NCBI GenBank assembly: GCA_905178155.1
Contig: CAJINV010000003.1
Span: forward strand, 4,747,863-4,811,862
Source of the DNA: Amoebophrya sp. A120
Taxonomy: Eukaryota > Protista > Dinoflagellata
Reading direction: 5' to 3'
Length of the DNA: 64,000 nucleotides
In this document: in pieces, positions 1-64,000 of the stretch
Position numbering within the stretch: position 1 is the first letter of the stretch
How the letters are laid out: every line of letters begins with the position of its first letter
Program-made: the position numbers and the translations under genes
The notes under the pieces: model-generated
What the model saw: only the letters and a program-made list of their open reading frames with translations
Database searches by the model: none
What the model was told of the DNA's origin: nothing

Positions 1-1533
1 CCCGCCCGCGAGTTTGTGTCTTTCTTTTCAATTTCATTTTGAGCTCGCGAGCGCATGTGCGAGCGCTTTAGTTTTTGGCTGTTCGAATCCTAACTCAAAC
101 TCAACTGCTCGAGGTATGCCGTTTTCGTCGCCGTGTGCTGGAGCCGGCCTATCAGCGCAATTCCAAATAGCCCGGCCGACCTTTGGGACGAGCGCGAAGG
201 TGGCAGTACAGCTTCTGTCTCTCTGGGGTGAAAACTGCATTGCTCTCTGGGGAGCGAAAGGAGGCGCATTGCTGCGCAAACACGGACTGCAAGGAGGGGC
301 AGCGCAGGTTGTCGGCGACGGAGTTGGGCTTGGGGCACACCAAAGACTTCTACGTCGGCGCTAGAAGTTTTGGCATGGCCACTGCGACGGGGGCTGCACG
401 GTCGGCGCTTTTTGTCGGTGGAGCACGAGCGGCTGCGGCACTTCCCATGCCATGTGTTTCCGGTGGATGAAAGCCCGATGCTCGCGAAGTCATGAGGAGC
501 GGGTACCAATAAGCCGAGGGCCAACATCAAGATCGAGAACAACTTGACACGGCAGCTGCGCGCGAGGACAGGCATTGGAATAACGGGGCGGAAGTCGCTG
601 CGCGTCCGTTTGAAGGCGGGACGCTTTCGGGATGGCCGCGCGGACAATTATTGCAGCCGGAGGCCGCAACGCGGCATTTTTTGGAAAAGTCAAGTGGGCT
701 CGTGCTGCGGATTTGTCTTGCGTGGCAACCAAGCAGGACCACGGGGCTGCAGCAAGAGCAAGCTAGGAACTACAAGTAGCAGTGCGAAGATGGATTAACA
801 TGCAAAGAGCATGAAACTGAGGGTGACCACGCCCGCAATTTCTGAATAGCGGAGCACTCAGACTCGTGCGCGATGTTACCTGGACTCGTGGTCGTGCGCG
901 ATGTTACCTAGCTTACCTAGAAAATTACGCGACAAAATTTCTCGGCTCTGAGTCTGCGCACGATCGAATGAGCTGAGGAGAAGAGCCTCGAGCTTGATTG
1001 GTAAGTATCAAAGGCTCTGCAGGTCGTGGCTCTTGATTTTCACTTATAGTTATAGCGATAGACATACGCGAGCTTCGTTGATCAAGAAGTTGAAGGAAAA
1101 AACAGGAAGCAGGCGACAAAGTGTTTACTTGCGCAAACGCAGTGCGTTCTTTCGCGCCTTGTCTCGGAAGCGTGGCGTGATCGATGTTCCCATCGTCGTC
1201 CTGTGTTGTTCGCGTCCACCGAGGCTCCGTACGACCGCGCTGTTGTTTGGTGACGAGGCTGAAAGTCATAACACGAGAACTGTCTCTTTGGCACGGAAAC
1301 GGAAGAGCAAACAAGATCCAATGTCTGGCCACGTTTGGGCACGAGTGCGCCCGTGTGCGAGTTCGCGTGGCGCGCTCGGTTTTAGCATGATCCGCCGTGC
1401 ACTTAAGCGGCTGGTTGGTAGACCGTGCCTCTTTGATGAAGTGGCTTCTTTGCGAGTCGAAGCCTAAATTTAAACGCAAACGCATTCGCTATCGATAGAT
1501 TGGATTTTAGTTTACAGTGCCAAGCTGATGCCT

Positions 1534-1544
1534 ATATAAAGCAC
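1534..1544 (+). promoter_or_regulatory. TATA-like motif ATATAAAGCAC (identical copy 8161-8171; variant ATTTAAAGCAC 21702-21712)
   Basis: Exact 11-mer upstream of the HhH-like gene and of the transposase ORF; function not shown. Confidence 0.25.
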
Positions 1545-1949
1545 GATGTCTTTATTTGTACTCGAGCCCTGTTTCCCTGGATTCCTAGGCTTTTACTTCT
1601 AGCTCTGAAATTAGTACTAGATGGCCAAAGTCTAAGTCAAAAGACAAAATCGAAAGCGCCACTCTGGCTATTCGGCTCCGCGAACGTCTCAGGGAAGGTT
1701 TTCCTCGCCCCCGCAGCTTCCTCCGCAACGAAGCCGGAGTCACGAAGCACCTCTTCAACATTCTTGGCGCGACATCAAACGAAGGGGCCGTCGGCAGCAA
1801 AACTAACCCGCCCCCCGAACCCGACCGGGTCGTCGTCGTGGCAGCCGCCCGTAGAACGAAGGCAACTCGCCATCGAGAAGAAGGGTCCGCGTGTTGCGTC
1901 GTTGCGCATACGACCCACGGCCCCAGGTGCAGCAAGCACACGCGGCGAA

Positions 1950-3301
1950 ATGGCGCAAGCAGCGGGGGAGGCCCTGAACGTCTTTTGGGCACCCAGAGGA
2001 CCATCGGACTACTGGTCCATTTTCCTTTTTGTTTCTGAGCGTTGGTGCAGGCACCTTCTGGCGTTGGAGGGAGAGGCAGCTGCTTCAACAAGTCCAAGCG
2101 CGACGTGCAAGATTTCTCTGATGCACAAGAGCGAGCTATTCGAAGCCGGTGACTACGCTTACGCAACTCTGTCGGTCACGGGCAGCCAGGTGGATGAGTG
2201 GATAAAGAACCACGGGAGAGCAGAAGGTGCGGCGTTTCTATTTTTTCTTCTTTTGCGCTCCGGCTACAGTCTCCTAGTGAAGCTTCTCTTTGGATTTTGC
2301 ATTGCAATATGTGGGTTTTGGGTTGATGAATGGCTTTCATGCTAGCAGAGCCCGGCCTAATATATGGTCGGCGAGAACAAGTAGAGGCTTTCCGTTTCAG
2401 TTTCAAACCCATCTTGGTCAGTTTGTGACTGCAGCCTCCCCCGGCCCAGTGCCAGTTCAAACGAATTCAAACCAACCGCATTCCAGGTAGCGACGATATT
2501 TCGCACAGGCGGTCCCGCCTCATCGTGCGCACCGCATCGACGAAGACGGACTGGGAGGACCGGTGCAGATCAACGCTGATCCTGGTTTACGAAATGTCGC
2601 CGCTTTTCCTCCATGACTTGGAGCAGGCTTTCCCCGGCACCGCGAAAATCCCCCAGGCAAAATTCCGGCAAGAAGCGAAGCGGTTGATGACTAAGGACGG
2701 CGCCGCGGCTCGATACTGGAAAAAAATGCAGTACTGGCGGTCGAAGGAGGACGATGTCTACCGGGAGAAAAGTCAGTCGGAGCTTTGGGGCAAGCTTGAG
2801 GACAACGTGCAGAAACTTCGGAAAACCGACGCGGGCGGCAGCCGAATGGACAAGACCGACCTGATGCGACACGCGGTAGATGCGTGCGGTGTTTGGAGCG
2901 CCAGCAAAATGGTGTTGTGGATGCAGCACAGCTACAGAACCACGCTGGGGGAAGGCGAGAGGATGCCCCACTGCCTCGCTTTGGGCGTCAAGGCCCCGCT
3001 CTGTTTTGGGGGAGGACCGAGGCGGACGCTGAACCTTCTGTACAACAAGAACTACCCGAACCTGAACTGCGCGGTGACAAAAAAACGGACGGACCTGAGG
3101 TATTTTAGCGATATGGGCCACAACTTCGTGAGCGCCATCCGGGCGGCAATGCGGGGGACCAAGTGTCCGAACATGGAGCGGGTTTACGGGTTTAACGGGA
3201 AGGCGGACGCGCGGGACCGGCTGCTTCTCACCAGCTACTGGTGCGAATTCAGCCGATGTTACCGCCACCTGCTGGCGTCGGCCCGGTCGGCGCCGCAGTA
3301 G
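1950..3301 (+). CDS. HhH-glycosylase-derived protein resembling the 5-hmdU DNA kinase helical domain (aGPT-Pplase1 family); exons ~1950-2226 and 2487-3301
   Basis: GT(2227)..AG(2486) intron joins ORF 1500..2345 to ORF 2525..3301 in frame. Motifs in family order: FLFVSERW; YAYATLSVTGSQVDEWI; HhH-like DACGVWSASKM; FGGGPRRTLNLL; YWCEFSRCY. Start codon uncertain. Confidence 0.55.
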
Positions 3302-4424
3302 TTTCGTCGCGTCCCCCCGATTCCCGCCCGCCCCGCAGACCCAGACCAGCAGCCGCGACCTCCGTTCTTCGTTTGCCCCGATAAGTAGCCGGAAAACGGG
3401 AATTGGCGGCGTGAACACCTCCAAACCAGCTGGCCACCGCGTTTGGCGAGCGCGTGACGCAGCTTCGCAAAAATCACGCTGGGGTCGGAACTTCCTTGAA
3501 GGGTGCAAGCAGGACGCGACGGAGTGGCTCCGCGGGCTCGCGCGTGTTGGTTGTCGTGCAGGTTTCACGACCGGGCGGGGGATGAGGTTTTTTTTTGAAG
3601 ACAGAGACTGGCTCGGATTCAGATAAGTGATAGCGAGTAAAAGTATGCAACTATGGCAAAGAATGACGAATTACAGCGAGAGGCTGGGGCAATGATAGAT
3701 GATGTTGACGCGAATCGAATGAAGAAGGTAAAAGCTGGCGAAGAAGTTATGAGCACTACGCGCAGAAATTTTGACTCAAGTCAAGCAGTTACTCAGTGCA
3801 ATTTAGCACATGGAAATGATAGATGATGAAAAAAGAAAACATGACGACGGAAGAAGCTGGCGCTTCATTTTGGGCGCCCCCAGGTCGTGTTCACTCCGCT
3901 GGATGACCGACCAGAAATAGACCTGGTCGGAGACGCAAGAGGAGGAGACTCTTGCGCCACAGAGTCCAACAGTGTCGGGCCTCTAGCTCGCAATCGCACG
4001 CCCGGTACCGGGATCATACGCCCTGCGCGCTGCGTTTGGTTTGGAGCAGTCGCGCAAGCCGGCCGCCGGCAATCAAGCACTCGCGTGGGCACGGCTGTTG
4101 CCCTCCGGCGTGGTCGCATGGGGCACGCAACTCGTGTCGGGCTGGCCGTGGACGCAGCGCGAGGTGGTTCCCCCGCAGCGAGTTGGCCACGAGGGCAGCG
4201 CGAACTGTGTCGGGGCCGCATGGGCGCAGCAGCATGCGTGCGAGCCTCAGAGCCGCAGCTGGCGGAGCGCGAGAGGCCGCACAGCATCGCGCTCCGCATC
4301 GTGAGCGCCACAAAGCCTGGAGTTTTGGTCTAGCAGTAGCAGTGTTTTGCTACCGCCGGCAGTATCGCGTCAATCGAGCCGCATCCGCTGGCGCGCTGAC
4401 GGCTGGCAAAGAAAATGAACAGCG

Positions 4425-4469
4425 CCAAGCATAGTCTCGCCCTGTAACGACAGTTACACGAGCGGACTG
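4425..4469 (+). repeat. Palindrome family copy 1 (core TGTAAC-GACA-GTTACA, 4443-4458)
   Basis: 41/45 identical to 18931-18975 in direct orientation. Confidence 0.9.
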
Positions 4470-5816
4470 TGTTTTTTTGATCCGGAGCATCTTCATTGTG
4501 CCGCCCACCTACTGGCCGGAGGGGAGATGGATAGCCGAAATCAATAAGGTAAAGACCATCGGCCCGGCTCTGCTCGAAGTTGAGCGGGAGAGAGACAGAG
4601 ACCAGGAGTGGGCTGGAGCTTCCTTCTATATCCACACGCGCGTGCGCTTTTGCGTTAAGCTTAACAAGACTAAATCTAAATCTAAATGTAAAACTCTTGC
4701 GCGAGTTTCGGTCTTGCTGGTTAGCGTCTAGTTGTGAGTCTGAAACAGAAATTGAAATAAAGATGAGCAGAATTATCGCCGCGCAGCCGTACTGGAAACA
4801 GTCAGGCGGCGATAAACCGAGGCCCGGGCCGCCACAGAGTAGCGTCACCGCTGTCGGCTTGTCGCGGGTCAAGTTTTTCCAGCAGCAGACCCCGCCGATC
4901 CACCTCCGCATGAAGAAGCTGAAGAACGGCCCTACGCCACTGGCCTCGCAGCGGAATTCCCACGTTGTTAAAAACCCCGGGTCGGCGAGTCCTTTTCACA
5001 CTGATGATCTCTGCGGGGCCTTTACTTCCCCTGCTCCGAGCGACTATCACTCCCCGCGGTCCGAGTTTTGGGATTTCAACTGCCCGCTGATAGGTAACTT
5101 CCCAAGTTTCAGCGTGTCCCGCCAGCCACCGAGGCTGATGAATCTAGCCGGATACCGAATCTGCACGCAAATACGAGCAGGCGAGCCCGCTTTTCAAGAT
5201 TTGGCAGCAGCTGGGCCCGTGCGGGGGTATTGGAGCCTATCTGAAACAAAATCGCACCCATTTCACCATGCGCTGCGGTAGTTCAAACTGGTCATGCCGT
5301 ATGAAACAAAACAGGCATCGCAAAACCGCGGCGATGATCTGTTCGAGTTCTGCGTCCAAACTGATTATAAAGTTTGGGCGAAGGACAAGCACCAGTACGA
5401 GTAGCACTAATCTCGCGCATTTGGCTTGGTGGGGGTGCCTTTTTGTTTTGCATACAGCCGATCGCACCGCGACACTGCTGGGCGGGCCGTTCCCCGCCAG
5501 CGCAGGAGGAAGAACAGTGAGAAGAAGGCGGGATCCCCTTTCCGAGTAGCGCAAAGTCCTGAGCCCGGGGCTTCCACGCAACAAGAGCATCGTACTGGTG
5601 GTGACGCGGGAGGAACGTTTGCTGCGAAGGCGTTGGAGGAGAAGCTTTTGAGCCCCGCAATAGCAAGTCGCAGCTTCAGCGATGTTCGTGCTCCGGCTGC
5701 TGGCGTCGACTTGTGGATTGACAGCCCGGATCTTCTACCGCTCGGAGCAACAGCAGCAGCTTATTGGGCCTCGCCGGCTGTAGAAGAAGCAGCGAAGCGT
5801 CCTTGCGCCGATAGCA

Positions 5817-6851
5817 GTGCCGGGAAAGCTCCTGTGCGCGACGTCGTGGGCCGCTCGGATGCGAATCGAGTCGAAAGCGAGTCCTATTATCATGGGCACG
5901 CGAGGAGGAAGAGCTTGGGGCCGCACATTGGGACAAGTCAACTTCAAGGGTTTTGCTGTGACGTGGGAGCACGGCGCCGAAAGGTGGACAGGTACAGACT
6001 ACCTCAAGTTGTAGTTCGTGCGCAAATTATACCAGACCACACAATCTACAAACGCGCTTTAGTGTCAAAGTCAATAGCTTTCGAGTTTGCATGCCCTAGA
6101 AGCAATAGACCCATGCTCAGCCTGTGCTGTTTTATCTGCTTGGATTTTGCATGCGCTTAGTTTCGCTTTTTAAGCCTCTGCACGCCGCCACGTGCAGGAT
6201 AGATGATGACGGTGATGATGTATGTTCGGCGTATGACTGCGTGCTGGTTTTTTTACTTCCAAATTAAAAGGATGCGTCGGCGGGTGTGCTGCAGCCACCT
6301 CTCCCCGCAGGCACGACGGGCAGCGCAGATCAAAAGCGAAACGCCATGAGCGGAGGGCCGCTGTTCTGCTGCGAGTGGGCCCGCTTCTAATCGCAGGCAA
6401 GTGGAAGGCTTTGAGCTCCCATCGCCCCTCAATGACCATCAGGTTTTGCGACGACAAGGCCGCCAGGCTGGACTTCGGGTTGCCAGCATTCGCGCTTGCC
6501 TCGGAATCCGATGCGCATGGGGAAGAAACAGTTTCGAAACAGCCCACCGAGACGCGCGGCGCCTGCGGTTACAGTACAGGACTGGGCCCATTCTCCCGAG
6601 CGGATCGCGCGCCTGATTGCAGCGACTGGAACCTCATCTCCGAGAAGGAGCAGCAGGACGCGCTGGTTCTTTTTCACGAGGATGTACGGAGGCAGGTCAA
6701 GGAGCACCGCGGAGAGCTGTCCGCCGTCGCCTGCAAATGCCCAGCCACCCCCAGGAAGCCGGGCAAGCGAAAGAAGAGAACAGTGTGCCGGTGCTACGAT
6801 GCATTCAATTCCGAACTCGCTGAGCTGGAGCGGGTAGAAAACCTCCTCAAG
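5817..6851 (+). CDS. Possible spliced hypothetical gene fragment (Cys/basic C-terminal part)
   Basis: ORF 5817..6014 frame can join ORF 6375..6893 through a GT(~5992)..AG(~6579) intron; GT donor after ...ENLLK. No recognisable domain. Confidence 0.25.
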
Positions 6852-6945
6852 GTGCGGCGGTGCCGGTTGCGGGCTACCGGTGTTGATGTGTGACGTGGAT
6901 CGAGTGGCCCGGCCCCGCATGTGGAGGAGTGGGATGGGAGCTGGA

Positions 6946-6975
6946 GTGCGCTCGTGTAACGAGCGTTACACGACC
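6946..6975 (-). repeat. Palindrome family copy 2 (core TGTAAC-GAGC-GTTACA, 6955-6970)
   Basis: Reverse complement is 27/30 identical to 15731-15760. Confidence 0.9.
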
Positions 6976-8342
6976 GGAATAGGTTTTCGCAAAGTAAGCA
7001 CAAGTAGAAGATTTGTGTCCATACAGATACATGCTCTGACGCGCCGACTAGTAACGCGGTGCCCTCTGGACGATGGCCGTTCCAGGGGGTGAGTGCATCT
7101 ACATGCAAAGAAACGAGTGAGCAGCAACAGTGCTTCATGCTTTTTAGTCGATGTTTCAGCGAAGGTTCGAAATACCTTCGCTCAGATGTGGCGCGAGTCG
7201 CAATCATAGTTAGTAGTGCTTGACCCCCATCATGTGGATTTCAAAAAAAAAGTTAGTTCGAACGCCCCGAGTAAGTCGCCATAGTTGAAAACGTACGTAC
7301 CCGCGTGTGAGTATTTTTGTACACATGCAAACGAACCGATGGCGATGCCGAAGCTACGCCTGTAGATGGAGGCGGAACTACACAGAAGGCGCGCGCTCTT
7401 CTGTGCAAGTGCTTTCCCCGCAACGTACTACCGGAGTGCGCTCATAAACGTGGCGCATCGTGTTCAGCCAGAAAGCTTCCTGCTATGGGGGTCACGCTCC
7501 GTGTGCATCTTGGAATTGTGGCGATGTTTCGAATAGATAAGCAAAAGCAAGCTCCTTCAAACTCCGAGCCAAGAAGTTCTGAAGTTGAGAAACCATCAAG
7601 CTCGCCTTGTTCCCGTGCTATGGTGGAAAAACAGATCCTGCAACGTTCGCAAAGGACGAAGATGAGAGTTTTTTTCTTCTCTGTTCGGGTTGCGCGGTTG
7701 TTGGGGGGAAGAGGTGACTTTTCTTCTCTCAACACCGACGACGCGCTTCGTTTTTCTGTATCTTTACGAACTCACACAGCACGCCTGGTCCCCACCTATT
7801 TCGGTTGATTTAGACTTTACAAGGCAAGGAAAAAGCAGGAAGTGTGCCAATTTTTCTGCTTCTTTTCCTACTCGCCTTGTCCCCATCTAAAAATGAATAT
7901 TTGCAATAATCAGAGATGCTTTTTTAATGCTCCACGCAGCGCGATCTACGTTTTATTTCTTTTCGTTGAACTAGTCTTTGATCTGCGCGGCGCTAAAAAG
8001 ATTAAAGATGGAAGGAGGAAGGAAGCCACTGCGGAGGAGCCAGAAATAAAGTACAAAGTATCTCTTTTGCTGCATGTGGTGCGAGCGTGGTAAGCGCGGA
8101 AAAGCATTATTACACATAGTGATGCGTCTGGTGTATGCAGTGCAGGCGGGGTAAGCGCCAATATAAAGCACTCAGTAATGGAATGAATTTTTAGCATAGC
8201 GCGTTAGTCAAAAGGATGGCAAAGAAATAAAGCAATAACAAAAACTGCAGGTAAGCACGAAGGGCGAGGGAGTGGGAATCCCCTCCGGCCGCAGCGAGTA
8301 GGAACTGGAAACGGAGATCCCCCTGGTAGTGGGGCGAAGGAG

Positions 8343-11300
8343 TTGAGCTCAAGTCTCCTCCTCAAGGAAGCAGCCGAACGTGGTGGAGAAGGAGACACTG
8401 CGAGGCGCGGGGGTGGTCGGGGGCGACAGAAATTTTACGGCGCTGACGGAACGAAAACCGAGTACGGGAAAAATCGCAGCAAAGGAGCTTTACGTAGCAG
8501 GGGGCGCCCCCCCTGTCCACTACTATTGGCAAAGCAAACTGGGACTTCGGGAGTTCGAGCTGCGCAGCTTACGGGCATGTCTACACGTGGCGGCACGCGG
8601 CGATCATCGTCAGGGTGCAGCTGGCACTCAGAAAAATCGGGTGGACCACGAAAGCCATCGCGCCTCGCGCGCAGAGATGTTCTTGCCGACTCTGTTACGC
8701 CCGCAGCTGGCCGCCGGCGCTCTGCGGGCCCTGGACACAAGCAGCGACGGCCAAGAAACCACATTCGGGCCTTGATATCGGATAGTGACGACGCGGCCCG
8801 GAGTAGAGAAGAAACAGCGGCGGACGATTCGCCATTCGCGCGAGGAGAGCGCGAGGAGCGGTTGCTGCTCGGCCTAAACCCTGCTTTGGCAAAGCAGGAT
8901 GGCGGTGGCGCGAAATCCTTCCCCGCGCGGAGCGCCGCTGCCAGCTCCGGAAATCCGCCAGGACCTCGAGCAGGCCGTGCCCAAAAGATTGGTTGCAGAG
9001 GGAGGACCTGTTTCTCTTCGAACCCGCCGGCCCGCCGGAAAAGCCGGCGCCCCTGGTGGAGGCGGAGTGTATCCTTGAGCAGTGTGACCAGCAGCAGCAG
9101 CGGGGCGGCTACTTCCGTTGCTCATAGTTCCCGCGCGTCGCGGACAAGCATTCCGACATCCTCCGGCGAGGATGCGCGCGTTTTGGCAGCTACGAATCGA
9201 GAGAAGTTGGCGTCGCAAACAAACAAATTCTTTTCCAATGTCTACCCAGGTACGAACGCGGAGAAAATGCATCACCGCCGGGTTGCTGCTGTTTTGCCGC
9301 AGGCTTACGCCCGCAAACTTGCGAAGGAAGTCCAGACCTTTTGGAGACACGGGGCGACGCCAATAGTGCGCTGCGAGTTCGATTGCACGGACTTTGGCTG
9401 CTTACTCCCGTCGCCGCTGAAGCGCTCCCGGCAGGGACGGAGGGGGCGAGCACGACTGCGGAGGCGCAAGCAAGGAGGCCAGGTCGTGTTAGATACCTCG
9501 ACGAAGTGGATTGTCGCTCTCCTTTCTGTGCAAGGTGTCGATAATCGGGCGGAAGGAATGACGCTCACGCCGCGCGTCGCATTTCCTCTTCCCGGCCATG
9601 TCCTACCGGGTCAGCCACGCAGGCGGCAGGATGAAGCACCGGTGGTAAAGCTCCCCGGCCACGAGGCGGGGAAGGTGGTCAGTGTCTTGCTTCATGACCT
9701 GTACCCGATTCTCCGCGCGCTTTTTGATCTCCCGCTCGCGCAGGCATCGGCGAAGTATGGCGCTCTCGATGTCAGGCGGTTGATCGTCGACTTGTGCTCC
9801 GATAGTGGCGGATCCACGGTCCCCTGCCAGCGTCTGATGCTCCGGGCCCTGCGACAGTGGAAATCCACGTGTGATTACCCCGTTCTCCTCCTCACGAATT
9901 TCTGCCGCGAACACCCCGCCCAAACTTTGCAGAAAGAGGCCACGCTGGATGTGCAGCTTCGGCTTTTGCCAAATCCAGCAATGAAGAAGGGCGGCGCATC
10001 CGGTTTTGCAGGTGGACAGGCAAGCGCCCGAGGCGATACCTCCGGGCAGGCCACCGAATTTCTTGCAGGACCGGAGGGTGCCGGCCCCGAAACAGCTCCG
10101 GGCGCAGATGAGAACATGGGCACGGAGGCGGGGGCTTTTGGCGCGGCGGCGAAAGAAGTAGAGCAGGACATTGGTGTGCCAGGAGCCGACGGTCTTGACG
10201 ACCTCCGCATTTATGATATCCTGCACAAGCGCGACAACGGCGGGAACGCTTTGAAAAGCAGCGACGAAATCCGAGAGCGGGCAGAGATTCACGCGAAACA
10301 GGTTGCGAAGAAAAAAAAGCGGTACTTTTTGACCTATTCTTATGCCTTTAATCGCCTGGTGAATTTCAACCGGCGGTCCTTCTTGGAGGCGATAAATAAC
10401 AGCAGACCAGTGGTGGTTGCGGCGGACCAAGCCGCACAGGAGCGCTACAAGTTCGCGCTAGACCGCACGCATTCACTCCTGCGGTTCCATCGGGTTCTCG
10501 CTGCCGGCGACGACGAGCCCTGCTTCGCGTTTTGCTGTGGTGACGTCCTGGTTCTGGAGGCCGGTGAGGACGAGTACCGGGCGCGTGAGTTTTTGCAGAA
10601 TGTGCTCCAAACCGCGCGGCCGGTTTCGGAGACGCGGTGGTGGACGGTGCAGGATAACGCGAAACAGGCTTTGGGGTACGGCTGCCTCCGCGGTTGTCTG
10701 CAGGGCGTGCGGGTCGGCGATGTGCATGTTGGGAACGGTGAGTTCACACCGACGGACTTTTTTGTTGGTGTTTCGACGAGCGCTTCCTGTGACTACCCGG
10801 TTCTGGCCCATGCTCTGCTGCTGGTGACCGGCGCTCCATCTTGCCTCTCCTGCAAGGTGTACAAACATGCCATCCGCGAGAACGTTGTCTTCAATCCGAG
10901 CGTCGTCGCTTCCGATCGTTGGGACGAAATGCTATCCAAGTTCTGCGCCGTTGCCGAAGCCTCCGTCAAGCGGTCCTGCCCGTGCGAGTTCTTTTGTGAC
11001 GTTTGGATAATTTCAGCGGGTGCACACGGGGCGGCGCGGTATCATGAGCCAGTACGAATGCACGCAGTTGTGGGGATTTTCAAGAGCCTCGCCGGGTATT
11101 TTTGGAGATTTGAGCAGCAAGAGGCGGCCGAGTCTTTCCTACGTCGTTTCGCCAAGAAAACGCGGCTTCTTGAGCCGGATCAGCGCCTGAAGCATCTAGA
11201 CAAGCTCCTGCGGAAGGTGGACAAGGTCGAGCAAAAACACCGCACGAAAATCATCTCCCTCGCGGAGATGGAGCTGCTCAGGGATCTGAAGGCCGTGGCC

Positions 11301-14201
11301 TGTCCCTCCATGCGGTTGCTGTTGGTTGACGCGCTTGTTTGCTACACCTCCGTCTGCGACGACACATCGATCTGGGTTGAGTGGTTTCATTGCTTTTTGC
11401 AGCAAACGCAGAAAATTAACTCCACCTGGAAGGGCGCCTTTCTCGTCAACGCGCTCGCGAGTGCGCGGTTCGCTGCGGCTAGTGTGTCCACTGCCGATCG
11501 CGAAAAAATGTGGCGGCTGCGACGCCGCGCGGAGAACCTTAACAAGGAGCGAACACGGGCTGAGGTCAGCCAGTCCCAGTTTGCCGCCGAAATTGGAACG
11601 GAGCACAGGGACCGGCAGACGGTGCAGAATGCGTACGCGAAGCTTTATCGAGTTTGCTTTGCAGATGGGAGGGCAGAAGAGCGGGCGGCCTACGATCGGC
11701 AGCGACTTTTTCCAGAGCTGGTCGCGCAGTGGCTCCAAGGGGCTGCGGCCATGTGCTTGGCCGAGATAGAAGAGATCGATCTGGAGCTGAAGGACATCGA
11801 GGACCAGATTAGCAAGACATCCTACGACATCCTGCGGAAAGCCCCGCAGGCGGAGTTCTGGGAAGATTTGCGCACCCTGGTCGTCGAGGAAGCCGGGCGA
11901 GTGAGCTACCGGGGTATTCGCAGCAGCGAGCCGGAGCTGGTGGTCACAGGGGAGAATCCGGTCATGACCTTGATCGATACGGACTTGCAGGCAACAGTCA
12001 TGGACTCGGGGGCCCCGGACTTGGCTTCGGATATTGGCAAATTGGTTACAAGGGTGGCGCAGCACTACAAGCAGGCGTTCGGAGCTGGGGCGTTGCGTTG
12101 GCCCTGGTTATTGATTTTGGAGTTCCAAAACGACTGGTATGGCATCGTTTGGAGAATCGAGAAGCCGTCCGGGTTTGTCGCCATTCGCCTGTGCCGCGCC
12201 ACCGAGCGCGAATTCGATCTCCTGGAATTTGATTTCTCGCCCGCATCAGTATCTTCTTCAGTGTTGTGCAGCTATGACCGTCGTCTGGAAGATCCTGCGC
12301 TTTGGACTTTATTCGTGGCCGGCCGTGTAGTAGCGGGCGAAGCGGAGTACGAGCAGATGGAGAGCGCCCTGGCGCAATTCCTCGAGGGCCAGATTACTAG
12401 GACCGAGCTCACGAGCCGTCTTGCGCAGGCGGGGGGCAGCAGACTGGGCGTCCGGCTGGAGGACGTGCAGGAGGTGGACTTGCTCGGTTACTACACGAAG
12501 GAGCAAAAGCGTGAGCTTGGCCTCCTGCCGGGGCGAAAGCGAAGGGGCAAAAGGCGGCAGGCGGGGCGCAAAAGGGTTCGGGCGAACAAAGTGACGATAG
12601 TGCAGGCTCTGGACCTCCAGAATGAACTGAATGTCTGCAGTGCTTTGGCGTACATCCAGGCCCGTCGGCATTACAAACGCCGGGGGCTCTACCAGAGACT
12701 TGCCATGAAGCAGCGAGCCAGGGATGGTCGACGCGCGCGGGAACTTGCGGAGCGGTTTCGCCCGTTGCAGCAAGGCAGCCCAGTAGCTGGTGTGCAAGAT
12801 CAGGCCGGCTCTCCCACGGGGGAGTCTTGCCTTGCCGGCCTGTCGCAGCTGGAGTCGGCCTCTACCGGAGGCGCGCCAGCAAGCCGCACTGGCGCAGAGT
12901 TACCAGGAGCACGCAGCAACAAAGGCTTGGGGCAGGTAGTCCATGATGGCGAAGGCAGTAGAAAGCAGGAGCTTGCCGCGACTTTGTTATCGGCCGATGG
13001 CAAGGGCGCTCCGGTGGTTCTCGACCCTGTAACGGGCCTGCCGACCCTGACCGAGGGCAGCCCCGGTGGCCAAGAGCAAGAAAGCCAGCTGGCCTACCAC
13101 GGGAGGTCCCCAGACCTCCGCGCACCGAGCCCGGTAAGCGATGACTCGGTAAGCAACGTGTGGGACCCAGTGGACATCGAGGGTGGCCTCGTTTCCCCGG
13201 GAAGGCTGCGAGATTGTTTCGAGCCCGAGCGGTTTGACGCCGTCTTGGAGCGTTACGTGAAAACCGGGAAAAGCAGCCAAAACGACCCCGCTTTGAGTAG
13301 TAATGGAAAAGCGCGGCGCCCGGCCCCGGGGAGCGAAGAGAACGGGGCCGGCGGCGGGGCAGCCCGCGAGGCGCAGAGCGGACCTGTTGGCGCAGCGCTA
13401 CCGGCCGGCAACGGGTTGCAAGAACATCGTCGCAGCGGCCCGCGCAGTCGGAAGGAGCGTCGCAGCCCAAACAAGCACCAGTTAGATGATTCCGAGCAGA
13501 GAAGGTTCCGAATTCAGATCCGGCGGGAGCAGAATCTTCAGCAGATGGATGGGGTCGGCATGGGCGACTTCGAAATAGTCCGCATCGGTTCCGCGCGGGA
13601 GTATAAGAAAACGGAGGGGCGGTCGGGCTCGAATCTGCTTATCGCGCGGATCCGCCCGGGGCAGCACGGGGTCGGCGCCGAAGCAATCAAATTCAGCAGA
13701 CTCTTCGACGAGAACGAGATGGTGGCGGCTATGAGCCTGTTCGTGTGCCAGCTGCACGGCCGCCAGAAGCAGCGAAGCTACCAGGCTGACACCCCGGGGT
13801 CATTCGAGGCGGCGCACTCTTACCTGAAGCTCTGGATAGCGCGGACGCGTTTCATGCTCTACCACTACGTGGACGGCGCGGCAATGAACTGCTACCGCGA
13901 CAAATTTGCCGCTGCAAAGGCCGCCGGCGGCTCGTCGGCTTTCAAAGATAACAGAACCGCGGCAACCGAGGTAGCGTTTCGCGCTTGGATTGGGGGCGCG
14001 CTCGAGGCCGCACTCGAAGCCGACCGAAAGACGCAGCAGGAGAAGGATAAGGGGCGGGGCGCGGCGACAAAGAGCTCCCGGCCGGGCGAGCACAGCGGCA
14101 GGCCGGAGGACCGGACGCTGCTGCAGATACAGGAGCTGGAAAAATTGTATGCCCCCGGCCGCTTTGTCGGACTGGTTTCCCCGGTTCCGCTTGAGATTTG
14201 A
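8343..14201 (+). CDS. Very large DDE transposase-like protein (hAT-like), 1952 aa
   Basis: Uninterrupted 5.9-kb ORF. Ordered motifs: EFD347CT, LCSD487SGGS, C521REH524 (CxxH), T764RW, TSIWVE1013WFH, matching the hAT D-D-CxxH-(T)RW-E arrangement. The true start may be the ATG near 8577. Confidence 0.65.
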   Translation: MSSSLLLKEAAERGGEGDTARRGGGRGRQKFYGADGTKTEYGKNRSKGALRSRGRPPCPLLLAKQTGTSGVRAAQLTGMSTRGGTRRSSSGCSWHSEKSGGPRKPSRLARRDVLADSVTPAAGRRRSAGPGHKQRRPRNHIRALISDSDDAARSREETAADDSPFARGEREERLLLGLNPALAKQDGGGAKSFPARSAAASSGNPPGPRAGRAQKIGCRGRTCFSSNPPARRKSRRPWWRRSVSLSSVTSSSSGAATSVAHSSRASRTSIPTSSGEDARVLAATNREKLASQTNKFFSNVYPGTNAEKMHHRRVAAVLPQAYARKLAKEVQTFWRHGATPIVRCEFDCTDFGCLLPSPLKRSRQGRRGRARLRRRKQGGQVVLDTSTKWIVALLSVQGVDNRAEGMTLTPRVAFPLPGHVLPGQPRRRQDEAPVVKLPGHEAGKVVSVLLHDLYPILRALFDLPLAQASAKYGALDVRRLIVDLCSDSGGSTVPCQRLMLRALRQWKSTCDYPVLLLTNFCREHPAQTLQKEATLDVQLRLLPNPAMKKGGASGFAGGQASARGDTSGQATEFLAGPEGAGPETAPGADENMGTEAGAFGAAAKEVEQDIGVPGADGLDDLRIYDILHKRDNGGNALKSSDEIRERAEIHAKQVAKKKKRYFLTYSYAFNRLVNFNRRSFLEAINNSRPVVVAADQAAQERYKFALDRTHSLLRFHRVLAAGDDEPCFAFCCGDVLVLEAGEDEYRAREFLQNVLQTARPVSETRWWTVQDNAKQALGYGCLRGCLQGVRVGDVHVGNGEFTPTDFFVGVSTSASCDYPVLAHALLLVTGAPSCLSCKVYKHAIRENVVFNPSVVASDRWDEMLSKFCAVAEASVKRSCPCEFFCDVWIISAGAHGAARYHEPVRMHAVVGIFKSLAGYFWRFEQQEAAESFLRRFAKKTRLLEPDQRLKHLDKLLRKVDKVEQKHRTKIISLAEMELLRDLKAVACPSMRLLLVDALVCYTSVCDDTSIWVEWFHCFLQQTQKINSTWKGAFLVNALASARFAAASVSTADREKMWRLRRRAENLNKERTRAEVSQSQFAAEIGTEHRDRQTVQNAYAKLYRVCFADGRAEERAAYDRQRLFPELVAQWLQGAAAMCLAEIEEIDLELKDIEDQISKTSYDILRKAPQAEFWEDLRTLVVEEAGRVSYRGIRSSEPELVVTGENPVMTLIDTDLQATVMDSGAPDLASDIGKLVTRVAQHYKQAFGAGALRWPWLLILEFQNDWYGIVWRIEKPSGFVAIRLCRATEREFDLLEFDFSPASVSSSVLCSYDRRLEDPALWTLFVAGRVVAGEAEYEQMESALAQFLEGQITRTELTSRLAQAGGSRLGVRLEDVQEVDLLGYYTKEQKRELGLLPGRKRRGKRRQAGRKRVRANKVTIVQALDLQNELNVCSALAYIQARRHYKRRGLYQRLAMKQRARDGRRARELAERFRPLQQGSPVAGVQDQAGSPTGESCLAGLSQLESASTGGAPASRTGAELPGARSNKGLGQVVHDGEGSRKQELAATLLSADGKGAPVVLDPVTGLPTLTEGSPGGQEQESQLAYHGRSPDLRAPSPVSDDSVSNVWDPVDIEGGLVSPGRLRDCFEPERFDAVLERYVKTGKSSQNDPALSSNGKARRPAPGSEENGAGGGAAREAQSGPVGAALPAGNGLQEHRRSGPRSRKERRSPNKHQLDDSEQRRFRIQIRREQNLQQMDGVGMGDFEIVRIGSAREYKKTEGRSGSNLLIARIRPGQHGVGAEAIKFSRLFDENEMVAAMSLFVCQLHGRQKQRSYQADTPGSFEAAHSYLKLWIARTRFMLYHYVDGAAMNCYRDKFAAAKAAGGSSAFKDNRTAATEVAFRAWIGGALEAALEADRKTQQEKDKGRGAATKSSRPGEHSGRPEDRTLLQIQELEKLYAPGRFVGLVSPVPLEI

Positions 14202-14860
14202 CGCGTTTCGATGCCGACTGTCTCGGGCTAGGTGGCTGCTTCACATCTTCTCTCGCGACCGTCGGTTAGGCGGAGTGGCCGACCTTTTGGCGCTGAAGAC
14301 CTCGCCGCATCCGCGCGTGGGCCGTGGCAGTGGATATTCTCTGCTTGCATGGGGGCGCGCGAGGCCGCTGTGGCGGCGGTTTTCGTAGGTAATAGCTAGC
14401 CCCTTTCTATTGCCCTGTTTAGCACTTGTTTTTAACTTAGGGCTAGGCTCGCGCACGCGTGCGTTCATCAGACAAACCCGCGAAAAAGTCGCGGCTTCAT
14501 TTCGTGGTGCAAATGCAAGGCCCCACGAGCTTGTCCCGTGTTGTTCTGGACGAATTTGCCTTTCCAGAAAGAAAAGAGCCGCAAAAAAATGAAAAATATC
14601 AGGCGAAGCAGGAACCTTCGGCGCACGCTTGGGAAAGGCAGGGCAACAGGTTTCCGGCTGCTTGCCTAGTTCAACGCCTAACCGCCAGACAGGCAGAGCA
14701 GCAGCAGCGACTTTGGCAGCGGCGCAGCGGTTGCGTGCCTGTTTTCGATTGCCAGAAAACGAGGATAGCGTGCGGAATAGCCGCGGATTGAAGCTTTTGC
14801 CAGATCTTGGCCAAAGTAGAGGATACCGTGCGGGAAAGCGGCGGCTAAAGCTCGTCCCAG

Positions 14861-15086
14861 AACTTGGTCAAAAACTTGCAAAAAACCTGTTTCAGAACTT
14901 GCTCAGTCCGTGACGGTAGAGCCGCAAAAGTTTCGCCCAGACTTCGCGAATCCGCATGCTACGGCCAATACAAACCTCCGCACATTTTGCCGCAATTCCG
15001 GGGAAATTGCAGTGACTGTGCAAGTTCCGCGTCAACTTCTTGGACAAGTTTTTTCCCGAGCTTTCTGCCAAGTCTTGGACCTAGTT
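14861..15086. repeat. Two oppositely oriented ~12-bp-period arrays (AACTTG-like 14861-14901; CAAGTT-like 15021-15086)
   Basis: CAAGTT/CAACTT/CAAGTT/CGAGCT/CAAGTC/CTAGTT at 15021, 15033, 15045, 15057, 15069, 15081; reverse-complement units at 14861, 14873, 14884, 14896. Confidence 0.7.
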
Positions 15087-15730
15087 TGAGTTCCGGCGGA
15101 CAGCGGCCCCCCGGAACCCTACCCGCGAATGTTACTCCTGCCGGGCCGAGCCCAGGTAGCTTCAGGCGGAATTTGGTGGTCTTTTTCCGTGCAAAGAAAT
15201 TCGAGTTGTGTTGCCGGGTGGCGGGCCGGCGCGTCGCCGTTTCGGTTTCCCGGGGGCGCCGTGCGCGAAGATGCCCTGGAGTAGCATCTATCACATGGAG
15301 GCCGCCACGACCAAACCGATTGACGCAGGACGCAGCACTCTTAGGGCCGTGGCGACCTCGCGTCGCAAGAGGCATGCCACGAGAATACGGAGGTGCGTAG
15401 CTCTGCCGCCCTCCCGAGCAAGGCAACGGGCGTAAGGAAGCACGGGCGAGTGTGGTGGTGCCCGCGTTCCAAGGGCCTGCCCTCGGTTGGCTGCAAAGTG
15501 GGCTAAGTTTTGATAGTGCGGCCTGCTGTCTGATGTAGCGGGCGCAGACGAAGACAAGACCACAGAATCTAAATCGCGAAACAAGTGCAACAGCTGCGCG
15601 ACTCTGGCGTAGCCTCCGCCGGGTGTGGTCAGTGGTCCTCTGGCCGGCCGATAGATCAAGACTGATATAGGAACTCAAGAGAACAACCTCGGCACGTAGC
15701 TAAGTAACAGTAAGCAAGTAGAAAGAAACA

Positions 15731-15760
15731 GGTCGAGTAACGGCCGTTACACGAGCGCAC
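15731..15760 (+). repeat. Palindrome family copy 3 (core AGTAAC-GGCC-GTTACA)
   Basis: Inverted partner of 6946-6975. Confidence 0.9.
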
Positions 15761-16599
15761 GGGGTTGCGTGTCTGAAGGACGAAAGTGTCTGTTCGGACG
15801 ATCTGTTTTTTTGTGCCGCAGCGCAGAGCTGCATCGCGATAATTGAAGCTGAAGGCCGCCGCTGATAAACACGAGAATTAGAGAACAGAAGCAAGAAGGC
15901 GCTTCATGTGGTTTCTTCGGTTTCCGGTTGTGTTTCTTCTTGTTGTCGTTCCACATTTTTTTCTCTCCAGAAGGAAGAACGAATGGCGAGCCCGTCGAGG
16001 TGAGGTGCTTTTTTTTTGTGACGTGCCGTGCGCGAGCACACCAGCCACAGCTACAGAAGTGCGCCGCTGCTCCCCGCTCTGGATTTCTATGCCACGCTTG
16101 AAGCGATAAGTATCGACAAAACAGAGTCCAGGGCGAAAGCTCCTCCGGTATAACTTCGCGATAGGCGCGGCCAGCTCGTTTTTTTTTTCTTCTTGTCGCT
16201 CCTAGATCCGTAGTTCGTTGTGCAGATTTTTTTAGTGTGTTTCCTGATTTACATACAGATCAAGATCATCTCTAGTGCATAGCCCTTTCGACTATCTCTA
16301 ACTATATTTCTTTAGTGCAGATCTACAAGATGAGATGCGCAATCTCGGTCAATCACTGCGACACAGCAAGACGCTTGGAGTTTTAATATGGTGCGCATAA
16401 TGAAAGAATTGCGACTGACTTCTAGAATTGCGATTTACTTCTAGACTCTAGAAACACTGATAGACATACACGGACGGCCTTTTTGTCATTTTGAGCCAAG
16501 CAGTAGCAGTTCGGTGGCTGCGCCCGGCGATAGTAGCTGCTCGCCCCGGTACCAGTCCAAGGTGGTCAGCTCGCCCGCTCACTCACCGGCACTACAAGA

Positions 16600-19500
16600 A
16601 TGGGCGGCGGCAACAAGATGGGGAAGAAAAACGCGGTGAAGAAAGGCGTGGGGGTGAGCGCGAAGATGCAGAAAGCGCGTCGCAGGAGCTATAGCAACTC
16701 GGACGAATCTGACAGCGACGATGTTCTGCGTAACTCCCCGAAGCGGCGGGGCCGCAACGGGAAGAAGAAGAAAACCTGGGGCAAGAAGCTGGAGAAACGT
16801 ACCATCATAGTCCGCCTTGCTCCTTTAAAAAAATAGACGTTCGCGCTTCGCTATTCTAGACGTCGTTCGTCATGTGCATGCTGATACTTTCGTGCGAGCC
16901 TTGTGCTCTATTGCCACGACGAGCATACACATCGATGGTGTAGATTCTAATTTTTTCGCGCCTTAGACCGAAGAGCTTGCTGCTTCACACAAAAAACTTC
17001 AGTTTACGCCGCCTGCGGTTTCTCGCCGTCCCCGCGGAAAAACAAGGAGTACTACACCACGCGCATGACGAAGTTGAAAAAATTGGTCTTCGATGAAGGC
17101 GAGGACGTCTGTGATGTGGTGCGGGAAGGTGTCCCTCATGACAACCCCGCTGTCCATGATCTGCAGGTCGGAGTTGTGGAAACTGACGCGGATGTCGCGC
17201 TCTTGAATTCGTACCACCAAGCCCCTGACTTTTTGAAGGCCTTCTTGGATGATGCCGCGGGCAGTCCGGGAGCAGCAGTGCTGGGTGATGGAAACAAGAT
17301 GGAAAAAACGCAGGTACATTGGGCTACGCTTTTTCTCTCATGCAAAAAATTTAGGACTTCCTATCTTTGCTTTTGCATGCCTTTAGCGTTGGGCATTGTG
17401 TGGTCTAGATTCTCGGACCAGCCAGATTCTGCGATCTAGGGGCGAGATAGTGGCTCGGCTTCAGAACCCATGAAAAACCACCAAGCCAGGTGCTCACCTG
17501 GTGCTTGCAAATTGAAACTAATACGCAGGTGCGTGGCGAGATCCTGATTTCTCGCTCGGCAGAATATGCGAAGATTTTGGGTCGCCTTCGGGAGATAATT
17601 ATCCGCGTGAACCCGGAGTTGGAAGAAGAGGAACCGATTGCATTTTACCAGAGGTGGGGAAGCATCGACATCCGCACCGAAGCGGGGAAGGAAAAGCAGA
17701 ACAAAGTAATCGGAAAGTGGGTCGGGCGGGCGATCGCTATCTACCTGCGTGGAAAAAGTTGGGACGACGTTCCCCTGGCGCTCGCGTCGCTCCGCGACCT
17801 CTGCAGGTTCAATGACGAGGCCTGGCAGCTTTACTACCTCACCGCCGTGGGTAACATTAGCGCCCGAAAAGCGGTGTCGGAGGTGTACAGCAAGGAGTTT
17901 GTCGACCAGTTCAGACCGAGCAGGCACATCAGCAAGCACGCTACAGATGGGGCGGATTCCCTGCCGAACATCGCCTGGGCCCTCTATGACGGTGTGCGCA
18001 AATTGGTACAGAAGTTTTCATATAGAATTATCGCCCCCTTTTCTACTGTTTCCTCCTTCGTATGTTTTCATTCTATTCGGCCTCTGCGCCACCTCGCTAG
18101 CGAAGATGCGTCATGGAGTACGTAGCACTGCGCATGCAAAAAAGCTTGCGCTTGAGTGCGGACGCGATCGAATCGATTTGCAAACTCAATCGAACAGCTG
18201 CAGGCGTCGGTGGCGAAAGAAAAAGAGACCGAGCGTCTGAAAGCTGTTGTCGAATCGTGGAAGAACGACACCACAACCCCCGAGCACTTCCGTAGCATGA
18301 CCCTCCGTGAGCTGTTGCGGGCAATGTTCCTGTTCTGGAGAGGGAAGGAGGACTCTCTGCTGCGGCACCTTCTCGACAAGCAGTTAGATTTTACCGGTGT
18401 AGTGGCTTTCACGCCAAAGCATTACTATGGTGTTTTGGAGAAATTGAAGAAGTTCGCCCTGCCAAACAAGGTGGTTACCTGCCCGCTGACCCTGCTCCTG
18501 TACTGTTACGGCCCGGGCATGGAGAACTTTAAGGAGAAGAGCGGAGCAAACATAGAAAATGAATCAGAAATCCCGAAACTCGTGTGCGAGGAGTTTCGGC
18601 ACTACCTGGACCGCGTGCTTGCCTGTCTGCGTCAAATCGTCGAAGCTTTTGCGAAGGCTGCGAAGGATGGGGCCAGTGGTTTGGCGGAGTATAGTCTTGG
18701 TAGTTTCGATTTTTTCCGAAGTAGTGTGGGTCCTTAGCTTTGGTTGATATAGATGGTAGAAAGTAAGGATGCACACTATCAAAGCCTGCTGAGGGATCTG
18801 CGGGCCTTCTAGCCCCCGCGGCGATTTTCGATGAGCGGCGGCAGGCTCAGACGTTGTTTGGGATTCCCGTCCTAGATGGCGCCAGCGCCAACCCCTTCCG
18901 CAATGAAATGATCTGCGACGAGCGACGCCACCAAGCAGAGCCTCGCCCTGTAACGCCCGTTACACGAGCGGACTGCGATTCGGAATTGCCGGTGGGACGT
19001 GTCACGCACATGGTGAAAGGCCCGTCTGCGAGCGCAATTCTTTTCAAAATGTATTACAGGATGAAGGACGAGTTGCGATTTCTGTCGGACTTCCAAGTGG
19101 CGGCGGCCAACGTCCGGCGCTTACCGGTCCCAGACCCTGAGTCCAAGCAGACCATTCTCTGGATCAAACAGATGAAAGTGCTGGAGTTCGTAATTCAGAA
19201 CGCGCTCTTCTATTGCGAGGAGGACCGGCAGCCCGAGTGCTCGACGAAGGTGAAGGAGTCTGCTCACCGTTGCCGCCTGTTGCTGCCCGCAATGGAGTGG
19301 CATTTGGACACCGATGATTTTTGGCTTTTGAAGCCCCTCGTGGATGTCCAGGTATTTTCTACACGTGCACCCAGTTGCTTCAGCCGTTGGGCTTTTGTTG
19401 CGCAGCTTCTGTCTGCGCTTGTTCCTTCTGTTTGCGTGTCGCTTGGAAAAGGGCGTCGCGTTTTGGTATTGCGCACTCTTTATGTAGAGCGACGCTCGGT

Positions 19501-22500
19501 TTGCATCTCGCATGTAATGGGCAAGATTTTACTCTTCCATCAAGCACCTGCTCGCGTAGCGACCGTTACGCGGGCGGGTTCTTACTGAATATTTTTCCTT
19601 TTGTCTGATAACAGGTAGAACTGACCAACGCGTACTGGGAAAGAAACTGCCTCGCGGAGTACGAGACGCTGCTGAAGGCGATAGCGAAGGCGCCATCGGA
19701 GTCGGAGGCGGAAAAGTGCATCAAGGGCAGCCTCGCGACCAAGCTCCACTCCTACCACACCCTCGCGACAAAAAAACTCGGCCACGCAAACAAAATGGTG
19801 AAACTGCGCCCGAGCAACAAGAATTACGCTTCGGCCGTGAGTGTCCGTCTGTGTCTGCAGTGTATTAGATCGGCGGGCATTGGGGAAGGGGATCACATCT
19901 CGAGGATGGGCGGCAGGCGCCTGCTCGTGCTCGGTGGGCAAAGGCATCCGGCTTCTAGGGCTTCTCTGCTGGCGGGGCCGGGAATTAAACTTTCGCCGCT
20001 TCAGCTTTTCGTTCGAAAGTTGTAAAAGTTTCCGCTCCCCCCACTCGCGGGACTGAGAAAGAACAGGCACTTTTGCCCATGCCCTCGAGTAACCGCGGTT
20101 ACACGACGGAGCTACGCTCGCAGCCTGTCCTTACTCCTACGGCGCCACGTCAAGAAGGCGCCAGCGGGAGGTCGACGCATAGCCTCGAGCCCTTAGCAAG
20201 GCCAAGGGCCCAGATCAGCTTCAAGGGCGCGACGTGCTTGCAGATCCTGCCACGCAGTGCCCAACAGAGGCAGACTCGGCTTTCCAGGGTCATTAGGGTA
20301 GGAGGGGCCGGGATGCTCGTGGTAGTTCGGATGTTTGCCTACCCCACTGGCGCAAGAAATTCAAATTGGCGTCCTGTTTGTTAGCCACAGCCCAAGACAG
20401 CATGCGCATGGCGCTAAGAATTAGTGTAGCCCGATCTCTTTCACCCTGAGCACAGACGGCACCTCTGAAAGTTCATGCGATGGATGGTAGCAACAAATCC
20501 CAGCACCCTAGTCCGCGCGTCAGTCTCCATGTGCCCCAGCCCAAAGATCTCTGCTGGAAGCCCAAAAGCCTCGCCGACATTATCGGCAGTGCGAATCTGG
20601 AAAACATCATCGGCAGTGGCGGCATTGATGCCGGGGTCGGCAGCAGTGGTGTGGACGGCAAGACCGGTAGTGGTGTGGACCAGGGCAGCAGCAACGTCAA
20701 CTCCGACAAGGCCGGTAGTGGTGTGGACGGCGCTCCCAGTGGCGCGGGCGAGAAGGGCGTGACCGCCGGCAAAGAAGAGAAACACAAAAAGGACAAGAAG
20801 AAGGACAAGAAAACGGACAAGCAAACGGACAAGCAAACGGACAAGAAAAAGGACAAGAAAGCGAAAAAGAAAAAGAACAAGAACAAGAGCGGTGGTAGCG
20901 CAGAGCAGTCGCGCGAGAACCCGGGCGTCGACCAGGGTCAGAGCATGGGCGAGGAGGAAAGCTTGCACCAGAAAAACGACCTGAACTTTTATAACCAGAA
21001 GACGAGCAGCAGCAGCAACTTCCTCGACAAAGATCGATCGCTACCCGCCGGCGCGCCGCCCCGTAGCAGCAACGACGCCGCGTCGCGGGGGCAGGAACAG
21101 ATCGAGAAGCCAGTGCTTCACGGTATTTATTATTTACGTGTTGGCGCTGCTACTTGCTACCTGGCTCGTCATCTAGTGTATGCGTTAGAGGATATTAGCT
21201 GTGACAAATCTGCAACGGAGTGTTTTCACAGTAACAATCACGTGGCGGCATTTTCTAGCCGCCCGATTCGTGTCGATCGAAGATAGAGATGCAACCGTCG
21301 CAGGCCTGAAAAGTTGACGCGCTGCGCCGGGAGTCTTTATCTTCTGGCGCGCGTTGCCCCCGGCCTGTTTGCTTCGCGCGCTCCTCCGAAAGCGACCTGC
21401 GGCCACGCGGCGAGCAGGCCCGGGCAGGCCGCGCGTTGCGCTGTTCCATCCTTCTCTAGCGGCACATCCGTGCGGCTTGCGATAAGGTGGTGGTGAGGTT
21501 GCGCCAGAGCATTCGGTGGTGGGGCGCGTTTTCTTGCCGTCGTTTTTTGGTCTGGCCGGCCACTTCCGGGGGCGCACGCCCATCTTTTATTGGTGCCGCC
21601 CCAGACGCCCGCCTCCGCTAGCCAGTGCCGCGCCACGCTTCGGATCGCGCGGAAACACAGCCAGCAGTCGGGCAAGCCAGAGGCCCTCGAGAGGGAGGCC
21701 AATTTAAAGCACGGCGCACCGCCGAGGGGCTGGTTTGGGGGCGCACAGGTTGCCAAACCCTTCAAACCAGCACATCGGCGCGCGGGCGGCCTTTTTTTCT
21801 TGTTTGACTTTTGAAAAGCATTACTGTTTTCAAAAATCTCAAGAAAGGAATTGTTTGACTTAAAATTTTTTTTTCCGAAGTTGAAAAAAAAAAAACTGTT
21901 TTTCAAAAATCGACCGCGCCCATTTTGGCGGAAGGCCTAGCACGCACACGCTAAAAAAATTAAAAAGGTATTTTGAAGCCGACGCCACCGCCGACGCCGC
22001 ACGTTGCCAGGAGGGGAAAGGATGCAGTCGTGGATTGCGAGGAAAGCATCGTCGAGGAGGACAACATGCGGGAGTTGGCCATCTTGGCCACGACGCGCGA
22101 CGACGACGCCAACTTCCTCGACAGTTGCCGCCCCGGCAAACCGCCATTCTCCCGGTGGTGCCCGACCCACGCGTTCAAAAGTGTCGCGCAGGGGTTGGTG
22201 GTGCAGGCCTACCGCAGCGCGTTGGGCTTGACGAAAACTCCCAGCTATGCGTACATTAGTGCGTTCGACAGGGAAGGAACCGTCGACCTCCACGATTTTA
22301 AACCTTTCGCGTGTTGGAAGGTTGCGCAGCTGAGCAGCCTTGTAGCAGCGGAACAGAAGAAGGGGAAGAGCAGCGGAGCGGGCTCGTCGTCTAACTTCGT
22401 GGCCGAATTGAATGCCATCGGTTTGGACGGGAACGACTTGCAGTTTGTCGAGTTCCCCACCAATGCCATCGAGGGAACAGGAACGAAGCAGTACAAGAAA

Positions 22501-24171
22501 TATTTCCGCACCAACCGCTTCGTGTCGAACTCGGCCACGGCAATGAAGAAGTGCGGCGGGTTTCAGACTGTTTACGGGCGACGAGCCGCGGAGGGATTTT
22601 TTCAGAATCCAGATGGCGAGGTTGTGACTCTCAACCTTGCCGACATGCCGGCGACCCAGCAATTCATAATCGCCTGCAACGATCTTGGCATGGACGGCAA
22701 GCTCGAGGTGAAGCAGACCGCGCAGACCGTGGTGATGCACTATGGAACGGAACCAACTTCCCAGCGGATGGAAGACGTGGAACATACGGACCGCGAGTTT
22801 GACGGCGTCGACTTGACCTTCGGTGTGCGTTGGGGCGCGCAGCAAAGTGAGGTCGACCGGGACATTGGAGAATTTGCGATTGCGATGGACTTCGTCAGCC
22901 CGCTGCATTACTACATTGGGATCGAGAACCTTGTGGCGAGAGTCGACAACGACAACCCGGCCCGTACGAGTTTCTACGACTGCGAAAAGGGGGAAACCGC
23001 GAAAGGCGTGCTCTACCGTGACACCATCGGCGGGCGGGGGTACACCAACCGCTTCGAGGCGCTTCAGATGGCGGTGACCAGATTGGTAGAGTTGAGTCGT
23101 TGCAGTCCCCCGGAGTACGTGAATTTCTTGACGCAGAGCTTGGGCCGACTGGACAAAGAACTGGACGGGCTGAAGCGGAAGAAGAAAACTGAGTTGGTCG
23201 CTCGCAAAAACAGCCTGCTGGCGGAGAGGAAGGTCCTCACCAAGCGGATCGAGTTTTTTGTCGACGCGCTGCCCGAGTCGCCGTACATCGACCCGAAAAT
23301 GGAGCGGATGAGCACAAAGGTCTTCTCCACCTTAAACTCCGACGTGAAAACGTTCTCCTCCGTGGAAGCAGGATTTGAATTCTTGAACAAACCGTGGAAG
23401 CAGGATTTGAACAAGCAGTTTGATCACGGCGGACCCTTGGACACGGGCGCGAAGAACAGTACTACTGCGGGGAAGGATGGGAGTGTCAGCGGTGGAAAAG
23501 TCTCGAGTTCAGCCGGTGCGGGGTCTACCGAGGTGAAGAAGGTTACGTTCGGCGGGCAAAAGACGGAAACGGTGGAGACGCTGCTTCCGCCCTTGGAGGA
23601 AGAACTGGAATCGGCCGCCAAGAAACCTACAAACAACGCCGTTTCGAACTTCATGCGGGCGGACTTTGGTGGATTGCGTGGCGCGGGATCTGGATCCTCC
23701 GGTTCTGGAAACGCTGACGATTCGGCCTCGGACTCGTTTTACGACTCGAGTGACTCCTCCGATTCGAGTGATGATGATGATGATGGTTGTAGCTCCGGCT
23801 CGGACTCGAACGACCCGCTTGAGGACTCCTCTTCCTCGAGTGACGAGTCCGGTTCGGGTAGCGATGATGATGGTTTCACTTCGGATTCCGCGGTCGTCCC
23901 GATGCAGAAGCAGAACAGCAAGAAGCCGTCCGTCTTCGCCTCTGTGAAGGATGCGATCACCAAGCCGGAGCGCGACATCTTGGATGAGGACGATATCACG
24001 TCGAACGCCAACGGGAAAAAGGACGATGGCAAGGACAAGCCGACGGCTGGCGCGAACGGAAAATTCCCCCCCATGAAGAAAGGCGCGGGCGCTGGAACGC
24101 AACAGGCGGCCGCCCAGGGGACCACCCTGCCGACCATCAATAAGCGATCTACCGGGGTGAAAGGCGGGTAA
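16600..24171 (+). CDS. Large multi-exon hypothetical protein (~1600 aa) with basic N-terminus, Gly/Ser and Lys/Asp low-complexity tracts and candidate 2OG-Fe(II) oxygenase motifs in the last exon
   Basis: In-frame GT-AG chain: introns ~16799-16966, 17314-17528, ~18006-18197, 18689-19059, 19352-19614, 19837-20455, ~21123-22027. These link ORFs 16600, 17065, 17490, 18156, 18854, 19795, 20480 and 21973. The last junction is least certain, so this could be two genes. Confidence 0.55.
18931..18975 (+). repeat. Palindrome family copy 4 (core TGTAAC-GCCC-GTTACA, 18949-18964), intronic
   Basis: 41/45 identical to 4425-4469; lies inside predicted intron 18689-19059. Confidence 0.9.
19551..19577 (+). 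repeat. Palindrome family copy 5, degenerate (CTCGCGTAGC-GACC-GTTACGCGGGCGG), intronic
   Basis: Same spacing and flanks as the other copies; inside intron 19352-19614. Confidence 0.6.
20084..20109 (+). repeat. Palindrome family copy 6 (core AGTAAC-CGCG-GTTACA, 20088-20103), intronic
   Basis: TCGAGTAAC-N4-GTTACACGA as at 15733; inside intron 19837-20455. Confidence 0.85.
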
Positions 24172-25258
24172 GTTATGAGTATTGGTCTTTTCTCTCTTCG
24201 TAGCGACAGATGTATGATTGCTGATTTCGTGGCGTGGATGGAGGTCGTGCTCCTGGTCTTGGAAGGTTTTTTCTAGAGCCAGAGCTAGAAGATTGGGGGC
24301 GCAAGATGCGAGGTGAAAGTGATGCCCCCACGGGCGACTGCCTTTGTATTCTACAGTCCCTTTGGCTAGCAGTGCCTCCACAAAGTTAAGGCTTCCGGCT
24401 CGTGTGCCAATCCTGCCGCGCGCCCACTTGCAGCCCCCCCCCCGCTCGGGGTGGATGCGCCGCTGCAAGAAAGCTAGTCGCATGCAACACCCGCGGCCGC
24501 GCAGTGCGAGCGCGCGGGAAGATGATGGGGGGCCGGTTTGGCGCGCTCGACCTTAAGATTAGTGCCGTCGGACGCTAGTGCCTTGGGGCAGACTTCTGGC
24601 ACCCCGCCTTGCGCGCGGTTCTTTGGCGCCCGGCCCCCACACATCTTCCTCGTAGGTTTTTCTTGCCGTGCTGGCGCCGATTTTCGATATGCTTTGCTTT
24701 CGAGCCCATTTCCGTGGCTTGGTTCTCGATTTCCTTGTAGATTATAGCTGCATTCTCCTCCGGCCACATCAGGCCCAAGCCCCTTCACCCTTTGTGCCGG
24801 TTGCCGGCCTCTTGCCTCGGCGAGCGACCCTAGATGGGGGCCGGCGTGGCTTTCTGCAGCCAGCGGCCGGCGTAAGAGTTGTCTTCCTTTAGAACTTGAG
24901 CTAGACTTTGGGGGGGGGGGTGGAACAATGAAAACAAACCGGAATACGCCACGAAAATGAGAAAGAAAAGAAAGACGCGTGAGATTCTGACTCTTTCTAA
25001 TCGTAGAGCCACACTGTGGTCGTGCCAGTTTTATTGAACAGCTGCACAGCCGTCGCGGTTCACAAATCAAAAGCGAGCGTCTTGCTCTCATCGTCGTCTT
25101 CTTTCTCAAGCGCTTTGCTTGAATGCGGACGCGCCTTGCGTCCGTAGCAGCCTGCCGTCCTCGGTGAGGGTGACTATGATTCTCCAGATGTGAAAATCCA
25201 AGCAACGCGCAAAAACCAAAACTCAAAACACAGCGACGGCCCGGCCCGGACGACGAAG

Positions 25259-25708
25259 ATGGTGAAGGTCGTTGGCTCAGTGGATAAGGCAGCCAGTCCG
25301 AAGGCGTCGGCGTTGGCACCGGAGACCGCCAAGCCGGTTGGAAAAGCGGCTGCAAAGCCCCCGCCCATGAAGAAATCCTCCGAAGCGGTGGCGCCGAAAC
25401 CCTCGGCGGAAAAGCCGGCTGCAGAAGAAGTGGCGAAGCCCGCGATGAAGTCGGCCGGATTCGCGGCATCGAAGAAGAGCTCTGCTGTTGCGGCCGTGTC
25501 CGCGAAAAAGTCTGGAGTTGCCAAGTCGGCCCCGGGTGCGAAGCCGGCGGCGAAGGACGGCGGCAAGGCTTCGGCGGTTGCCCCTGCGGTGCCCAAGTCC
25601 AATCCCCGGTCTAACGTGGTGCAGAAAAATGGTGGCGACAAGAAGAACACGGGGAAGGCGAGCAAGGCGGCGACCCCAAAGTTCGGGGGGGTAATCAAGA
25701 AGAAGTAG
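25259..25708 (+). CDS. Small Lys/Ala/Pro-rich basic protein, histone H1-tail-like
   Basis: ORF from ATG 25259 dominated by K/A/P/S (AAKP, PMKK, AMKS, SAKKS); A/C-rich leader and upstream AG at 25186-25187. Confidence 0.65.
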   Translation: MVKVVGSVDKAASPKASALAPETAKPVGKAAAKPPPMKKSSEAVAPKPSAEKPAAEEVAKPAMKSAGFAASKKSSAVAAVSAKKSGVAKSAPGAKPAAKDGGKASAVAPAVPKSNPRSNVVQKNGGDKKNTGKASKAATPKFGGVIKKK

Positions 25709-28454
25709 GAAGCAGTGAATTATACTTAGAGCGAGAAGCATGTGGATCGCCACTTCTTTTTCGTTCCAATTGTAAACTTCGACTTCAGTCTGAGTTTGGT
25801 TCTGCAAGTAGATCGCCATCTATCACGTCGATTCGCGATCTTTTTATTTGTTGTGCCTCCCTCGTCATCAGTTTTAGCCTGAATCTGGAAAACCCCGACA
25901 GCCTTCAGACCGCCCGATGAAAATAGACGCCAGCAGCCTTATCGTTAATATAATTTTCATTGCTTTATCAATCTCATGACGCTTTCAGCTTTTCGAGCAC
26001 GAGCTAGCTCCGTTCCTGTTGTGGTAGAGAGGGCCAGCAGAGGCGCGATGCTCTGTCGCTACGACAGTGCGAGAAGTTAACTCTTGCGGATGAATCCACT
26101 ACGACTACATAGCAGTACCTGCACGCTCGTTGTTACTTCGGAAGTTCGGCACTTCTAGTTTTCATGCTAGGTCTGCCCCTCTTTCGATTCGTTTCTATAT
26201 CTAAATCGATTTTACATTTGTTTTTACCTATGGATGCGCACTTACCCGCAGGCTACCCAGGCTTACGCACTGAGTTCTCGCGTGTCTTAGTCGTATCCGG
26301 AAGTGGCGGACTTTCTATCTGCGAAAAGTACGCGCGCCGAAGCTACTCCTCCTCCGAAGCAGTATGTGACGCCCGCGTCGCTCCTGTTGCGCGAGTATAT
26401 AGCAGAGGCAGCGCGCTAGATTATATCAGCGCCCAGCATGTGCTTGTCGGCTGTTCTGGCCGACTTCGCTCCTAGCTTCTTGCTGTGCGTAGATTTCTAC
26501 TTTTTTAGTGTAGTAGCAGGACAGGGGTGGCAGTGCTCTGCCCTTCTAATTGATTCCGTGCTGGCGCGACCTGTGGTCGGCACTATTCATTGTAGATGTG
26601 GCACTAGTCTCACGGGCTCAGGCCTAGCTTCGAGCTCATCCACCTAGAGAAACACCTCTTCCCGCTCTCAATCAGCAAAGTCCTAGGCGATATAGTCTGT
26701 TCGCGATGTTCGTTAGGGCCCGCCACGCAAGCTCTCGCGGGCGACCTTGTGGAGTTCGACGCAGTTGCAGACCTACTTCTGTTGAAGCACACATTTAGCG
26801 CAACAGCAGGAAAACAGAAACGGCGCGAAATCATAGTGCAGCCTGGATTTGGTAGAGAAGCCCACTCGCTTGCGCTTCGGCAAGTTTTTCTAGACTTTTG
26901 AAGTTCACGACCGAAGTAGAAGCGAGCTGCGTTTTTCAGCTCGCAGCTTCTACATCTCGTCTCCAATTTCTCCGACTGCGAGCGAAGTATATTTATAAAA
27001 GAAGAGGGGCGCGCTCCACCATAATTATATTTCTCTTGGGGAGCGTTCTTCTTCTCCCTTATGCCTGTGTTTCAGTGAGTTGCTGCGTCTCATATTACCC
27101 GCAGGCGATATCTGCTGAAAGTATGAATTTTAGATGCACAAGTTTATGGATGTGCTCCTTGTTCTTCGATCGACCAGTAACTAAAGTGCGTCCGCTTCAG
27201 CAGTAAGTAGTGAAATAAATAAGAAAGAGGCAGGTTGCCAGACAGTCGGAGCCACCTCGGCGCAATCGCTATACTTACAAAGAAAGACTACCGGTAACAA
27301 AAAATTATCAGCTCAAGAAGTTAGTGGAATGTAGTTGAGCTCGTGCTCTCTATGCTAATGGTCATAGTTTTAATTATGTTCTTCCCAAAAAACAGAAAGC
27401 AGTCCGATTCTATCTGATTTGCGGCGTTTATTTACATCGACCACGCACAAGCACAAGTAGCCTCGCGTGGTACTATTCTGGTCCCTCAGCGTTTGCTGCA
27501 AAAGCAGGCGTGGAAGCCACAGTAGTGCCATAGAAGGATGCCAAATGTTAGAACTATCAAAAGCGCAAACGTCCTCCGCGCTAACACTTTATTTTACTCA
27601 GTCCGCCCTGGATCTTCTACCACTAATTCTTCGAGTTATGACTGGGCCAGTCAGTCGAATGTCAGACCTCCAACTTCGATTTTGAACGGCAAGCAATCGG
27701 TGTATTTAGTTTTAGTTGCAAATGACGCGCCGAGGTTTGGTAGCGTGCGCGCCTCCTTCGGTAGCAGTGCCCGCGACCTCCGCCTCGTGCGCCGTCGCCC
27801 CTGCAGCTTCTCGCCTGCATTATCGAGAAGTCAGTGGCGCCGCCACCAAGAGTCTCGTAGTAGCGGCGGCGACTTCTCCCAAGCTAGATGCAGAGGAACC
27901 AAGTCGCTATCACTCGGCGGCCCTAGTGTTAAGTACACTATGTCCAACCGCCGTAGTGTCCATAGGCATCAGCGGGACAACCCTGGGTAGGGGCCAAGCA
28001 GCTACAGACGGCCTCTATTATTGCAGGCGAGCTCATCGGCATCTGTGGCCCAAGGGTAAAGGCGACAGTAAAAAGACTACTCTATTGCTCACATACTTCT
28101 TTACGACAGCCGAAAACTAGTCCTACGCGTCGGCTACTCTTGCAGGCTGTTGCTTGCTGAAGGTGTCCGTCACGGCGCAGCTAGCTCGGCACTATCGCGA
28201 AGAAGCGTCACTCTGTAGTTAACGCGGCGGCTCCGTCGAGTGAAAAAGAGCACACTGATTCGCACAGATTTAATTGATTTCTCAGCTCCCGTTTTGTTGT
28301 GACTGCGACGGTATGTTCTTCTGAAACTGAGTCTATAAATAGGCTGCTACCCCTTCTTGTTCTTTTGTAAAAAAAAAAACGACAAGCAACTGCCTCGGCG
28401 CGGATTATGCAGCCACTAGCACTTGGCCGGCGTTCTTTTATTATTGGAGTGGCC

Positions 28455-28481
28455 GTCCGCCCGTGTAACGCTCGTTACAGG
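28455..28481 (-). repeat. Palindrome family copy 7 (core TGTAAC-GCTC-GTTACA, 28464-28479)
   Basis: Reverse complement CCTGTAACGAGCGTTACACGGGCGGAC matches copies 1 and 4. Confidence 0.9.
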
Positions 28482-30741
28482 ATGGCACTGCGTTCGTATC
28501 GTGGCTTCTGAACAACATCGGGCACCAGAGTGATGGCCCCCTTATCGTAGTTGGGCTGCCGTGCGGGAATGTCATCGCATCGGTCCAAGTGTCTGCGGGC
28601 ACAGAAGCTGTATAACCGTCGGCATCGGAAGACTGCTTGCGCGCCGTGGGCGCGGGCAAGCGATCGCATTGCATTAGGGTGTATATCTCTGAAAAATATG
28701 GCTGGCACGTTTTCGCCTTTTGCGCTGGCATATTTGTCGTCGGTTCAGGCCGGGTGTGAGCCTGGTGCGTGATATCGCTGCAGTAGCCATGCTAGTCACC
28801 TGGGACTGCAGACTTTGCTAGCTCGTCATCTCTACAAATGCAAGCGATCGACTTATATATAAATATTACGGCTAAGGCAGAAGCTCGGTAGCAGCGCGTG
28901 TTTTTTGGTTGCCTCCAGTAAAATGCCACAGGATCCGCCCCTGATCACTAACCAAGCAAAAAAGGCATCAGAGCCGCGTCGTCTGCGAAAAGCAAAAGAA
29001 TTGAAAAGACACCAAAATGGGCTAGCTCTGACCTTTTTACTTCGCGCAAGGCAAGTTCAAATCGTTTTCTTTATTAGCCCACACAATGGCGTGGCCTGCG
29101 CTACGCCTATCGGAATGGATCAGGTTCGCCTTTCTTTTTGTATGTGAACGCTTAGAGCAGTGAACTTTGTAGCAGCTACCACCACAAGCGATCCGACGCC
29201 GGTGTTGACTACTTGATACGATCTAGCCTCGTAATTCCGTGACTCCCCGATCATTAATAAATTGGACCGATGTGCTTTGCACGACGTAACAAGCCGACTC
29301 TGCAGCCATCCGCCCCCTGTTGTGCGATGGGCGTGCCCCTTTCTTGCATTTGAATGGATCGGATCTAGATCTGAGCTGCAACTGCACCAATTCACAAAGA
29401 GGCGCGCTTTTTGATAAGCGTGAATTTCGACTAATTGAGATTTTTTTTATAACTAAGGGCCCGCAGCACTAGACGCTAGGGCCAGGCCTAGCCTCCGCCA
29501 GGTATCCCGTCGGCTATGGATGCCTGCGATCCAGCCGAAGGCAGCGCCCGAAACTGCTTCTAAGATACAGACTCGGACTTGTTTGCGACCTGCTGCTCGG
29601 AAGCTGAGGGCGGCCGCCGATATACTATTCATTGGACCGGCCAAAGCTAAGTAAAGCCGGGCCGCTCAGCGTCAAAGACCAAGTCCGAAGTTGTTGCGCC
29701 GACATTCAATGAGCCGGGACAAGCTCGGCCCCGCATTCAGGGTATCCCCGCACCCACCGGTTGGGTGTTTCCTCGTCCTCGCCCGTGGATTGGCAGCTTG
29801 AGGGTGTTTTCTATCGCCCTGATTTCCATCGGCTGCTTCGCCGGTGTTCGTGCTTGTAATAGTACTGCGCGAGCTGCCCTCCCCTATATTAAGAGCACAG
29901 CTACTACAACACGCACACGCGTGGGCATTTGGGTCTATTTTCTCTGCATTTTCTAGCCGTTGGCTAGCTCCCGCTGGCTACAGCCAGCGCTAAGGGTCGA
30001 CGGCTCTTGGATTTTGCCACATCAGCGCGCGTAGTATCTTATTTGGCATTGCGACTACATCTACGCACATCCTTGCATTTTGCATGTAGATTTAGATTTA
30101 ATCCTTACAGGCGAAGCACGCACATAAAGAAGTCAGGGGGTTGGATTACACTCGCCGCGCGGCCCCGGTGGCAGTGTGAGCGCTCGCGTTCGCTGCCGCG
30201 CATTCGCGAACAGCTGGTCGTTGCCGCTCACCAACGTCGACGACTGGTCGCATAGATGTCAAGACAAGAAATCGCTTTGGTTCAAGAAGGGTCGACTTGT
30301 CGGCCGTATTGTATTTTTACGCGGCGCCGGTCTTTCTGTTTCTATGTTAGGCATGACAAACGCCCTGGGCTTTATCTTTACATGAGTCACGAACCCGGAA
30401 GCACTACGCAGCTCGAAGCTCTGAATTTTAGGCATGGCGGGGGGATGCGCATCCTCGCTCAAACAACGCATAGAGAAACGCAATAGACAATGTTAAGACC
30501 GCCGACAGCTTATAGAGTTCTGTCCCATGATAGTGCGGGGAGTCAGAGCCTGTGTATGTATTTCGTGCAACACATTCCAAAGTCGATCCTTTGAACCAAA
30601 GCGACCCCATACCGGATGGCGATCCACGATACGTGCTGGACATTTGTCGTTCTGCCATAAATTGAATTCTTTGGGCAAGTTCCTGGCAAGTTTTTTACAA
30701 GTTCTTCACTCCGTACATTTAGACCCATGCTTTCGGAGTAA

Positions 30742-31918
30742 CAATATGGATATGATATATCTTGATCCAATCGGAATCGAAAAATTTATGAGTCTCATGG
30801 GATGAATTGGAATGAAAAATCTGAATGAAAATTTTTAATTTCCGAGTGGATCTCAGAATTTCAAGAGTTTCTTTCATTCTTTTTTCTTTTTTCAAGTGAT
30901 CTCTTCCTTGGATTTCCATTGGAATTTTATTTTTTTTCAAAAAAGAAAATTAATTTTGAGAGTCGAAAAAGAAATATTGCAATGTCAGAAATCGAATGAT
31001 ACAATCGAATTCATGAAATAATTTTCAAATGAGGTATTCTCTTCTGATATATATTCTTGATTTCAGATTTCGGAATATATATAGGATCTGATTATTTATC
31101 AGAGAAACATATATGCCTATTTTTTAAAATTTTTCCATGATGAGATTCGGGATATTCCATGTAGAATATTCCGAAAAAATCGATAACAGACACAGATTTT
31201 ATGAAGTTTTTCAGAAAAATTTTCAATAAATAAAAAGAGAAAAACAAAAATCAATTTTCATGGATGATTTCCGAAAAACAATTTTTTTTCTCCCGATATA
31301 TTTCCAGAAATCGAGATTGTCTGTCTTCATTCTCATCATCTTGTCGTTCTCTCAAAGATAGATTGATGAAGAAATAATAAAGTAGTATTGAAAAATATAA
31401 AGATGTACTTTTTTCATTGTCATAATTCAATTGAGAAATAGAAAAATAGTCTCCGAAAAATAAAGATTGTCAGGTTCTGGTTCGAGAATCAAAAATTATT
31501 TTTTTTCGATATCCAATTCTAAATTCGATATCCAATTTCCAGAAATCTCGAGATTCATTATATCATTTGAAATTCTTCTCAAGATTCCGACTCCGATATC
31601 AATCCAGAAAGATCATGAATCCCAGATTCTATCCAGAAAGATTTTTTGTAATTGATGGATCCAAAAATTCTCGATCATAGGAAAATATAGATTGAATTTG
31701 AAAAATCATGATGAAGAATCATCCATTCTATCTATGAATATGAATCAATACACAATATTTATTCCACCTCTCCCTGATCTCATCGAGGAAAGAAGAAATC
31801 ATTGATTCAGAATGAAGATCATCATAATCGAAATTGGCATCAACATCCTTTTTTCAACAAATAAATCGAATATTCCGGTGTTTTTGATTTTCCTAATATT
31901 CCAAGATTGTCAATATGG
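30742..31918. other. AT-rich island at the junction of the + and - gene blocks, bounded by direct repeat CAATATGG
   Basis: Abrupt composition shift; CAATATGG at 30742-30749 and 31911-31918; no convincing protein. Confidence 0.6.
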
Positions 31919-32081
31919 GATCAATAGTTATCTTATCACCCGAGAAATGTTGATCGTCCGCGCATCTTTCATGTATAAACTTTTTGTCTGAGTGACAATT
32001 TCGTTCTGTATCTGCTCAATTGGAGTCGATTTGGTTTCTTTTTCGTCTATTTTCATTATGTCAATTTACTTATTTATGGGC

Positions 32082-35000
32082 CTAACATGGAATCAATGAT
32101 CCAAGCGGCAGCTGTGGATTTTCTTCGTTTGTGAATATTCCGACGAATCTCGGGAATAGTTGCATGGATTTTGCATCCGTGTGCACTATCTTTTCTACAG
32201 GTCGGGTTGCCGGAGATTTTTCATCTTCATCCGAATGGTTTGCCCGATTCGTCTCCTTATCACATCTGTTCGTAGGTGGAAGGATGGAGTTATTTGTGCG
32301 CTTCAGTTTTTCCTTTTCGTAAAAAAGTTGATCATTCATTTGCGGCATCACCAGGATGTAGTCCCGGGGTGGTGTGGTGTGTGGAGTAACATTCGTCATT
32401 TTCGGTCCTGCTGCGGGACCGGAAAAGTTGTTGTTGACCACAATCGTTCGTGGCAGCCACGCATTCAATTCGTTCAAGCGGAGAAAAAATTCCAAACTTC
32501 GCGTTGCCCGCTTTTCCGAATGTTTGGAATCGTCCGCGCTTTGTTCACGCGGCGCTGTGTTGCCCGATTGTGCAGAATGATTTTGAAGTTGACTTTCATG
32601 TGATTTTTCGGTCAACATGTTGGTTCGACTTTTATTCGTGTCAAAAAGAGTTGTTAGGTGGTCAATGACGCCCTGTGCCAAACGAGTGGCCTCCGCTATA
32701 TCCTTATTCGCTGGCGTACTTTTAGCAACGTCCGCATCCTTTTTGATAGGCGAAGCCGGCTCCAGTGGTATGAGTTTCTTCATGTCTGCAGCAGTGTCGA
32801 CGTCGACCGCAAAGTAAACATTAGTCGGGCAGAGCTCAGGCGCCGGCGGTTCTTCGATAACAAGATCTCGCTGCTGCATTATGGCTCCCTCGGGCCGCAT
32901 TTTGAGTGCGCACTTCTTAGCGATCGCGACAAGCAGCCTGTTGTCGGTTGTGTCTTTCATCTGCTCTGCGCCAGGTGCTGCCAACAGTTGCGAAGATCCG
33001 GTTACGTGTTGCGGAAGAGCTAGGACTACGAACCCTTGCGGAAATTGGTAAGCCAACGCGAGAAGATACACGAGGCTGTTTGCGGCTGCGGCGCTCGTCC
33101 AGCCTTGTTCTGACGTCAGAACCACCACCAAAACAGAGTTTTGGTCGCTTCGTTGTCGCTCTTGTAGGAGATCAGTTACGATCACTGCATTATTTTTACT
33201 GCTGTTGGCTCGTTCTTTGTCAGTGGTTTTGCATGTCCCGTTCGTGTCTGCGGAAGCCTTGGTATGTTCCTCATCTAGCTGCACCGTCACGGGGAGAAGT
33301 TCTCTGCTCGTGACCCGAAATCTGTCCAAGTAGAGAGACGATGTTGATAAGTCCTCTCTCTTGATGCGCGGCTCCAAGTCCAAAGGCGGCCGCGGATTTT
33401 CACGGTTCGAAGTACGTGGATCGTTTCTTGCCGCACCCAAGGTCTTGTCGTTCTCCGCGGTTGCAGCAAGAGACTGTTCGTCGGTGCTCCTCAAAAATAC
33501 TGCGTCCTCATTTGAATGTGAGTGCGAATCCGAAGTTGCAGATGAGCGGCGTATCATTTCTATCTGTACAAGAGGTCGTGTGGAGGATGGCAGTGCAGGC
33601 GCTTCGCTTCCGCTTGTTCTCAAGAGTCTCACGAGCCGGCTATGGGTCACTTCGGTGTTGGTTGCAGCCTCCCGATCAAAAACTTCAGGCCCCGCGAGGA
33701 CGATGTGCTTGCGGGTCGTTTCAAACGCCGTTTGGAAAAACGAGCATCTTGCGCCGGTTGTGGCGTCTGTCACATGATGCGTGGTTGCGACTCGCTTCCG
33801 CTGTGCGATGGCACGCAAAAGAAAAGAGCACGCGAGTTGTTCTAGTAAAAGAACGTTTTGTTCCTCAGGCTGGGGGCAGAGCATGCCGTCGAGAACAGAC
33901 ATCGTAAAGCTCAGCTTCGGCCGCAATATCTTTATCCGCGACACATCCTGCAATCTCCGTGCCGCTGCATGACGCCGCCGGCGGTGGCGTCTTCGAATAA
34001 AAGCCTGTAGGATCCGAGCAGCTGTGCACTGGCGGTCGAAAGCCAACCGTGCTTGCCTCGCAAGTTGTCTGCACTTACAGCCTGCCCATAGGCGTTGAAT
34101 TCTATGCGCTGCGCGTCGGCAGCGGCGCTCGCGAAGGTGGGAAAGCAGAACAGTTCGCATCAAAGTTTGGATTCGGCGGATCGCGATCAGGAGCCTGCGA
34201 AACTGTCGGTGTGCAAGCTGTATGTGATTCGTGAGACAAAAAATTCGGCTCAGTCCGATGCACGATGCGCTAGTATGAGGCACGTCAGACCAAACGAAGA
34301 AAAGAACTGATAAACTACTTTGCGAAAGGAAGCAAGGTCGTAGTACGATACAAAGAAAGGGAACAAGTTGCACGGTATCAAATCTAAATCATTGAAAAAT
34401 TCATACCCGCGTCGCGCAGAACCTTTGCAGGGATATCAGCGCTGTCCGTACACGTCTGTAGTACATCTTTGCACAGACCATGCGGTACGCTGCCTGGAGT
34501 CGACTGACACAAAGTCGCACAACGCGAAAGCCTCTTCGGACAAGCATACCGCGAAAGTCTGCCTGTATGCGGATGGCCGATCGCTGACGCGTTTCCAAAA
34601 CAGACCGCGCGATGGCACCACGACAGTGCGCTTGCAGCTGCACGATGCCTCGACGCCAACGGCGCACCTTGCGCACGGCATAAAACCGACGCCACGCCGT
34701 TTGAATCGTAAGCGACGAGTGCTTGCAGGCGTGAAGTTGGGCGCGTGCGAGATAACCACGTACGACCCGCTGCACCAACACGGCTTGGGAATCGGCAACC
34801 TGCTGGATGTGGTTCTTCAAGATCGTGCGAGCCCGACACCCACGCAGCCAGGCCTGCAACCGAACTGCTGCACCGTACTGCAAGTGTGCGCGACGGGCTG
34901 CGAAAGTTAGGCGGAAGGCAAGTCGTCGCTTGTTGTCAGTCTCTGCTTCATCTTCCCGTGAAGTGGTGCCACCAGGGCTTCGATCTTCACGACCTGCCTC

Positions 35001-36077
35001 TCGTTCTTCTTCGGCGGAAGCTCCAGCGCTGCTGGACCGCTCTTCCTTTGCCTTTTGATTTTGAGGCCTAAAATGCCTCGAAAAATCCACCGCTCTGTTG
35101 AAGTGTCCCGGCGCCAAGCAGGGACTGTCTACACTACCGTGCAGCTGCATGCGGTCGTGCATCTTGTTTATTCCGACAAAGCAAACAAACTTGCGCGCTA
35201 GCATTCCTCGGACGCGCGCTTGAATGGTTGAAGCTGCTGCTTCCCGAATGGCTGGATGAGGCAGAGGCACTGCGCGATTTCGGTAGTGCTTCACCTTTGT
35301 CGCAGTGGAAGCGATTGCACTGGTGCGCCGCTGTTTGTCACCTTGCTGTAAAACGACCGCTGCATCTTCATCGTGATGCTCCAGCGCACGCTTTTCTACC
35401 ATTGCAGACGCTCCTCTTTTTGAGAAACCGCGGTCGTCCATTTGGCTTGGCGCAGGTGAAGTCGTGTGGTAAGACACCGATTTTCTTTCAGCGTTAGGGA
35501 TCCGTAGCCTGCTACCCGGACGGGCAGAAGGGCGGAAGAACGTTGAGTGAAGAAGGCTTGTTCCCTGCCCAGCTGGTGCTGTTGATCTCGTGGAAAATCG
35601 GTGCGGTGCCCCAGGCGCAGTTGGTGCGAAGGTGGTCCGCGAAGGTTTCGACTTTCTGGCGTGCGCGGCGTCGCTTTCACTGTCCAGCTCTGGTGATAGC
35701 AGCAGCACGCTGCGACGGGAGGCAACTGCTGGGGCCATTCTATTTTGTTTCTCTGCTTCGACTTTTGCCTGCAGAGCTGCACTTTGTCGATCATTCGGGC
35801 CTCCTCGCCGCAGATGGGCAGAGAGCGCTTGTTTCTCGTCCTTTTGTTCGCACCGCCTTCCGCCTTTATGTGGGTTATTCGTCGAGCTGCTTCCTGCAGT
35901 CGCAACCTCGCTGGGCTGTAGGCTGCATTGGCTGGTTGTATGTTCCCCGCGCATTTCGTTAGCTACGCCGCGGTCGGATCCTAGCGTTGGGACAGGACGC
36001 AGTTTAGAATCAGACGGTGGTATAAGGCCGTTAGCGTTAGTCCGGGCGAGCAACGTTTTGGCTTTTTCGTAGATCAT
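32082..36077 (-). CDS. IQ calmodulin-binding motif repeat protein
   Basis: Many IQxxxRGxxxR motifs (IQARVRGMLAR, LQAWLRGCRAR, IQADFRGMLVR). GT-AG intron 34203-34406 joins CATR|FRRL in frame. A small further 3' exon near 31930-32060 is possible. Confidence 0.8.
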
Positions 36078-36236
36078 GTTCGGTCGAGATATTACATGTC
36101 AAAATTAGCCTCGAAACCCAGCGCCGCGCAAGCAGGTATTACTACAAGTGCACTGACTTCTACTAGATGAAAGAGAGAAAGTCTTATGATCTGCCTGTCG
36201 ATCCTACTTAAAACAGACCGCCTGATCATGTTGCTG

Positions 36237-37632
36237 TTACATCTTTCTGAAAATTGGTGGTTCGGGCACCACCGTTGACTGCACCCAGCAATAATTAAGA
36301 GTTTGAAACCGTAATCACTTGTTCATCTACTTCGTCTTGGAGGCAATGGCAATCGAGGCGAATGAATGTGACATCGTTTTCCTCGCGTAGTAGTTCGTAG
36401 ACGTCCAATATTCTCAGAACTTCCTTTGCGTTGGCAACGGCTTGAGCGTGATCGTGGGCTTCCTGGTGCAGGATCGACAGATTGTAGAGTCCGACACACA
36501 ACCGCTCTGCCAACGTAGCTTGCAGGAAAGATGAATCGATTTGGAGGTCTTGATGCCAACAAGAACTTCTATCGCGGGCTGATTTTCTTGTTGAGCTGCA
36601 GAACCTCGAGCCGGGAGAAGACGTCTGCCGCTGCTCCCGGCGGATCCGCAAGAGACACGCTCGCACATCGTCGCACGCGGTTTCGGCAAGCCGCATGCTG
36701 CGGTCCCTCTCGGCCGGTGGCAGGAGAGCCGCTAACGCTAGTTCCACCCTTCCGACGATGTGTAAAAACTCCTGCAGCACGGTGCCGCGAAGATCAAGAT
36801 CATCACGCGGTGGACGACCCTGTTGTATTTCATCAAGTTGCTCGTCCGTGGATGCATTTGCGTATGCAGCAGGCGGATCTTCCTTTTCGATCGCATTGCG
36901 GTACATAGTTCGGCACTTCTGCAGGATTGCGTGCGCCCGCTCCAAGTACTTCGTTGCAGCGTAGAATTTGTGGTTTATTCGGTAGTGGATTCCGAGATTG
37001 GCAAACGTGATAATGCGCAGTAGCTGCAACTCGGTCGTCTCTTCTGCAGCCAGCACAGGCGGGGCGGCATCATCGGTCTTTATTCCAGTGCGACGTCGGC
37101 CGGCTTCCACTTGTGTGTTCTTCGTGCTCTCCGCGGTCAAGGCATGATTAGCGCATTCGCGTTTGCTGGCTGGGTGAGAAACACGAGCCAATGCAGAGTT
37201 TGCTTTCAGTAGCAGCATGGGCTTCACTTGCTGCAAGTCCTCAAAGGAGGGCCCAGTCGAGCCGGCAAAGAATAAGCAAACGCGAACGAAGTAGAAGAGC
37301 GCCGAGACGTAGGAGGCCGTTAAGAAATGTTGCAGGTGCGCGTGCCGGGACTCCAGCGCGGTCTCCAGCTCTTCCACTGCCGTCAGCACGACAGATAGCT
37401 GCATCCGGGCGAATTGCTTCCGCTGCACTGCGAGCAGCAGGTCAGAAATCGTTTTGGCCGCGTTTTGTTCCCTCGCCAAAATGGTGCGCTCCAGTAAAGA
37501 CCTCGGGTCGTGGTCTGCGGGCGGCGATTTCTCTGGTAGAGAAGGTGGGAAGGAGGGCAAGGCTACGGGTAAAAAGTCGGGCAAAAAGATCTGTCGCAGC
37601 TGCGGCGCGACAGGAGCGTGAGCGGGTGCCAT
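36237..37632 (-). CDS. Hypothetical helical (TPR-like) protein
   Basis: 445-aa ORF with TPR-like segments (TFANLGIHY..AATKYLERAH; GLYNLSILHQ..AQAVANAKEVL); possible 40-nt terminal intron 36279-36318. Confidence 0.55.
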
Positions 37633-38953
37633 CTTGGAGTTCTAAAATGTCGACCTTGTTTCCTGCGGTAAATGCAACTAAGTACGGAACTGAGCGCGAA
37701 GTCATATTTCTCCATGGTTCAACATTTTCTATAAGAATACTCAGTCCTCTGGCAGGTGCATCTCTCAGTTCCTCTTAAGCATTATTCATTGCACATGCAC
37801 TTCGTCATCCGTTTCGTCCATACCGGATTTCGATTTTTCCCAGCATAAGCTTTACTCTCTACTTAATGCGCTCCGACTCCGCGTCCGGAAACACCACAAA
37901 AGATCTTTGAACACGGAAAAGGACGAAAGGAAATCACGGCGTCGCTTTGCCTTTGTCGCTTTCCAGAATGTCTCGATCTAGATTGCTCGTCATGTTTTCC
38001 CCAAGCAAATCCACACCTTGCTATCATGTGATTCGCCTGAATAAGTAAATGTGAAACGCATAGTACTGGTGACAAACTTTTTCTTTTTCCACCTTCTTTT
38101 CGGCTCAAATCGCTTCTTCAACATCGTTCCCCGAAGTATAGAAAGGATGAGAGTCTGGTGGGGGAAAGAGGAGCTTTTTTTCTTGGAAAGAGACTATGTG
38201 ACCGGGTTACAGTCTGTCCCACGCCGACGGAGCAGTGCCCGAAACTAAATATCTGGATGATCTGCGGAGAGGACACGAATAACAACTAAGCTGCACCTTG
38301 TTAGGTCTTTACGCTCACTGTGTGTTTTGCGTCCTTCTCCTTCTCTTTCGTCGAGGGAAACGGTTAGGAATAAAACCATGTTTGAAAAAAATATAGATAG
38401 AGGGTGTAAACTTACACACCTCGTGAAGAAAGATGACCGCAGAGGCGGGGCAGCCCTAAGAAAGCTGTCTCTGCTGTCACTAAAATTCCTGCAAAATAAA
38501 CAGTCGCTGACTCAGCTTGATGTTCCTTAGCAAGACAAAACATGTACTTACAAACATGATAGATTAAGAGTGTATCTGTAGACTCAAACTCATATTTGTT
38601 TACTAATTATACAGGCGTGTTCGTAGGTTCATTTTCTTACTAAAGGGACCACTCAAGTTCGAAGTCGTACAGTACAATCGAGGATAAACAACAAAAGTAG
38701 CTGCCGAACTACCGAGGCAGGTAAAAAACTAGGTACATGCTCCAATAACCTAGAACCAGCTAAAAGTGAGTACTTTTTTGAAACGAATGCTTTTGTTTTT
38801 CGAGTAAACTGATTGCATTTGCAGTGTGGTACACGTACAACACCACAATGCATCTTCTCCCAAAATAAGCCAGAAGGAGAAGCAGAATCGCTTTTCTTGC
38901 CTTTCATAGACAATATCCGTATCGGCCTGACGTGTGTGAAGATGCATGCGCCC

Positions 38954-40969
38954 TTACTTCTCCGGAGCCGGCAGGGGAATGCCACCGTTGACATCCATGA
39001 TCTCCTTGCAGCCCAAGTCCTTTCCGAACTCCTTCCAGGAGCGGACGATGCTCCAAGTGCCGGTCTGGAAATCGTCATCAGACGTCTTCGAGAACACCGA
39101 ATAGAAGATTGCCGCCGTTTCCTCGGGGGTGTGGTAGTCACCAGCAGCCCAACGCTTGCTCACCTGAGATCAGCAATTGTGGCTTCGGATTCTTGCAAAG
39201 AATAAGAAAGTTCGTTTGAGCACAGTGTGGGTAAGTAATATCATATACGTAAGTGTGAAGTTCCTCCTCCCCTACAACTTTGTAAAACAGGAATACCATC
39301 GCTGCCATGGGATGGTTCTTGTCGTAGTTCTCGGCGAATTCATCGGTCAACAAGGACTTGGTCATGCCCGGATGACCGTACCCGAAAATCGCCTGCTCCT
39401 TCATGTCCACCTTCATACCCTCGTGCAACCACTTGTTGGCGTATGAAAGTGCACAACTCCCCCTCCCCCTCATTTGTATTGCATGAACAGCAATACAAGC
39501 GTCAGCAATAATACAGTTTTTGCATCACAAATTTGGACAGGAGTGTAGTGCTATTTGGGCTGCCAGAACTTGTCATGCATACAGTTCCAAGGGCCAGGTC
39601 GTAAATTAGGCATTTTGCATGATAAATGAGGGGGGGGAGTTGTGCATATTCATATGGCGGCCTTGACCGCACCGAAGCCGCCCCATCCCGGCACAACCAT
39701 GTAGGTACCGTCCGGCTTGGGACCGTCGGAGAACGGCGCTGATTTGATTTTTTGTAGCGTGAATTATTATTTCGCAAAAATACAGTAGTTGTACCCGCGG
39801 TGAACCAAGTGGAATCTACTACATGCAAGCCGAGAATGGGTTTACTGCATACGATTAGGGTTCATGTAGAAGGTCCACGACCTTCACGAACCAAAAACAA
39901 AAATTATCCCATCACGTATCAATATAGTACCTCCCAAGTTGAAGACGCGGGCCTTCGGCTCGGATCCCAGGTTGTTGGCCAACGCCTGCATCACAAACAA
40001 TTTCCCATGGACGTCGGTATTCATCATGTCGTCCTGTGGAAATATCGTCGTTTTCGTTTCTCAGCGAACCAGCAATCTAGTACTTGAGATACATTTACGA
40101 AGTTGTTTGGACAGACACTTTGAGTACACGGCGGAGAGGAGGTAGTCGTGTTCTGCGGAATTGCACGCGACCGAGTTCTTATAAGCTCGTTGCGGTAGAA
40201 AACAGCATCAACACATTCATATTCAAGAATGAACAACAAGAACTTTGTTGTGCTTGCAATCAAAATTGTACGAAATCTTCCCGGGAGATGCTCTTGAGAT
40301 TGTGGCCGGTGCCGCTGGTGTTCTTCGGCGCGGCCGCGCCGAGCAGCACGTAGTGAATCTTCGCACTGCCGACCGCGTCCGCGATACTCTTTATGGAAGT
40401 GTCAGAACCGAAATTGACAAAATCGGAAAATTTGCGATGCACAAAATCGACGCCAGTCGGAGCCTCAGTTTCTAAGTGGCGCATGACAAATTTCGGGAGC
40501 ACCCAAATCCAGTCTGTCATGCTGTTTGGGCAAAAAAGACTGCTCCTGTAATGCTACTCTGGTAGCACATTATATATTACCCCTAAACAGGCTTACAATC
40601 GGTCCCATTTTCCTGCTCCCCAATACAGTCTTTAGCCTTACGTGCCCTACATTTCATGCATCACAAATTTTTCGACTTTGTCGATTTCGATCCTGATTCT
40701 CCCATACTCTTCGGCCCGTCCTTAGTACCGATGTCCGCGAGGATCTTGACCAGGTTCGGGTGATCCTTCACGCCATCGAGCGCTTTTTGCGCGCGGTCCA
40801 CCACGAAGACCTTTTCCGCCTCCTTCAGGCAGCACAGAGTGGCCAAGGCCCCACCGATGCCGGAACAACCGGTAATGAGCACGCCCTTGCCCTTGCAGTC
40901 GGGCAAAGCCTCGATCTTGGCGGCATCCAGGGAGTTGCCGTTGCTCAACGTGCTTCCGAAGTCAGCCAT
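38954..40969 (-). CDS. Atypical short-chain dehydrogenase/reductase, 6 exons
   Basis: VLITGCSGIG Rossmann motif, ADIG, MMNTDVHG, RVFNLG, PGWGGFGAVKAA, HPGMTKS; three GT-AG introns plus two introners give a continuous frame. Confidence 0.8.
39442..39654. mobile_element. Introner (MITE-like non-canonical intron) in the SDR gene
   Basis: TIR TATGAA(AG/TA)TGCACAACTCCCCC (20/22), TSD TGGCG (39437-39441, 39655-39659); removal gives VKAA|NKWL. Confidence 0.9.
40392..40706. mobile_element. Introner in the SDR gene
   Basis: 50-bp imperfect TIR (41/50; 40392-40441 vs 40657-40706), TSD CTCTT; removal gives GPKS|IADAVG. Confidence 0.9.
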
Positions 40970-41489
40970 CTTGATCGGTCCAGTACTTAAGTAGTACCTA
41001 TTTGTTCTCTGGGGTTTTTTGCTGCGGACTTAGTTTCAACAAAGAACTTTCCCTAGTACTTGGAAAGTTTTCTCGTGCAGTTTTTGGTTTGCCTTGAGGG
41101 GTCGCTTCACGGAGCCGACGTTGATTTTCTTCCTGTAAGGAAAAGGATGAAGTAGAGGTAGCAAATGCACAAGTAGAAGTGAAGGCAAATTCATACAACG
41201 TTCCACGAAAACATGGCTTTAGCTTTTTTTGTGCCGCTTTTCGTTGCTCGATTCAATCAGCCTCTCACTTTAAGAATCCGGTTCTTTCAAGCTGCTTCCC
41301 TCCCTCACTGTCACTAACTCCGTCTATGTATATGTTTGTAGTCTTCGCTATATATCGTGGCTTATGTTGTAAAACAGAAGAGGCAAATACTTAATCAGGT
41401 GCTAGATCAGCTACAATCTCTCTCGTGACTACTTTTTGTTTGTGCTTAATTAGAGGCAACCGATTCGTTTGCTTTGCGTGTTCCGCAAT

Positions 41490-42401
41490 TCACTCACCGC
41501 TGGACCTGGAGTACTTACTTACTACAACTGCTGGACGCGAACACTCAGGGGAAATAGGGTGGGTAGATGCTTGCATCAGCATGTATGTTGGAAATCCTTT
41601 ATTGTTTGCCGAGGCGTATTCCTCGATTAGATTTAAAATTTCAAGGCGTTTTCGCGCCACTGCATCCGAGGTGATCTGCGCTTGGAGCTTGGATGCAGCG
41701 GTGCTAGGTGGTAGAACCGCCCCGTTCCTCTTGTCACCAAGCTGTTCGCTCGTTGCCGCCACAACATCGCGCACACCTGCAAGAGCCTCAGCAAAGCTCA
41801 GAACATAAAGGCCACAATCGTGACCGTTTTGTTGCTGGGGGACATTGTCCTCAATTGCAGCGAGACTGGACGATGACAGCGACTGTCCCAAGATGCGATC
41901 CATCTTTCCGACAAATTTCTGTGCCGCCGAAGCGTTCAAATTATTGCCGGAGTCATAGTGCGTCCACGATGCGAGTGCCGGGTGTTCCTCTGACGTGGTT
42001 CCACTTTGCGCAGGCCGTCCCAAATCGTAGACCAATAAGCTCCAGTGCGTGCCTCCAATGCGTTCCCAATCCTCGTGATTGTTGACCGGGAAAAATACTT
42101 TTCTCCCAACAGCCTGCCTCTCCTGTGTTGCGTCCCCAGCATCAGCTGGTGGCCGGACACCTTCGGAAAGCAACCCCAGTGCTTCGACCGCAGCTGTGAC
42201 GTCCTCTTCGTCTGTCTCGTGCCGCATCCAGAAGGCGGACTCTGCCCCCACGAAAATGTGCTGGGGATGTATCTTTTGCAAGTGCTCAAAGTAAAAGGTG
42301 ATCAAGCGGTCTGTGAGCCACCCGCTAGGATTCTTGAGAATCTTCATATCCTCCTCGTGCACCTCGGCGCCGCGCCAGGTTAGAATCGCCCTGTTCGACA
42401 T
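41490..42401 (-). CDS. SENP8: NEDD8-specific cysteine protease (Ulp1/peptidase C48, SENP8/DEN1-like)
   Basis: WLTDRLITFYFE, FFPVNN..GGTHWSLLV, HYDS, PQQQNGHDCGLYV (His/Asp/Cys triad with oxyanion Gln). Confidence 0.9.
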   Translation of the reverse strand: MSNRAILTWRGAEVHEEDMKILKNPSGWLTDRLITFYFEHLQKIHPQHIFVGAESAFWMRHETDEEDVTAAVEALGLLSEGVRPPADAGDATQERQAVGRKVFFPVNNHEDWERIGGTHWSLLVYDLGRPAQSGTTSEEHPALASWTHYDSGNNLNASAAQKFVGKMDRILGQSLSSSSLAAIEDNVPQQQNGHDCGLYVLSFAEALAGVRDVVAATSEQLGDKRNGAVLPPSTAASKLQAQITSDAVARKRLEILNLIEEYASANNKGFPTYMLMQASTHPISPECSRPAVVVSKYSRSSGE

Positions 42402-42875
42402 CCTCTGATGCTTTCGTCTCTTCGTGTCGGCCTTATTTAAAATGTGTGCAAAATACCAGCGCGTGTGTGAATGTTGGAGAAGGCCGTCGGACTTCTACGC
42501 AACGCATTTTCAAGTACGAGCGACTTTAAGTGCAAGTGCTGTGGCACGCCTTTCGCCCGGAACAGGGGCGATTATTTCCTGGATGATGAATGAAACGAAC
42601 ACAGAACCTACCATTGGCAAGATAAGAAAGGCATGAGCATGACTGAGTTTACTGGAAGTCGAATGCTGCAGATCTCGTTTTTTATTTGTGCGCATTCATC
42701 ATCAATTTTTCGTTCTCATCTGTCATTATCTTTATTTGTGGAAAGCAAATGGTGGCGCGATGTTGACAGGAGTTGCGGACCTGTAATCCTCCACTTGTTC
42801 TGTCGTGATTTGGAAGTCAATGCCTTTCTCTAAGTATTTTTTAGTCCGTTAGCGACCCACCTTAGCATCGACTCG

Positions 42876-45800
42876 TCACCACTTTTGGTCGCCGTGGACG
42901 CCAAGCGACGGATCGGCATCACCGTAGTCACGTTCCAGTGCGGCAAAAACTTGCTGGTAGTTGAGAAGATCAGGAGCGGGCTCGCCCTTCGGGCGGCGGC
43001 TCTTGTGGAGTTCATTAATTTTGTCCAGCTCGTAGATACCTCTCTGAATGGCACTTTTGGCGTCGCTAATTGTGTTGGTGATTTTCTGTTCCACGTGGCC
43101 TCCAGGAAGCCCGCCCGGAGGGACGACGGGCACGGCCCCAAGTTGTGGGCTCTGGGTCGTGAAGCTTTGCGGTACTATGCCCGGCTGGTTTGCTCCACCT
43201 GGCGCACCGGCGGGGACCGCAGCAATGTGTCGCAGATCGACCAACTGCGGATGTTTGGCCGATTGCTGTGCTGGAGATCCTACTGCCGCGAAGGATGCAA
43301 TTGAGGGCAGGTCCTTTTGAACCGAGCCTGGCTGGGAGACGAGGGTTGGAATATTGCCCTGCGCTCCAACTGGTGGTTGCGAGATGAAAGCAGGTTCTCC
43401 CGCCGGTGGCTGCCGACCTCCTGCAGGACTGTCACCATCTGGTCGTGAAAAGACTATTTCGTGCTGTCGCTCCACCGGCACGCGCAGAACCGGCGCCTCC
43501 AGGATCATGCGGACGTACTTGCTCTTATCTTCTTGGTGCTTGGTCGGCGGTTTCTCTGGCACCTCCGCGGCTTTTTTTAGCGCCGCGTCGATCCGTTGGT
43601 AGTATCGCTCACGTGCGGCCGCTCCGCTGGAGTTATCCTGCTCGTCGTCGCCGTAAGCGTATACGGGTGCAGTGGTTTTCTTGCGGAAGAAGCTGACACT
43701 CTTCTTGATCCAGGAGATGTCTGAGCTCGCGCGGAGTTTTTCCGTGACCTCGGCGTCGAAGACGAAGTCCGTGTGCGCCTCGACGTAGTCCTGCACCGGG
43801 GTGCTCAAACAGTTGACGTGGCCCCAGCCAAGTCCGCACAGCTCCTCGCCCGCCCAACTGAGCACCAGGCCCTTCTTGCCGAGGTAGTTCAGGTTTTCCA
43901 GAAAAACCGGCGCCCCCTTCGCGCCGATGTGCTCTGCCACTTCCACGCAGAAGACGAAATCAGCAGGCTGGAGAGACGTTTTCGTGGCCGGGATAGGAGC
44001 AGCGATGTCGAAATACTTCACTTTGCCGTGCGTAAACTCCTCCAGTTCCTTTTCTACGTCCACCTCGATCGGCAACAGGTTCACCGTGGCGTCGTAGCCT
44101 TTCGCAGACACCTACATTTTTTGCATAGCCGTCATCTTCCTTATTTCCCACATGCTCAATGCTATGTATTAAACAGAGGAAGAGCAGCAACGTAAGAATC
44201 TCGTTCAACATCTACATCATACACATGTACCAAGCCGGTGTCGTTGAAGGCCGTGGTGTAGTGGCCGCCCCCTGCGCCGAGGTCCAGCACGGTGCTACCG
44301 ACAAAGTTTCCGCGGGCGATGAAGCGCATGAACTCCTGCACCAGGCCCTTATCCAGAAACCAGCGCTTGAAGATGTTTCGGTACAAAATTTCGAAGGCCG
44401 TGAACTTTCCCTCAGAATCGATGTTGTCCCCGAACTTCTCGAGTTCCCCGACCGCGATCAGCGAGATCTGGCCGTCCAGGATCTCGCCGCTGTTCACAAA
44501 GTAGTTTACGGCGTCGAACGAGGTCTGGAGGTCGCGCTCGAGCAGCACCTGGACCTGCGACAGCATGCTGCCACAGTAGGCGATGTCGGCCTCGGCCGGC
44601 TTGGCTGGGTGGTCCAAAAGAAAGGAGTGTGAGTGGTAGTGGAAGCTCCAGAAGTACTGCTGCATCAGCCCGGAATGGTGGAGCGAGTCCCAGTTGTATA
44701 TCCACAGAAAAAAACCCATCCACATACATTTTTTGCATTTGCATGACAAACTCGTGACTTGGTAAGTACGTGTTTTGCATGACAAATTGGATGCGGATGG
44801 GTTTTGTTCTGTGGATATTGTAGAGCAGGAGCAGCATCTGATCCTTGAACACCCGCGGAACGCACTCCGCGCGCAGGTGAAACAACGCGGACGAAAAGGC
44901 GAAAATACCCGTCATCACGGCGCTTATCCTGTCGCGGATGTGTTTTTTGGTAAAAGTCGGCACGGGCTTGGCTTGCTATAATTCGACGAGGTTTCTTGTT
45001 TCATTTAGATCCCTTCTCGATAAAAGTGCTGCTCTTGTTTCTGCTCTTGGTTCTTCATACTTATTTCAGTGCGGAAAATAAGTACAGAAGCAAAATTACC
45101 TTTGTGTGACTAGGCCGGGTATCCAGTACATGTTGAGCGCCGAGGTGTCTGGTGGCGGCTGCTTTACCATTTCTTCAAACTCCTCACGGATGAGTAACAG
45201 TTCCCCCAACGCGTTTCGACGCGCGTCATACGCCAAATGAATGACCTCCTGGCAGGCAAATTTCAGCATGTCGAAGCTCCCGGTGCGACTCTTGAAGTTC
45301 AGCCACCAGCCCTGGAACTCGGGAGAATAGGCTTGCTTGACAACTCGTCCGAAGTACGCCAACAGCGGGTCCGTCTTATGCGGGCTGACATTCGGTGGCA
45401 TCGTACTACCGGAAGAAGCCGGCGCGTGCGACGGAGACAGGGAGGACCCACTTGCCAGCTGCTGACCCGCAGTGCTACTGGTTCGAGGTGGGAATGCCAA
45501 GTTCGGAGGAAAAGTAGTACCCGCTGTGGGCGAGGGAGCATTTTGCGTACTAGTAGCGGCACCTTGAGCGAGAGGCGGACCCTTGTACTGTTGCAGTTTG
45601 TTGTCCAGAAGTGAGTTCACACGGCTAGCGATCGCGCTTGCGCTGTTGGAATGTGGTGGTCCGCCTTGTGACGGCTGCGTCATCCCCAATATGCCACTTG
45701 GAGGACGTGCCGGAGGGGGCTGTTGCAGATTGGCATTGGGGCCCCGTGCGTTTGCAGAAAATCCGAAAGAACCGCTTCCCAGCGATCCTAGTCCAGCCCC

Positions 45801-46016
45801 TGCTAGTGGGGACGGCGCTGCGCCAGCGCTCGTTCCGAAGTTGAGCGTCTGTGAAGGCGCGGGGGGTGCGCCAAGTGGCCCCGTAAAGCCTGCAAAATTC
45901 GTTTCCCGGCATAGTGCAAAGAGAGATCGCTCACGGCAGGGTAGGAGTTCCAGAGCACTCTCCACTGCAACAAAAAATCCTAAGAAACTCCATTTTGCAC
46001 CATTCCGGTTCATCAT
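42876..46016 (-). CDS. Class I SAM-dependent methyltransferase-like protein with low-complexity flanks (multi-exon)
   Basis: VLDLGAGGGHY motif I, then SAKGYD, DFVFCVEVAEHI, GLVLSWA..GWGHVN. GT-AG intron ~44112-44230 and introner 44699-44817 join frames. Linking ORF 45096..46046 as first exon is tentative. Confidence 0.7.
44699..44817. mobile_element. Introner in the methyltransferase gene
   Basis: TIR TATCCACAGAA(A/C)AAAACCCATCC (22/23), TSD TTGTA; removal gives LLLLY|NWDSL. Confidence 0.9.
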
Positions 46017-46752
46017 CTTTGGTCTACTGTATTTCGTTCCATTCACACACTTAGTGGCAACTTGAGCATGAGGATAGTTATCGTGTTGATGTTGATTATC
46101 TGTCGTGTACTTCCACTACAAAAAAAGAGGATAAAGGAATTTTGAAGCACAAACTTGAAGAATGAAACGACCACGCACAGAACCCTTGCTCTTTCAAGAT
46201 TCCATAAAAGGAACTTTCTGGAAAAAAGTTACGATCTTGCACTCTAACTTTTTTAGTTTGTGTGCGGAAAGCAGGCAAGGACACGATTCGGATCTTTGTC
46301 TTATCGAACAAACACAGAAACCGTTACGACCGCTACAACCATCATGTTTCAAGCAACATAAAAACACCCTTGTATCACCTGAAGTAGCTACGGCTCCCTT
46401 CTTCTGCTACTTGTACTTCTCTCAGTAACGGATCATATAGAAGAAGTCTAATTGTGCGGGAGGAGAAGGACCTTCATGACTCTTGATCTATGAAAGGCAA
46501 CATCAGAGTTTTCACGAGAAGCTGCACCGAAGTGGATCTGCAACCGACTAGTCGAACGAGTTACGGACCGAGATTTTACCTCGAACACGATCCGAAAATA
46601 AATGTCGAGACGGTAGCGTCGGGTCGGTTCACAGCGGGTGCTATTCAACTGTTTTGTGCGTGTGCATGCATGTCGCTTTACCTTTCATTTTGCGCAGGTC
46701 GGTGGGGGTGTCGCTCGTGTGGGGAAAGCAGCGTCCTCGTATTTACAACTAG

Positions 46753-49116
46753 TTATGGCTTGCAGCATGGTGATTCCGATTCATCGCGATTATTACCTGT
46801 ATCGATCGTTCCTGGGTGTATGCGTAGAACGTGCCTAGCCTGCTGTGGGAGACAATACATAGAACCATCGAGTCCAAGCGCACCGCCCTCCCATTTTTCT
46901 TTCACCAGTGTGTCGTCCTCACTCATCGAGGGATTCGAAGCCACGTGTTTCAGCTCGTCTTTCTCACTTGCCGTATTGCAGTGGCTAGACCAGAAAAGAT
47001 ATTCGATGCTCACGTCTGTTTCAGGTCGGCGGGGTTGCGAGTCGCTCGTCGTCCCATAGTGCATCACTGTCTCGCGCCGGGTCACACTTTGGTCCTCTGG
47101 TGGGACAGAATGTCCACACGTGTTCCTATTTTTCTTCGCGCTTTTTCTCTGTGTCGGTGTCGCGGTCCCTATCCGCAGAACTGCCGGGGCGTCACACGGA
47201 ATGCAATAGATGCAGCCATCCGAAGCCGCCAAAAATCCGTTCTGCCACTTGTTCTTGATGTGCGGAAACAAAACGGGGCCGACCAAGCGCGCCTCTTGCT
47301 TTACTGGATCCACCCGCAGCACACGGTCCGCGTCGCTAGGGATGCAATACACACAGCCATCGGTGCCAAGCACACCGCCGCCGTACTGGTAGCGTTTATT
47401 TCTCCGCTCGGAAGAACTACCTCCCGTACGTTGCTGGCGAGAAGGTGTGGCATTCGGTCTGTCAGGCTCCGAACCGGCCGTCTTGCAAGGACTGGAAGGT
47501 CTGTCGTCCCCCACATCAATTGGAAGTTCGTACACTTCATCATTGCCGTCCGCGTTCACACGCACATATAGCACGGTCTCGGCGTGACTCGGAATACCAA
47601 CGATGTCTCCGTGCCCGTCCACAACTGCGCCGTGCCACTTGTGCAACGAGTTTGTCATCATGTGCTGCTTGTCCGCGCGTTCTGCATCTTCCATGTTTTC
47701 CATGCCACTCGTCATGCAGCTCTTGCCAGCGGTAGCTATCGATTTACGTTTTCCCGTCAACCGCAGCGAAGAGAGCAAGCAGTAGTCCGTTCCGTCTGCG
47801 GAAATTCGCAACACGCGATCGGCATTGTAGGGTATGCAGTAGAGTGCACCATTTTTCGGCGAAATAACACCACCGTAGTACTTGTTTCTAAGCATGCGCT
47901 GTGTGGCGCAAGGCGGAAGTCGTCCCGAGCGCACAAGATCGTTTGCATTTTCATCTTCGTGCGACTTCGAACTTACGTCCCTTTTGGCACCCCGTACCAG
48001 CATCTCATTAATGTTGGGCCCGACCAAACGAGCACATGGAGGCGCGGACGAGGATATACTGCCGTTCGGCGCGCAAACCGACGGAGATTCATCGCACTGG
48101 TGGTTTGACCTACGGGGACAGATTTCTAGCACATGCGCGGAATTGCAGGGAACCGCTAAAATGGACTGCTTCTGTTCCATGTAGCATCCTCCGTGCCAGC
48201 GCCAGGTTTTCGGAGGAGAAGCCTCTTGTATAGCAGCTCGACCTGATGTGTCGAAGAAGTCGCTCTCATACACTGGATCAGCACCGGTAATCGCGCTGAG
48301 CTCGTCGATCTCAAGTGCTTGGAGGGCGTCTGTATCGCAGTTGACGCGCAAGACTTTGTTCGCGTTCGATGGAATGCAGTAAATCGCACGATCGAGCGGG
48401 CAGTACACTCCGCGCAACCACTTGAACTTGTTTCCGGGGATGGCGGAAGAGACTATAACAGGGTCGATAGCCCTAGCAGCTCGACCCTGCGCCTGCACTT
48501 CTTGGTGGTGTTGCTGCTGCTCCGGTCTGATTTCTTGCTCAGCAAGGCCACGTCCAATGTCGGCACTGTTTGCTGATCCAAACTGCTTATTGATTTTGAT
48601 AGGGCTGGCGTCCGACGAAGATAGGTCTCTGTCGGAATCCCCGGATGAGACCGACGTGGAGACAACATCTTCATTACGAAGCGTGTTTGTTCCTGCGTCG
48701 AAAGCACAACTCTCCTTGTCGCTCTTATTCAGGAGTTTAGTTTCTACTACCGAAAAAGTCTTGAATTGGCGATTGTTGATATCATCTTCATGTGATTGTG
48801 ATGTTCTCTCGTTCTTACGAAGCGCTGCTGCTCGTCCTGGTGCATCCGTAATATTGCGACTAGTACCACTCGTGGAGGAGATATAGTATTCCTTTTTCCC
48901 AACACCGCGGCAGGGGTACCTCGTCAGCAGAGAAACGCCACCAATTTCTCTCTTAGGATCGACCTTCACGACGTGGGTTGCGGAGCCCGGTATTCCATAG
49001 ATTTGACCCGAGATGGGATCCAATGTGCCCCCCATCCACTTATCGCTTCCTCGGAGGTCAGCATTCCCCTCGTTGAGCAGCGTTATTGTGGGCGGCGCAA
49101 TCTCGAGATCCTCCAT
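46753..49116 (-). CDS. Repeat protein, probable beta-propeller (K-W/Y-x-GG...G-x-I/V-Y-C/G-IP-x2-A-x2-VL repeats)
   Basis: About eight copies of the repeat separated by low-complexity inserts; function unknown. Confidence 0.75.
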   Translation of the reverse strand: MEDLEIAPPTITLLNEGNADLRGSDKWMGGTLDPISGQIYGIPGSATHVVKVDPKREIGGVSLLTRYPCRGVGKKEYYISSTSGTSRNITDAPGRAAALRKNERTSQSHEDDINNRQFKTFSVVETKLLNKSDKESCAFDAGTNTLRNEDVVSTSVSSGDSDRDLSSSDASPIKINKQFGSANSADIGRGLAEQEIRPEQQQHHQEVQAQGRAARAIDPVIVSSAIPGNKFKWLRGVYCPLDRAIYCIPSNANKVLRVNCDTDALQALEIDELSAITGADPVYESDFFDTSGRAAIQEASPPKTWRWHGGCYMEQKQSILAVPCNSAHVLEICPRRSNHQCDESPSVCAPNGSISSSAPPCARLVGPNINEMLVRGAKRDVSSKSHEDENANDLVRSGRLPPCATQRMLRNKYYGGVISPKNGALYCIPYNADRVLRISADGTDYCLLSSLRLTGKRKSIATAGKSCMTSGMENMEDAERADKQHMMTNSLHKWHGAVVDGHGDIVGIPSHAETVLYVRVNADGNDEVYELPIDVGDDRPSSPCKTAGSEPDRPNATPSRQQRTGGSSSERRNKRYQYGGGVLGTDGCVYCIPSDADRVLRVDPVKQEARLVGPVLFPHIKNKWQNGFLAASDGCIYCIPCDAPAVLRIGTATPTQRKSAKKNRNTCGHSVPPEDQSVTRRETVMHYGTTSDSQPRRPETDVSIEYLFWSSHCNTASEKDELKHVASNPSMSEDDTLVKEKWEGGALGLDGSMYCLPQQARHVLRIHPGTIDTGNNRDESESPCCKP

Positions 49117-50035
49117 GATGGTTTTCGTTTTCTTTAAACTTTGTCGGCTGTAAATTTAAAGTAAGAGCAGATAGCTGGTGGTCTGGCGAAAGTTTCAAGT
49201 TGTCCCGATGAAATAAGTACGTCCTACGTACCCGAGGCCAAGCAATCAACGCGACTCAATGATCTCAAGCTGAATCTTCCAATAGATGAAGTTGATGCGG
49301 TGACAGCTTTTGCAGCCTCTGCTGCGGTTTTGGATGACGCCTGCAATAATTTTATGATGTCAGGGACACAAGAACGCTAGATATGTGAATAGTGCTCATT
49401 CATCTCATGAACCCACAGCCCAAACCCAGCCACAACTCTCTTTGCTTTTCTCTGTCCACCATATCCACACCTGCTTCTTTCATCCTCTTCTTACTCAAAA
49501 CTCACAAGTTAAAATCGATCCTGAATGATCTTTGAACAGATACAAAGGTGCGCTTTTTGCTTGAGCTTTTTCTCAACTTCTTCCCCCAAAGAAGATCATG
49601 ATCATCGACGATTGCAATGACTTTCCAATGCTGATTAGCTCAGCAACGGTTTTCAATTCTGCTCGTGCCACGCTATTTTTCGGAGCGTGTCTCTTTCGTT
49701 TCGCCTTCGATTCTTGCTTGATTCATCTGATTCAAGGGGAATAAACCGCTCATAAACATTTATCGATTTCATGATCTGATCATAGGCTGGCTCAATATCC
49801 GGTGGCGATTTATTGGACTAATCGCGTTTGCGTTCCGCCAATGACATTTTTTGGTGCGTTCATAATGCTTCCTTGACTAGCGTACTCAAAGTCATCCATT
49901 TCATGAAAGTAGTATACTTGGTCCATTACAAGTTCGAGCAAGGAATGGTTACGCAACCAGGCTGAAACGAATCTATGTTTTAATTCCTGCTCGGTTCCTC
50001 CGCCTCTGCAAGAATTTCGGCTCTGTTCTTCAACT

Positions 50036-50572
50036 TCAACTTCTTTGCAAGATAAACACGGTCATGAAGACCATGCTCATGCTCATAATCCCGACGACGA
50101 GCGTGACGGTTTGCCAGCCGGAAAAGAGATCCAGATCCCGGTAGGAAATGAGAATGACGCTCAGCATGTAGCTGAGACAACCCATAGCGAACTTGCCGAG
50201 CGGAAGATACGGCACCCAGTTGTACTTGATCGACCAGGGAAGTAGCTTACTCTCTGGCATGTTGTTCACATGCCGGTATACGAAGGCGCTGGTGAGGGCC
50301 GAACAGGTGCAGGCATGCACAGCCACAAAAGAAAACAAATATATGGCGAGATGCAGCGACTGGTCAAAGTCGTACCCGCTCTGCTGCAGATTGCTCAGCG
50401 CAAAGCCGCCGATGATTGCCCCCATCACGCTCGTGTTCAGGACGTCGTTGCACAGTTTCTCCCGAACACGCCCGGCTTCCGGGTCCTCCTCCGACCCGGG
50501 ACTAGTCATCTCTGACGCTACGCGGTGCCTCTCCGAAGCCCCCAACGTAGCAGCTGTCATGGTTACCGGCAT
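50036..50572 (-). CDS. Small multi-pass membrane protein (about 4 TM segments)
   Basis: Hydrophobic segments VMGAIIGGFAL, IYLFSFVAVHAC, FAMGCLSYMLSVILI, VTLVVGIMSMSMVFMTVFIL. Confidence 0.7.
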   Translation of the reverse strand: MPVTMTAATLGASERHRVASEMTSPGSEEDPEAGRVREKLCNDVLNTSVMGAIIGGFALSNLQQSGYDFDQSLHLAIYLFSFVAVHACTCSALTSAFVYRHVNNMPESKLLPWSIKYNWVPYLPLGKFAMGCLSYMLSVILISYRDLDLFSGWQTVTLVVGIMSMSMVFMTVFILQRS

Positions 50573-51232
50573 TTTTTTGGATTTCCGAAAAATTGTTTTT
50601 TGCTGATAAAACAGGAGGACAAGCAATACGGGCGAAAACTAGGACCTGCATGGGGATGCAGACGGAAAAAACAAATTCGAAAAAATTGTACATGTACATA
50701 TAAATGTAGCCGACCGGGATCAATACCGATAGAGCAGTAAAAGCGGTCTAGTCACAAGCTTTAAGGAAAAAACGGGCAGAAGTATACAAGTATCTGGTAC
50801 TGTTCACAATTTTCTCACAGGTAGTGCGTGTAATCGAACACTCACAACCAAATCGCAAGTTGTGTATATCCTTGAGGATACTTACACACAGTCCAATCCA
50901 TAACTCCGCTAAGGAATTCGGCCGTGAGTCGCAGCGCTCGACCCTTGCTGAAATACACACTGATCGCATCGATTCGCAAACGAAAAGCAGAAACTACTTT
51001 CGTATTCAATCATACATAAGAATGCGAGGACACGCAAGGCCAACGGCAACGCATCGGATTCAAAACTTCATCACGGAGTTTGAAATTGAATTATTGATTA
51101 TGATTTTCACTAATATTGCAATTATTTGCTATTCATCGAACTGCAAGACCCACTGTCGTGAGTGCTGCAGCCGTAAAAAATTATCCTTTTCCAGCAGCCA
51201 GCTTCCTGTGACCACACCCATGATCATTAATT

Positions 51233-54200
51233 TCACGCCACACCCACGATCGCGTCCAACATTCGTTTTATTATGCGCTGCGCGGTGGAGAGACTCACGG
51301 TAGTGTCCTTGTACTTCCCGTGTTCAGTGATCAGGGTGACTGCCGTTTTCCCTATGAGATTCGTGCACGAAGTTTTCCATGCCTCCTCCATGTCGTGGAG
51401 ATGGGTCTGTAATTGCTGTTGCAACTGAAAGACTTGCGTCTTGATGGTGGCATGGGAGCTCCCGCCCCTCGGACCCATTGTTCGACTCTCCACGGCTATT
51501 CCGGGAGGGGGCTGGGAGAGCGAAGTGGATCTTCCCGCGTCGTGGTTTGCAGGAGTATGAGAAAAGTCGGCGTCCACGAAGGAAAGCCTTTCTTGCTTTT
51601 GCTCGTCGAGTGACACTAGCGACCCTCGTTGTAGTTCCCGGCGGGTTTTGTCGAAGCTGGCCTGCAAGTGTTTTATCAAGGAAGCGAGCTTGTGCATTTT
51701 CAAGCGGTCAGTGGCGCGTTTGCTCAGAAGTGGTCTTATTTCCCTCCGATACACTCTGTCTTCGCGGAGTTGCTTCATAAAGTTCTGCACCTCTGTCCAA
51801 ACCGAATGATCTTCTTCAGGCGACAGCCGAGAATGTTGCCTCGTCGAAGCGTCTTCTGCAGACGACAGAAAATTAGTACTAGGCGCATCGGATTGTAATT
51901 TCGCCTTATTCGCGCCTCCGCCTGTCGTTCGTGCCTTCTTGGAAACTTTATGCGGTTTCGTGACCTTCCTCTGGTCCCGCCGCAGCGACTGCGTTCGCGC
52001 GTCGGCTTTTGCAGCTCGCGCGCCAGCCTCGCGATTCATCGCACGAATGCGCGCCAAGAAGTCCGCAACAGCAGAACCACCTTCGCCAGCATCCCGAGCC
52101 GCTCCCACGAGTTCTTCGCCGCCATCAGTCCCTGTTGGCTCAACCTCGAACGGCAGATCCAGCAGTTGCAAAAACGCTGCCGGGGCAGTCAGCGGCTCCC
52201 CGTGGCCATCGCCTTCGCCGCTGGCGGACTTCTCGAGCATAAGATCCATAATCATGTACTGGGTGAGCACGTCGCCGACGTCGTCGCCGGTCTGTGCGTC
52301 GAGATATCCACTTTGGACAGCGAGATGTACGAGCTCGGCCATCAGAGCGAAGTACTCGCGGTTCGTAGTCGGAAACGCCAGAAAAAATTCCGCGTACTGG
52401 TTGTCATTTCCAGGGCCCAGAACGTCGTCGTCCCCAGCATGGGCCGCACCGAAAGTAGAATCTCTGCCCTTGCACATGAAGCGACACGGGAAAGTCGTGC
52501 CACTCGCAACAAGGGGCAGCTTATTTCCAATGTGGCCGTCCAGTTCTTGTTGCTCGTCCAAATGTTCAAGCTCGATGTAGCAATCCAGATACACTTGATT
52601 GATCTTTTGTTTCACTGGCCGTGCTGCACCAGTTTTGCAAGGTTTACTGCTGTGGTTGCGATCACTGCTGGCCGGCGCACCATCCGGGAATATCTTGCGC
52701 ACCAGGTTTGAATGCATCGACATTGTAATGAAAGAGGTCAAATACCGCATCGCGGCCGCAGGCACATGTTCATCATCAGGGAAGGACTTGTTGCTTCTAT
52801 CGCTTTCGGTTTCGTCGCGTGAAAGCCCCGCGCCTACGTGCACGTGGACAGAAAAGGCATCCTCCTTCTCCAAGCGGCGGAAATGGAAAACTGGCGCTTG
52901 CAGTAGTTCGATGGCTCCCTGGGTCGGAAAGGACGCGGATGATTGCTCGGGAGGACCGTGCATTCTTTTCAAAATTGCAGCCGGCAAGACCACCGAGGAG
53001 GAAAAAACTTGGCTCCACGCAGGTTTCAACGTTCCGTAGTGCTCACGTTCCAATTGCGTCTGGAGACCCATAATGGCGCTACATTCTTTCCGCATTTTCT
53101 GCAGCCCAATCGTTCCTGCGTGCTGATAAAGCGCTACTGCCTTGTCATGCAGATCGTTCGCGCGGCGCACCAGCGCGTCGCGCTTCGCTATGATCTGATG
53201 AAGCTGCGTGAGGTCGCTTAACAGTCTCGTTCGCGTCGCAGAGTCGCGCAAGCGAAAAGTCAAGGCTCTGTTCGAGAAATTTCCGTCCGAGCGGTAGTTC
53301 CAGTGCCCCCCAACAAACAGCACACGTTGCCAGTTATCGTCGGGCCTGAAAGAATTGTTCCCCACCGGCGCTACGAGCTTGCGTCCCCTATCGTCCGTGA
53401 TCCAAGCGCGACCGAAGTAGCCAATATGCATCAAGATTCCGTGCGGGAGGGTTTGCATCTGGTGCGCCAGAACGTACAGCCAAAACTCTGAGTGGTTTTC
53501 TTCGAAGTACTTCTTGTCGTCCTCGTGGCGCTGGCTCGCACTTGTAGTTCCAGTGGGGGACGAATTATGTTGACCACTAGCAGCAAGTTTCCGTCCATTG
53601 AAAAGTCCGACGCGTGTTGCGTCATTGCCATGTTCTCGCAGGACGGCCTCACCACGCTTTTCCCAGTCAATGTTCTGTAGCAGGTACTGCAACGCGTCAA
53701 TGAAGAGATCGGAAACTTCACGATCGAATATTTGCATCCCCTTTGCCGTTCGTACCAATTGACGTCCTTGTGGGACGTGCTCCCGCAGCGTCGCCATTTG
53801 GTGCTGGTAAGCATCGTCGTAGAGCGGTTCCAAGTAGTAGACAAAGTGAGCGAACGCTTCCCACAGGAAGTTTTGTTCTTCCTTCTTTTGGGCCGCGGGG
53901 GCTCTGGCATGGCGCTCGCGGCCTTGTTGACCGTCTGCCATTCTGTCGAGAACGCCCGCAAGATACTTCTCTATCGACTGCTTCCGTCGACTCTGCATTG
54001 CGTCAAGTCGGCGCCTCAGTTGTTGATGTTGCTTGTGTTCATCGTGCTTGTTTGCTTGTTTTCCTTTTCGTGGAGAATGAGAACGATCATCAAGAAGATG
54101 ATGGTGCTGACACTGCTGCATGCATGTCTGTCGCTCCTGGTCGCGCCACATGTACCCGTGCGCCTTGGACTGGTGTTCCACAGTATGTGAGGTCCGGGCA

Positions 54201-55009
54201 AGTTCGTCACGCAAGAATGTCAAAAGGTCGGCCCCTAGCATTTCGGCGCTGCGTTTTGCTTTGCCACTTCCAGCCCCGCTGGCGCGACGCGACAGCGAAG
54301 CAAACAGAGTACCAGTCGTTGCGGCTACTGCTGACGATCCCAGTGGAAGAGTCGCGGAAGTTGTACTAGCAGCTTTAATATTGCCTTTCGTCAATGTAGA
54401 AGTAGATGCAGTCTTCTTCATGATGAAGCTTTCTCCGACGACCGTGCCGCTACTAGTACAACCGGGCACGTGAGGTGGAGGAATCATCGTTGCTGACCCA
54501 CTGCCACTGCCTCCCCTCGTTGTACTTGTAGCTCCCTCAGATATAATGCTGTCGTCTTCTATTGCCAGGCTCGAGCGGATAAGGTTTGCCAGGTCTGTAA
54601 GATCGGACTGCGGAGAGGTTCGCAATGCGTCTAACATGTCCGGGGAAACAGTTTCATCCTCAAGAATGATTCGAGACACGTCATTCCGTGCTGTGTGGCC
54701 TCGATCTGCATCCGCGCTTTTGCTCGCAAAAGAAAGGCTGTTGTTGAAAGTGCCGCTCTCGCTTCCGTTTTTTGTTTTCGTGCGGTCGCCAGTCGAGCAA
54801 CTTGCTGCGAGGCTACTTGTTGCAGAGGCAGTAGACGCGCTGGCAGCCACAGAAAAGGGTGCTTTTCGCGCAACAGCCGAGCTAACGTCGTCGTGGTAAG
54901 GCGACGCGGCTAGTATTCCGCGAATCTCGCAGAAACTACCCCACGTCACTGTAGAGCAAAAAAATACCGCCAGCCTCCCACCACCACCTTTCCCTTTGCC
55001 ACGGGCCAT
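51233..55009 (-). CDS. Hypothetical protein, 1258 aa
   Basis: Long uninterrupted ORF co-oriented with its neighbours; no motif recognised. Confidence 0.75.
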   Translation of the reverse strand: MARGKGKGGGGRLAVFFCSTVTWGSFCEIRGILAASPYHDDVSSAVARKAPFSVAASASTASATSSLAASCSTGDRTKTKNGSESGTFNNSLSFASKSADADRGHTARNDVSRIILEDETVSPDMLDALRTSPQSDLTDLANLIRSSLAIEDDSIISEGATSTTRGGSGSGSATMIPPPHVPGCTSSGTVVGESFIMKKTASTSTLTKGNIKAASTTSATLPLGSSAVAATTGTLFASLSRRASGAGSGKAKRSAEMLGADLLTFLRDELARTSHTVEHQSKAHGYMWRDQERQTCMQQCQHHHLLDDRSHSPRKGKQANKHDEHKQHQQLRRRLDAMQSRRKQSIEKYLAGVLDRMADGQQGRERHARAPAAQKKEEQNFLWEAFAHFVYYLEPLYDDAYQHQMATLREHVPQGRQLVRTAKGMQIFDREVSDLFIDALQYLLQNIDWEKRGEAVLREHGNDATRVGLFNGRKLAASGQHNSSPTGTTSASQRHEDDKKYFEENHSEFWLYVLAHQMQTLPHGILMHIGYFGRAWITDDRGRKLVAPVGNNSFRPDDNWQRVLFVGGHWNYRSDGNFSNRALTFRLRDSATRTRLLSDLTQLHQIIAKRDALVRRANDLHDKAVALYQHAGTIGLQKMRKECSAIMGLQTQLEREHYGTLKPAWSQVFSSSVVLPAAILKRMHGPPEQSSASFPTQGAIELLQAPVFHFRRLEKEDAFSVHVHVGAGLSRDETESDRSNKSFPDDEHVPAAAMRYLTSFITMSMHSNLVRKIFPDGAPASSDRNHSSKPCKTGAARPVKQKINQVYLDCYIELEHLDEQQELDGHIGNKLPLVASGTTFPCRFMCKGRDSTFGAAHAGDDDVLGPGNDNQYAEFFLAFPTTNREYFALMAELVHLAVQSGYLDAQTGDDVGDVLTQYMIMDLMLEKSASGEGDGHGEPLTAPAAFLQLLDLPFEVEPTGTDGGEELVGAARDAGEGGSAVADFLARIRAMNREAGARAAKADARTQSLRRDQRKVTKPHKVSKKARTTGGGANKAKLQSDAPSTNFLSSAEDASTRQHSRLSPEEDHSVWTEVQNFMKQLREDRVYRREIRPLLSKRATDRLKMHKLASLIKHLQASFDKTRRELQRGSLVSLDEQKQERLSFVDADFSHTPANHDAGRSTSLSQPPPGIAVESRTMGPRGGSSHATIKTQVFQLQQQLQTHLHDMEEAWKTSCTNLIGKTAVTLITEHGKYKDTTVSLSTAQRIIKRMLDAIVGVA

Positions 55010-56284
55010 CCTATACTATTTGTTGATCAACTAGAAGATGAGTGTCAACATAGAATAAGGCAATAGGAGAGTCAAATCGAAGTTGCTATATCAAAGTGGT
55101 GGAAGCAGGAGCAGAACAAAAACTTGACAGGCCTGCTGCAAGTGCATCATCAATCTTCATCATATCTCTATCTTTCAATTTCGAATCTTCATAGCACACC
55201 ATCACTTGCGCCTAAGAACAGGAGCCCACAATCAAAGTCGTTCTTCTCTCTAGAAGTAAGTAGATCGGATCTATCAACATATCGACGGCGAGCAGTTGGA
55301 GCGCGTGTCACGTCAATATTTATTTGGTGGCCTTTTGTATCTCCTCTACCCTTTGCAAATTCAATTCCACGAAGAGATCGTCTCCTTTGGCAAGAGCAGG
55401 CGTGGCGTATCACACCGGATATGAAAGCAGAACTCACGTTGACGTGTCGAGTTGCATGAATGGGAATCTGAATGCACAATGCATGATCTTGATCTTCGTC
55501 GAATGGATTGCTGTTCCGTCATTCGAAAACAAAAGGCAGAAGAACGAAACGAATGCAGATCTAACCGAATGTTACATAAATTTGAACAATCGACACAACA
55601 AGAGCATTGGGGAGCAGACAAACAAATACGGCGAACGACAAAGAAAAGGCATTTCGTAGCTCCGAAAGGCGAGCTACTTCGACATACCACAATGCTGGAA
55701 AATTTCTGATTCTCGGAGAATGAATGAAGAAACCAAAATACTGATTTACTGAAATGGCTCGGGTTGCCGAAAATACCCACAACAAAAAGTTTGATCACCC
55801 TTACCCTATCGAGTGACGTAAGCAAGTGAAGAATGACACCAAGTTGTGGATTTTCGTGCGACAAAACACTTGCGCGAAATACTACGGAGGGGAAGCTTCT
55901 TTATCAGACCGTGCCAGATATTATCAATTCCAATACACAGAAATGAGTCTAAGTATGTACAAAAATACATGAAAATCAAAAATATTTTCAAGAGCCGGCT
56001 CCAGTACGAAGAAGGAGCTCGGTGCTACACGAAACAACATTCTTCCCTCTTTACTTAAAGTCTGAACACAGCTGAGCTGTAGCGCCACGAAGAATCAGTA
56101 GGGGCTGAGAGTTTTGTTTTCCTTTTCGAGAACACTATGCGTATGTCGTTGCTGTTTTAGACATTGACGGTTACGGACTTCCGCTTTCCTTTCCCACTCG
56201 CTAAAAAAACGCGAGTAGAGCTCGATGTAGAGTTTAAGAAACATCAACGCACATCAAGCCCTAGGAAAGTACGGGACTCGCTCC

Positions 56285-59200
56285 CTACCCGGTGAGTGTC
56301 TTGCAGGCGGTGCGTATTTCCGCCATGGAAAACCAGTCTGTGACGGCCTCGCCCGTGTCTTCGCCGGCACGGCACCGACGAAAACCGCTGTCGCAGTTTC
56401 CAGTGGTTGATTTCCGCAGGACGGTTTCTGCCAGGTGAGACGAGAGCAGGCGCTCCTTGACTGCAACCAGCAGTGCGAAGCGCTTGTCCGCGCGCTCACG
56501 ACAGAGCGTGGTAGCGGACGGCTCCGAGGTTGTACTAGTTCCGCCTGGGGAAGAGGGAGATTTCGACGCGTCCTTGCTCTCCGTTTCGTCGTCGGCGGAG
56601 CCGCTGCTTGGTTCAGCTGTGGCCTCTGTTGTATCGGTCCAGAAAACCGAGAAGACTGAGCTGAAAAAGTCTTCCTCTGGTGGTGGCGAGCTGACAACAG
56701 TTGGCTTCGACTTTGCCACCGGCGTGCTGGTGCCGCTGGTCTGCTCCTTACCGGCTGCGCTACTTCCGCCTGACGACACATCCGTGGTCTCGCCGTCGTT
56801 AGAGGTGGACGGGGTGGAGGTACTGGCAGCGCACTTGTCACCGTGGTACATTTTGCTAAGCTCCCGAAAGTTTTTTCGTACCATGCTGGCGCCGCGAGCC
56901 TGTTTCTGCTGCGACGTGAGGCCCTGCAGGCAAAACAACTCCGCAAACGTGATCGGATCTGGACCCACGGGCGCGCCTTTTTTACCGGCCTTGTTGCCGG
57001 GACCGGCCGCGCCATTATTTGCACCCGATTTATTATTGCTCTGTTTTGCACCGCCGGAGGCGTTTGCTCCGCCGTTCCTTGAGCCTGTCGAAGCACCGTC
57101 TTGACCACCTCCGTTTGATGCTGAACCGGGCTCCTCCTCCGCCAGGTTGTAAAACTGACTGTACACGAGGAAGAAGAACTTTTCGTAGGGCTGCGTCACA
57201 TACTGGCTCCAATACATCTCCGGATAGTGCATGATGTAGGGCCGGTACAGGCTCCACAGGATCTGCCGGTACTCGGCGTCTTTCCGCAGCTGCTTGTTTT
57301 CGTACCGCTTGTCGCTTTTTTCGACCAAGTCAAACACCGTGGCCAAAAGCGGCGCCAGCACAACGCCACCCAGATACCTCCGGTCAAAATTCAGCGCGCC
57401 AGAAAGCCAACGTGTGGACAGTTCTCGGCGCCGCTCGACTAGGCTCCGGAGCGACTCTTGGCACTCCTGAAAGATTTTCGGCTCCCCTTCGCTCGAGTCA
57501 TCTGTTTTAGTGCTCTTGTTGTCTATCACAGTCCACTTCGGAAACTCGAACTCGCTCGCCCAGGTGCACTCAGTCACAAGAACAGGCGGAGAGGCTGCAG
57601 GTGCCGTTCCATTTTTCGCACTAGCAGACACTGTGGTCGTCGTACTGCTCCCCCGGTGCGGATAGGCGGAAAAATCCGCCTCCCTCTTGCCTTTTGAATT
57701 CGGCGGCAGGAAGTGCTCGGCAGCCCAGATCAAATTTTCGATCACTGACCGGTCTGCATCCGATAATGCTGCAGAGGAACGAACTGGCGACGCACTACTT
57801 GTTTCTTCGCCTCCTCCGCCTTGTTTTTGTGCTTCTTGGTTTGTGGCTTTTTTCTTCTTGTTGTTATTCTTCTTCTTTCGTCCCGGCTGCACGGAGGCGT
57901 CTTTCATCTCGTTCGTGCCAGCGTCTGAAGAAGTTCGCAGCAGCTCTGTTTGTCTGTAATGCGCGATTGCGCGCTTCCACCAGCGCGCGGCCGCATCTTC
58001 GTCATCGCGACCCAATTCGTCCTGCACGAATACGGGAAAGTGCCCCGGCAGACATTTGAAGACGCGCTGCGCCCCAACCGCGTGTAGCTGTTTCGTGGTG
58101 GGGTTCGGAACAAATAGCTGCTCCGAATCTTCTTCCTCGCCGTCCGTCCCCGCAGCATCGCCTGTCGTGCCACGTTTGTTTTTATCCAGATCGAGCTCGT
58201 CCTCGCTGTCCTCCTCAGCCTTGCTCTTTTTGTGGAAGTCCTCGGCTTTTTTCTTCGCTTCGTCCACCGCTTTCGTCCGAACGCGGCCAACAATCTTGTA
58301 AGTCGGCCGCCCCATCACCTTCTGCTGCGCGGCCTCCAGCTTTTCCTCCCCGATGTCGGAGGGAAAAACCACTTGCTGCGAGGAGGAAAAACCACCTGCT
58401 GCACCTGTCTTCTTGTTCGCCGACGCGGAAATTTTGATCCACTTCTCGTCCTCGCAACTCAGCAGCCGCCGGCACCCGCTCAGCGGCACCTGGTTGGTCC
58501 ACATTTCCCGCTCGGCGTCCGGGATGTCGGTGTATTTAGCGAATTTCGTCTCGTCGTCCGGAGGTGGATCTTGATCTTCGTCTTCGGGGGGTGACGACTT
58601 CTTGAAGAACATGTTTTCGAAACCCTCGACGTCGTTCACCATCTCCCAGTTCCCGTCGTGGCAGTAGAGGCGCTCGATGGAGCTCAGGTCCGTTTGCACC
58701 GTGGGGCGCCGCGTGTCGGACCGCACAAAGTCCGGTACCGGACAGGAGGGCGCGATCCACTGGCCGTGCTCCACAAACACCACGGGCTGCGTCCGCCCGT
58801 TGTTCTTGGTCCGCATGGTTTGGAAGGGCTTGCCCGGAGGATGGAAGTAGGTGCCGCTGTAGGTCCGCAGGTTCCCGTCGCGGAACTCGTCCAGCAGGCA
58901 GCTGGACTGGTGCACGCAGGCCAGCGGGTCGAACTGCGACCACACGCCGTCCTTCTCGCAACTCAGGACCTGCTTGTGCCGCAGCAAGGCGTCGCGGAAG
59001 TCGCCGGCACACTCGAACCGCAGGTCGGACCCGTACGCGACCTCATGCTTGCGCCACTGCCGCGTGCCGTCCGGCAGGTCCACCGGCTCCTCCTCGTCAA
59101 ATTCATCTTCTTGTTCGTCCTGCGAGTCAGGCTCGTGGTCGTGGTTGTTATCTACGGTCGTGGAGGTTGTACTACTCTTCATGTGGTCCTCTCTCTTCCG

Positions 59201-61760
59201 CTTCGCCTTGTCTTTGGTGAAGAACGTACGGTAGAACTGCTCGTCGCGAACGATGCGCATGTTGTACTTCGTGTCCAGTTATGCATTGCAAATATGTCTG
59301 GGTCTGGAAGGTTGCAACTTGTGATGCTGCCTTTGGATTCTACACAGAATCTGTGTTGCATGATCAGCAGAAAAGGCCCTGTCTTTGCTACGCGGGGAGG
59401 GCATTTCTCGTGCAGTATAGGCGTCAGAAAGTCCTCAAAAAATCTGTGATGCTAGGGCATGCATCACAAACATCATGGGTCATGCAGAATGTGCATGACA
59501 GGCGCTGCATTCTTCCAGACCCAGACATATTTGCATTTGATACCAGTTCTCCTTCCACCTGGTCGTTGATAATGCTGTCGATTCCGGGGCAAAAGACCGT
59601 GGCAAGGCGCTCCTTTTCCTTTTCGCTCTCCTCCAGCTCGCGCTGGCGGCGCTCCTCCTGCTCCCGCCGCCGCTGCCGGCGCCACTCGCGGTCCTCCGCT
59701 TCTTGCTGTCGCTCGTACTCCTCATCCTCCATGTACTCGTATTCGTCGTGTTCCCCGGTGAAAAAGTTCTTGTACGAACGCCGATTGGCTCCCCCATCTT
59801 CGCCCGTGGCATTTTCATCATGTTCGTCCGCGGAGTTGCCACTACCCTCGCTGTCGTCATCATGTCCGCTTGTGCTGGCGCTCTTTTCGCTCTTGTTATC
59901 GCCTTCTTTATTTCCAGACTTCTTCGATTTCTCCCCCGTGCTTTTCGCCGCGGAGTCTGCGGCCTCATCGTCAATGTCTTCCTCTGCAGCAAAAAACTGG
60001 GCGCGGAGGATGAAGTCCTTCCACTCCCCTGCGGAACAGCCGCCGGCGGCTTTGCTTTCTTTTGTAGATACAGTTGTACTGCTCCCTCCAGATAGGTAAT
60101 TTACGGCTGAGTCGTAGTATCCGAACAGACTACATGACTTCACCACACTCGTTCTGCTCTTCATCTTCTTGTTGCTGCTTGTTCCTTTGGAGGTGGACTT
60201 ACTGGCGCCACTTGAAGATGCACCAGCTGCACCTGGCGTCGCCTTCCGCCAGCGGCCCGGCTTCATGCTCCAACCGGTGTAGGTCTCAGCCCAAGCGGCC
60301 AAGCTCAAGGAGGCGAGCAGTCCCTTACCTTGGTTCACCGCCGTATAATAGAGTTCTGAGGACCCGTCCAGAACGAATGAGCCTCCGAGATTGTAGAACC
60401 AAGTATCGATACTGCCAAGCTGCTGCCATGGCAGTAAGAGGTCCACGCGCACCTCTTCGTAGGTGTAACTAAACAGCTCGCCGAACGACATGGACGTTGC
60501 AGCCACACCAGGAAGATCTGCGCCGGAATACAAACTGGCGAGCGAGGAGGACAGCCAGTAGTACGGACCAACAAACGGCATGGCGCACACCGTGAGTACT
60601 TGGGCGGGTATGTAGACACCGAGGAGATAGGTGAAAGCCTTGACGAAGCAAAAAATCGTGTGCACAACAGAACCGACCATTCCGCTCCCGAGCACAAGAA
60701 AATGCGTTGCCACGACCGTGACTTTCGCCGCGAGCAGGATTGCCGCTAGACACACCCGTCCAAGTAGGCCATACCGCCAAAAGACCCCATGCAAGACGGC
60801 GGCCGTGACGCAAATCTCGAAAAGGAATAGAAGGGCCGTCAGCTTCGGCCGCGTGTGATGTGGCGTTTCAACTAAAGACGCTTGTCCTTCTTCCGAGCGG
60901 CCCTCGTCCGCTGTTGCAGCGGCCGCGGCGTTTCGAAGGAGAGCGGACGGAGCTGCTGCAGTCGTCGGTGTGGCGGCAGGGGAGGCCTGTTGCGAACTTG
61001 GCGACTTCATCGCAGCTGTCGTGCTGCTGGCGGTCGGCTTTTCCTTCTTCTTCCAAAAGTTCGTGTTTGAGGACGAGGAAGATCCTCTCAACTTGCTTTC
61101 GATGCGTTTTTGCAAAAACTGGAACAGCTGACCTAGTCGCTCCTTGCCGGGCGAATAGACACAGTTTCGGAGGATGTGGTCCCAAGAGTGGCGAGACGCT
61201 CGATACTTCCTCGAAAGGCGGTTCTCTGTCACGACGCGGAAACCGAAGGTCAGGACTGCGAGCACGAGTGCGCGAAGCCCGAGCACCACAACCGGCAATT
61301 TCTTCATAGCCGCAAATGCGCAGAATTGGATAAATGTTGCTGCCTCGCCAGAAAAAACTCTTAGTCTGCTTTTGTAGCTCGGGCCGACAAGAGCGACGTC
61401 CTTGTCATCACGGCACTCTGCTGCACGGCCTGATTCAAGAGACGCAGCACCAGCGGATGTAGCATCAGCCAACCTGCTTCCCGGAGGTCGTGGTGAGGGA
61501 GTCAACACTGTCGTCTTTTTTCCCCCGCCAGAACCGGTCGTGTGCTTCGACGGTGGTGCATTTCGATCCTCTTGGTCGCTGCCGACGTGGTCTATCCTCG
61601 CCGAAGCTCCTCCTGCTGGTTCCCGAAAGAGCCAGCTGCGCACTCGACACAACATGGAAAGGGAGGGTGAGCGCACGATTGGAAGTTTTTTACGCGAACC
61701 AGTGCCTGCTGCGGGGGTTGATGCAGTGGATCTCTTGTCGACGTCTACCGGGGAACCCAT
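56285..61760 (-). CDS. Large membrane protein with sushi/CCP-like Cys modules and a C-terminal J-domain-like region (HGD)
   Basis: ORFs 59424..61760 and 56285..59260 join in frame after introner removal (EGEL|DTKY). TM cluster; YGSDLRFEC...LSCEKDGVWS..PLAC; VRKNFRELSKMYHGDKC...RFALLVAVKERL. Confidence 0.7.
59280..59542. mobile_element. Introner in the sushi/J-like gene
   Basis: TIR with perfect 24-bp core TGCAAATATGTCTGGGTCTGGAAG, TAT...ATA ends, TSD CCAGT (59275-59279, 59543-59547). Confidence 0.9.
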
Positions 61761-62683
61761 ACTGCGAAAGCCCTTATTTGTTCACCAGTTTCGTCACAAA
61801 GTAGAGGTCGACTTGTAGAGGTAGTCGTCGGGCAATCGCGCAGCGCGTCGTGCTCTTGTCGCTCTTCCTGGAATTCAACTGTCGTGAATTTTCACGATGA
61901 AGCACCTGGTACTGGTCGCTTCAGCATGTTTTCAAATGATTTCTTGGAAATTTGAAGTTCTACCTGATAATGAAAATGAAACTGCGGAAAGGGAAGACAT
62001 TAAATTGAGGGGGGATCAGAGCCGGACATGGATACCGGTGGGTAGTTCAATCAATAGAGCTCGAAAAGTATCGGCAGGGGACCGACCAACCAAACTAAAA
62101 CTCAAAAAGAGGGTCGTCAGCGCACGGCGAAATGAAAACGAAAAAAGTACAAGTATTCGGAAAAATCAGGGGTTACTTGGAAGAATGGGTGGGCCAGACG
62201 AAACTACTTCTAGGTGGGATTGATATGAGTGGACTGTGGAGCGTAACAGCGATCAGTCGGGAATCCAATTTGATTTGTCAGAATCAGAGACAGAGAGAAG
62301 GAGAACCAATCGGACGTCAACCGTTTTATCATGGTAGCATGAGTAAAGGTATTTTACGTCTCCGGATGACTATAGTACTTACAGCACATTTTGACCATCT
62401 TCTGTGATAACCTGCGGAACAGATTGTGATGTGTGTGTCGAAAATCGTCGTTGATCTTTTTCAGCAGCTACAGGTCCCTTTCGTCGAATTGAAAGATTGA
62501 CAGGCATCTCGAAAGTTTAGCGAACAGCCAAATTATAGCCACTCACGTGCTCACTTGGACCACATGGTGCGGGTTCCAAAGGTGGTAGGTTTTGACTGTA
62601 AACTTTGATCCTGTGTTCGTGGACACCCGAGTCAAGGGCATATCTCTTCTTCATTGCCGACTACATTCAATCTCGAATGGGCA

Positions 62684-63112
62684 CTAGCTCCCCATCGGAA
62701 CAACGTTTCCTTCCTCCTCAACTACTGGACCTGTGGGTGCCTTTGGCGTCCCGTGCATCGCTTTTTTCGCGCTGGTAACCGGGCCCTTGTTGAGTGCCAA
62801 GTCCAGCGCATCTCGTTTTACTTTGAGCCGCTCCAAAGAGCGCAGCATCTCCTTGGGTGGCGGTGGGTAGTCCCAAATGGCGAAGTACTTCGGTTTTCCC
62901 CCAAAATCATTGGCGGTCTTGAAGATTCCCTTGAAGTTATCCCCAAACACGCCGTCCCCGTGTCCATCTGCTATGTCGTGCTCCAGAACGCCGGGACCCA
63001 TCGGGAAGGGTGCGTATTTCTCCGCGAGCGGGGCCGGGAGCTCCGTTACCGCCTCTACTGCTTGGCAGACCATTGGGTGCTGAGTAAAACAGGTGCGCAG
63101 AACCCCGACCAT
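62684..63112 (-). CDS. Hypothetical protein or terminal exon, 142 aa
   Basis: Protein-like ORF on the block strand; no motif recognised. Confidence 0.5.
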   Translation of the reverse strand: MVGVLRTCFTQHPMVCQAVEAVTELPAPLAEKYAPFPMGPGVLEHDIADGHGDGVFGDNFKGIFKTANDFGGKPKYFAIWDYPPPPKEMLRSLERLKVKRDALDLALNKGPVTSAKKAMHGTPKAPTGPVVEEEGNVVPMGS

Positions 63113-63779
63113 GCTATTTTCTAGTGTTTCACGTGAATCTGATGCTGATGATCATGATCATGTGCAGCCGAAACTGAAACAACTTACTACTACATCGTCG
63201 TTTGCGAAGTCGAGGCTTTCAGCCCCCACCTGGTCCAGGTTCTCGCTCGTCTTTTCTTCTTTTACAGAAAGGGAACGATAATCTATTGCAAGAGCCACGA
63301 GACGTTGAAACGAGCTAACACTGACCTGTTTCGTTTTGAACCCTTATAGAAGCTGCACGAAGATACATCAGACAGCCCAGCGTTGTAAACCCGACGACCT
63401 GACGAGTACGAACTTCAACTTGTACGGGAGCGCCGCGTACCACGATACCACCACCAGCCCACATTTATTGAGAAAGTCGTAAAACCGATAGAGTGACAAG
63501 CTTAAGCACTTACGTAAGCCCCGATCTTCACAGAACAGCAGATGAAAGCTACCTGCTCTACTTTTCGTCGCCCCACAAGCTGGAATAGATGAAAGTGCCG
63601 AGCCATTTGTTCGAGGGGCCTAGTTAAGTAAATGTCAGTGTCTTCGAAGATGCTCCCCGTTTACATTCATTAGTACACGGACATGAGGCAGCACAGGTCC
63701 TCGCTTGCAGAGCAATACGTTGTCGAAATTGTACAACAATTGACGTGAGCAACAACATTCATTTAGTTGCTATTGGTTT

Positions 63780-64000
63780 TCAGGCCAACTTCGCAACTTG
63801 ATCGAGTTCCGCCGCAAACCACTGCGACAGTTCTTCTGTGAACATTTCAGGCACGGCCCGTTCCGAGCGATGTACTGCCGACCAAAACGAGAGTTTGCAG
63901 TTTTCGCCCGATTGCCGTCGTTGAAGTACCTCGGCAAGCACGTCAACGTGAGCCTGGCCGCACTCTTCCACGCTCTGCATACCGGTTCCCGGAACGTTCC
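63780..64000 (-). CDS. 3' end of a gene running off the window
   Basis: Open frame to the window edge ending ...ELDQVAKLA*. Confidence 0.4.
   Translation of the reverse strand, partial: NVPGTGMQSVEECGQAHVDVLAEVLQRRQSGENCKLSFWSAVHRSERAVPEMFTEELSQWFAAELDQVAKLA

What the first reader, a model, noticed from the sequence alone, without database searches (positions are those of the whole stretch)
1..30710. Candidate giant hAT-like transposon carrying DNA base-modification and chromatin cargo
Seen: a + strand block opposite the host block, containing a DDE-like ORF, an HhH-like gene, a gene with HxD..H..RxS, an H1-like protein and a private palindrome family. Known: fungal KDZ-type transposons travel with TET/JBP dioxygenase and HMG genes; phage thymidine hypermodification acts on 5-hydroxymethyluracil through aGPT-Pplase/HMUDK proteins; core dinoflagellates have abundant 5hmU (I do not know whether this organism does). 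Inference: a >30-kb element that makes, reads or masks modified thymine to mark itself or avoid silencing. I know of no description of this combination with a hAT-like transposase.
Basis: partly seen in the sequence, partly recalled or inferred. Interest (0 to 1): 0.85.

Follow-up and report, generated by a model that had tools for sequence, protein, structure and literature searches.

The report
Overlooked large hAT-like transposon in Amoebophrya
This 30-kb stretch of a parasitic dinoflagellate-type genome holds an intact, likely hAT-type cut-and-paste transposase and a neighbouring partner gene that relatives also carry, so it is probably an overlooked large transposon, but the proposed thymine-modifying cargo is only weakly supported for one gene and unsupported for the other.

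Summary
The transposase call holds. ORF 8208-14201 has 7 relatives at 28-31% identity, all from Amoebophrya sp. AT5.2. They share D, D, CxxH, TRW and E motifs. The predicted N-terminal domain is RNase H-like and aligns to Hermes in register with the CxxH (Z 6.3, tied with other RNase H folds).

New here: the next gene (D, 16600-19836) is homologous to C-terminal extensions of 2 of the 7 AT5.2 gene models, which points to a conserved two-gene core. Six exact GTAAC-N4-GTTAC palindromes and a distinct k-mer signature are confined to the block.

- The part laid on reads looks single-copy (16), and no TIR or TSD was found.
- Strand blocks are normal in Amoebophrya.
- The HxD..H..RxS gene scores negative against TET/JBP.
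- The HhH-like gene matches HMUDK_hel only in motif-block tests (about p 0.03), not by HMM or HHalign.
- hAT elements carrying TET/JBP are already published in rust fungi (PMC12730594).

Verdict: probably an undescribed, large, low-copy hAT-like element. Base-modification cargo is unproven.

The parts
86..400 (+). Possible degenerate remnant of the C-terminal domain of a second transposase of the same family (two frames)
   Evidence: tblastn P0004 vs window 227-391, E 0.002, 35% over 65 aa (111); colinear weak pieces from P0002 and P0007 (117); not recovered by a 6-sequence HMM at E<=1 (114). Uncertain.
1950..3301 (+). Gene A: putative 2 exons (1950-2226, 2487-3301, GT-AG, in frame); weak resemblance to HMUDK_hel/aGPT-Pplase1 (PF18723)
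   Evidence: Model open. Hand-picked 3-block score 29.4, top of 163 ORFs, 0 of 500 shuffles reach it; unbiased blocks 5 of 150 shuffles. No HMM, HHalign, Pfam, PDB or Atlas hit.
4432..4469 (.). Palindromic site 1 (GTAAC-N4-GTTAC core at 4444, arms about 16 bp)
   Evidence: 13, 15, 102; 91% identical over 45 nt to the site at 18931-18975 (15)
4763..6893 (+). Gene B: likely multi-exon orphan; last ORF has Cys pairs
   Evidence: ORFs 4553-5281, 5411-6160, 6237-6893 (3, 7); no family hit above noise
6944..6981 (.). Palindromic site 2 (core at 6956)
   Evidence: 13, 15
8208..14201 (+). hAT-like DDE transposase ORF (1997 codons stop to stop; homology from about 9171). Predicted catalytic D at 9381, D at 9801, CxxH at 9903-9914, RW at 10635-10640, E at 11379; conserved C-terminal domain at about 13490-14050
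   Evidence: 7 AT5.2 relatives, E 1e-109 to 7e-35; motifs; RNase H-like model residues 41-221; C-terminal profile hit E 1e-13 (114)
14761..15075 (.). 58-bp tandem repeat plus inward-facing AACTTG arrays (+ at 14861, 14873, 14896; - at 15021, 15045); possibly a mini-element or an internal end remnant
   Evidence: 12, 15, 102
15725..15762 (.). Palindromic site 3 (core at 15737)
   Evidence: 13, 15
16600..19836 (+). Gene D: conserved partner of the transposase; model of 6 GT-AG exons, 674 aa without a stop, 3' end not fixed
   Evidence: Profile from the C-terminal extensions of P0003 and P0007 ranks three gene-D ORFs 1st-3rd of 236 (best E 0.0037); spliced model scores 17.3 bits vs max 2.3 in 1000 shuffles
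18938..18975 (.). Palindromic site 4 (core at 18950), inside a predicted intron of gene D; a degenerate copy at 19556 lies in the next predicted intron
   Evidence: 13, 114
20077..20114 (.). Palindromic site 5 (core at 20089)
   Evidence: 13, 15
20480..21286 (+). ORF E: low-complexity, Lys-rich repeat; orphan, or a tail exon of gene D
   Evidence: 7, 8, 12, 100
22066..24171 (+). ORF F (701 aa): orphan with HxD..H..RxS letters and an acidic Ser-rich tail; TET/JBP not supported
   Evidence: Forced block scores -3.4, -5.0, -5.8 against phage TET/JBP; HxD-to-H spacing 38 vs 50; HHalign probability 0.06%; no Pfam, PDB or Atlas hit
25259..25708 (+). Basic Lys/Ala/Pro-rich 149-aa ORF, H1-tail-like by composition
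   Evidence: 117; no Pfam hit
28453..28490 (.). Palindromic site 6 (core at 28465, reverse polarity), in a 5-kb stretch without ORFs over 154 aa
   Evidence: 13, 3
30676..30703 (-). Array of three AACTTG at 11-bp period, a candidate subterminal repeat of a right end, just before the AT-rich stretch (GC 0.29 at 31-32 kb)
   Evidence: 15, 102 (0 of 100 Markov simulations give a triple cluster), 2

Best explanation
The block is likely a single, low-copy member of an undescribed family of large hAT-like cut-and-paste transposons of Amoebophrya, built on an intact DDE-type transposase gene and a downstream partner gene (D) that relatives also carry beside their transposase.

Shown by calls: the transposase family and its motifs, homology of gene D to extensions of two AT5.2 transposase gene models, and the block's private palindromes and distinct composition.

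Inferred mechanism: the transposase would cut at element ends through flanking-DNA hairpins like Hermes (D-D-E triad with CxxH and RW). It would be guided by the helically phased AACTTG subterminal arrays, with a right end likely near 30,710 and the left end outside the window. Gene D would act as an accessory subunit, as second genes do in two-gene DNA transposons (recalled: Harbinger Myb, MuDR MURB, CACTA TNPA). The GTAAC-N4-GTTAC sites would be operators for an element-encoded dimer. Genes A, B, E, F and the basic protein are likely passengers. Gene A may be a divergent HMUDK_hel-type helical DNA-binding protein, but a thymine-modification pathway is not shown.
For: - Seven relatives, all named Amoebophrya sp. 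AT5.2 singletons, mostly 28-53% identical to each other: a diverged multi-copy family, as expected of a transposon.
- Motifs: TRW in 8 of 8 rows; first D in 5 of 5 rows with residues there; second D in 7 of 7; complete CxxH in 5 rows, while P0008 has H without C and 2 rows are gapped; E in 7 of 7.
- Model residues 41-221 match RNase H-fold proteins. Hermes 6dwz_A aligns at Z 6.3, rmsd 3.6, 120 residues, model 3-221 on Hermes 141-263, which would put model H226 on Hermes H268 (H268 and W319 from PMC4763223 and PMC5225508 passages).
- Gene D linkage appears in 2 of 7 AT5.2 models that sit on separate tree branches.
- The block differs from the host block in order-3 Markov composition: leave-one-out 28 of 31 windows, 0 of 60 permutations reach that; half-vs-half controls 5 of 16 and 9 of 15; accuracy peaks for splits at 26-36 kb; CA/TG odds 0.97 vs 1.09 in coding DNA.
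- Palindromes and AACTTG arrays occur only in the block.
Against: - No TIR/TSD pair at the tested ends or around the palindromes.
- Run X1 shows 16001-31377 as one unbroken contig at depth 43.6 vs 43.4 for the host contig, running through 30,710, so there is no near-identical second copy in that data set (X1 may be the window's own source).
- The model is weak (pLDDT 48.9, pTM 0.29), no fold match reaches Z 8, Hermes ties with Argonaute, Cas9 and terminase, and Pfam and PDB sequence searches find no hAT or BED domain (9, 42, 45).
- The gene-D link rests on automated gene models that may be fusions, and 5 of 7 models lack it.
- Linkage of genes A, B, E, F and the basic protein to the transposase was not testable elsewhere.
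- The composition contrast compares only two neighbouring regions.
Confidence: 0.55

Rival explanations
1. Only a core of about 12-16 kb (transposase plus gene D) is the element. The 30 kb is a nest of several old insertions, including a second transposase remnant at the window start and a mini-element at 14.8-15.1 kb, piled up at a strand-switch region, not one giant unit.
For: Possible second C-terminal remnant at 86-400; inward-facing AACTTG arrays at 14861-15075; only gene D shows linkage elsewhere; an AT-rich repeated stretch follows at 31-32 kb.
Against: Palindromes run from 4444 to 28465 across the whole block; composition is uniform across the block halves (9 of 15).
Confidence: 0.2
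2. A domesticated or immobile transposase-derived gene and its partner sit in an ordinary co-oriented host block of orphan genes, and the palindromes are sites of a host factor.
For: Single copy in X1; long intact ORF; no ends found; co-oriented blocks and about 60% unassigned proteins are normal in Amoebophrya (PMC7789003 passages).
Against: Seven diverged paralogs in AT5.2, none a close one-to-one ortholog; distinct composition and private motifs.
Confidence: 0.15
3. One reading: a >30-kb element whose cargo makes (ORF F as TET/JBP), reads or masks (gene A as aGPT-Pplase/HMUDK_hel) hydroxymethyl-uracil to escape silencing.
For: Gene A keeps 7 of the 12 residues invariant in the C-terminal half blocks of a 15-sequence HMUDK_hel alignment, including Cys-Glu (sequence read); block tests; core dinoflagellates make 5hmU with TET/JBP enzymes (PMC11572971 section 7); fungal transposons carry TET/JBP (PMC12730594).
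Against: ORF F scores negative at all three TET/JBP blocks and has the wrong spacing (the reference set was 22 phage proteins only). Gene A scores -0.8 bits against the HMUDK_hel HMM, below many shuffles, with HHalign probability 0.13%, and the family's most conserved N-terminal block was not matched. No 5-hmU P-loop kinase was found. The M6 gene in this position (gp55 by gene order) was dispensable in the reaction described in PMC8989533 (passages). Whether Amoebophrya DNA has 5hmU was not found in the passages read.
Confidence: 0.1

Closest known systems
hAT superfamily (Hermes; Kat1)
   Same: D-D-E order with a helical insertion between the second D and E, CxxH after the second D, RW in the insertion, RNase H-like catalytic domain; short subterminal repeats of opposite polarity.
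   Different: About 1,600-1,900 aa with a charged insert after CxxH and an extra conserved C-terminal domain; no BED finger or hAT dimerisation domain detected; no TIR or 8-bp TSD found; a conserved second gene.
MULE/Mutator (Muta1, MuDR)
   Same: Shares CxxH and the conserved Trp with hAT (PMC5225508 passages); MuDR has a second gene (recalled).
   Different: The Trp here lies in S[ED]TRW, the hAT-type context (recalled); no long TIRs found.
TET+ hAT7 and KDZ transposons of fungi (Kojima 2025, PMC12730594)
   Same: DNA transposons, including hAT, that carry extra genes proposed to counter silencing.
   Different: Those have a recognisable TET/JBP gene and mapped ends with 7-bp TSDs; here TET/JBP is not supported and the ends are not mapped.
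HMUDK_hel / aGPT-Pplase1 (PF18723) of thymidine-hypermodifying phages
   Same: Gene A has three ordered look-alike blocks ending in Cys-Glu.
   Different: No HMM or HHalign signal, longer spacings (41 and 74 vs 31 and 52), N-terminal block not matched, no kinase partner.

Membership tests
hAT transposons | DDE triad on an RNase H fold | tested here: met
   Conserved D, D, E; residues 41-221 of the model match RNase H folds. The third acidic residue lies in a low-confidence part of the model.
hAT transposons | CxxH after the second D and RW in the insertion domain | tested here: met
   FCxEH complete in 5 rows, TRW in 8 of 8 (74); in register with Hermes H268 by extension of the structural alignment.
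hAT transposons | Sequence or structure closer to Hermes than to other RNase H proteins | tested here: inconclusive
   Hermes Z 6.3 is tied with Argonaute and terminase at Z 6.3-7.0 (72); no PDB sequence hit.
hAT transposons | N-terminal BED finger and C-terminal dimerisation domain | tested here: inconclusive
   No Pfam hit in the window ORF or the 7 relatives; divergence could hide them.
hAT transposons | Short TIRs and 8-bp (5-7 bp in variants) target-site duplication | tested here: inconclusive
   None for 14700-14870 paired with 15060-15160 or 30700-30800 (102); the true left end is likely outside the window.
hAT transposons | Dispersed copies or empty sites | tested here: inconclusive
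   7 diverged paralogs in AT5.2; single copy in run X1 for 16001-31377; no genome held.
TET/JBP dioxygenases (ORF F) | HxD..H..RxS in family context and spacing | tested here: not met
   Forced block scores are negative, spacing 38 vs 50, HMM and HHalign blank, against phage members only; Pfam Tet_JBP blank while it finds Cooper gp2 (100).
TET/JBP dioxygenases (ORF F) | Double-stranded beta-helix fold | not tested
HMUDK_hel / aGPT-Pplase1 (gene A) | C-terminal blocks GxF..D, GPGxxRGL, CEFxKxxR in order | tested here: inconclusive
   Post-hoc blocks: 0 of 500 shuffles; unbiased blocks: 5 of 150; HMM and HHalign blank.
HMUDK_hel / aGPT-Pplase1 (gene A) | Helix-hairpin-helix fold | tested here: inconclusive
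   Single-sequence model is mostly helical but pLDDT 36.9, unusable.
Phage-type thymidine hypermodification system | Linked P-loop 5-hmU DNA kinase | tested here: not met
   No kinase family hit in 18 block ORFs scanned with Pfam or 15 with PHROGs; DNA left of the window was not seen.

The most novel reading that the evidence does not exclude
The block is part of a giant (>30 kb, perhaps >50 kb) two-gene hAT-derived transposon lineage special to syndinian dinoflagellates. It has its own operator palindromes and carries a phage-type HMUDK_hel protein and a histone-H1-like protein that bind and shield hydroxymethyl-uracil-marked element DNA.
Probability: 0.15. Interest if true: 0.85.

Novelty: new variant of a known kind. 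Interest (0 to 1): 0.55.

Why it matters
Published work found only two putative transposases in one Amoebophrya genome and none in another, and used this to rule out transposase-driven spread of their invasive introns (PMC7789003 passage). A later study assigned some of those introns to TIR DNA transposons (PMC12130899 passage). A hAT-like family that Pfam does not see, with an intact member here and at least seven in AT5.2, would supply candidate enzymes and reopen that question.

A conserved second gene is unusual for hAT (recalled) and gives a handle on mechanism. If gene A proves to be a HMUDK_hel protein, it would tie a eukaryotic transposon to phage thymidine chemistry in the lineage known for 5hmU.

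Tried and rejected
- No whole genome is held, so no genome-wide copy or synteny test was possible.
- Word-based homolog searches found nothing for the transposase or gene A. One search missed the 7 true relatives, so these blanks are weak.
- ESM Atlas was blank for genes A and F. Pfam, PHROGs and NCBIfam were blank for block ORFs. Rfam was blank for 1-33000 (103).
- Transposase relatives were absent from viral and metagenome contigs. The prokaryote-genome scan could not be run with this alignment.
- Palindrome scans gave 0 viral hits and 41 metagenome loci with no DNA or protein similarity to the block. Of 43 flanking proteins scanned, 4 were serine resolvases and 5 ChrB, the rest mixed or unassigned. 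I read these as unrelated bacterial binding sites; the block has no resolvase.
- Palindromes as MITEs or Helitron ends: no flanking duplication, folding is weak in 5 of 6 (106), and no CTRR end is seen in the flanks printed.
- RNA: no RNA holder was listed. X4 and X5 laid 0 reads even on host genes, and X8 only short pieces, so expression and introns are untested.
- The single-sequence fold of gene A was unusable. ADDT (aGPT-Pplase2) fit gene A worse than HMUDK_hel (18 of 150 shuffles).
- The idea that gene B's last ORF is the transposase N-terminus was not supported by an N-terminal profile.
- The tree is a quick one with a long branch for the window protein, so its placement is unsure.
- Earlier-findings look-ups returned nothing.
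Full report
Setting. The window is eukaryotic, with GT-AG introns and two converging blocks of co-oriented genes. The only relatives found for its largest protein are from Amoebophrya sp. AT5.2, so I treat it as an Amoebophrya-like syndinian genome (inference). No whole genome is held. In two Amoebophrya genomes about 98% of genes lie in co-oriented blocks and about 60% of proteins have no assigned function (PMC7789003, passages). A + block of orphans facing a - block is therefore not evidence of an element by itself.

Transposase. Residues from 9315-12707 were scored against 1.84 billion representatives. Seven proteins passed E 0.001, all at E below 1e-34, 28-31% identical and 1590-2661 aa long; all 7 are AT5.2 singletons. 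The alignment shows E-x-D on the first strand, D-[SA]-GG, FCxEH, S[ED]TRW and SxxVE[FW]xH. TRW is in 8 of 8 rows, the first D in 5 of 5 rows with residues, the second D in 7 of 7 and E in 7 of 7; CxxH is complete in 5 rows, partial in 1 and gapped in 2. This is the hAT order: H268 of CxxH and W319 of Hermes are in PMC4763223 and PMC5225508 (passages), while the TRW and SxxxER contexts are recalled. MULEs share CxxH and W.

An AlphaFold model from 8 sequences is weak overall (pLDDT 48.9). Its residues 41-221 match RNase H-fold proteins without an E below 0.001 and without Z 8. Hermes 6dwz_A aligns at Z 6.3, rmsd 3.6, 120 residues, model 3-221 on 141-263, which would place model H226 on H268. 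It ties with Argonaute and terminase. Pfam, NCBIfam and PDB sequence searches see nothing. The ORF is intact and shares the family's C-terminal domain (E 1e-13). So it most likely works like a hAT transposase; formal membership is open because BED, TIR and TSD were not found.

A conserved partner. Two of the 7 AT5.2 models (P0003, P0007) have C-terminal extensions that are 28% alike. A profile from them ranks three ORFs of the next window gene 1st to 3rd of 236 ORFs (best E 0.0037). A six-exon GT-AG model of this gene D (16600-19836, 674 aa, no stop) scores 17.3 bits against a maximum of 2.3 in 1000 shuffles, and the alignment crosses a predicted splice junction. P0003 and P0007 lie on separate branches of a quick tree. 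Transposase followed by gene D thus occurs in three diverged lineages, either as adjacent genes fused by annotation or as true fusions. Five of the 7 models give no information on this. Gene D has no family or PDB hit.

The block as a unit. GTAAC-N4-GTTAC occurs exactly 6 times and once with a mismatch, all within 4444-28478; shuffles give 0.83. Arms extend to about 16 bp and the spacer varies. Two copies share 45 nt at 91%, two lie in predicted introns of gene D, and none is flanked by a duplication. I read them as binding sites for a dimer (inference). Three AACTTG at helical spacing stand at 14861-14901 (+) and 30676-30703 (-), with a pair at 15021-15050 (-); 0 of 100 simulations give a triple. 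They resemble subterminal repeats, but no TIR/TSD pair was found. Two-kb windows of 1-30000 and 32001-64000 are told apart in 28 of 31 leave-one-out tests, with 0 of 60 permutations reaching that. Halves of either block are not told apart (5 of 16, 9 of 15), and the contrast persists in coding DNA.

Copy number. In run X1, 16001-31377 is one contig without differences at depth 43.6, and the host contig is at 43.4 (16). The contig's length implies it reaches about 7870. A second contig of 29,145 bases matches the 18931 site with the 4 differences of the 4425 copy, which implies single-copy DNA from about 7750 to some 21 kb left of the window (inference from 15, 16). The element, if it is one, has no near-identical twin in this data set. 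A possible remnant of a second transposase tail lies at 86-400 (E 0.002 with 1 of 7 queries, 111; colinear weak pieces, 117; not found by profile).

Cargo. Gene A was compared with 39 HMUDK_hel and 43 ADDT phage-type sequences. The HMMs give -0.8 and -1.0 bits and HHalign 0.13% (127). Three blocks chosen after seeing the resemblance score 29.4, first of 163 ORFs and above all 500 shuffles. With blocks chosen by information content, 5 of 150 shuffles do as well for HMUDK_hel and 18 of 150 for ADDT. That is suggestive only; I put it near one in three. Dinoflagellate TET/JBP sequences were not in the reference set and the fold was not predicted, so a very divergent dioxygenase is not excluded. 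The basic 149-aa protein is H1-like by composition only.

Literature. TET/JBP genes occur in 11 lineages of fungal DNA transposons, including 20 hAT7 families (PMC12730594; abstract and passages, 86, 87). Dinoflagellate TET/JBP enzymes make 5hmU (PMC11572971; section 7 and passages, 27, 85). Phage pathways: PMC8989533 and PMC13229309 (passages). 5hmU over repeats: PMC11071213 (passages). AT5.2 has many transposon-domain proteins (PMC6482013, passages). Searches for Amoebophrya with hAT and transposase gave 0 papers; giant transposon, cargo genes, hAT, protist gave 1 unrelated paper; aGPT-Pplase with eukaryote and transposon terms gave 2 prokaryotic papers and 0 (68). The library lacks most subscription papers and Repbase, and I read no supplements, where such elements might be listed.

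Verdict. The transposase, the partner gene, the palindromes and the distinct composition are real. A large low-copy hAT-like element is the best reading (0.55), ahead of a nest of smaller insertions (0.2), a domesticated gene pair (0.15) and the full thymine-modifying model (0.1). It is a new variant of a known kind, interest 0.55.

Noticed in passing
window 30710-32050: AT-rich stretch (GC 0.29 at 31-32 kb) where the two gene blocks converge; several other X1 contigs match parts of it (31312-31381), so it holds a dispersed repeat.
   Followed up: no
window 39442-39654, 40392-40706, 44698-44818, 59280-59542: Short inverted-repeat pairs 50-250 nt apart between host ORFs, like the introner elements described for Amoebophrya.
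   Followed up: no
window 4668-4693 and 30078-30103: A (CTAAAT)n-like tract occurs as an inverted pair 25 kb apart inside the block, 88-91% alike.
   Followed up: no
window 30450-30672: A 223-base contig of run X8 (RNA is only a guess) matches without differences just inside the candidate right end.
   Followed up: no
window 34401-36098, 36295-37641, 41490-42494: Ordinary host genes: IQ-repeat protein, TPR-like protein, Ulp1/NEDP1-type C48 peptidase.
   Followed up: no
L003, L005, L032, L036 and L039:10003-13293: In bacterial metagenome contigs the same palindrome core sits about 20-60 bp before serine-resolvase genes; in L039 it forms six copies around parA/parB genes, three at a 36-bp period.
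   Followed up: partly
window 13014-13055: A short motif (LDPVTG) in the transposase's low-complexity linker recurs in three AT5.2 relatives.
   Followed up: no

What the first reader, a model, noticed from the sequence alone, without database searches (positions are those of the whole stretch)
1950..3301. Spliced eukaryotic gene resembling the phage 5-hmdU DNA kinase helical (aGPT-Pplase1) domain, with altered conserved residues
Joining exons across 2227-2486 gives motifs in the order and spacing I recall for this family: FxxER; YxFxNxxRxxDxxxxWI (here YAYATLSVTGSQVDEWI); HhH GxGxFxA (here ACGVWSA); GPGxxxGL (here GGGPRRTL); LCExxKY (here WCEFSRCY). The N, R and D positions read T, V and S. 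Inference: changed chemistry, or a non-catalytic reader of modified thymine. The ORF track splits this gene in two.
Basis: partly seen in the sequence, partly recalled or inferred. Interest (0 to 1): 0.75.

Follow-up and report, generated by a model that had tools for sequence, protein, structure and literature searches.

The report
Protist relative of phage thymine modifiers
A two-exon gene of a dinoflagellate-related marine parasite encodes a protein that is likely a very distant relative of the enzymes phages use to decorate thymine in their DNA, and it would more likely bind modified thymine than run the phage reaction.

Summary
The gene is there: ATG 1950, a GT-AG gap at 2227-2486, stop 3301, 363 aa. 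Both exons match, in order, its only relative found, a 932-aa Amoebophrya sp. A120 protein (P0001). No read tested the junction. The family call is likely but unproven. Pfam, PHROGs, HMM, HHalign, glocal and fold searches gave nothing significant, though HHalign barely links the known clades and both models were unusable (pLDDT under 40). The signal lies in exon 2 (HhH, GP, CE blocks); the exon-1 'N/R/D' block scores below zero, so those altered residues rest on an unsupported register. New here: P0001 has lost the conserved Cys and ends in a TET/JBP-like dioxygenase domain. Best reading: a diverged aGPT-Pplase-fold DNA-binding module tied to thymine hydroxylation, likely a reader. Homology about 0.7; reader role about 0.4. 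The scan noted this family before in two other protist genomes.

The parts
1950..2226 (+). Exon 1 (codons 1-92 plus one base). The start codon is inferred; the frame is open from 1440.
   Evidence: Matches P0001 residues ~28-131; ORF list
2227..2486 (+). Predicted 260-nt GT-AG intron, AG|GT at both ends; not confirmed by RNA
   Evidence: Restores the frame; stops in 3 of 3 frames, lower GC; no read test
2487..3301 (+). Exon 2, to the stop codon; carries all the well-supported family-like blocks
   Evidence: phmmer E 8.6e-9 to P0001 among 1.84 billion proteins; GC3 0.79
2028..2045 (+). FVSERW, placed on the family's N-terminal F..ER block (weak)
   Evidence: +5.1 bits alone, -1.0 for the pair
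2154..2204 (+).
   Evidence: -1.7 bits alone, -6.7 for the pair
2555..2620 (+). Helix best conserved with P0001; falls on the family's LWF..AR.INWP block, without its R (98%) and N (97%)
   Evidence: Same register found separately for P0001; +2.2 bits for the pair
2882..2923 (+). Predicted helix-hairpin-helix block (ACGVWSASKM); G and A kept, F to W, helix Asp (99%) lost
   Evidence: +5.2 bits alone, +8.5 for the pair
3008..3043 (+). GGGPRRTLNLLY, matching GPGxxRGLNxL of clade 1 and GPKRGAKLLF of clade 3
   Evidence: +16.1 bits, the strongest block; also picked by the clade-1 and clade-3 HMMs
3236..3262 (+). YWCEFSRCY, matching LCEFDKY; Cys345 and Glu346 kept, Lys (98%) is Arg; P0001 has Gly-Glu
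   Evidence: +7.0 bits alone, +11.3 for the pair; the only segment HHalign aligns
2256..2308 (.). 52-nt piece inside the intron, 44 of 52 alike to an abundant RNA from another locus
   Evidence: 629 reads in X3 and contigs in X6-X8 with the same 8 differences

Best explanation
The locus is a single-copy two-exon gene whose 363-aa helical product is likely a far-diverged member of the aGPT-Pplase (helix-hairpin-helix, glycosylase-like) superfamily and would act as a DNA-binding reader of hydroxymethylated thymine rather than as the phage amino acid:DNA transferase. Shown: the reading frame, homology to P0001, the ordered motif series, and a TET/JBP-like motif set at the end of P0001. Inferred: splicing; the HhH fold; that the HhH and GP blocks grip the backbone and the pocket around Cys345-Glu346 holds a flipped pyrimidine (by analogy with HhH glycosylases, general knowledge). 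Also inferred: in P0001 this module would steer the fused Fe(II)/2-oxoglutarate dioxygenase to DNA that already carries the mark, as the J-binding domain does for JBP1, while the window's stand-alone copy would bind such DNA alone or with a separate dioxygenase. That this lineage has 5hmU is assumed from core dinoflagellates; I found no measurement.
For: Scores of 28-32 bits are reached by 0 of 489 slices of 332 bacterial proteins, 0 of 50 window-ORF slices, 0-1 of 1500 shuffles and 1 of 800 block shuffles, and by 0-2 of 2000-6000 column-permuted decoy profiles. (2) Independent check: P0001 searched alone lands four blocks on the homologous positions. Its residues in those columns score +9.3 and +11.9 bits; simulated homologs of equal identity reach that with P 0.001-0.014, and the best 2% of decoys in 0 of 120, 2 of 120, 0 of 80 and 0 of 80 cases. 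(3) The three supported blocks are the ones clades 1, 2 and 3 share with each other. Two of three spacings lie in the family range. (4) P0001 residues 710-870 carry H720-x-D722, H855 and R865 in four ordered blocks matching 12 phage Tet_JBP proteins: 37.3 bits, reached by 0 of 500 shuffles and 0 of 500 decoys. (5) Dinoflagellate 5hmU is made on DNA by TET/JBP homologs with HxD and H...R (PMC11572971); phage aGPT-Pplase genes occur near TET genes (PMC8256090). (6) For a reader: most invariant polar residues of clade 1 are missing, and P0001 lacks the Cys. Charge is basic, 55 K+R against 40 D+E.
Against: No hit in Pfam, PHROGs, NCBIfam or PADLOC. My clade-1 HMM gives only 0.5-2 bits (pairwise E 0.006-0.017) and nothing for P0001. 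Glocal alignment gives Z about 1.4, with P0001 below the null mean. HHalign probability is 0.8, below at least 10 of 60 shuffles. The best single-member score is 78, against 79 for the reversed protein. P0001 alone is not significant in the block test (Z 0.5-1.3). Blocks and slack were chosen after I saw the motifs, and the per-family P would not survive 25,000 families. The HhH-to-GP spacing is 43, against 27-36 in 54 of 86 family members measured. The TET-like call on P0001 is motif-level: Pfam and a full HMM miss it. The window has no TET-like partner. The window protein keeps Cys and Glu, which fits an enzyme as well. Two papers on dinoflagellate 5hmU never mention Amoebophrya.
Confidence: 0.42

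Rival explanations
1. Same superfamily, but an active enzyme. Cys345 would attack C6 of 5hmU or its phosphate ester, as clade-2 amino acid:DNA transferases do, and either add a new group (a eukaryotic thymine hypermodification) or resolve the methylene back to thymine.
For: Cys345 and Glu346 are kept and align with the LC motif common to all three clades. A Cys and a nearby Glu are essential in clade 2, and borohydride trapping gives thymidine (PMC8989533). That this is the same Cys is my inference from alignment.
Against: The Glu four residues before the Cys in clades 2 and 3 is Thr here. The N, R, D and K invariants of clade 1 are missing. P0001 has Gly at the Cys. No activity was shown for clade 1 in the passages read. 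No P-loop kinase family was hit among the 23 window ORFs scanned.
Confidence: 0.2
2. Chance resemblance: a fast-evolving, lineage-specific helical protein unrelated to aGPT-Pplases, whose Gly-, Pro- and Cys-containing stretches mimic three short motifs.
For: All standard profile and structure searches were negative or uninformative. Per-family P of 1e-4 to 7e-3 is reachable when thousands of families are recalled. About 60% of Amoebophrya proteins have no assigned function (PMC7789003).
Against: P0001 was not used to choose the family, yet keeps family-type residues in the same columns. Its fused domain belongs to the same biochemical theme. HHalign also fails on true clade pairs (probability 2.1 for clade 1 vs 2; 30-32 against clade 3).
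Confidence: 0.27
3. A true but decaying or silent relative: a truncated copy of a P0001-type fusion gene, possibly cargo of a mobile element, interrupted by the 260-nt insert and no longer functional.
For: No transcript seen. It lacks the dioxygenase of P0001. The neighbours on the same strand have no family hits. The intron holds a piece shared with another locus. TET/JBP genes ride on DNA transposons in fungi (PMC12730594, listing only).
Against: Both exons are free of stops and frameshifts over 363 codons. The gap has canonical ends that restore the frame. GC3 of 0.79 is at least as high as in other window genes (0.57-0.73). No second copy lies in the window.
Confidence: 0.11

Closest known systems
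aGPT-Pplase clade 1 = Pfam PF18723 HMUDK_hel (phage M6 gp55, PhiW-14 gp72)
   Same: Ordered HhH, GP..L and CE blocks; similar domain length; Cys-Glu pair kept in the window protein
   Different: No Pfam score; invariant N, R, D, R, N, D and K missing or changed; about 10 extra residues before the GP block; spliced nuclear gene; no kinase or dUMP hydroxymethylase neighbour found
Amino acid:DNA transferase, aGPT-Pplase clade 2 (M6 gp51, ViI gp247)
   Same: Shares the HhH and LC core with clade 1; the window protein has a Cys at the aligned place
   Different: No score against a 30-member profile; the Glu before the Cys is Thr; needs a 5-hmdU kinase that was not seen here
aGPT-Pplase clade 3 (PF18746)
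   Same: The GPKRGAKLLF block resembles GPRRTLNLLY
   Different: No significant score against an 11-member profile; no F.(N/H)HR.YE motif
P0001, Amoebophrya sp. A120 protein CAD7972674.1 (932 aa)
   Same: 25% identical over 303 residues, across both exons
   Different: Has Gly at the Cys, a long low-complexity linker and a C-terminal TET/JBP-like domain; ortholog or paralog not settled
Kinetoplastid JBP1 (thymidine hydroxylase plus J-DNA-binding domain)
   Same: Functional analogy only: a modified-thymine reader joined to a TET/JBP hydroxylase (abstract openings)
   Different: No homology of the reader domain was tested or is claimed

Membership tests
HMUDK_hel / aGPT-Pplase1 (PF18723) | Pfam score above the 25-bit cut-off | tested here: not met
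   0 families at E<=10 for either exon; P0001 no hit; the joined protein was scored only against my own 86-member HMM, 1.2 bits
HMUDK_hel / aGPT-Pplase1 (PF18723) | FCNxxRxxD motif (N, R, D 99% each in 86 members) | tested here: not met
   Best placement reads T, V, S and scores -1.7 bits
HMUDK_hel / aGPT-Pplase1 (PF18723) | LCExDKY motif | tested here: inconclusive
   C and E kept, K to R in the window protein; G-E in P0001
aGPT-Pplase superfamily (clades 1-3) | Ordered HhH, GP..L and (L/W)C blocks shared by the clades | tested here: met
   28.3 bits, reached by 0 of 489 real slices; homolog corroboration P 0.006-0.014 for these three blocks; blocks chosen after the fact
aGPT-Pplase superfamily (clades 1-3) | HhH-glycosylase-like fold | tested here: inconclusive
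   Models at pLDDT 38.4 and 36.5; fold searches meaningless; no solved clade-1 relative by sequence
aGPT-Pplase superfamily (clades 1-3) | Profile-profile match | tested here: inconclusive
   HHalign 0.1-0.8; positive controls only 2.1-32
Amino acid:DNA transferase (clade 2) | Catalytic Cys with neighbouring Glu, and profile match | tested here: not met
   No profile score; Cys present, upstream Glu is Thr
Amino acid:DNA transferase (clade 2) | Group transfer to 5-PmdU DNA | not testable with these tools
   Needs an enzyme assay
Phage thymidine hypermodification cluster | Linked 5-hmdU DNA kinase and source of 5hmU | tested here: inconclusive
   None among the 23 window ORFs scanned; no whole genome held
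TET/JBP dioxygenase (P0001 C-terminal domain only) | HxD...H...R in double-stranded beta-helix order | tested here: met
   H720, D722, H855, R865; 37.3 bits vs 0 of 500 and 0 of 500 nulls; Pfam and full HMM miss it; does not separate TET/JBP from other 2OG-Fe(II) enzymes
Spliced gene | Reads across the junction | tested here: inconclusive
   No exon coverage in 6 RNA-labelled runs; the organism is not shown well in them

The most novel reading that the evidence does not exclude
Syndinian parasites have turned a phage thymine-hypermodification fold into a nuclear reader of 5-hydroxymethyluracil, present both stand-alone (this gene) and fused to a TET/JBP-type thymine hydroxylase (P0001). That would give the dinoflagellate lineage a JBP1-like read-and-write module for maintaining 5hmU, built from a different reader fold; no reader for this base was named in the passages I read.
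Probability: 0.27. Interest if true: 0.82.

Novelty: new variant of a known kind. Interest (0 to 1): 0.5.

Why it matters
Dinoflagellate DNA carries large amounts of 5hmU. The writer was identified in 2024 (PMC11572971), but the passages I read name no protein that reads or further processes the base. A eukaryotic aGPT-Pplase-fold protein, and a relative that fuses it to a TET/JBP-like dioxygenase, give two concrete candidates for a binding assay and a reason to measure modified thymines in Syndiniales. Searches for this link in print found nothing: aGPT-Pplase1 + eukaryotes, 0 papers; HMUDK + dinoflagellate, 0; no title on it. The paper that defined the family (Iyer et al. 2013) was not held and may list eukaryotic members.

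Tried and rejected
Family libraries: Pfam, PHROGs, NCBIfam and PADLOC gave no relevant hit for either exon or P0001. More relatives: none by word-index search, ESM Atlas (best TM 0.27), phage tblastn, or pattern scans of viral and metagenome contigs. A search for long, possibly eukaryotic clade-1 proteins gave 2 prokaryotic-type hits, so my profiles hold no eukaryotic member. Structure: two AlphaFold jobs on 2-3 sequences failed. Four fold searches gave nothing usable; the one E<0.001 row had TM 0.05. PDB sequence searches were blank. Glocal Viterbi, HHalign and pairwise tests were not significant. RNA: no RNA holder listed; X3-X5 gave 0 reads at 95%; at 80% X3 matched only the intron piece; no test of expression. 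Pfam Tet_JBP rang in 0 of 401 genomes and 0 of 50 records, so I used a 12-sequence phage set instead. A TATA-like 9-mer at 1535 and 8162 is not enriched (9 matches, 8.2 expected). Rfam found nothing in 1-8500. My first guess that the intron piece is a cox1 fragment was recalled, not tested, and is weakened because the C-terminal cox1 parts are nuclear in Amoebophrya. A motif search of that paper's supplement found nothing, but long rows are probably cut, so it is inconclusive. Rejected: that the domain is itself a kinase; that exon 1 strengthens the family call.

Full report
Setting. No whole genome is held for the window. It is eukaryotic: long ORFs include a Ulp1 protease, IQ-motif and TPR proteins, one window protein is on record in NCBI and EukProt, and the long ORFs sit largely on the + strand up to about 26 kb and on the - strand beyond 32 kb. 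The gene's only relative is named Amoebophrya sp. A120, so I treat the organism as Amoebophrya-like (Syndiniales); this is an inference.

Gene model. ATG 1950, exon 1 to 2226, GT...AG gap 2227-2486 and exon 2 to the stop at 3299-3301 give 363 codons. The gap has 2, 3 and 3 stops in its frames and 48.5% GC; exon 2 has GC 0.54/0.46/0.79 by codon position. Exon 2 found 1 protein at E<=0.001 among 1.84 billion representatives, P0001 (E 8.6e-9). P0001 also matches exon 1, in order (sum E 3e-18; joined protein 77 of 303 identical, E 1e-26), and weak similarity runs on to the CE block. The two ORFs are therefore one gene. The exact junction is not fixed by homology (6th-7th of 92 possible joins), although 2486 is the only in-frame AG for the GT at 2227 before the conserved block. 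RNA gave no test: 0 reads in X3-X5, and at 80% likeness nothing on the exons in X3 or X6-X8.

Standard family tests failed. Pfam, PHROGs, NCBIfam and PADLOC gave nothing relevant. I built profiles of clade 1 (86 representatives under 70% identity, from 192 domains), clade 2 (30) and clade 3 (11), all phage or bacterial. The clade-1 HMM gave exon 2 just 2.0 bits (pairwise E 0.006), aligned at the HhH and GP blocks, and P0001 nothing. Glocal alignment scored -63.9 against shuffles at -74.3 +/- 7.4. HHalign gave probability 0.8. The same HHalign gave 2.1 for clade 1 vs clade 2 and 30-32 against clade 3, so it is nearly blind at this distance. AlphaFold on 2-3 sequences gave pLDDT 38.4 and 36.5, so the fold searches say nothing either way.

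Ordered-block test. I scored seven ungapped conserved blocks of the clade-1 profile in order, with limited spacing slack. It was reached by 0 of 489 slices of 332 bacterial proteins, 0 of 50 window-ORF slices, 0-1 of 1500 shuffles and 1 of 800 block shuffles; Gumbel P was 9e-5 to 7e-3. Column-permuted decoy profiles reached it 0-2 times in 2000-6000. That alone would not survive a choice among thousands of families.

Alone it is not significant (Z 0.5-1.3), but four blocks land on the homologous positions. Its residues in the window's motif columns score +9.3 (three blocks) and +11.9 bits (four). Simulated homologs of equal identity reach that with P 0.001-0.014. The best 2% of decoys average -17 to -24 and reach it in 0 of 120, 2 of 120, 0 of 80 and 0 of 80 cases; those decoys score lower on the window protein than the real profile, which flatters this comparison somewhat. 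The three supported blocks are the ones the known clades share with each other. Spacings: FCN to HhH 156 (family 123-196), GP to Cys 75 (52-94), HhH to GP 43 (27-36, and 42 in P0001), from 54 of 86 members measured. Blocks and slack were chosen after seeing the motifs. I put superfamily homology at about 0.7.

What is altered. In the supported part, the helix Asp (99%), the second Gly of GPG and the Lys (98%) are changed; Cys345 and Glu346 are kept; P0001 has Gly-Glu there. In clade 2 a Cys and a nearby Glu are essential and act through a methylene intermediate, while the M6 clade-1 protein gp55 was not needed for the transfer step (PMC8989533, passages). That this is the same Cys is my inference.

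The homolog's second domain. P0001 residues 710-870 hold H720-x-D722, a GG.L strand, about 100 inserted residues, H855 and R865. The best BLAST segment against mycobacteriophage Cooper gp2 (Pfam Tet_JBP E 4e-6) aligns the H...R part (E 0.16). A four-block test with 12 such proteins gave 37.3 bits, reached by 0 of 500 shuffles and 0 of 500 decoys; the slack for the insertion was set by eye, and Pfam and the full HMM miss the domain. No such domain lies in the window. Dinoflagellate 5hmU is made on DNA by TET/JBP homologs with these motifs (PMC11572971, passages), and phage aGPT-Pplase genes occur with TET genes (PMC8256090, one passage). Neither that paper nor PMC11071213 (passages) mentions Amoebophrya, so 5hmU in this lineage is assumed.

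Mechanism. The most economical reading is a glycosylase-like HhH module that binds DNA and senses a modified thymine. It has lost most of the invariant polar set, tolerates loss of the Cys in its relative, and is joined there to a predicted hydroxylase, which suits a reader in the manner of JBP1 (abstract openings only). I give this 0.42; an active Cys enzyme 0.20; chance resemblance 0.27; a decaying copy 0.11. It should not be filed as PF18723: the score and the FCN motif tests were not met.

Prior work. Two earlier notes of this scan report this family in other protist genomes; I did not check them and they are not independent support. None covers this sequence or place. Iyer et al. 2013 was not held, so what it says about eukaryotic members is unseen. 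PMC7789003 was read as passages; PMC8136515 as the first of three parts plus a supplement search; PMC12730594 as a listing only. The supplements of PMC8989533 and PMC11572971, which hold alignments and trees that may bear on residue identity and on Syndiniales homologs, were not opened.

Verdict. A real gene, likely spliced; a probable but unproven new variant of the aGPT-Pplase superfamily; its most interesting feature is the TET/JBP-like fusion in its only relative. Interest 0.5.

Noticed in passing
window 2256-2308: A 52-nt piece of the intron is 44 of 52 alike to an abundant RNA with AT-rich flanks: 629 raw reads in X3 and contigs of up to 1850 nt in X6-X8, all with the same 8 differences. 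No second copy in the window, no Rfam hit. A mitochondrial or other organellar insert is possible; unexplained.
   Followed up: partly
P0001 residues 710-870: Unannotated TET/JBP-like Fe(II)/2OG dioxygenase motif set with an insertion of about 100 residues in Amoebophrya A120 protein CAD7972674.1; a candidate thymine hydroxylase for Syndiniales.
   Followed up: partly
window 4425-4469, 18931-18975, 6955-6987, 15737-15766, 28455-28481: A short dispersed repeat with a palindromic core (45 nt at 91% between the first two copies); possibly the end of a small mobile or introner-type element.
   Followed up: no
window 8208-25708: A run of + strand ORFs (1997, 735, 278, 273, 224, 193 and 186 aa) with no credible family hit in the libraries tried, unlike the - strand half of the window; it could be an inserted element or a block of orphan genes.
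   Followed up: partly
window 1530-1544 and 8157-8171: Near-identical 15-mers with a TATA-like core upstream of this gene's open frame and of the 1997-aa ORF; the 9-mer is not enriched in the window.
   Followed up: partly
window 7586-7635, 7854-7906, 8349-8422: Short pieces matched by contigs of X6 and X7 from other loci, one as a 52-base tandem return; likely repeats.
   Followed up: no
window 44698-44818: Imperfect inverted repeat of about 120 nt (73%) at the edge of methyltransferase-like ORFs; it may be a hairpin-type non-canonical intron.
   Followed up: no
L251 and L252: Clade-3 aGPT-Pplase genes in two bacterial genomes lie between a thymidylate-synthase-like gene and an HTH/metallopeptidase-like gene (read by eye).
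   Followed up: no
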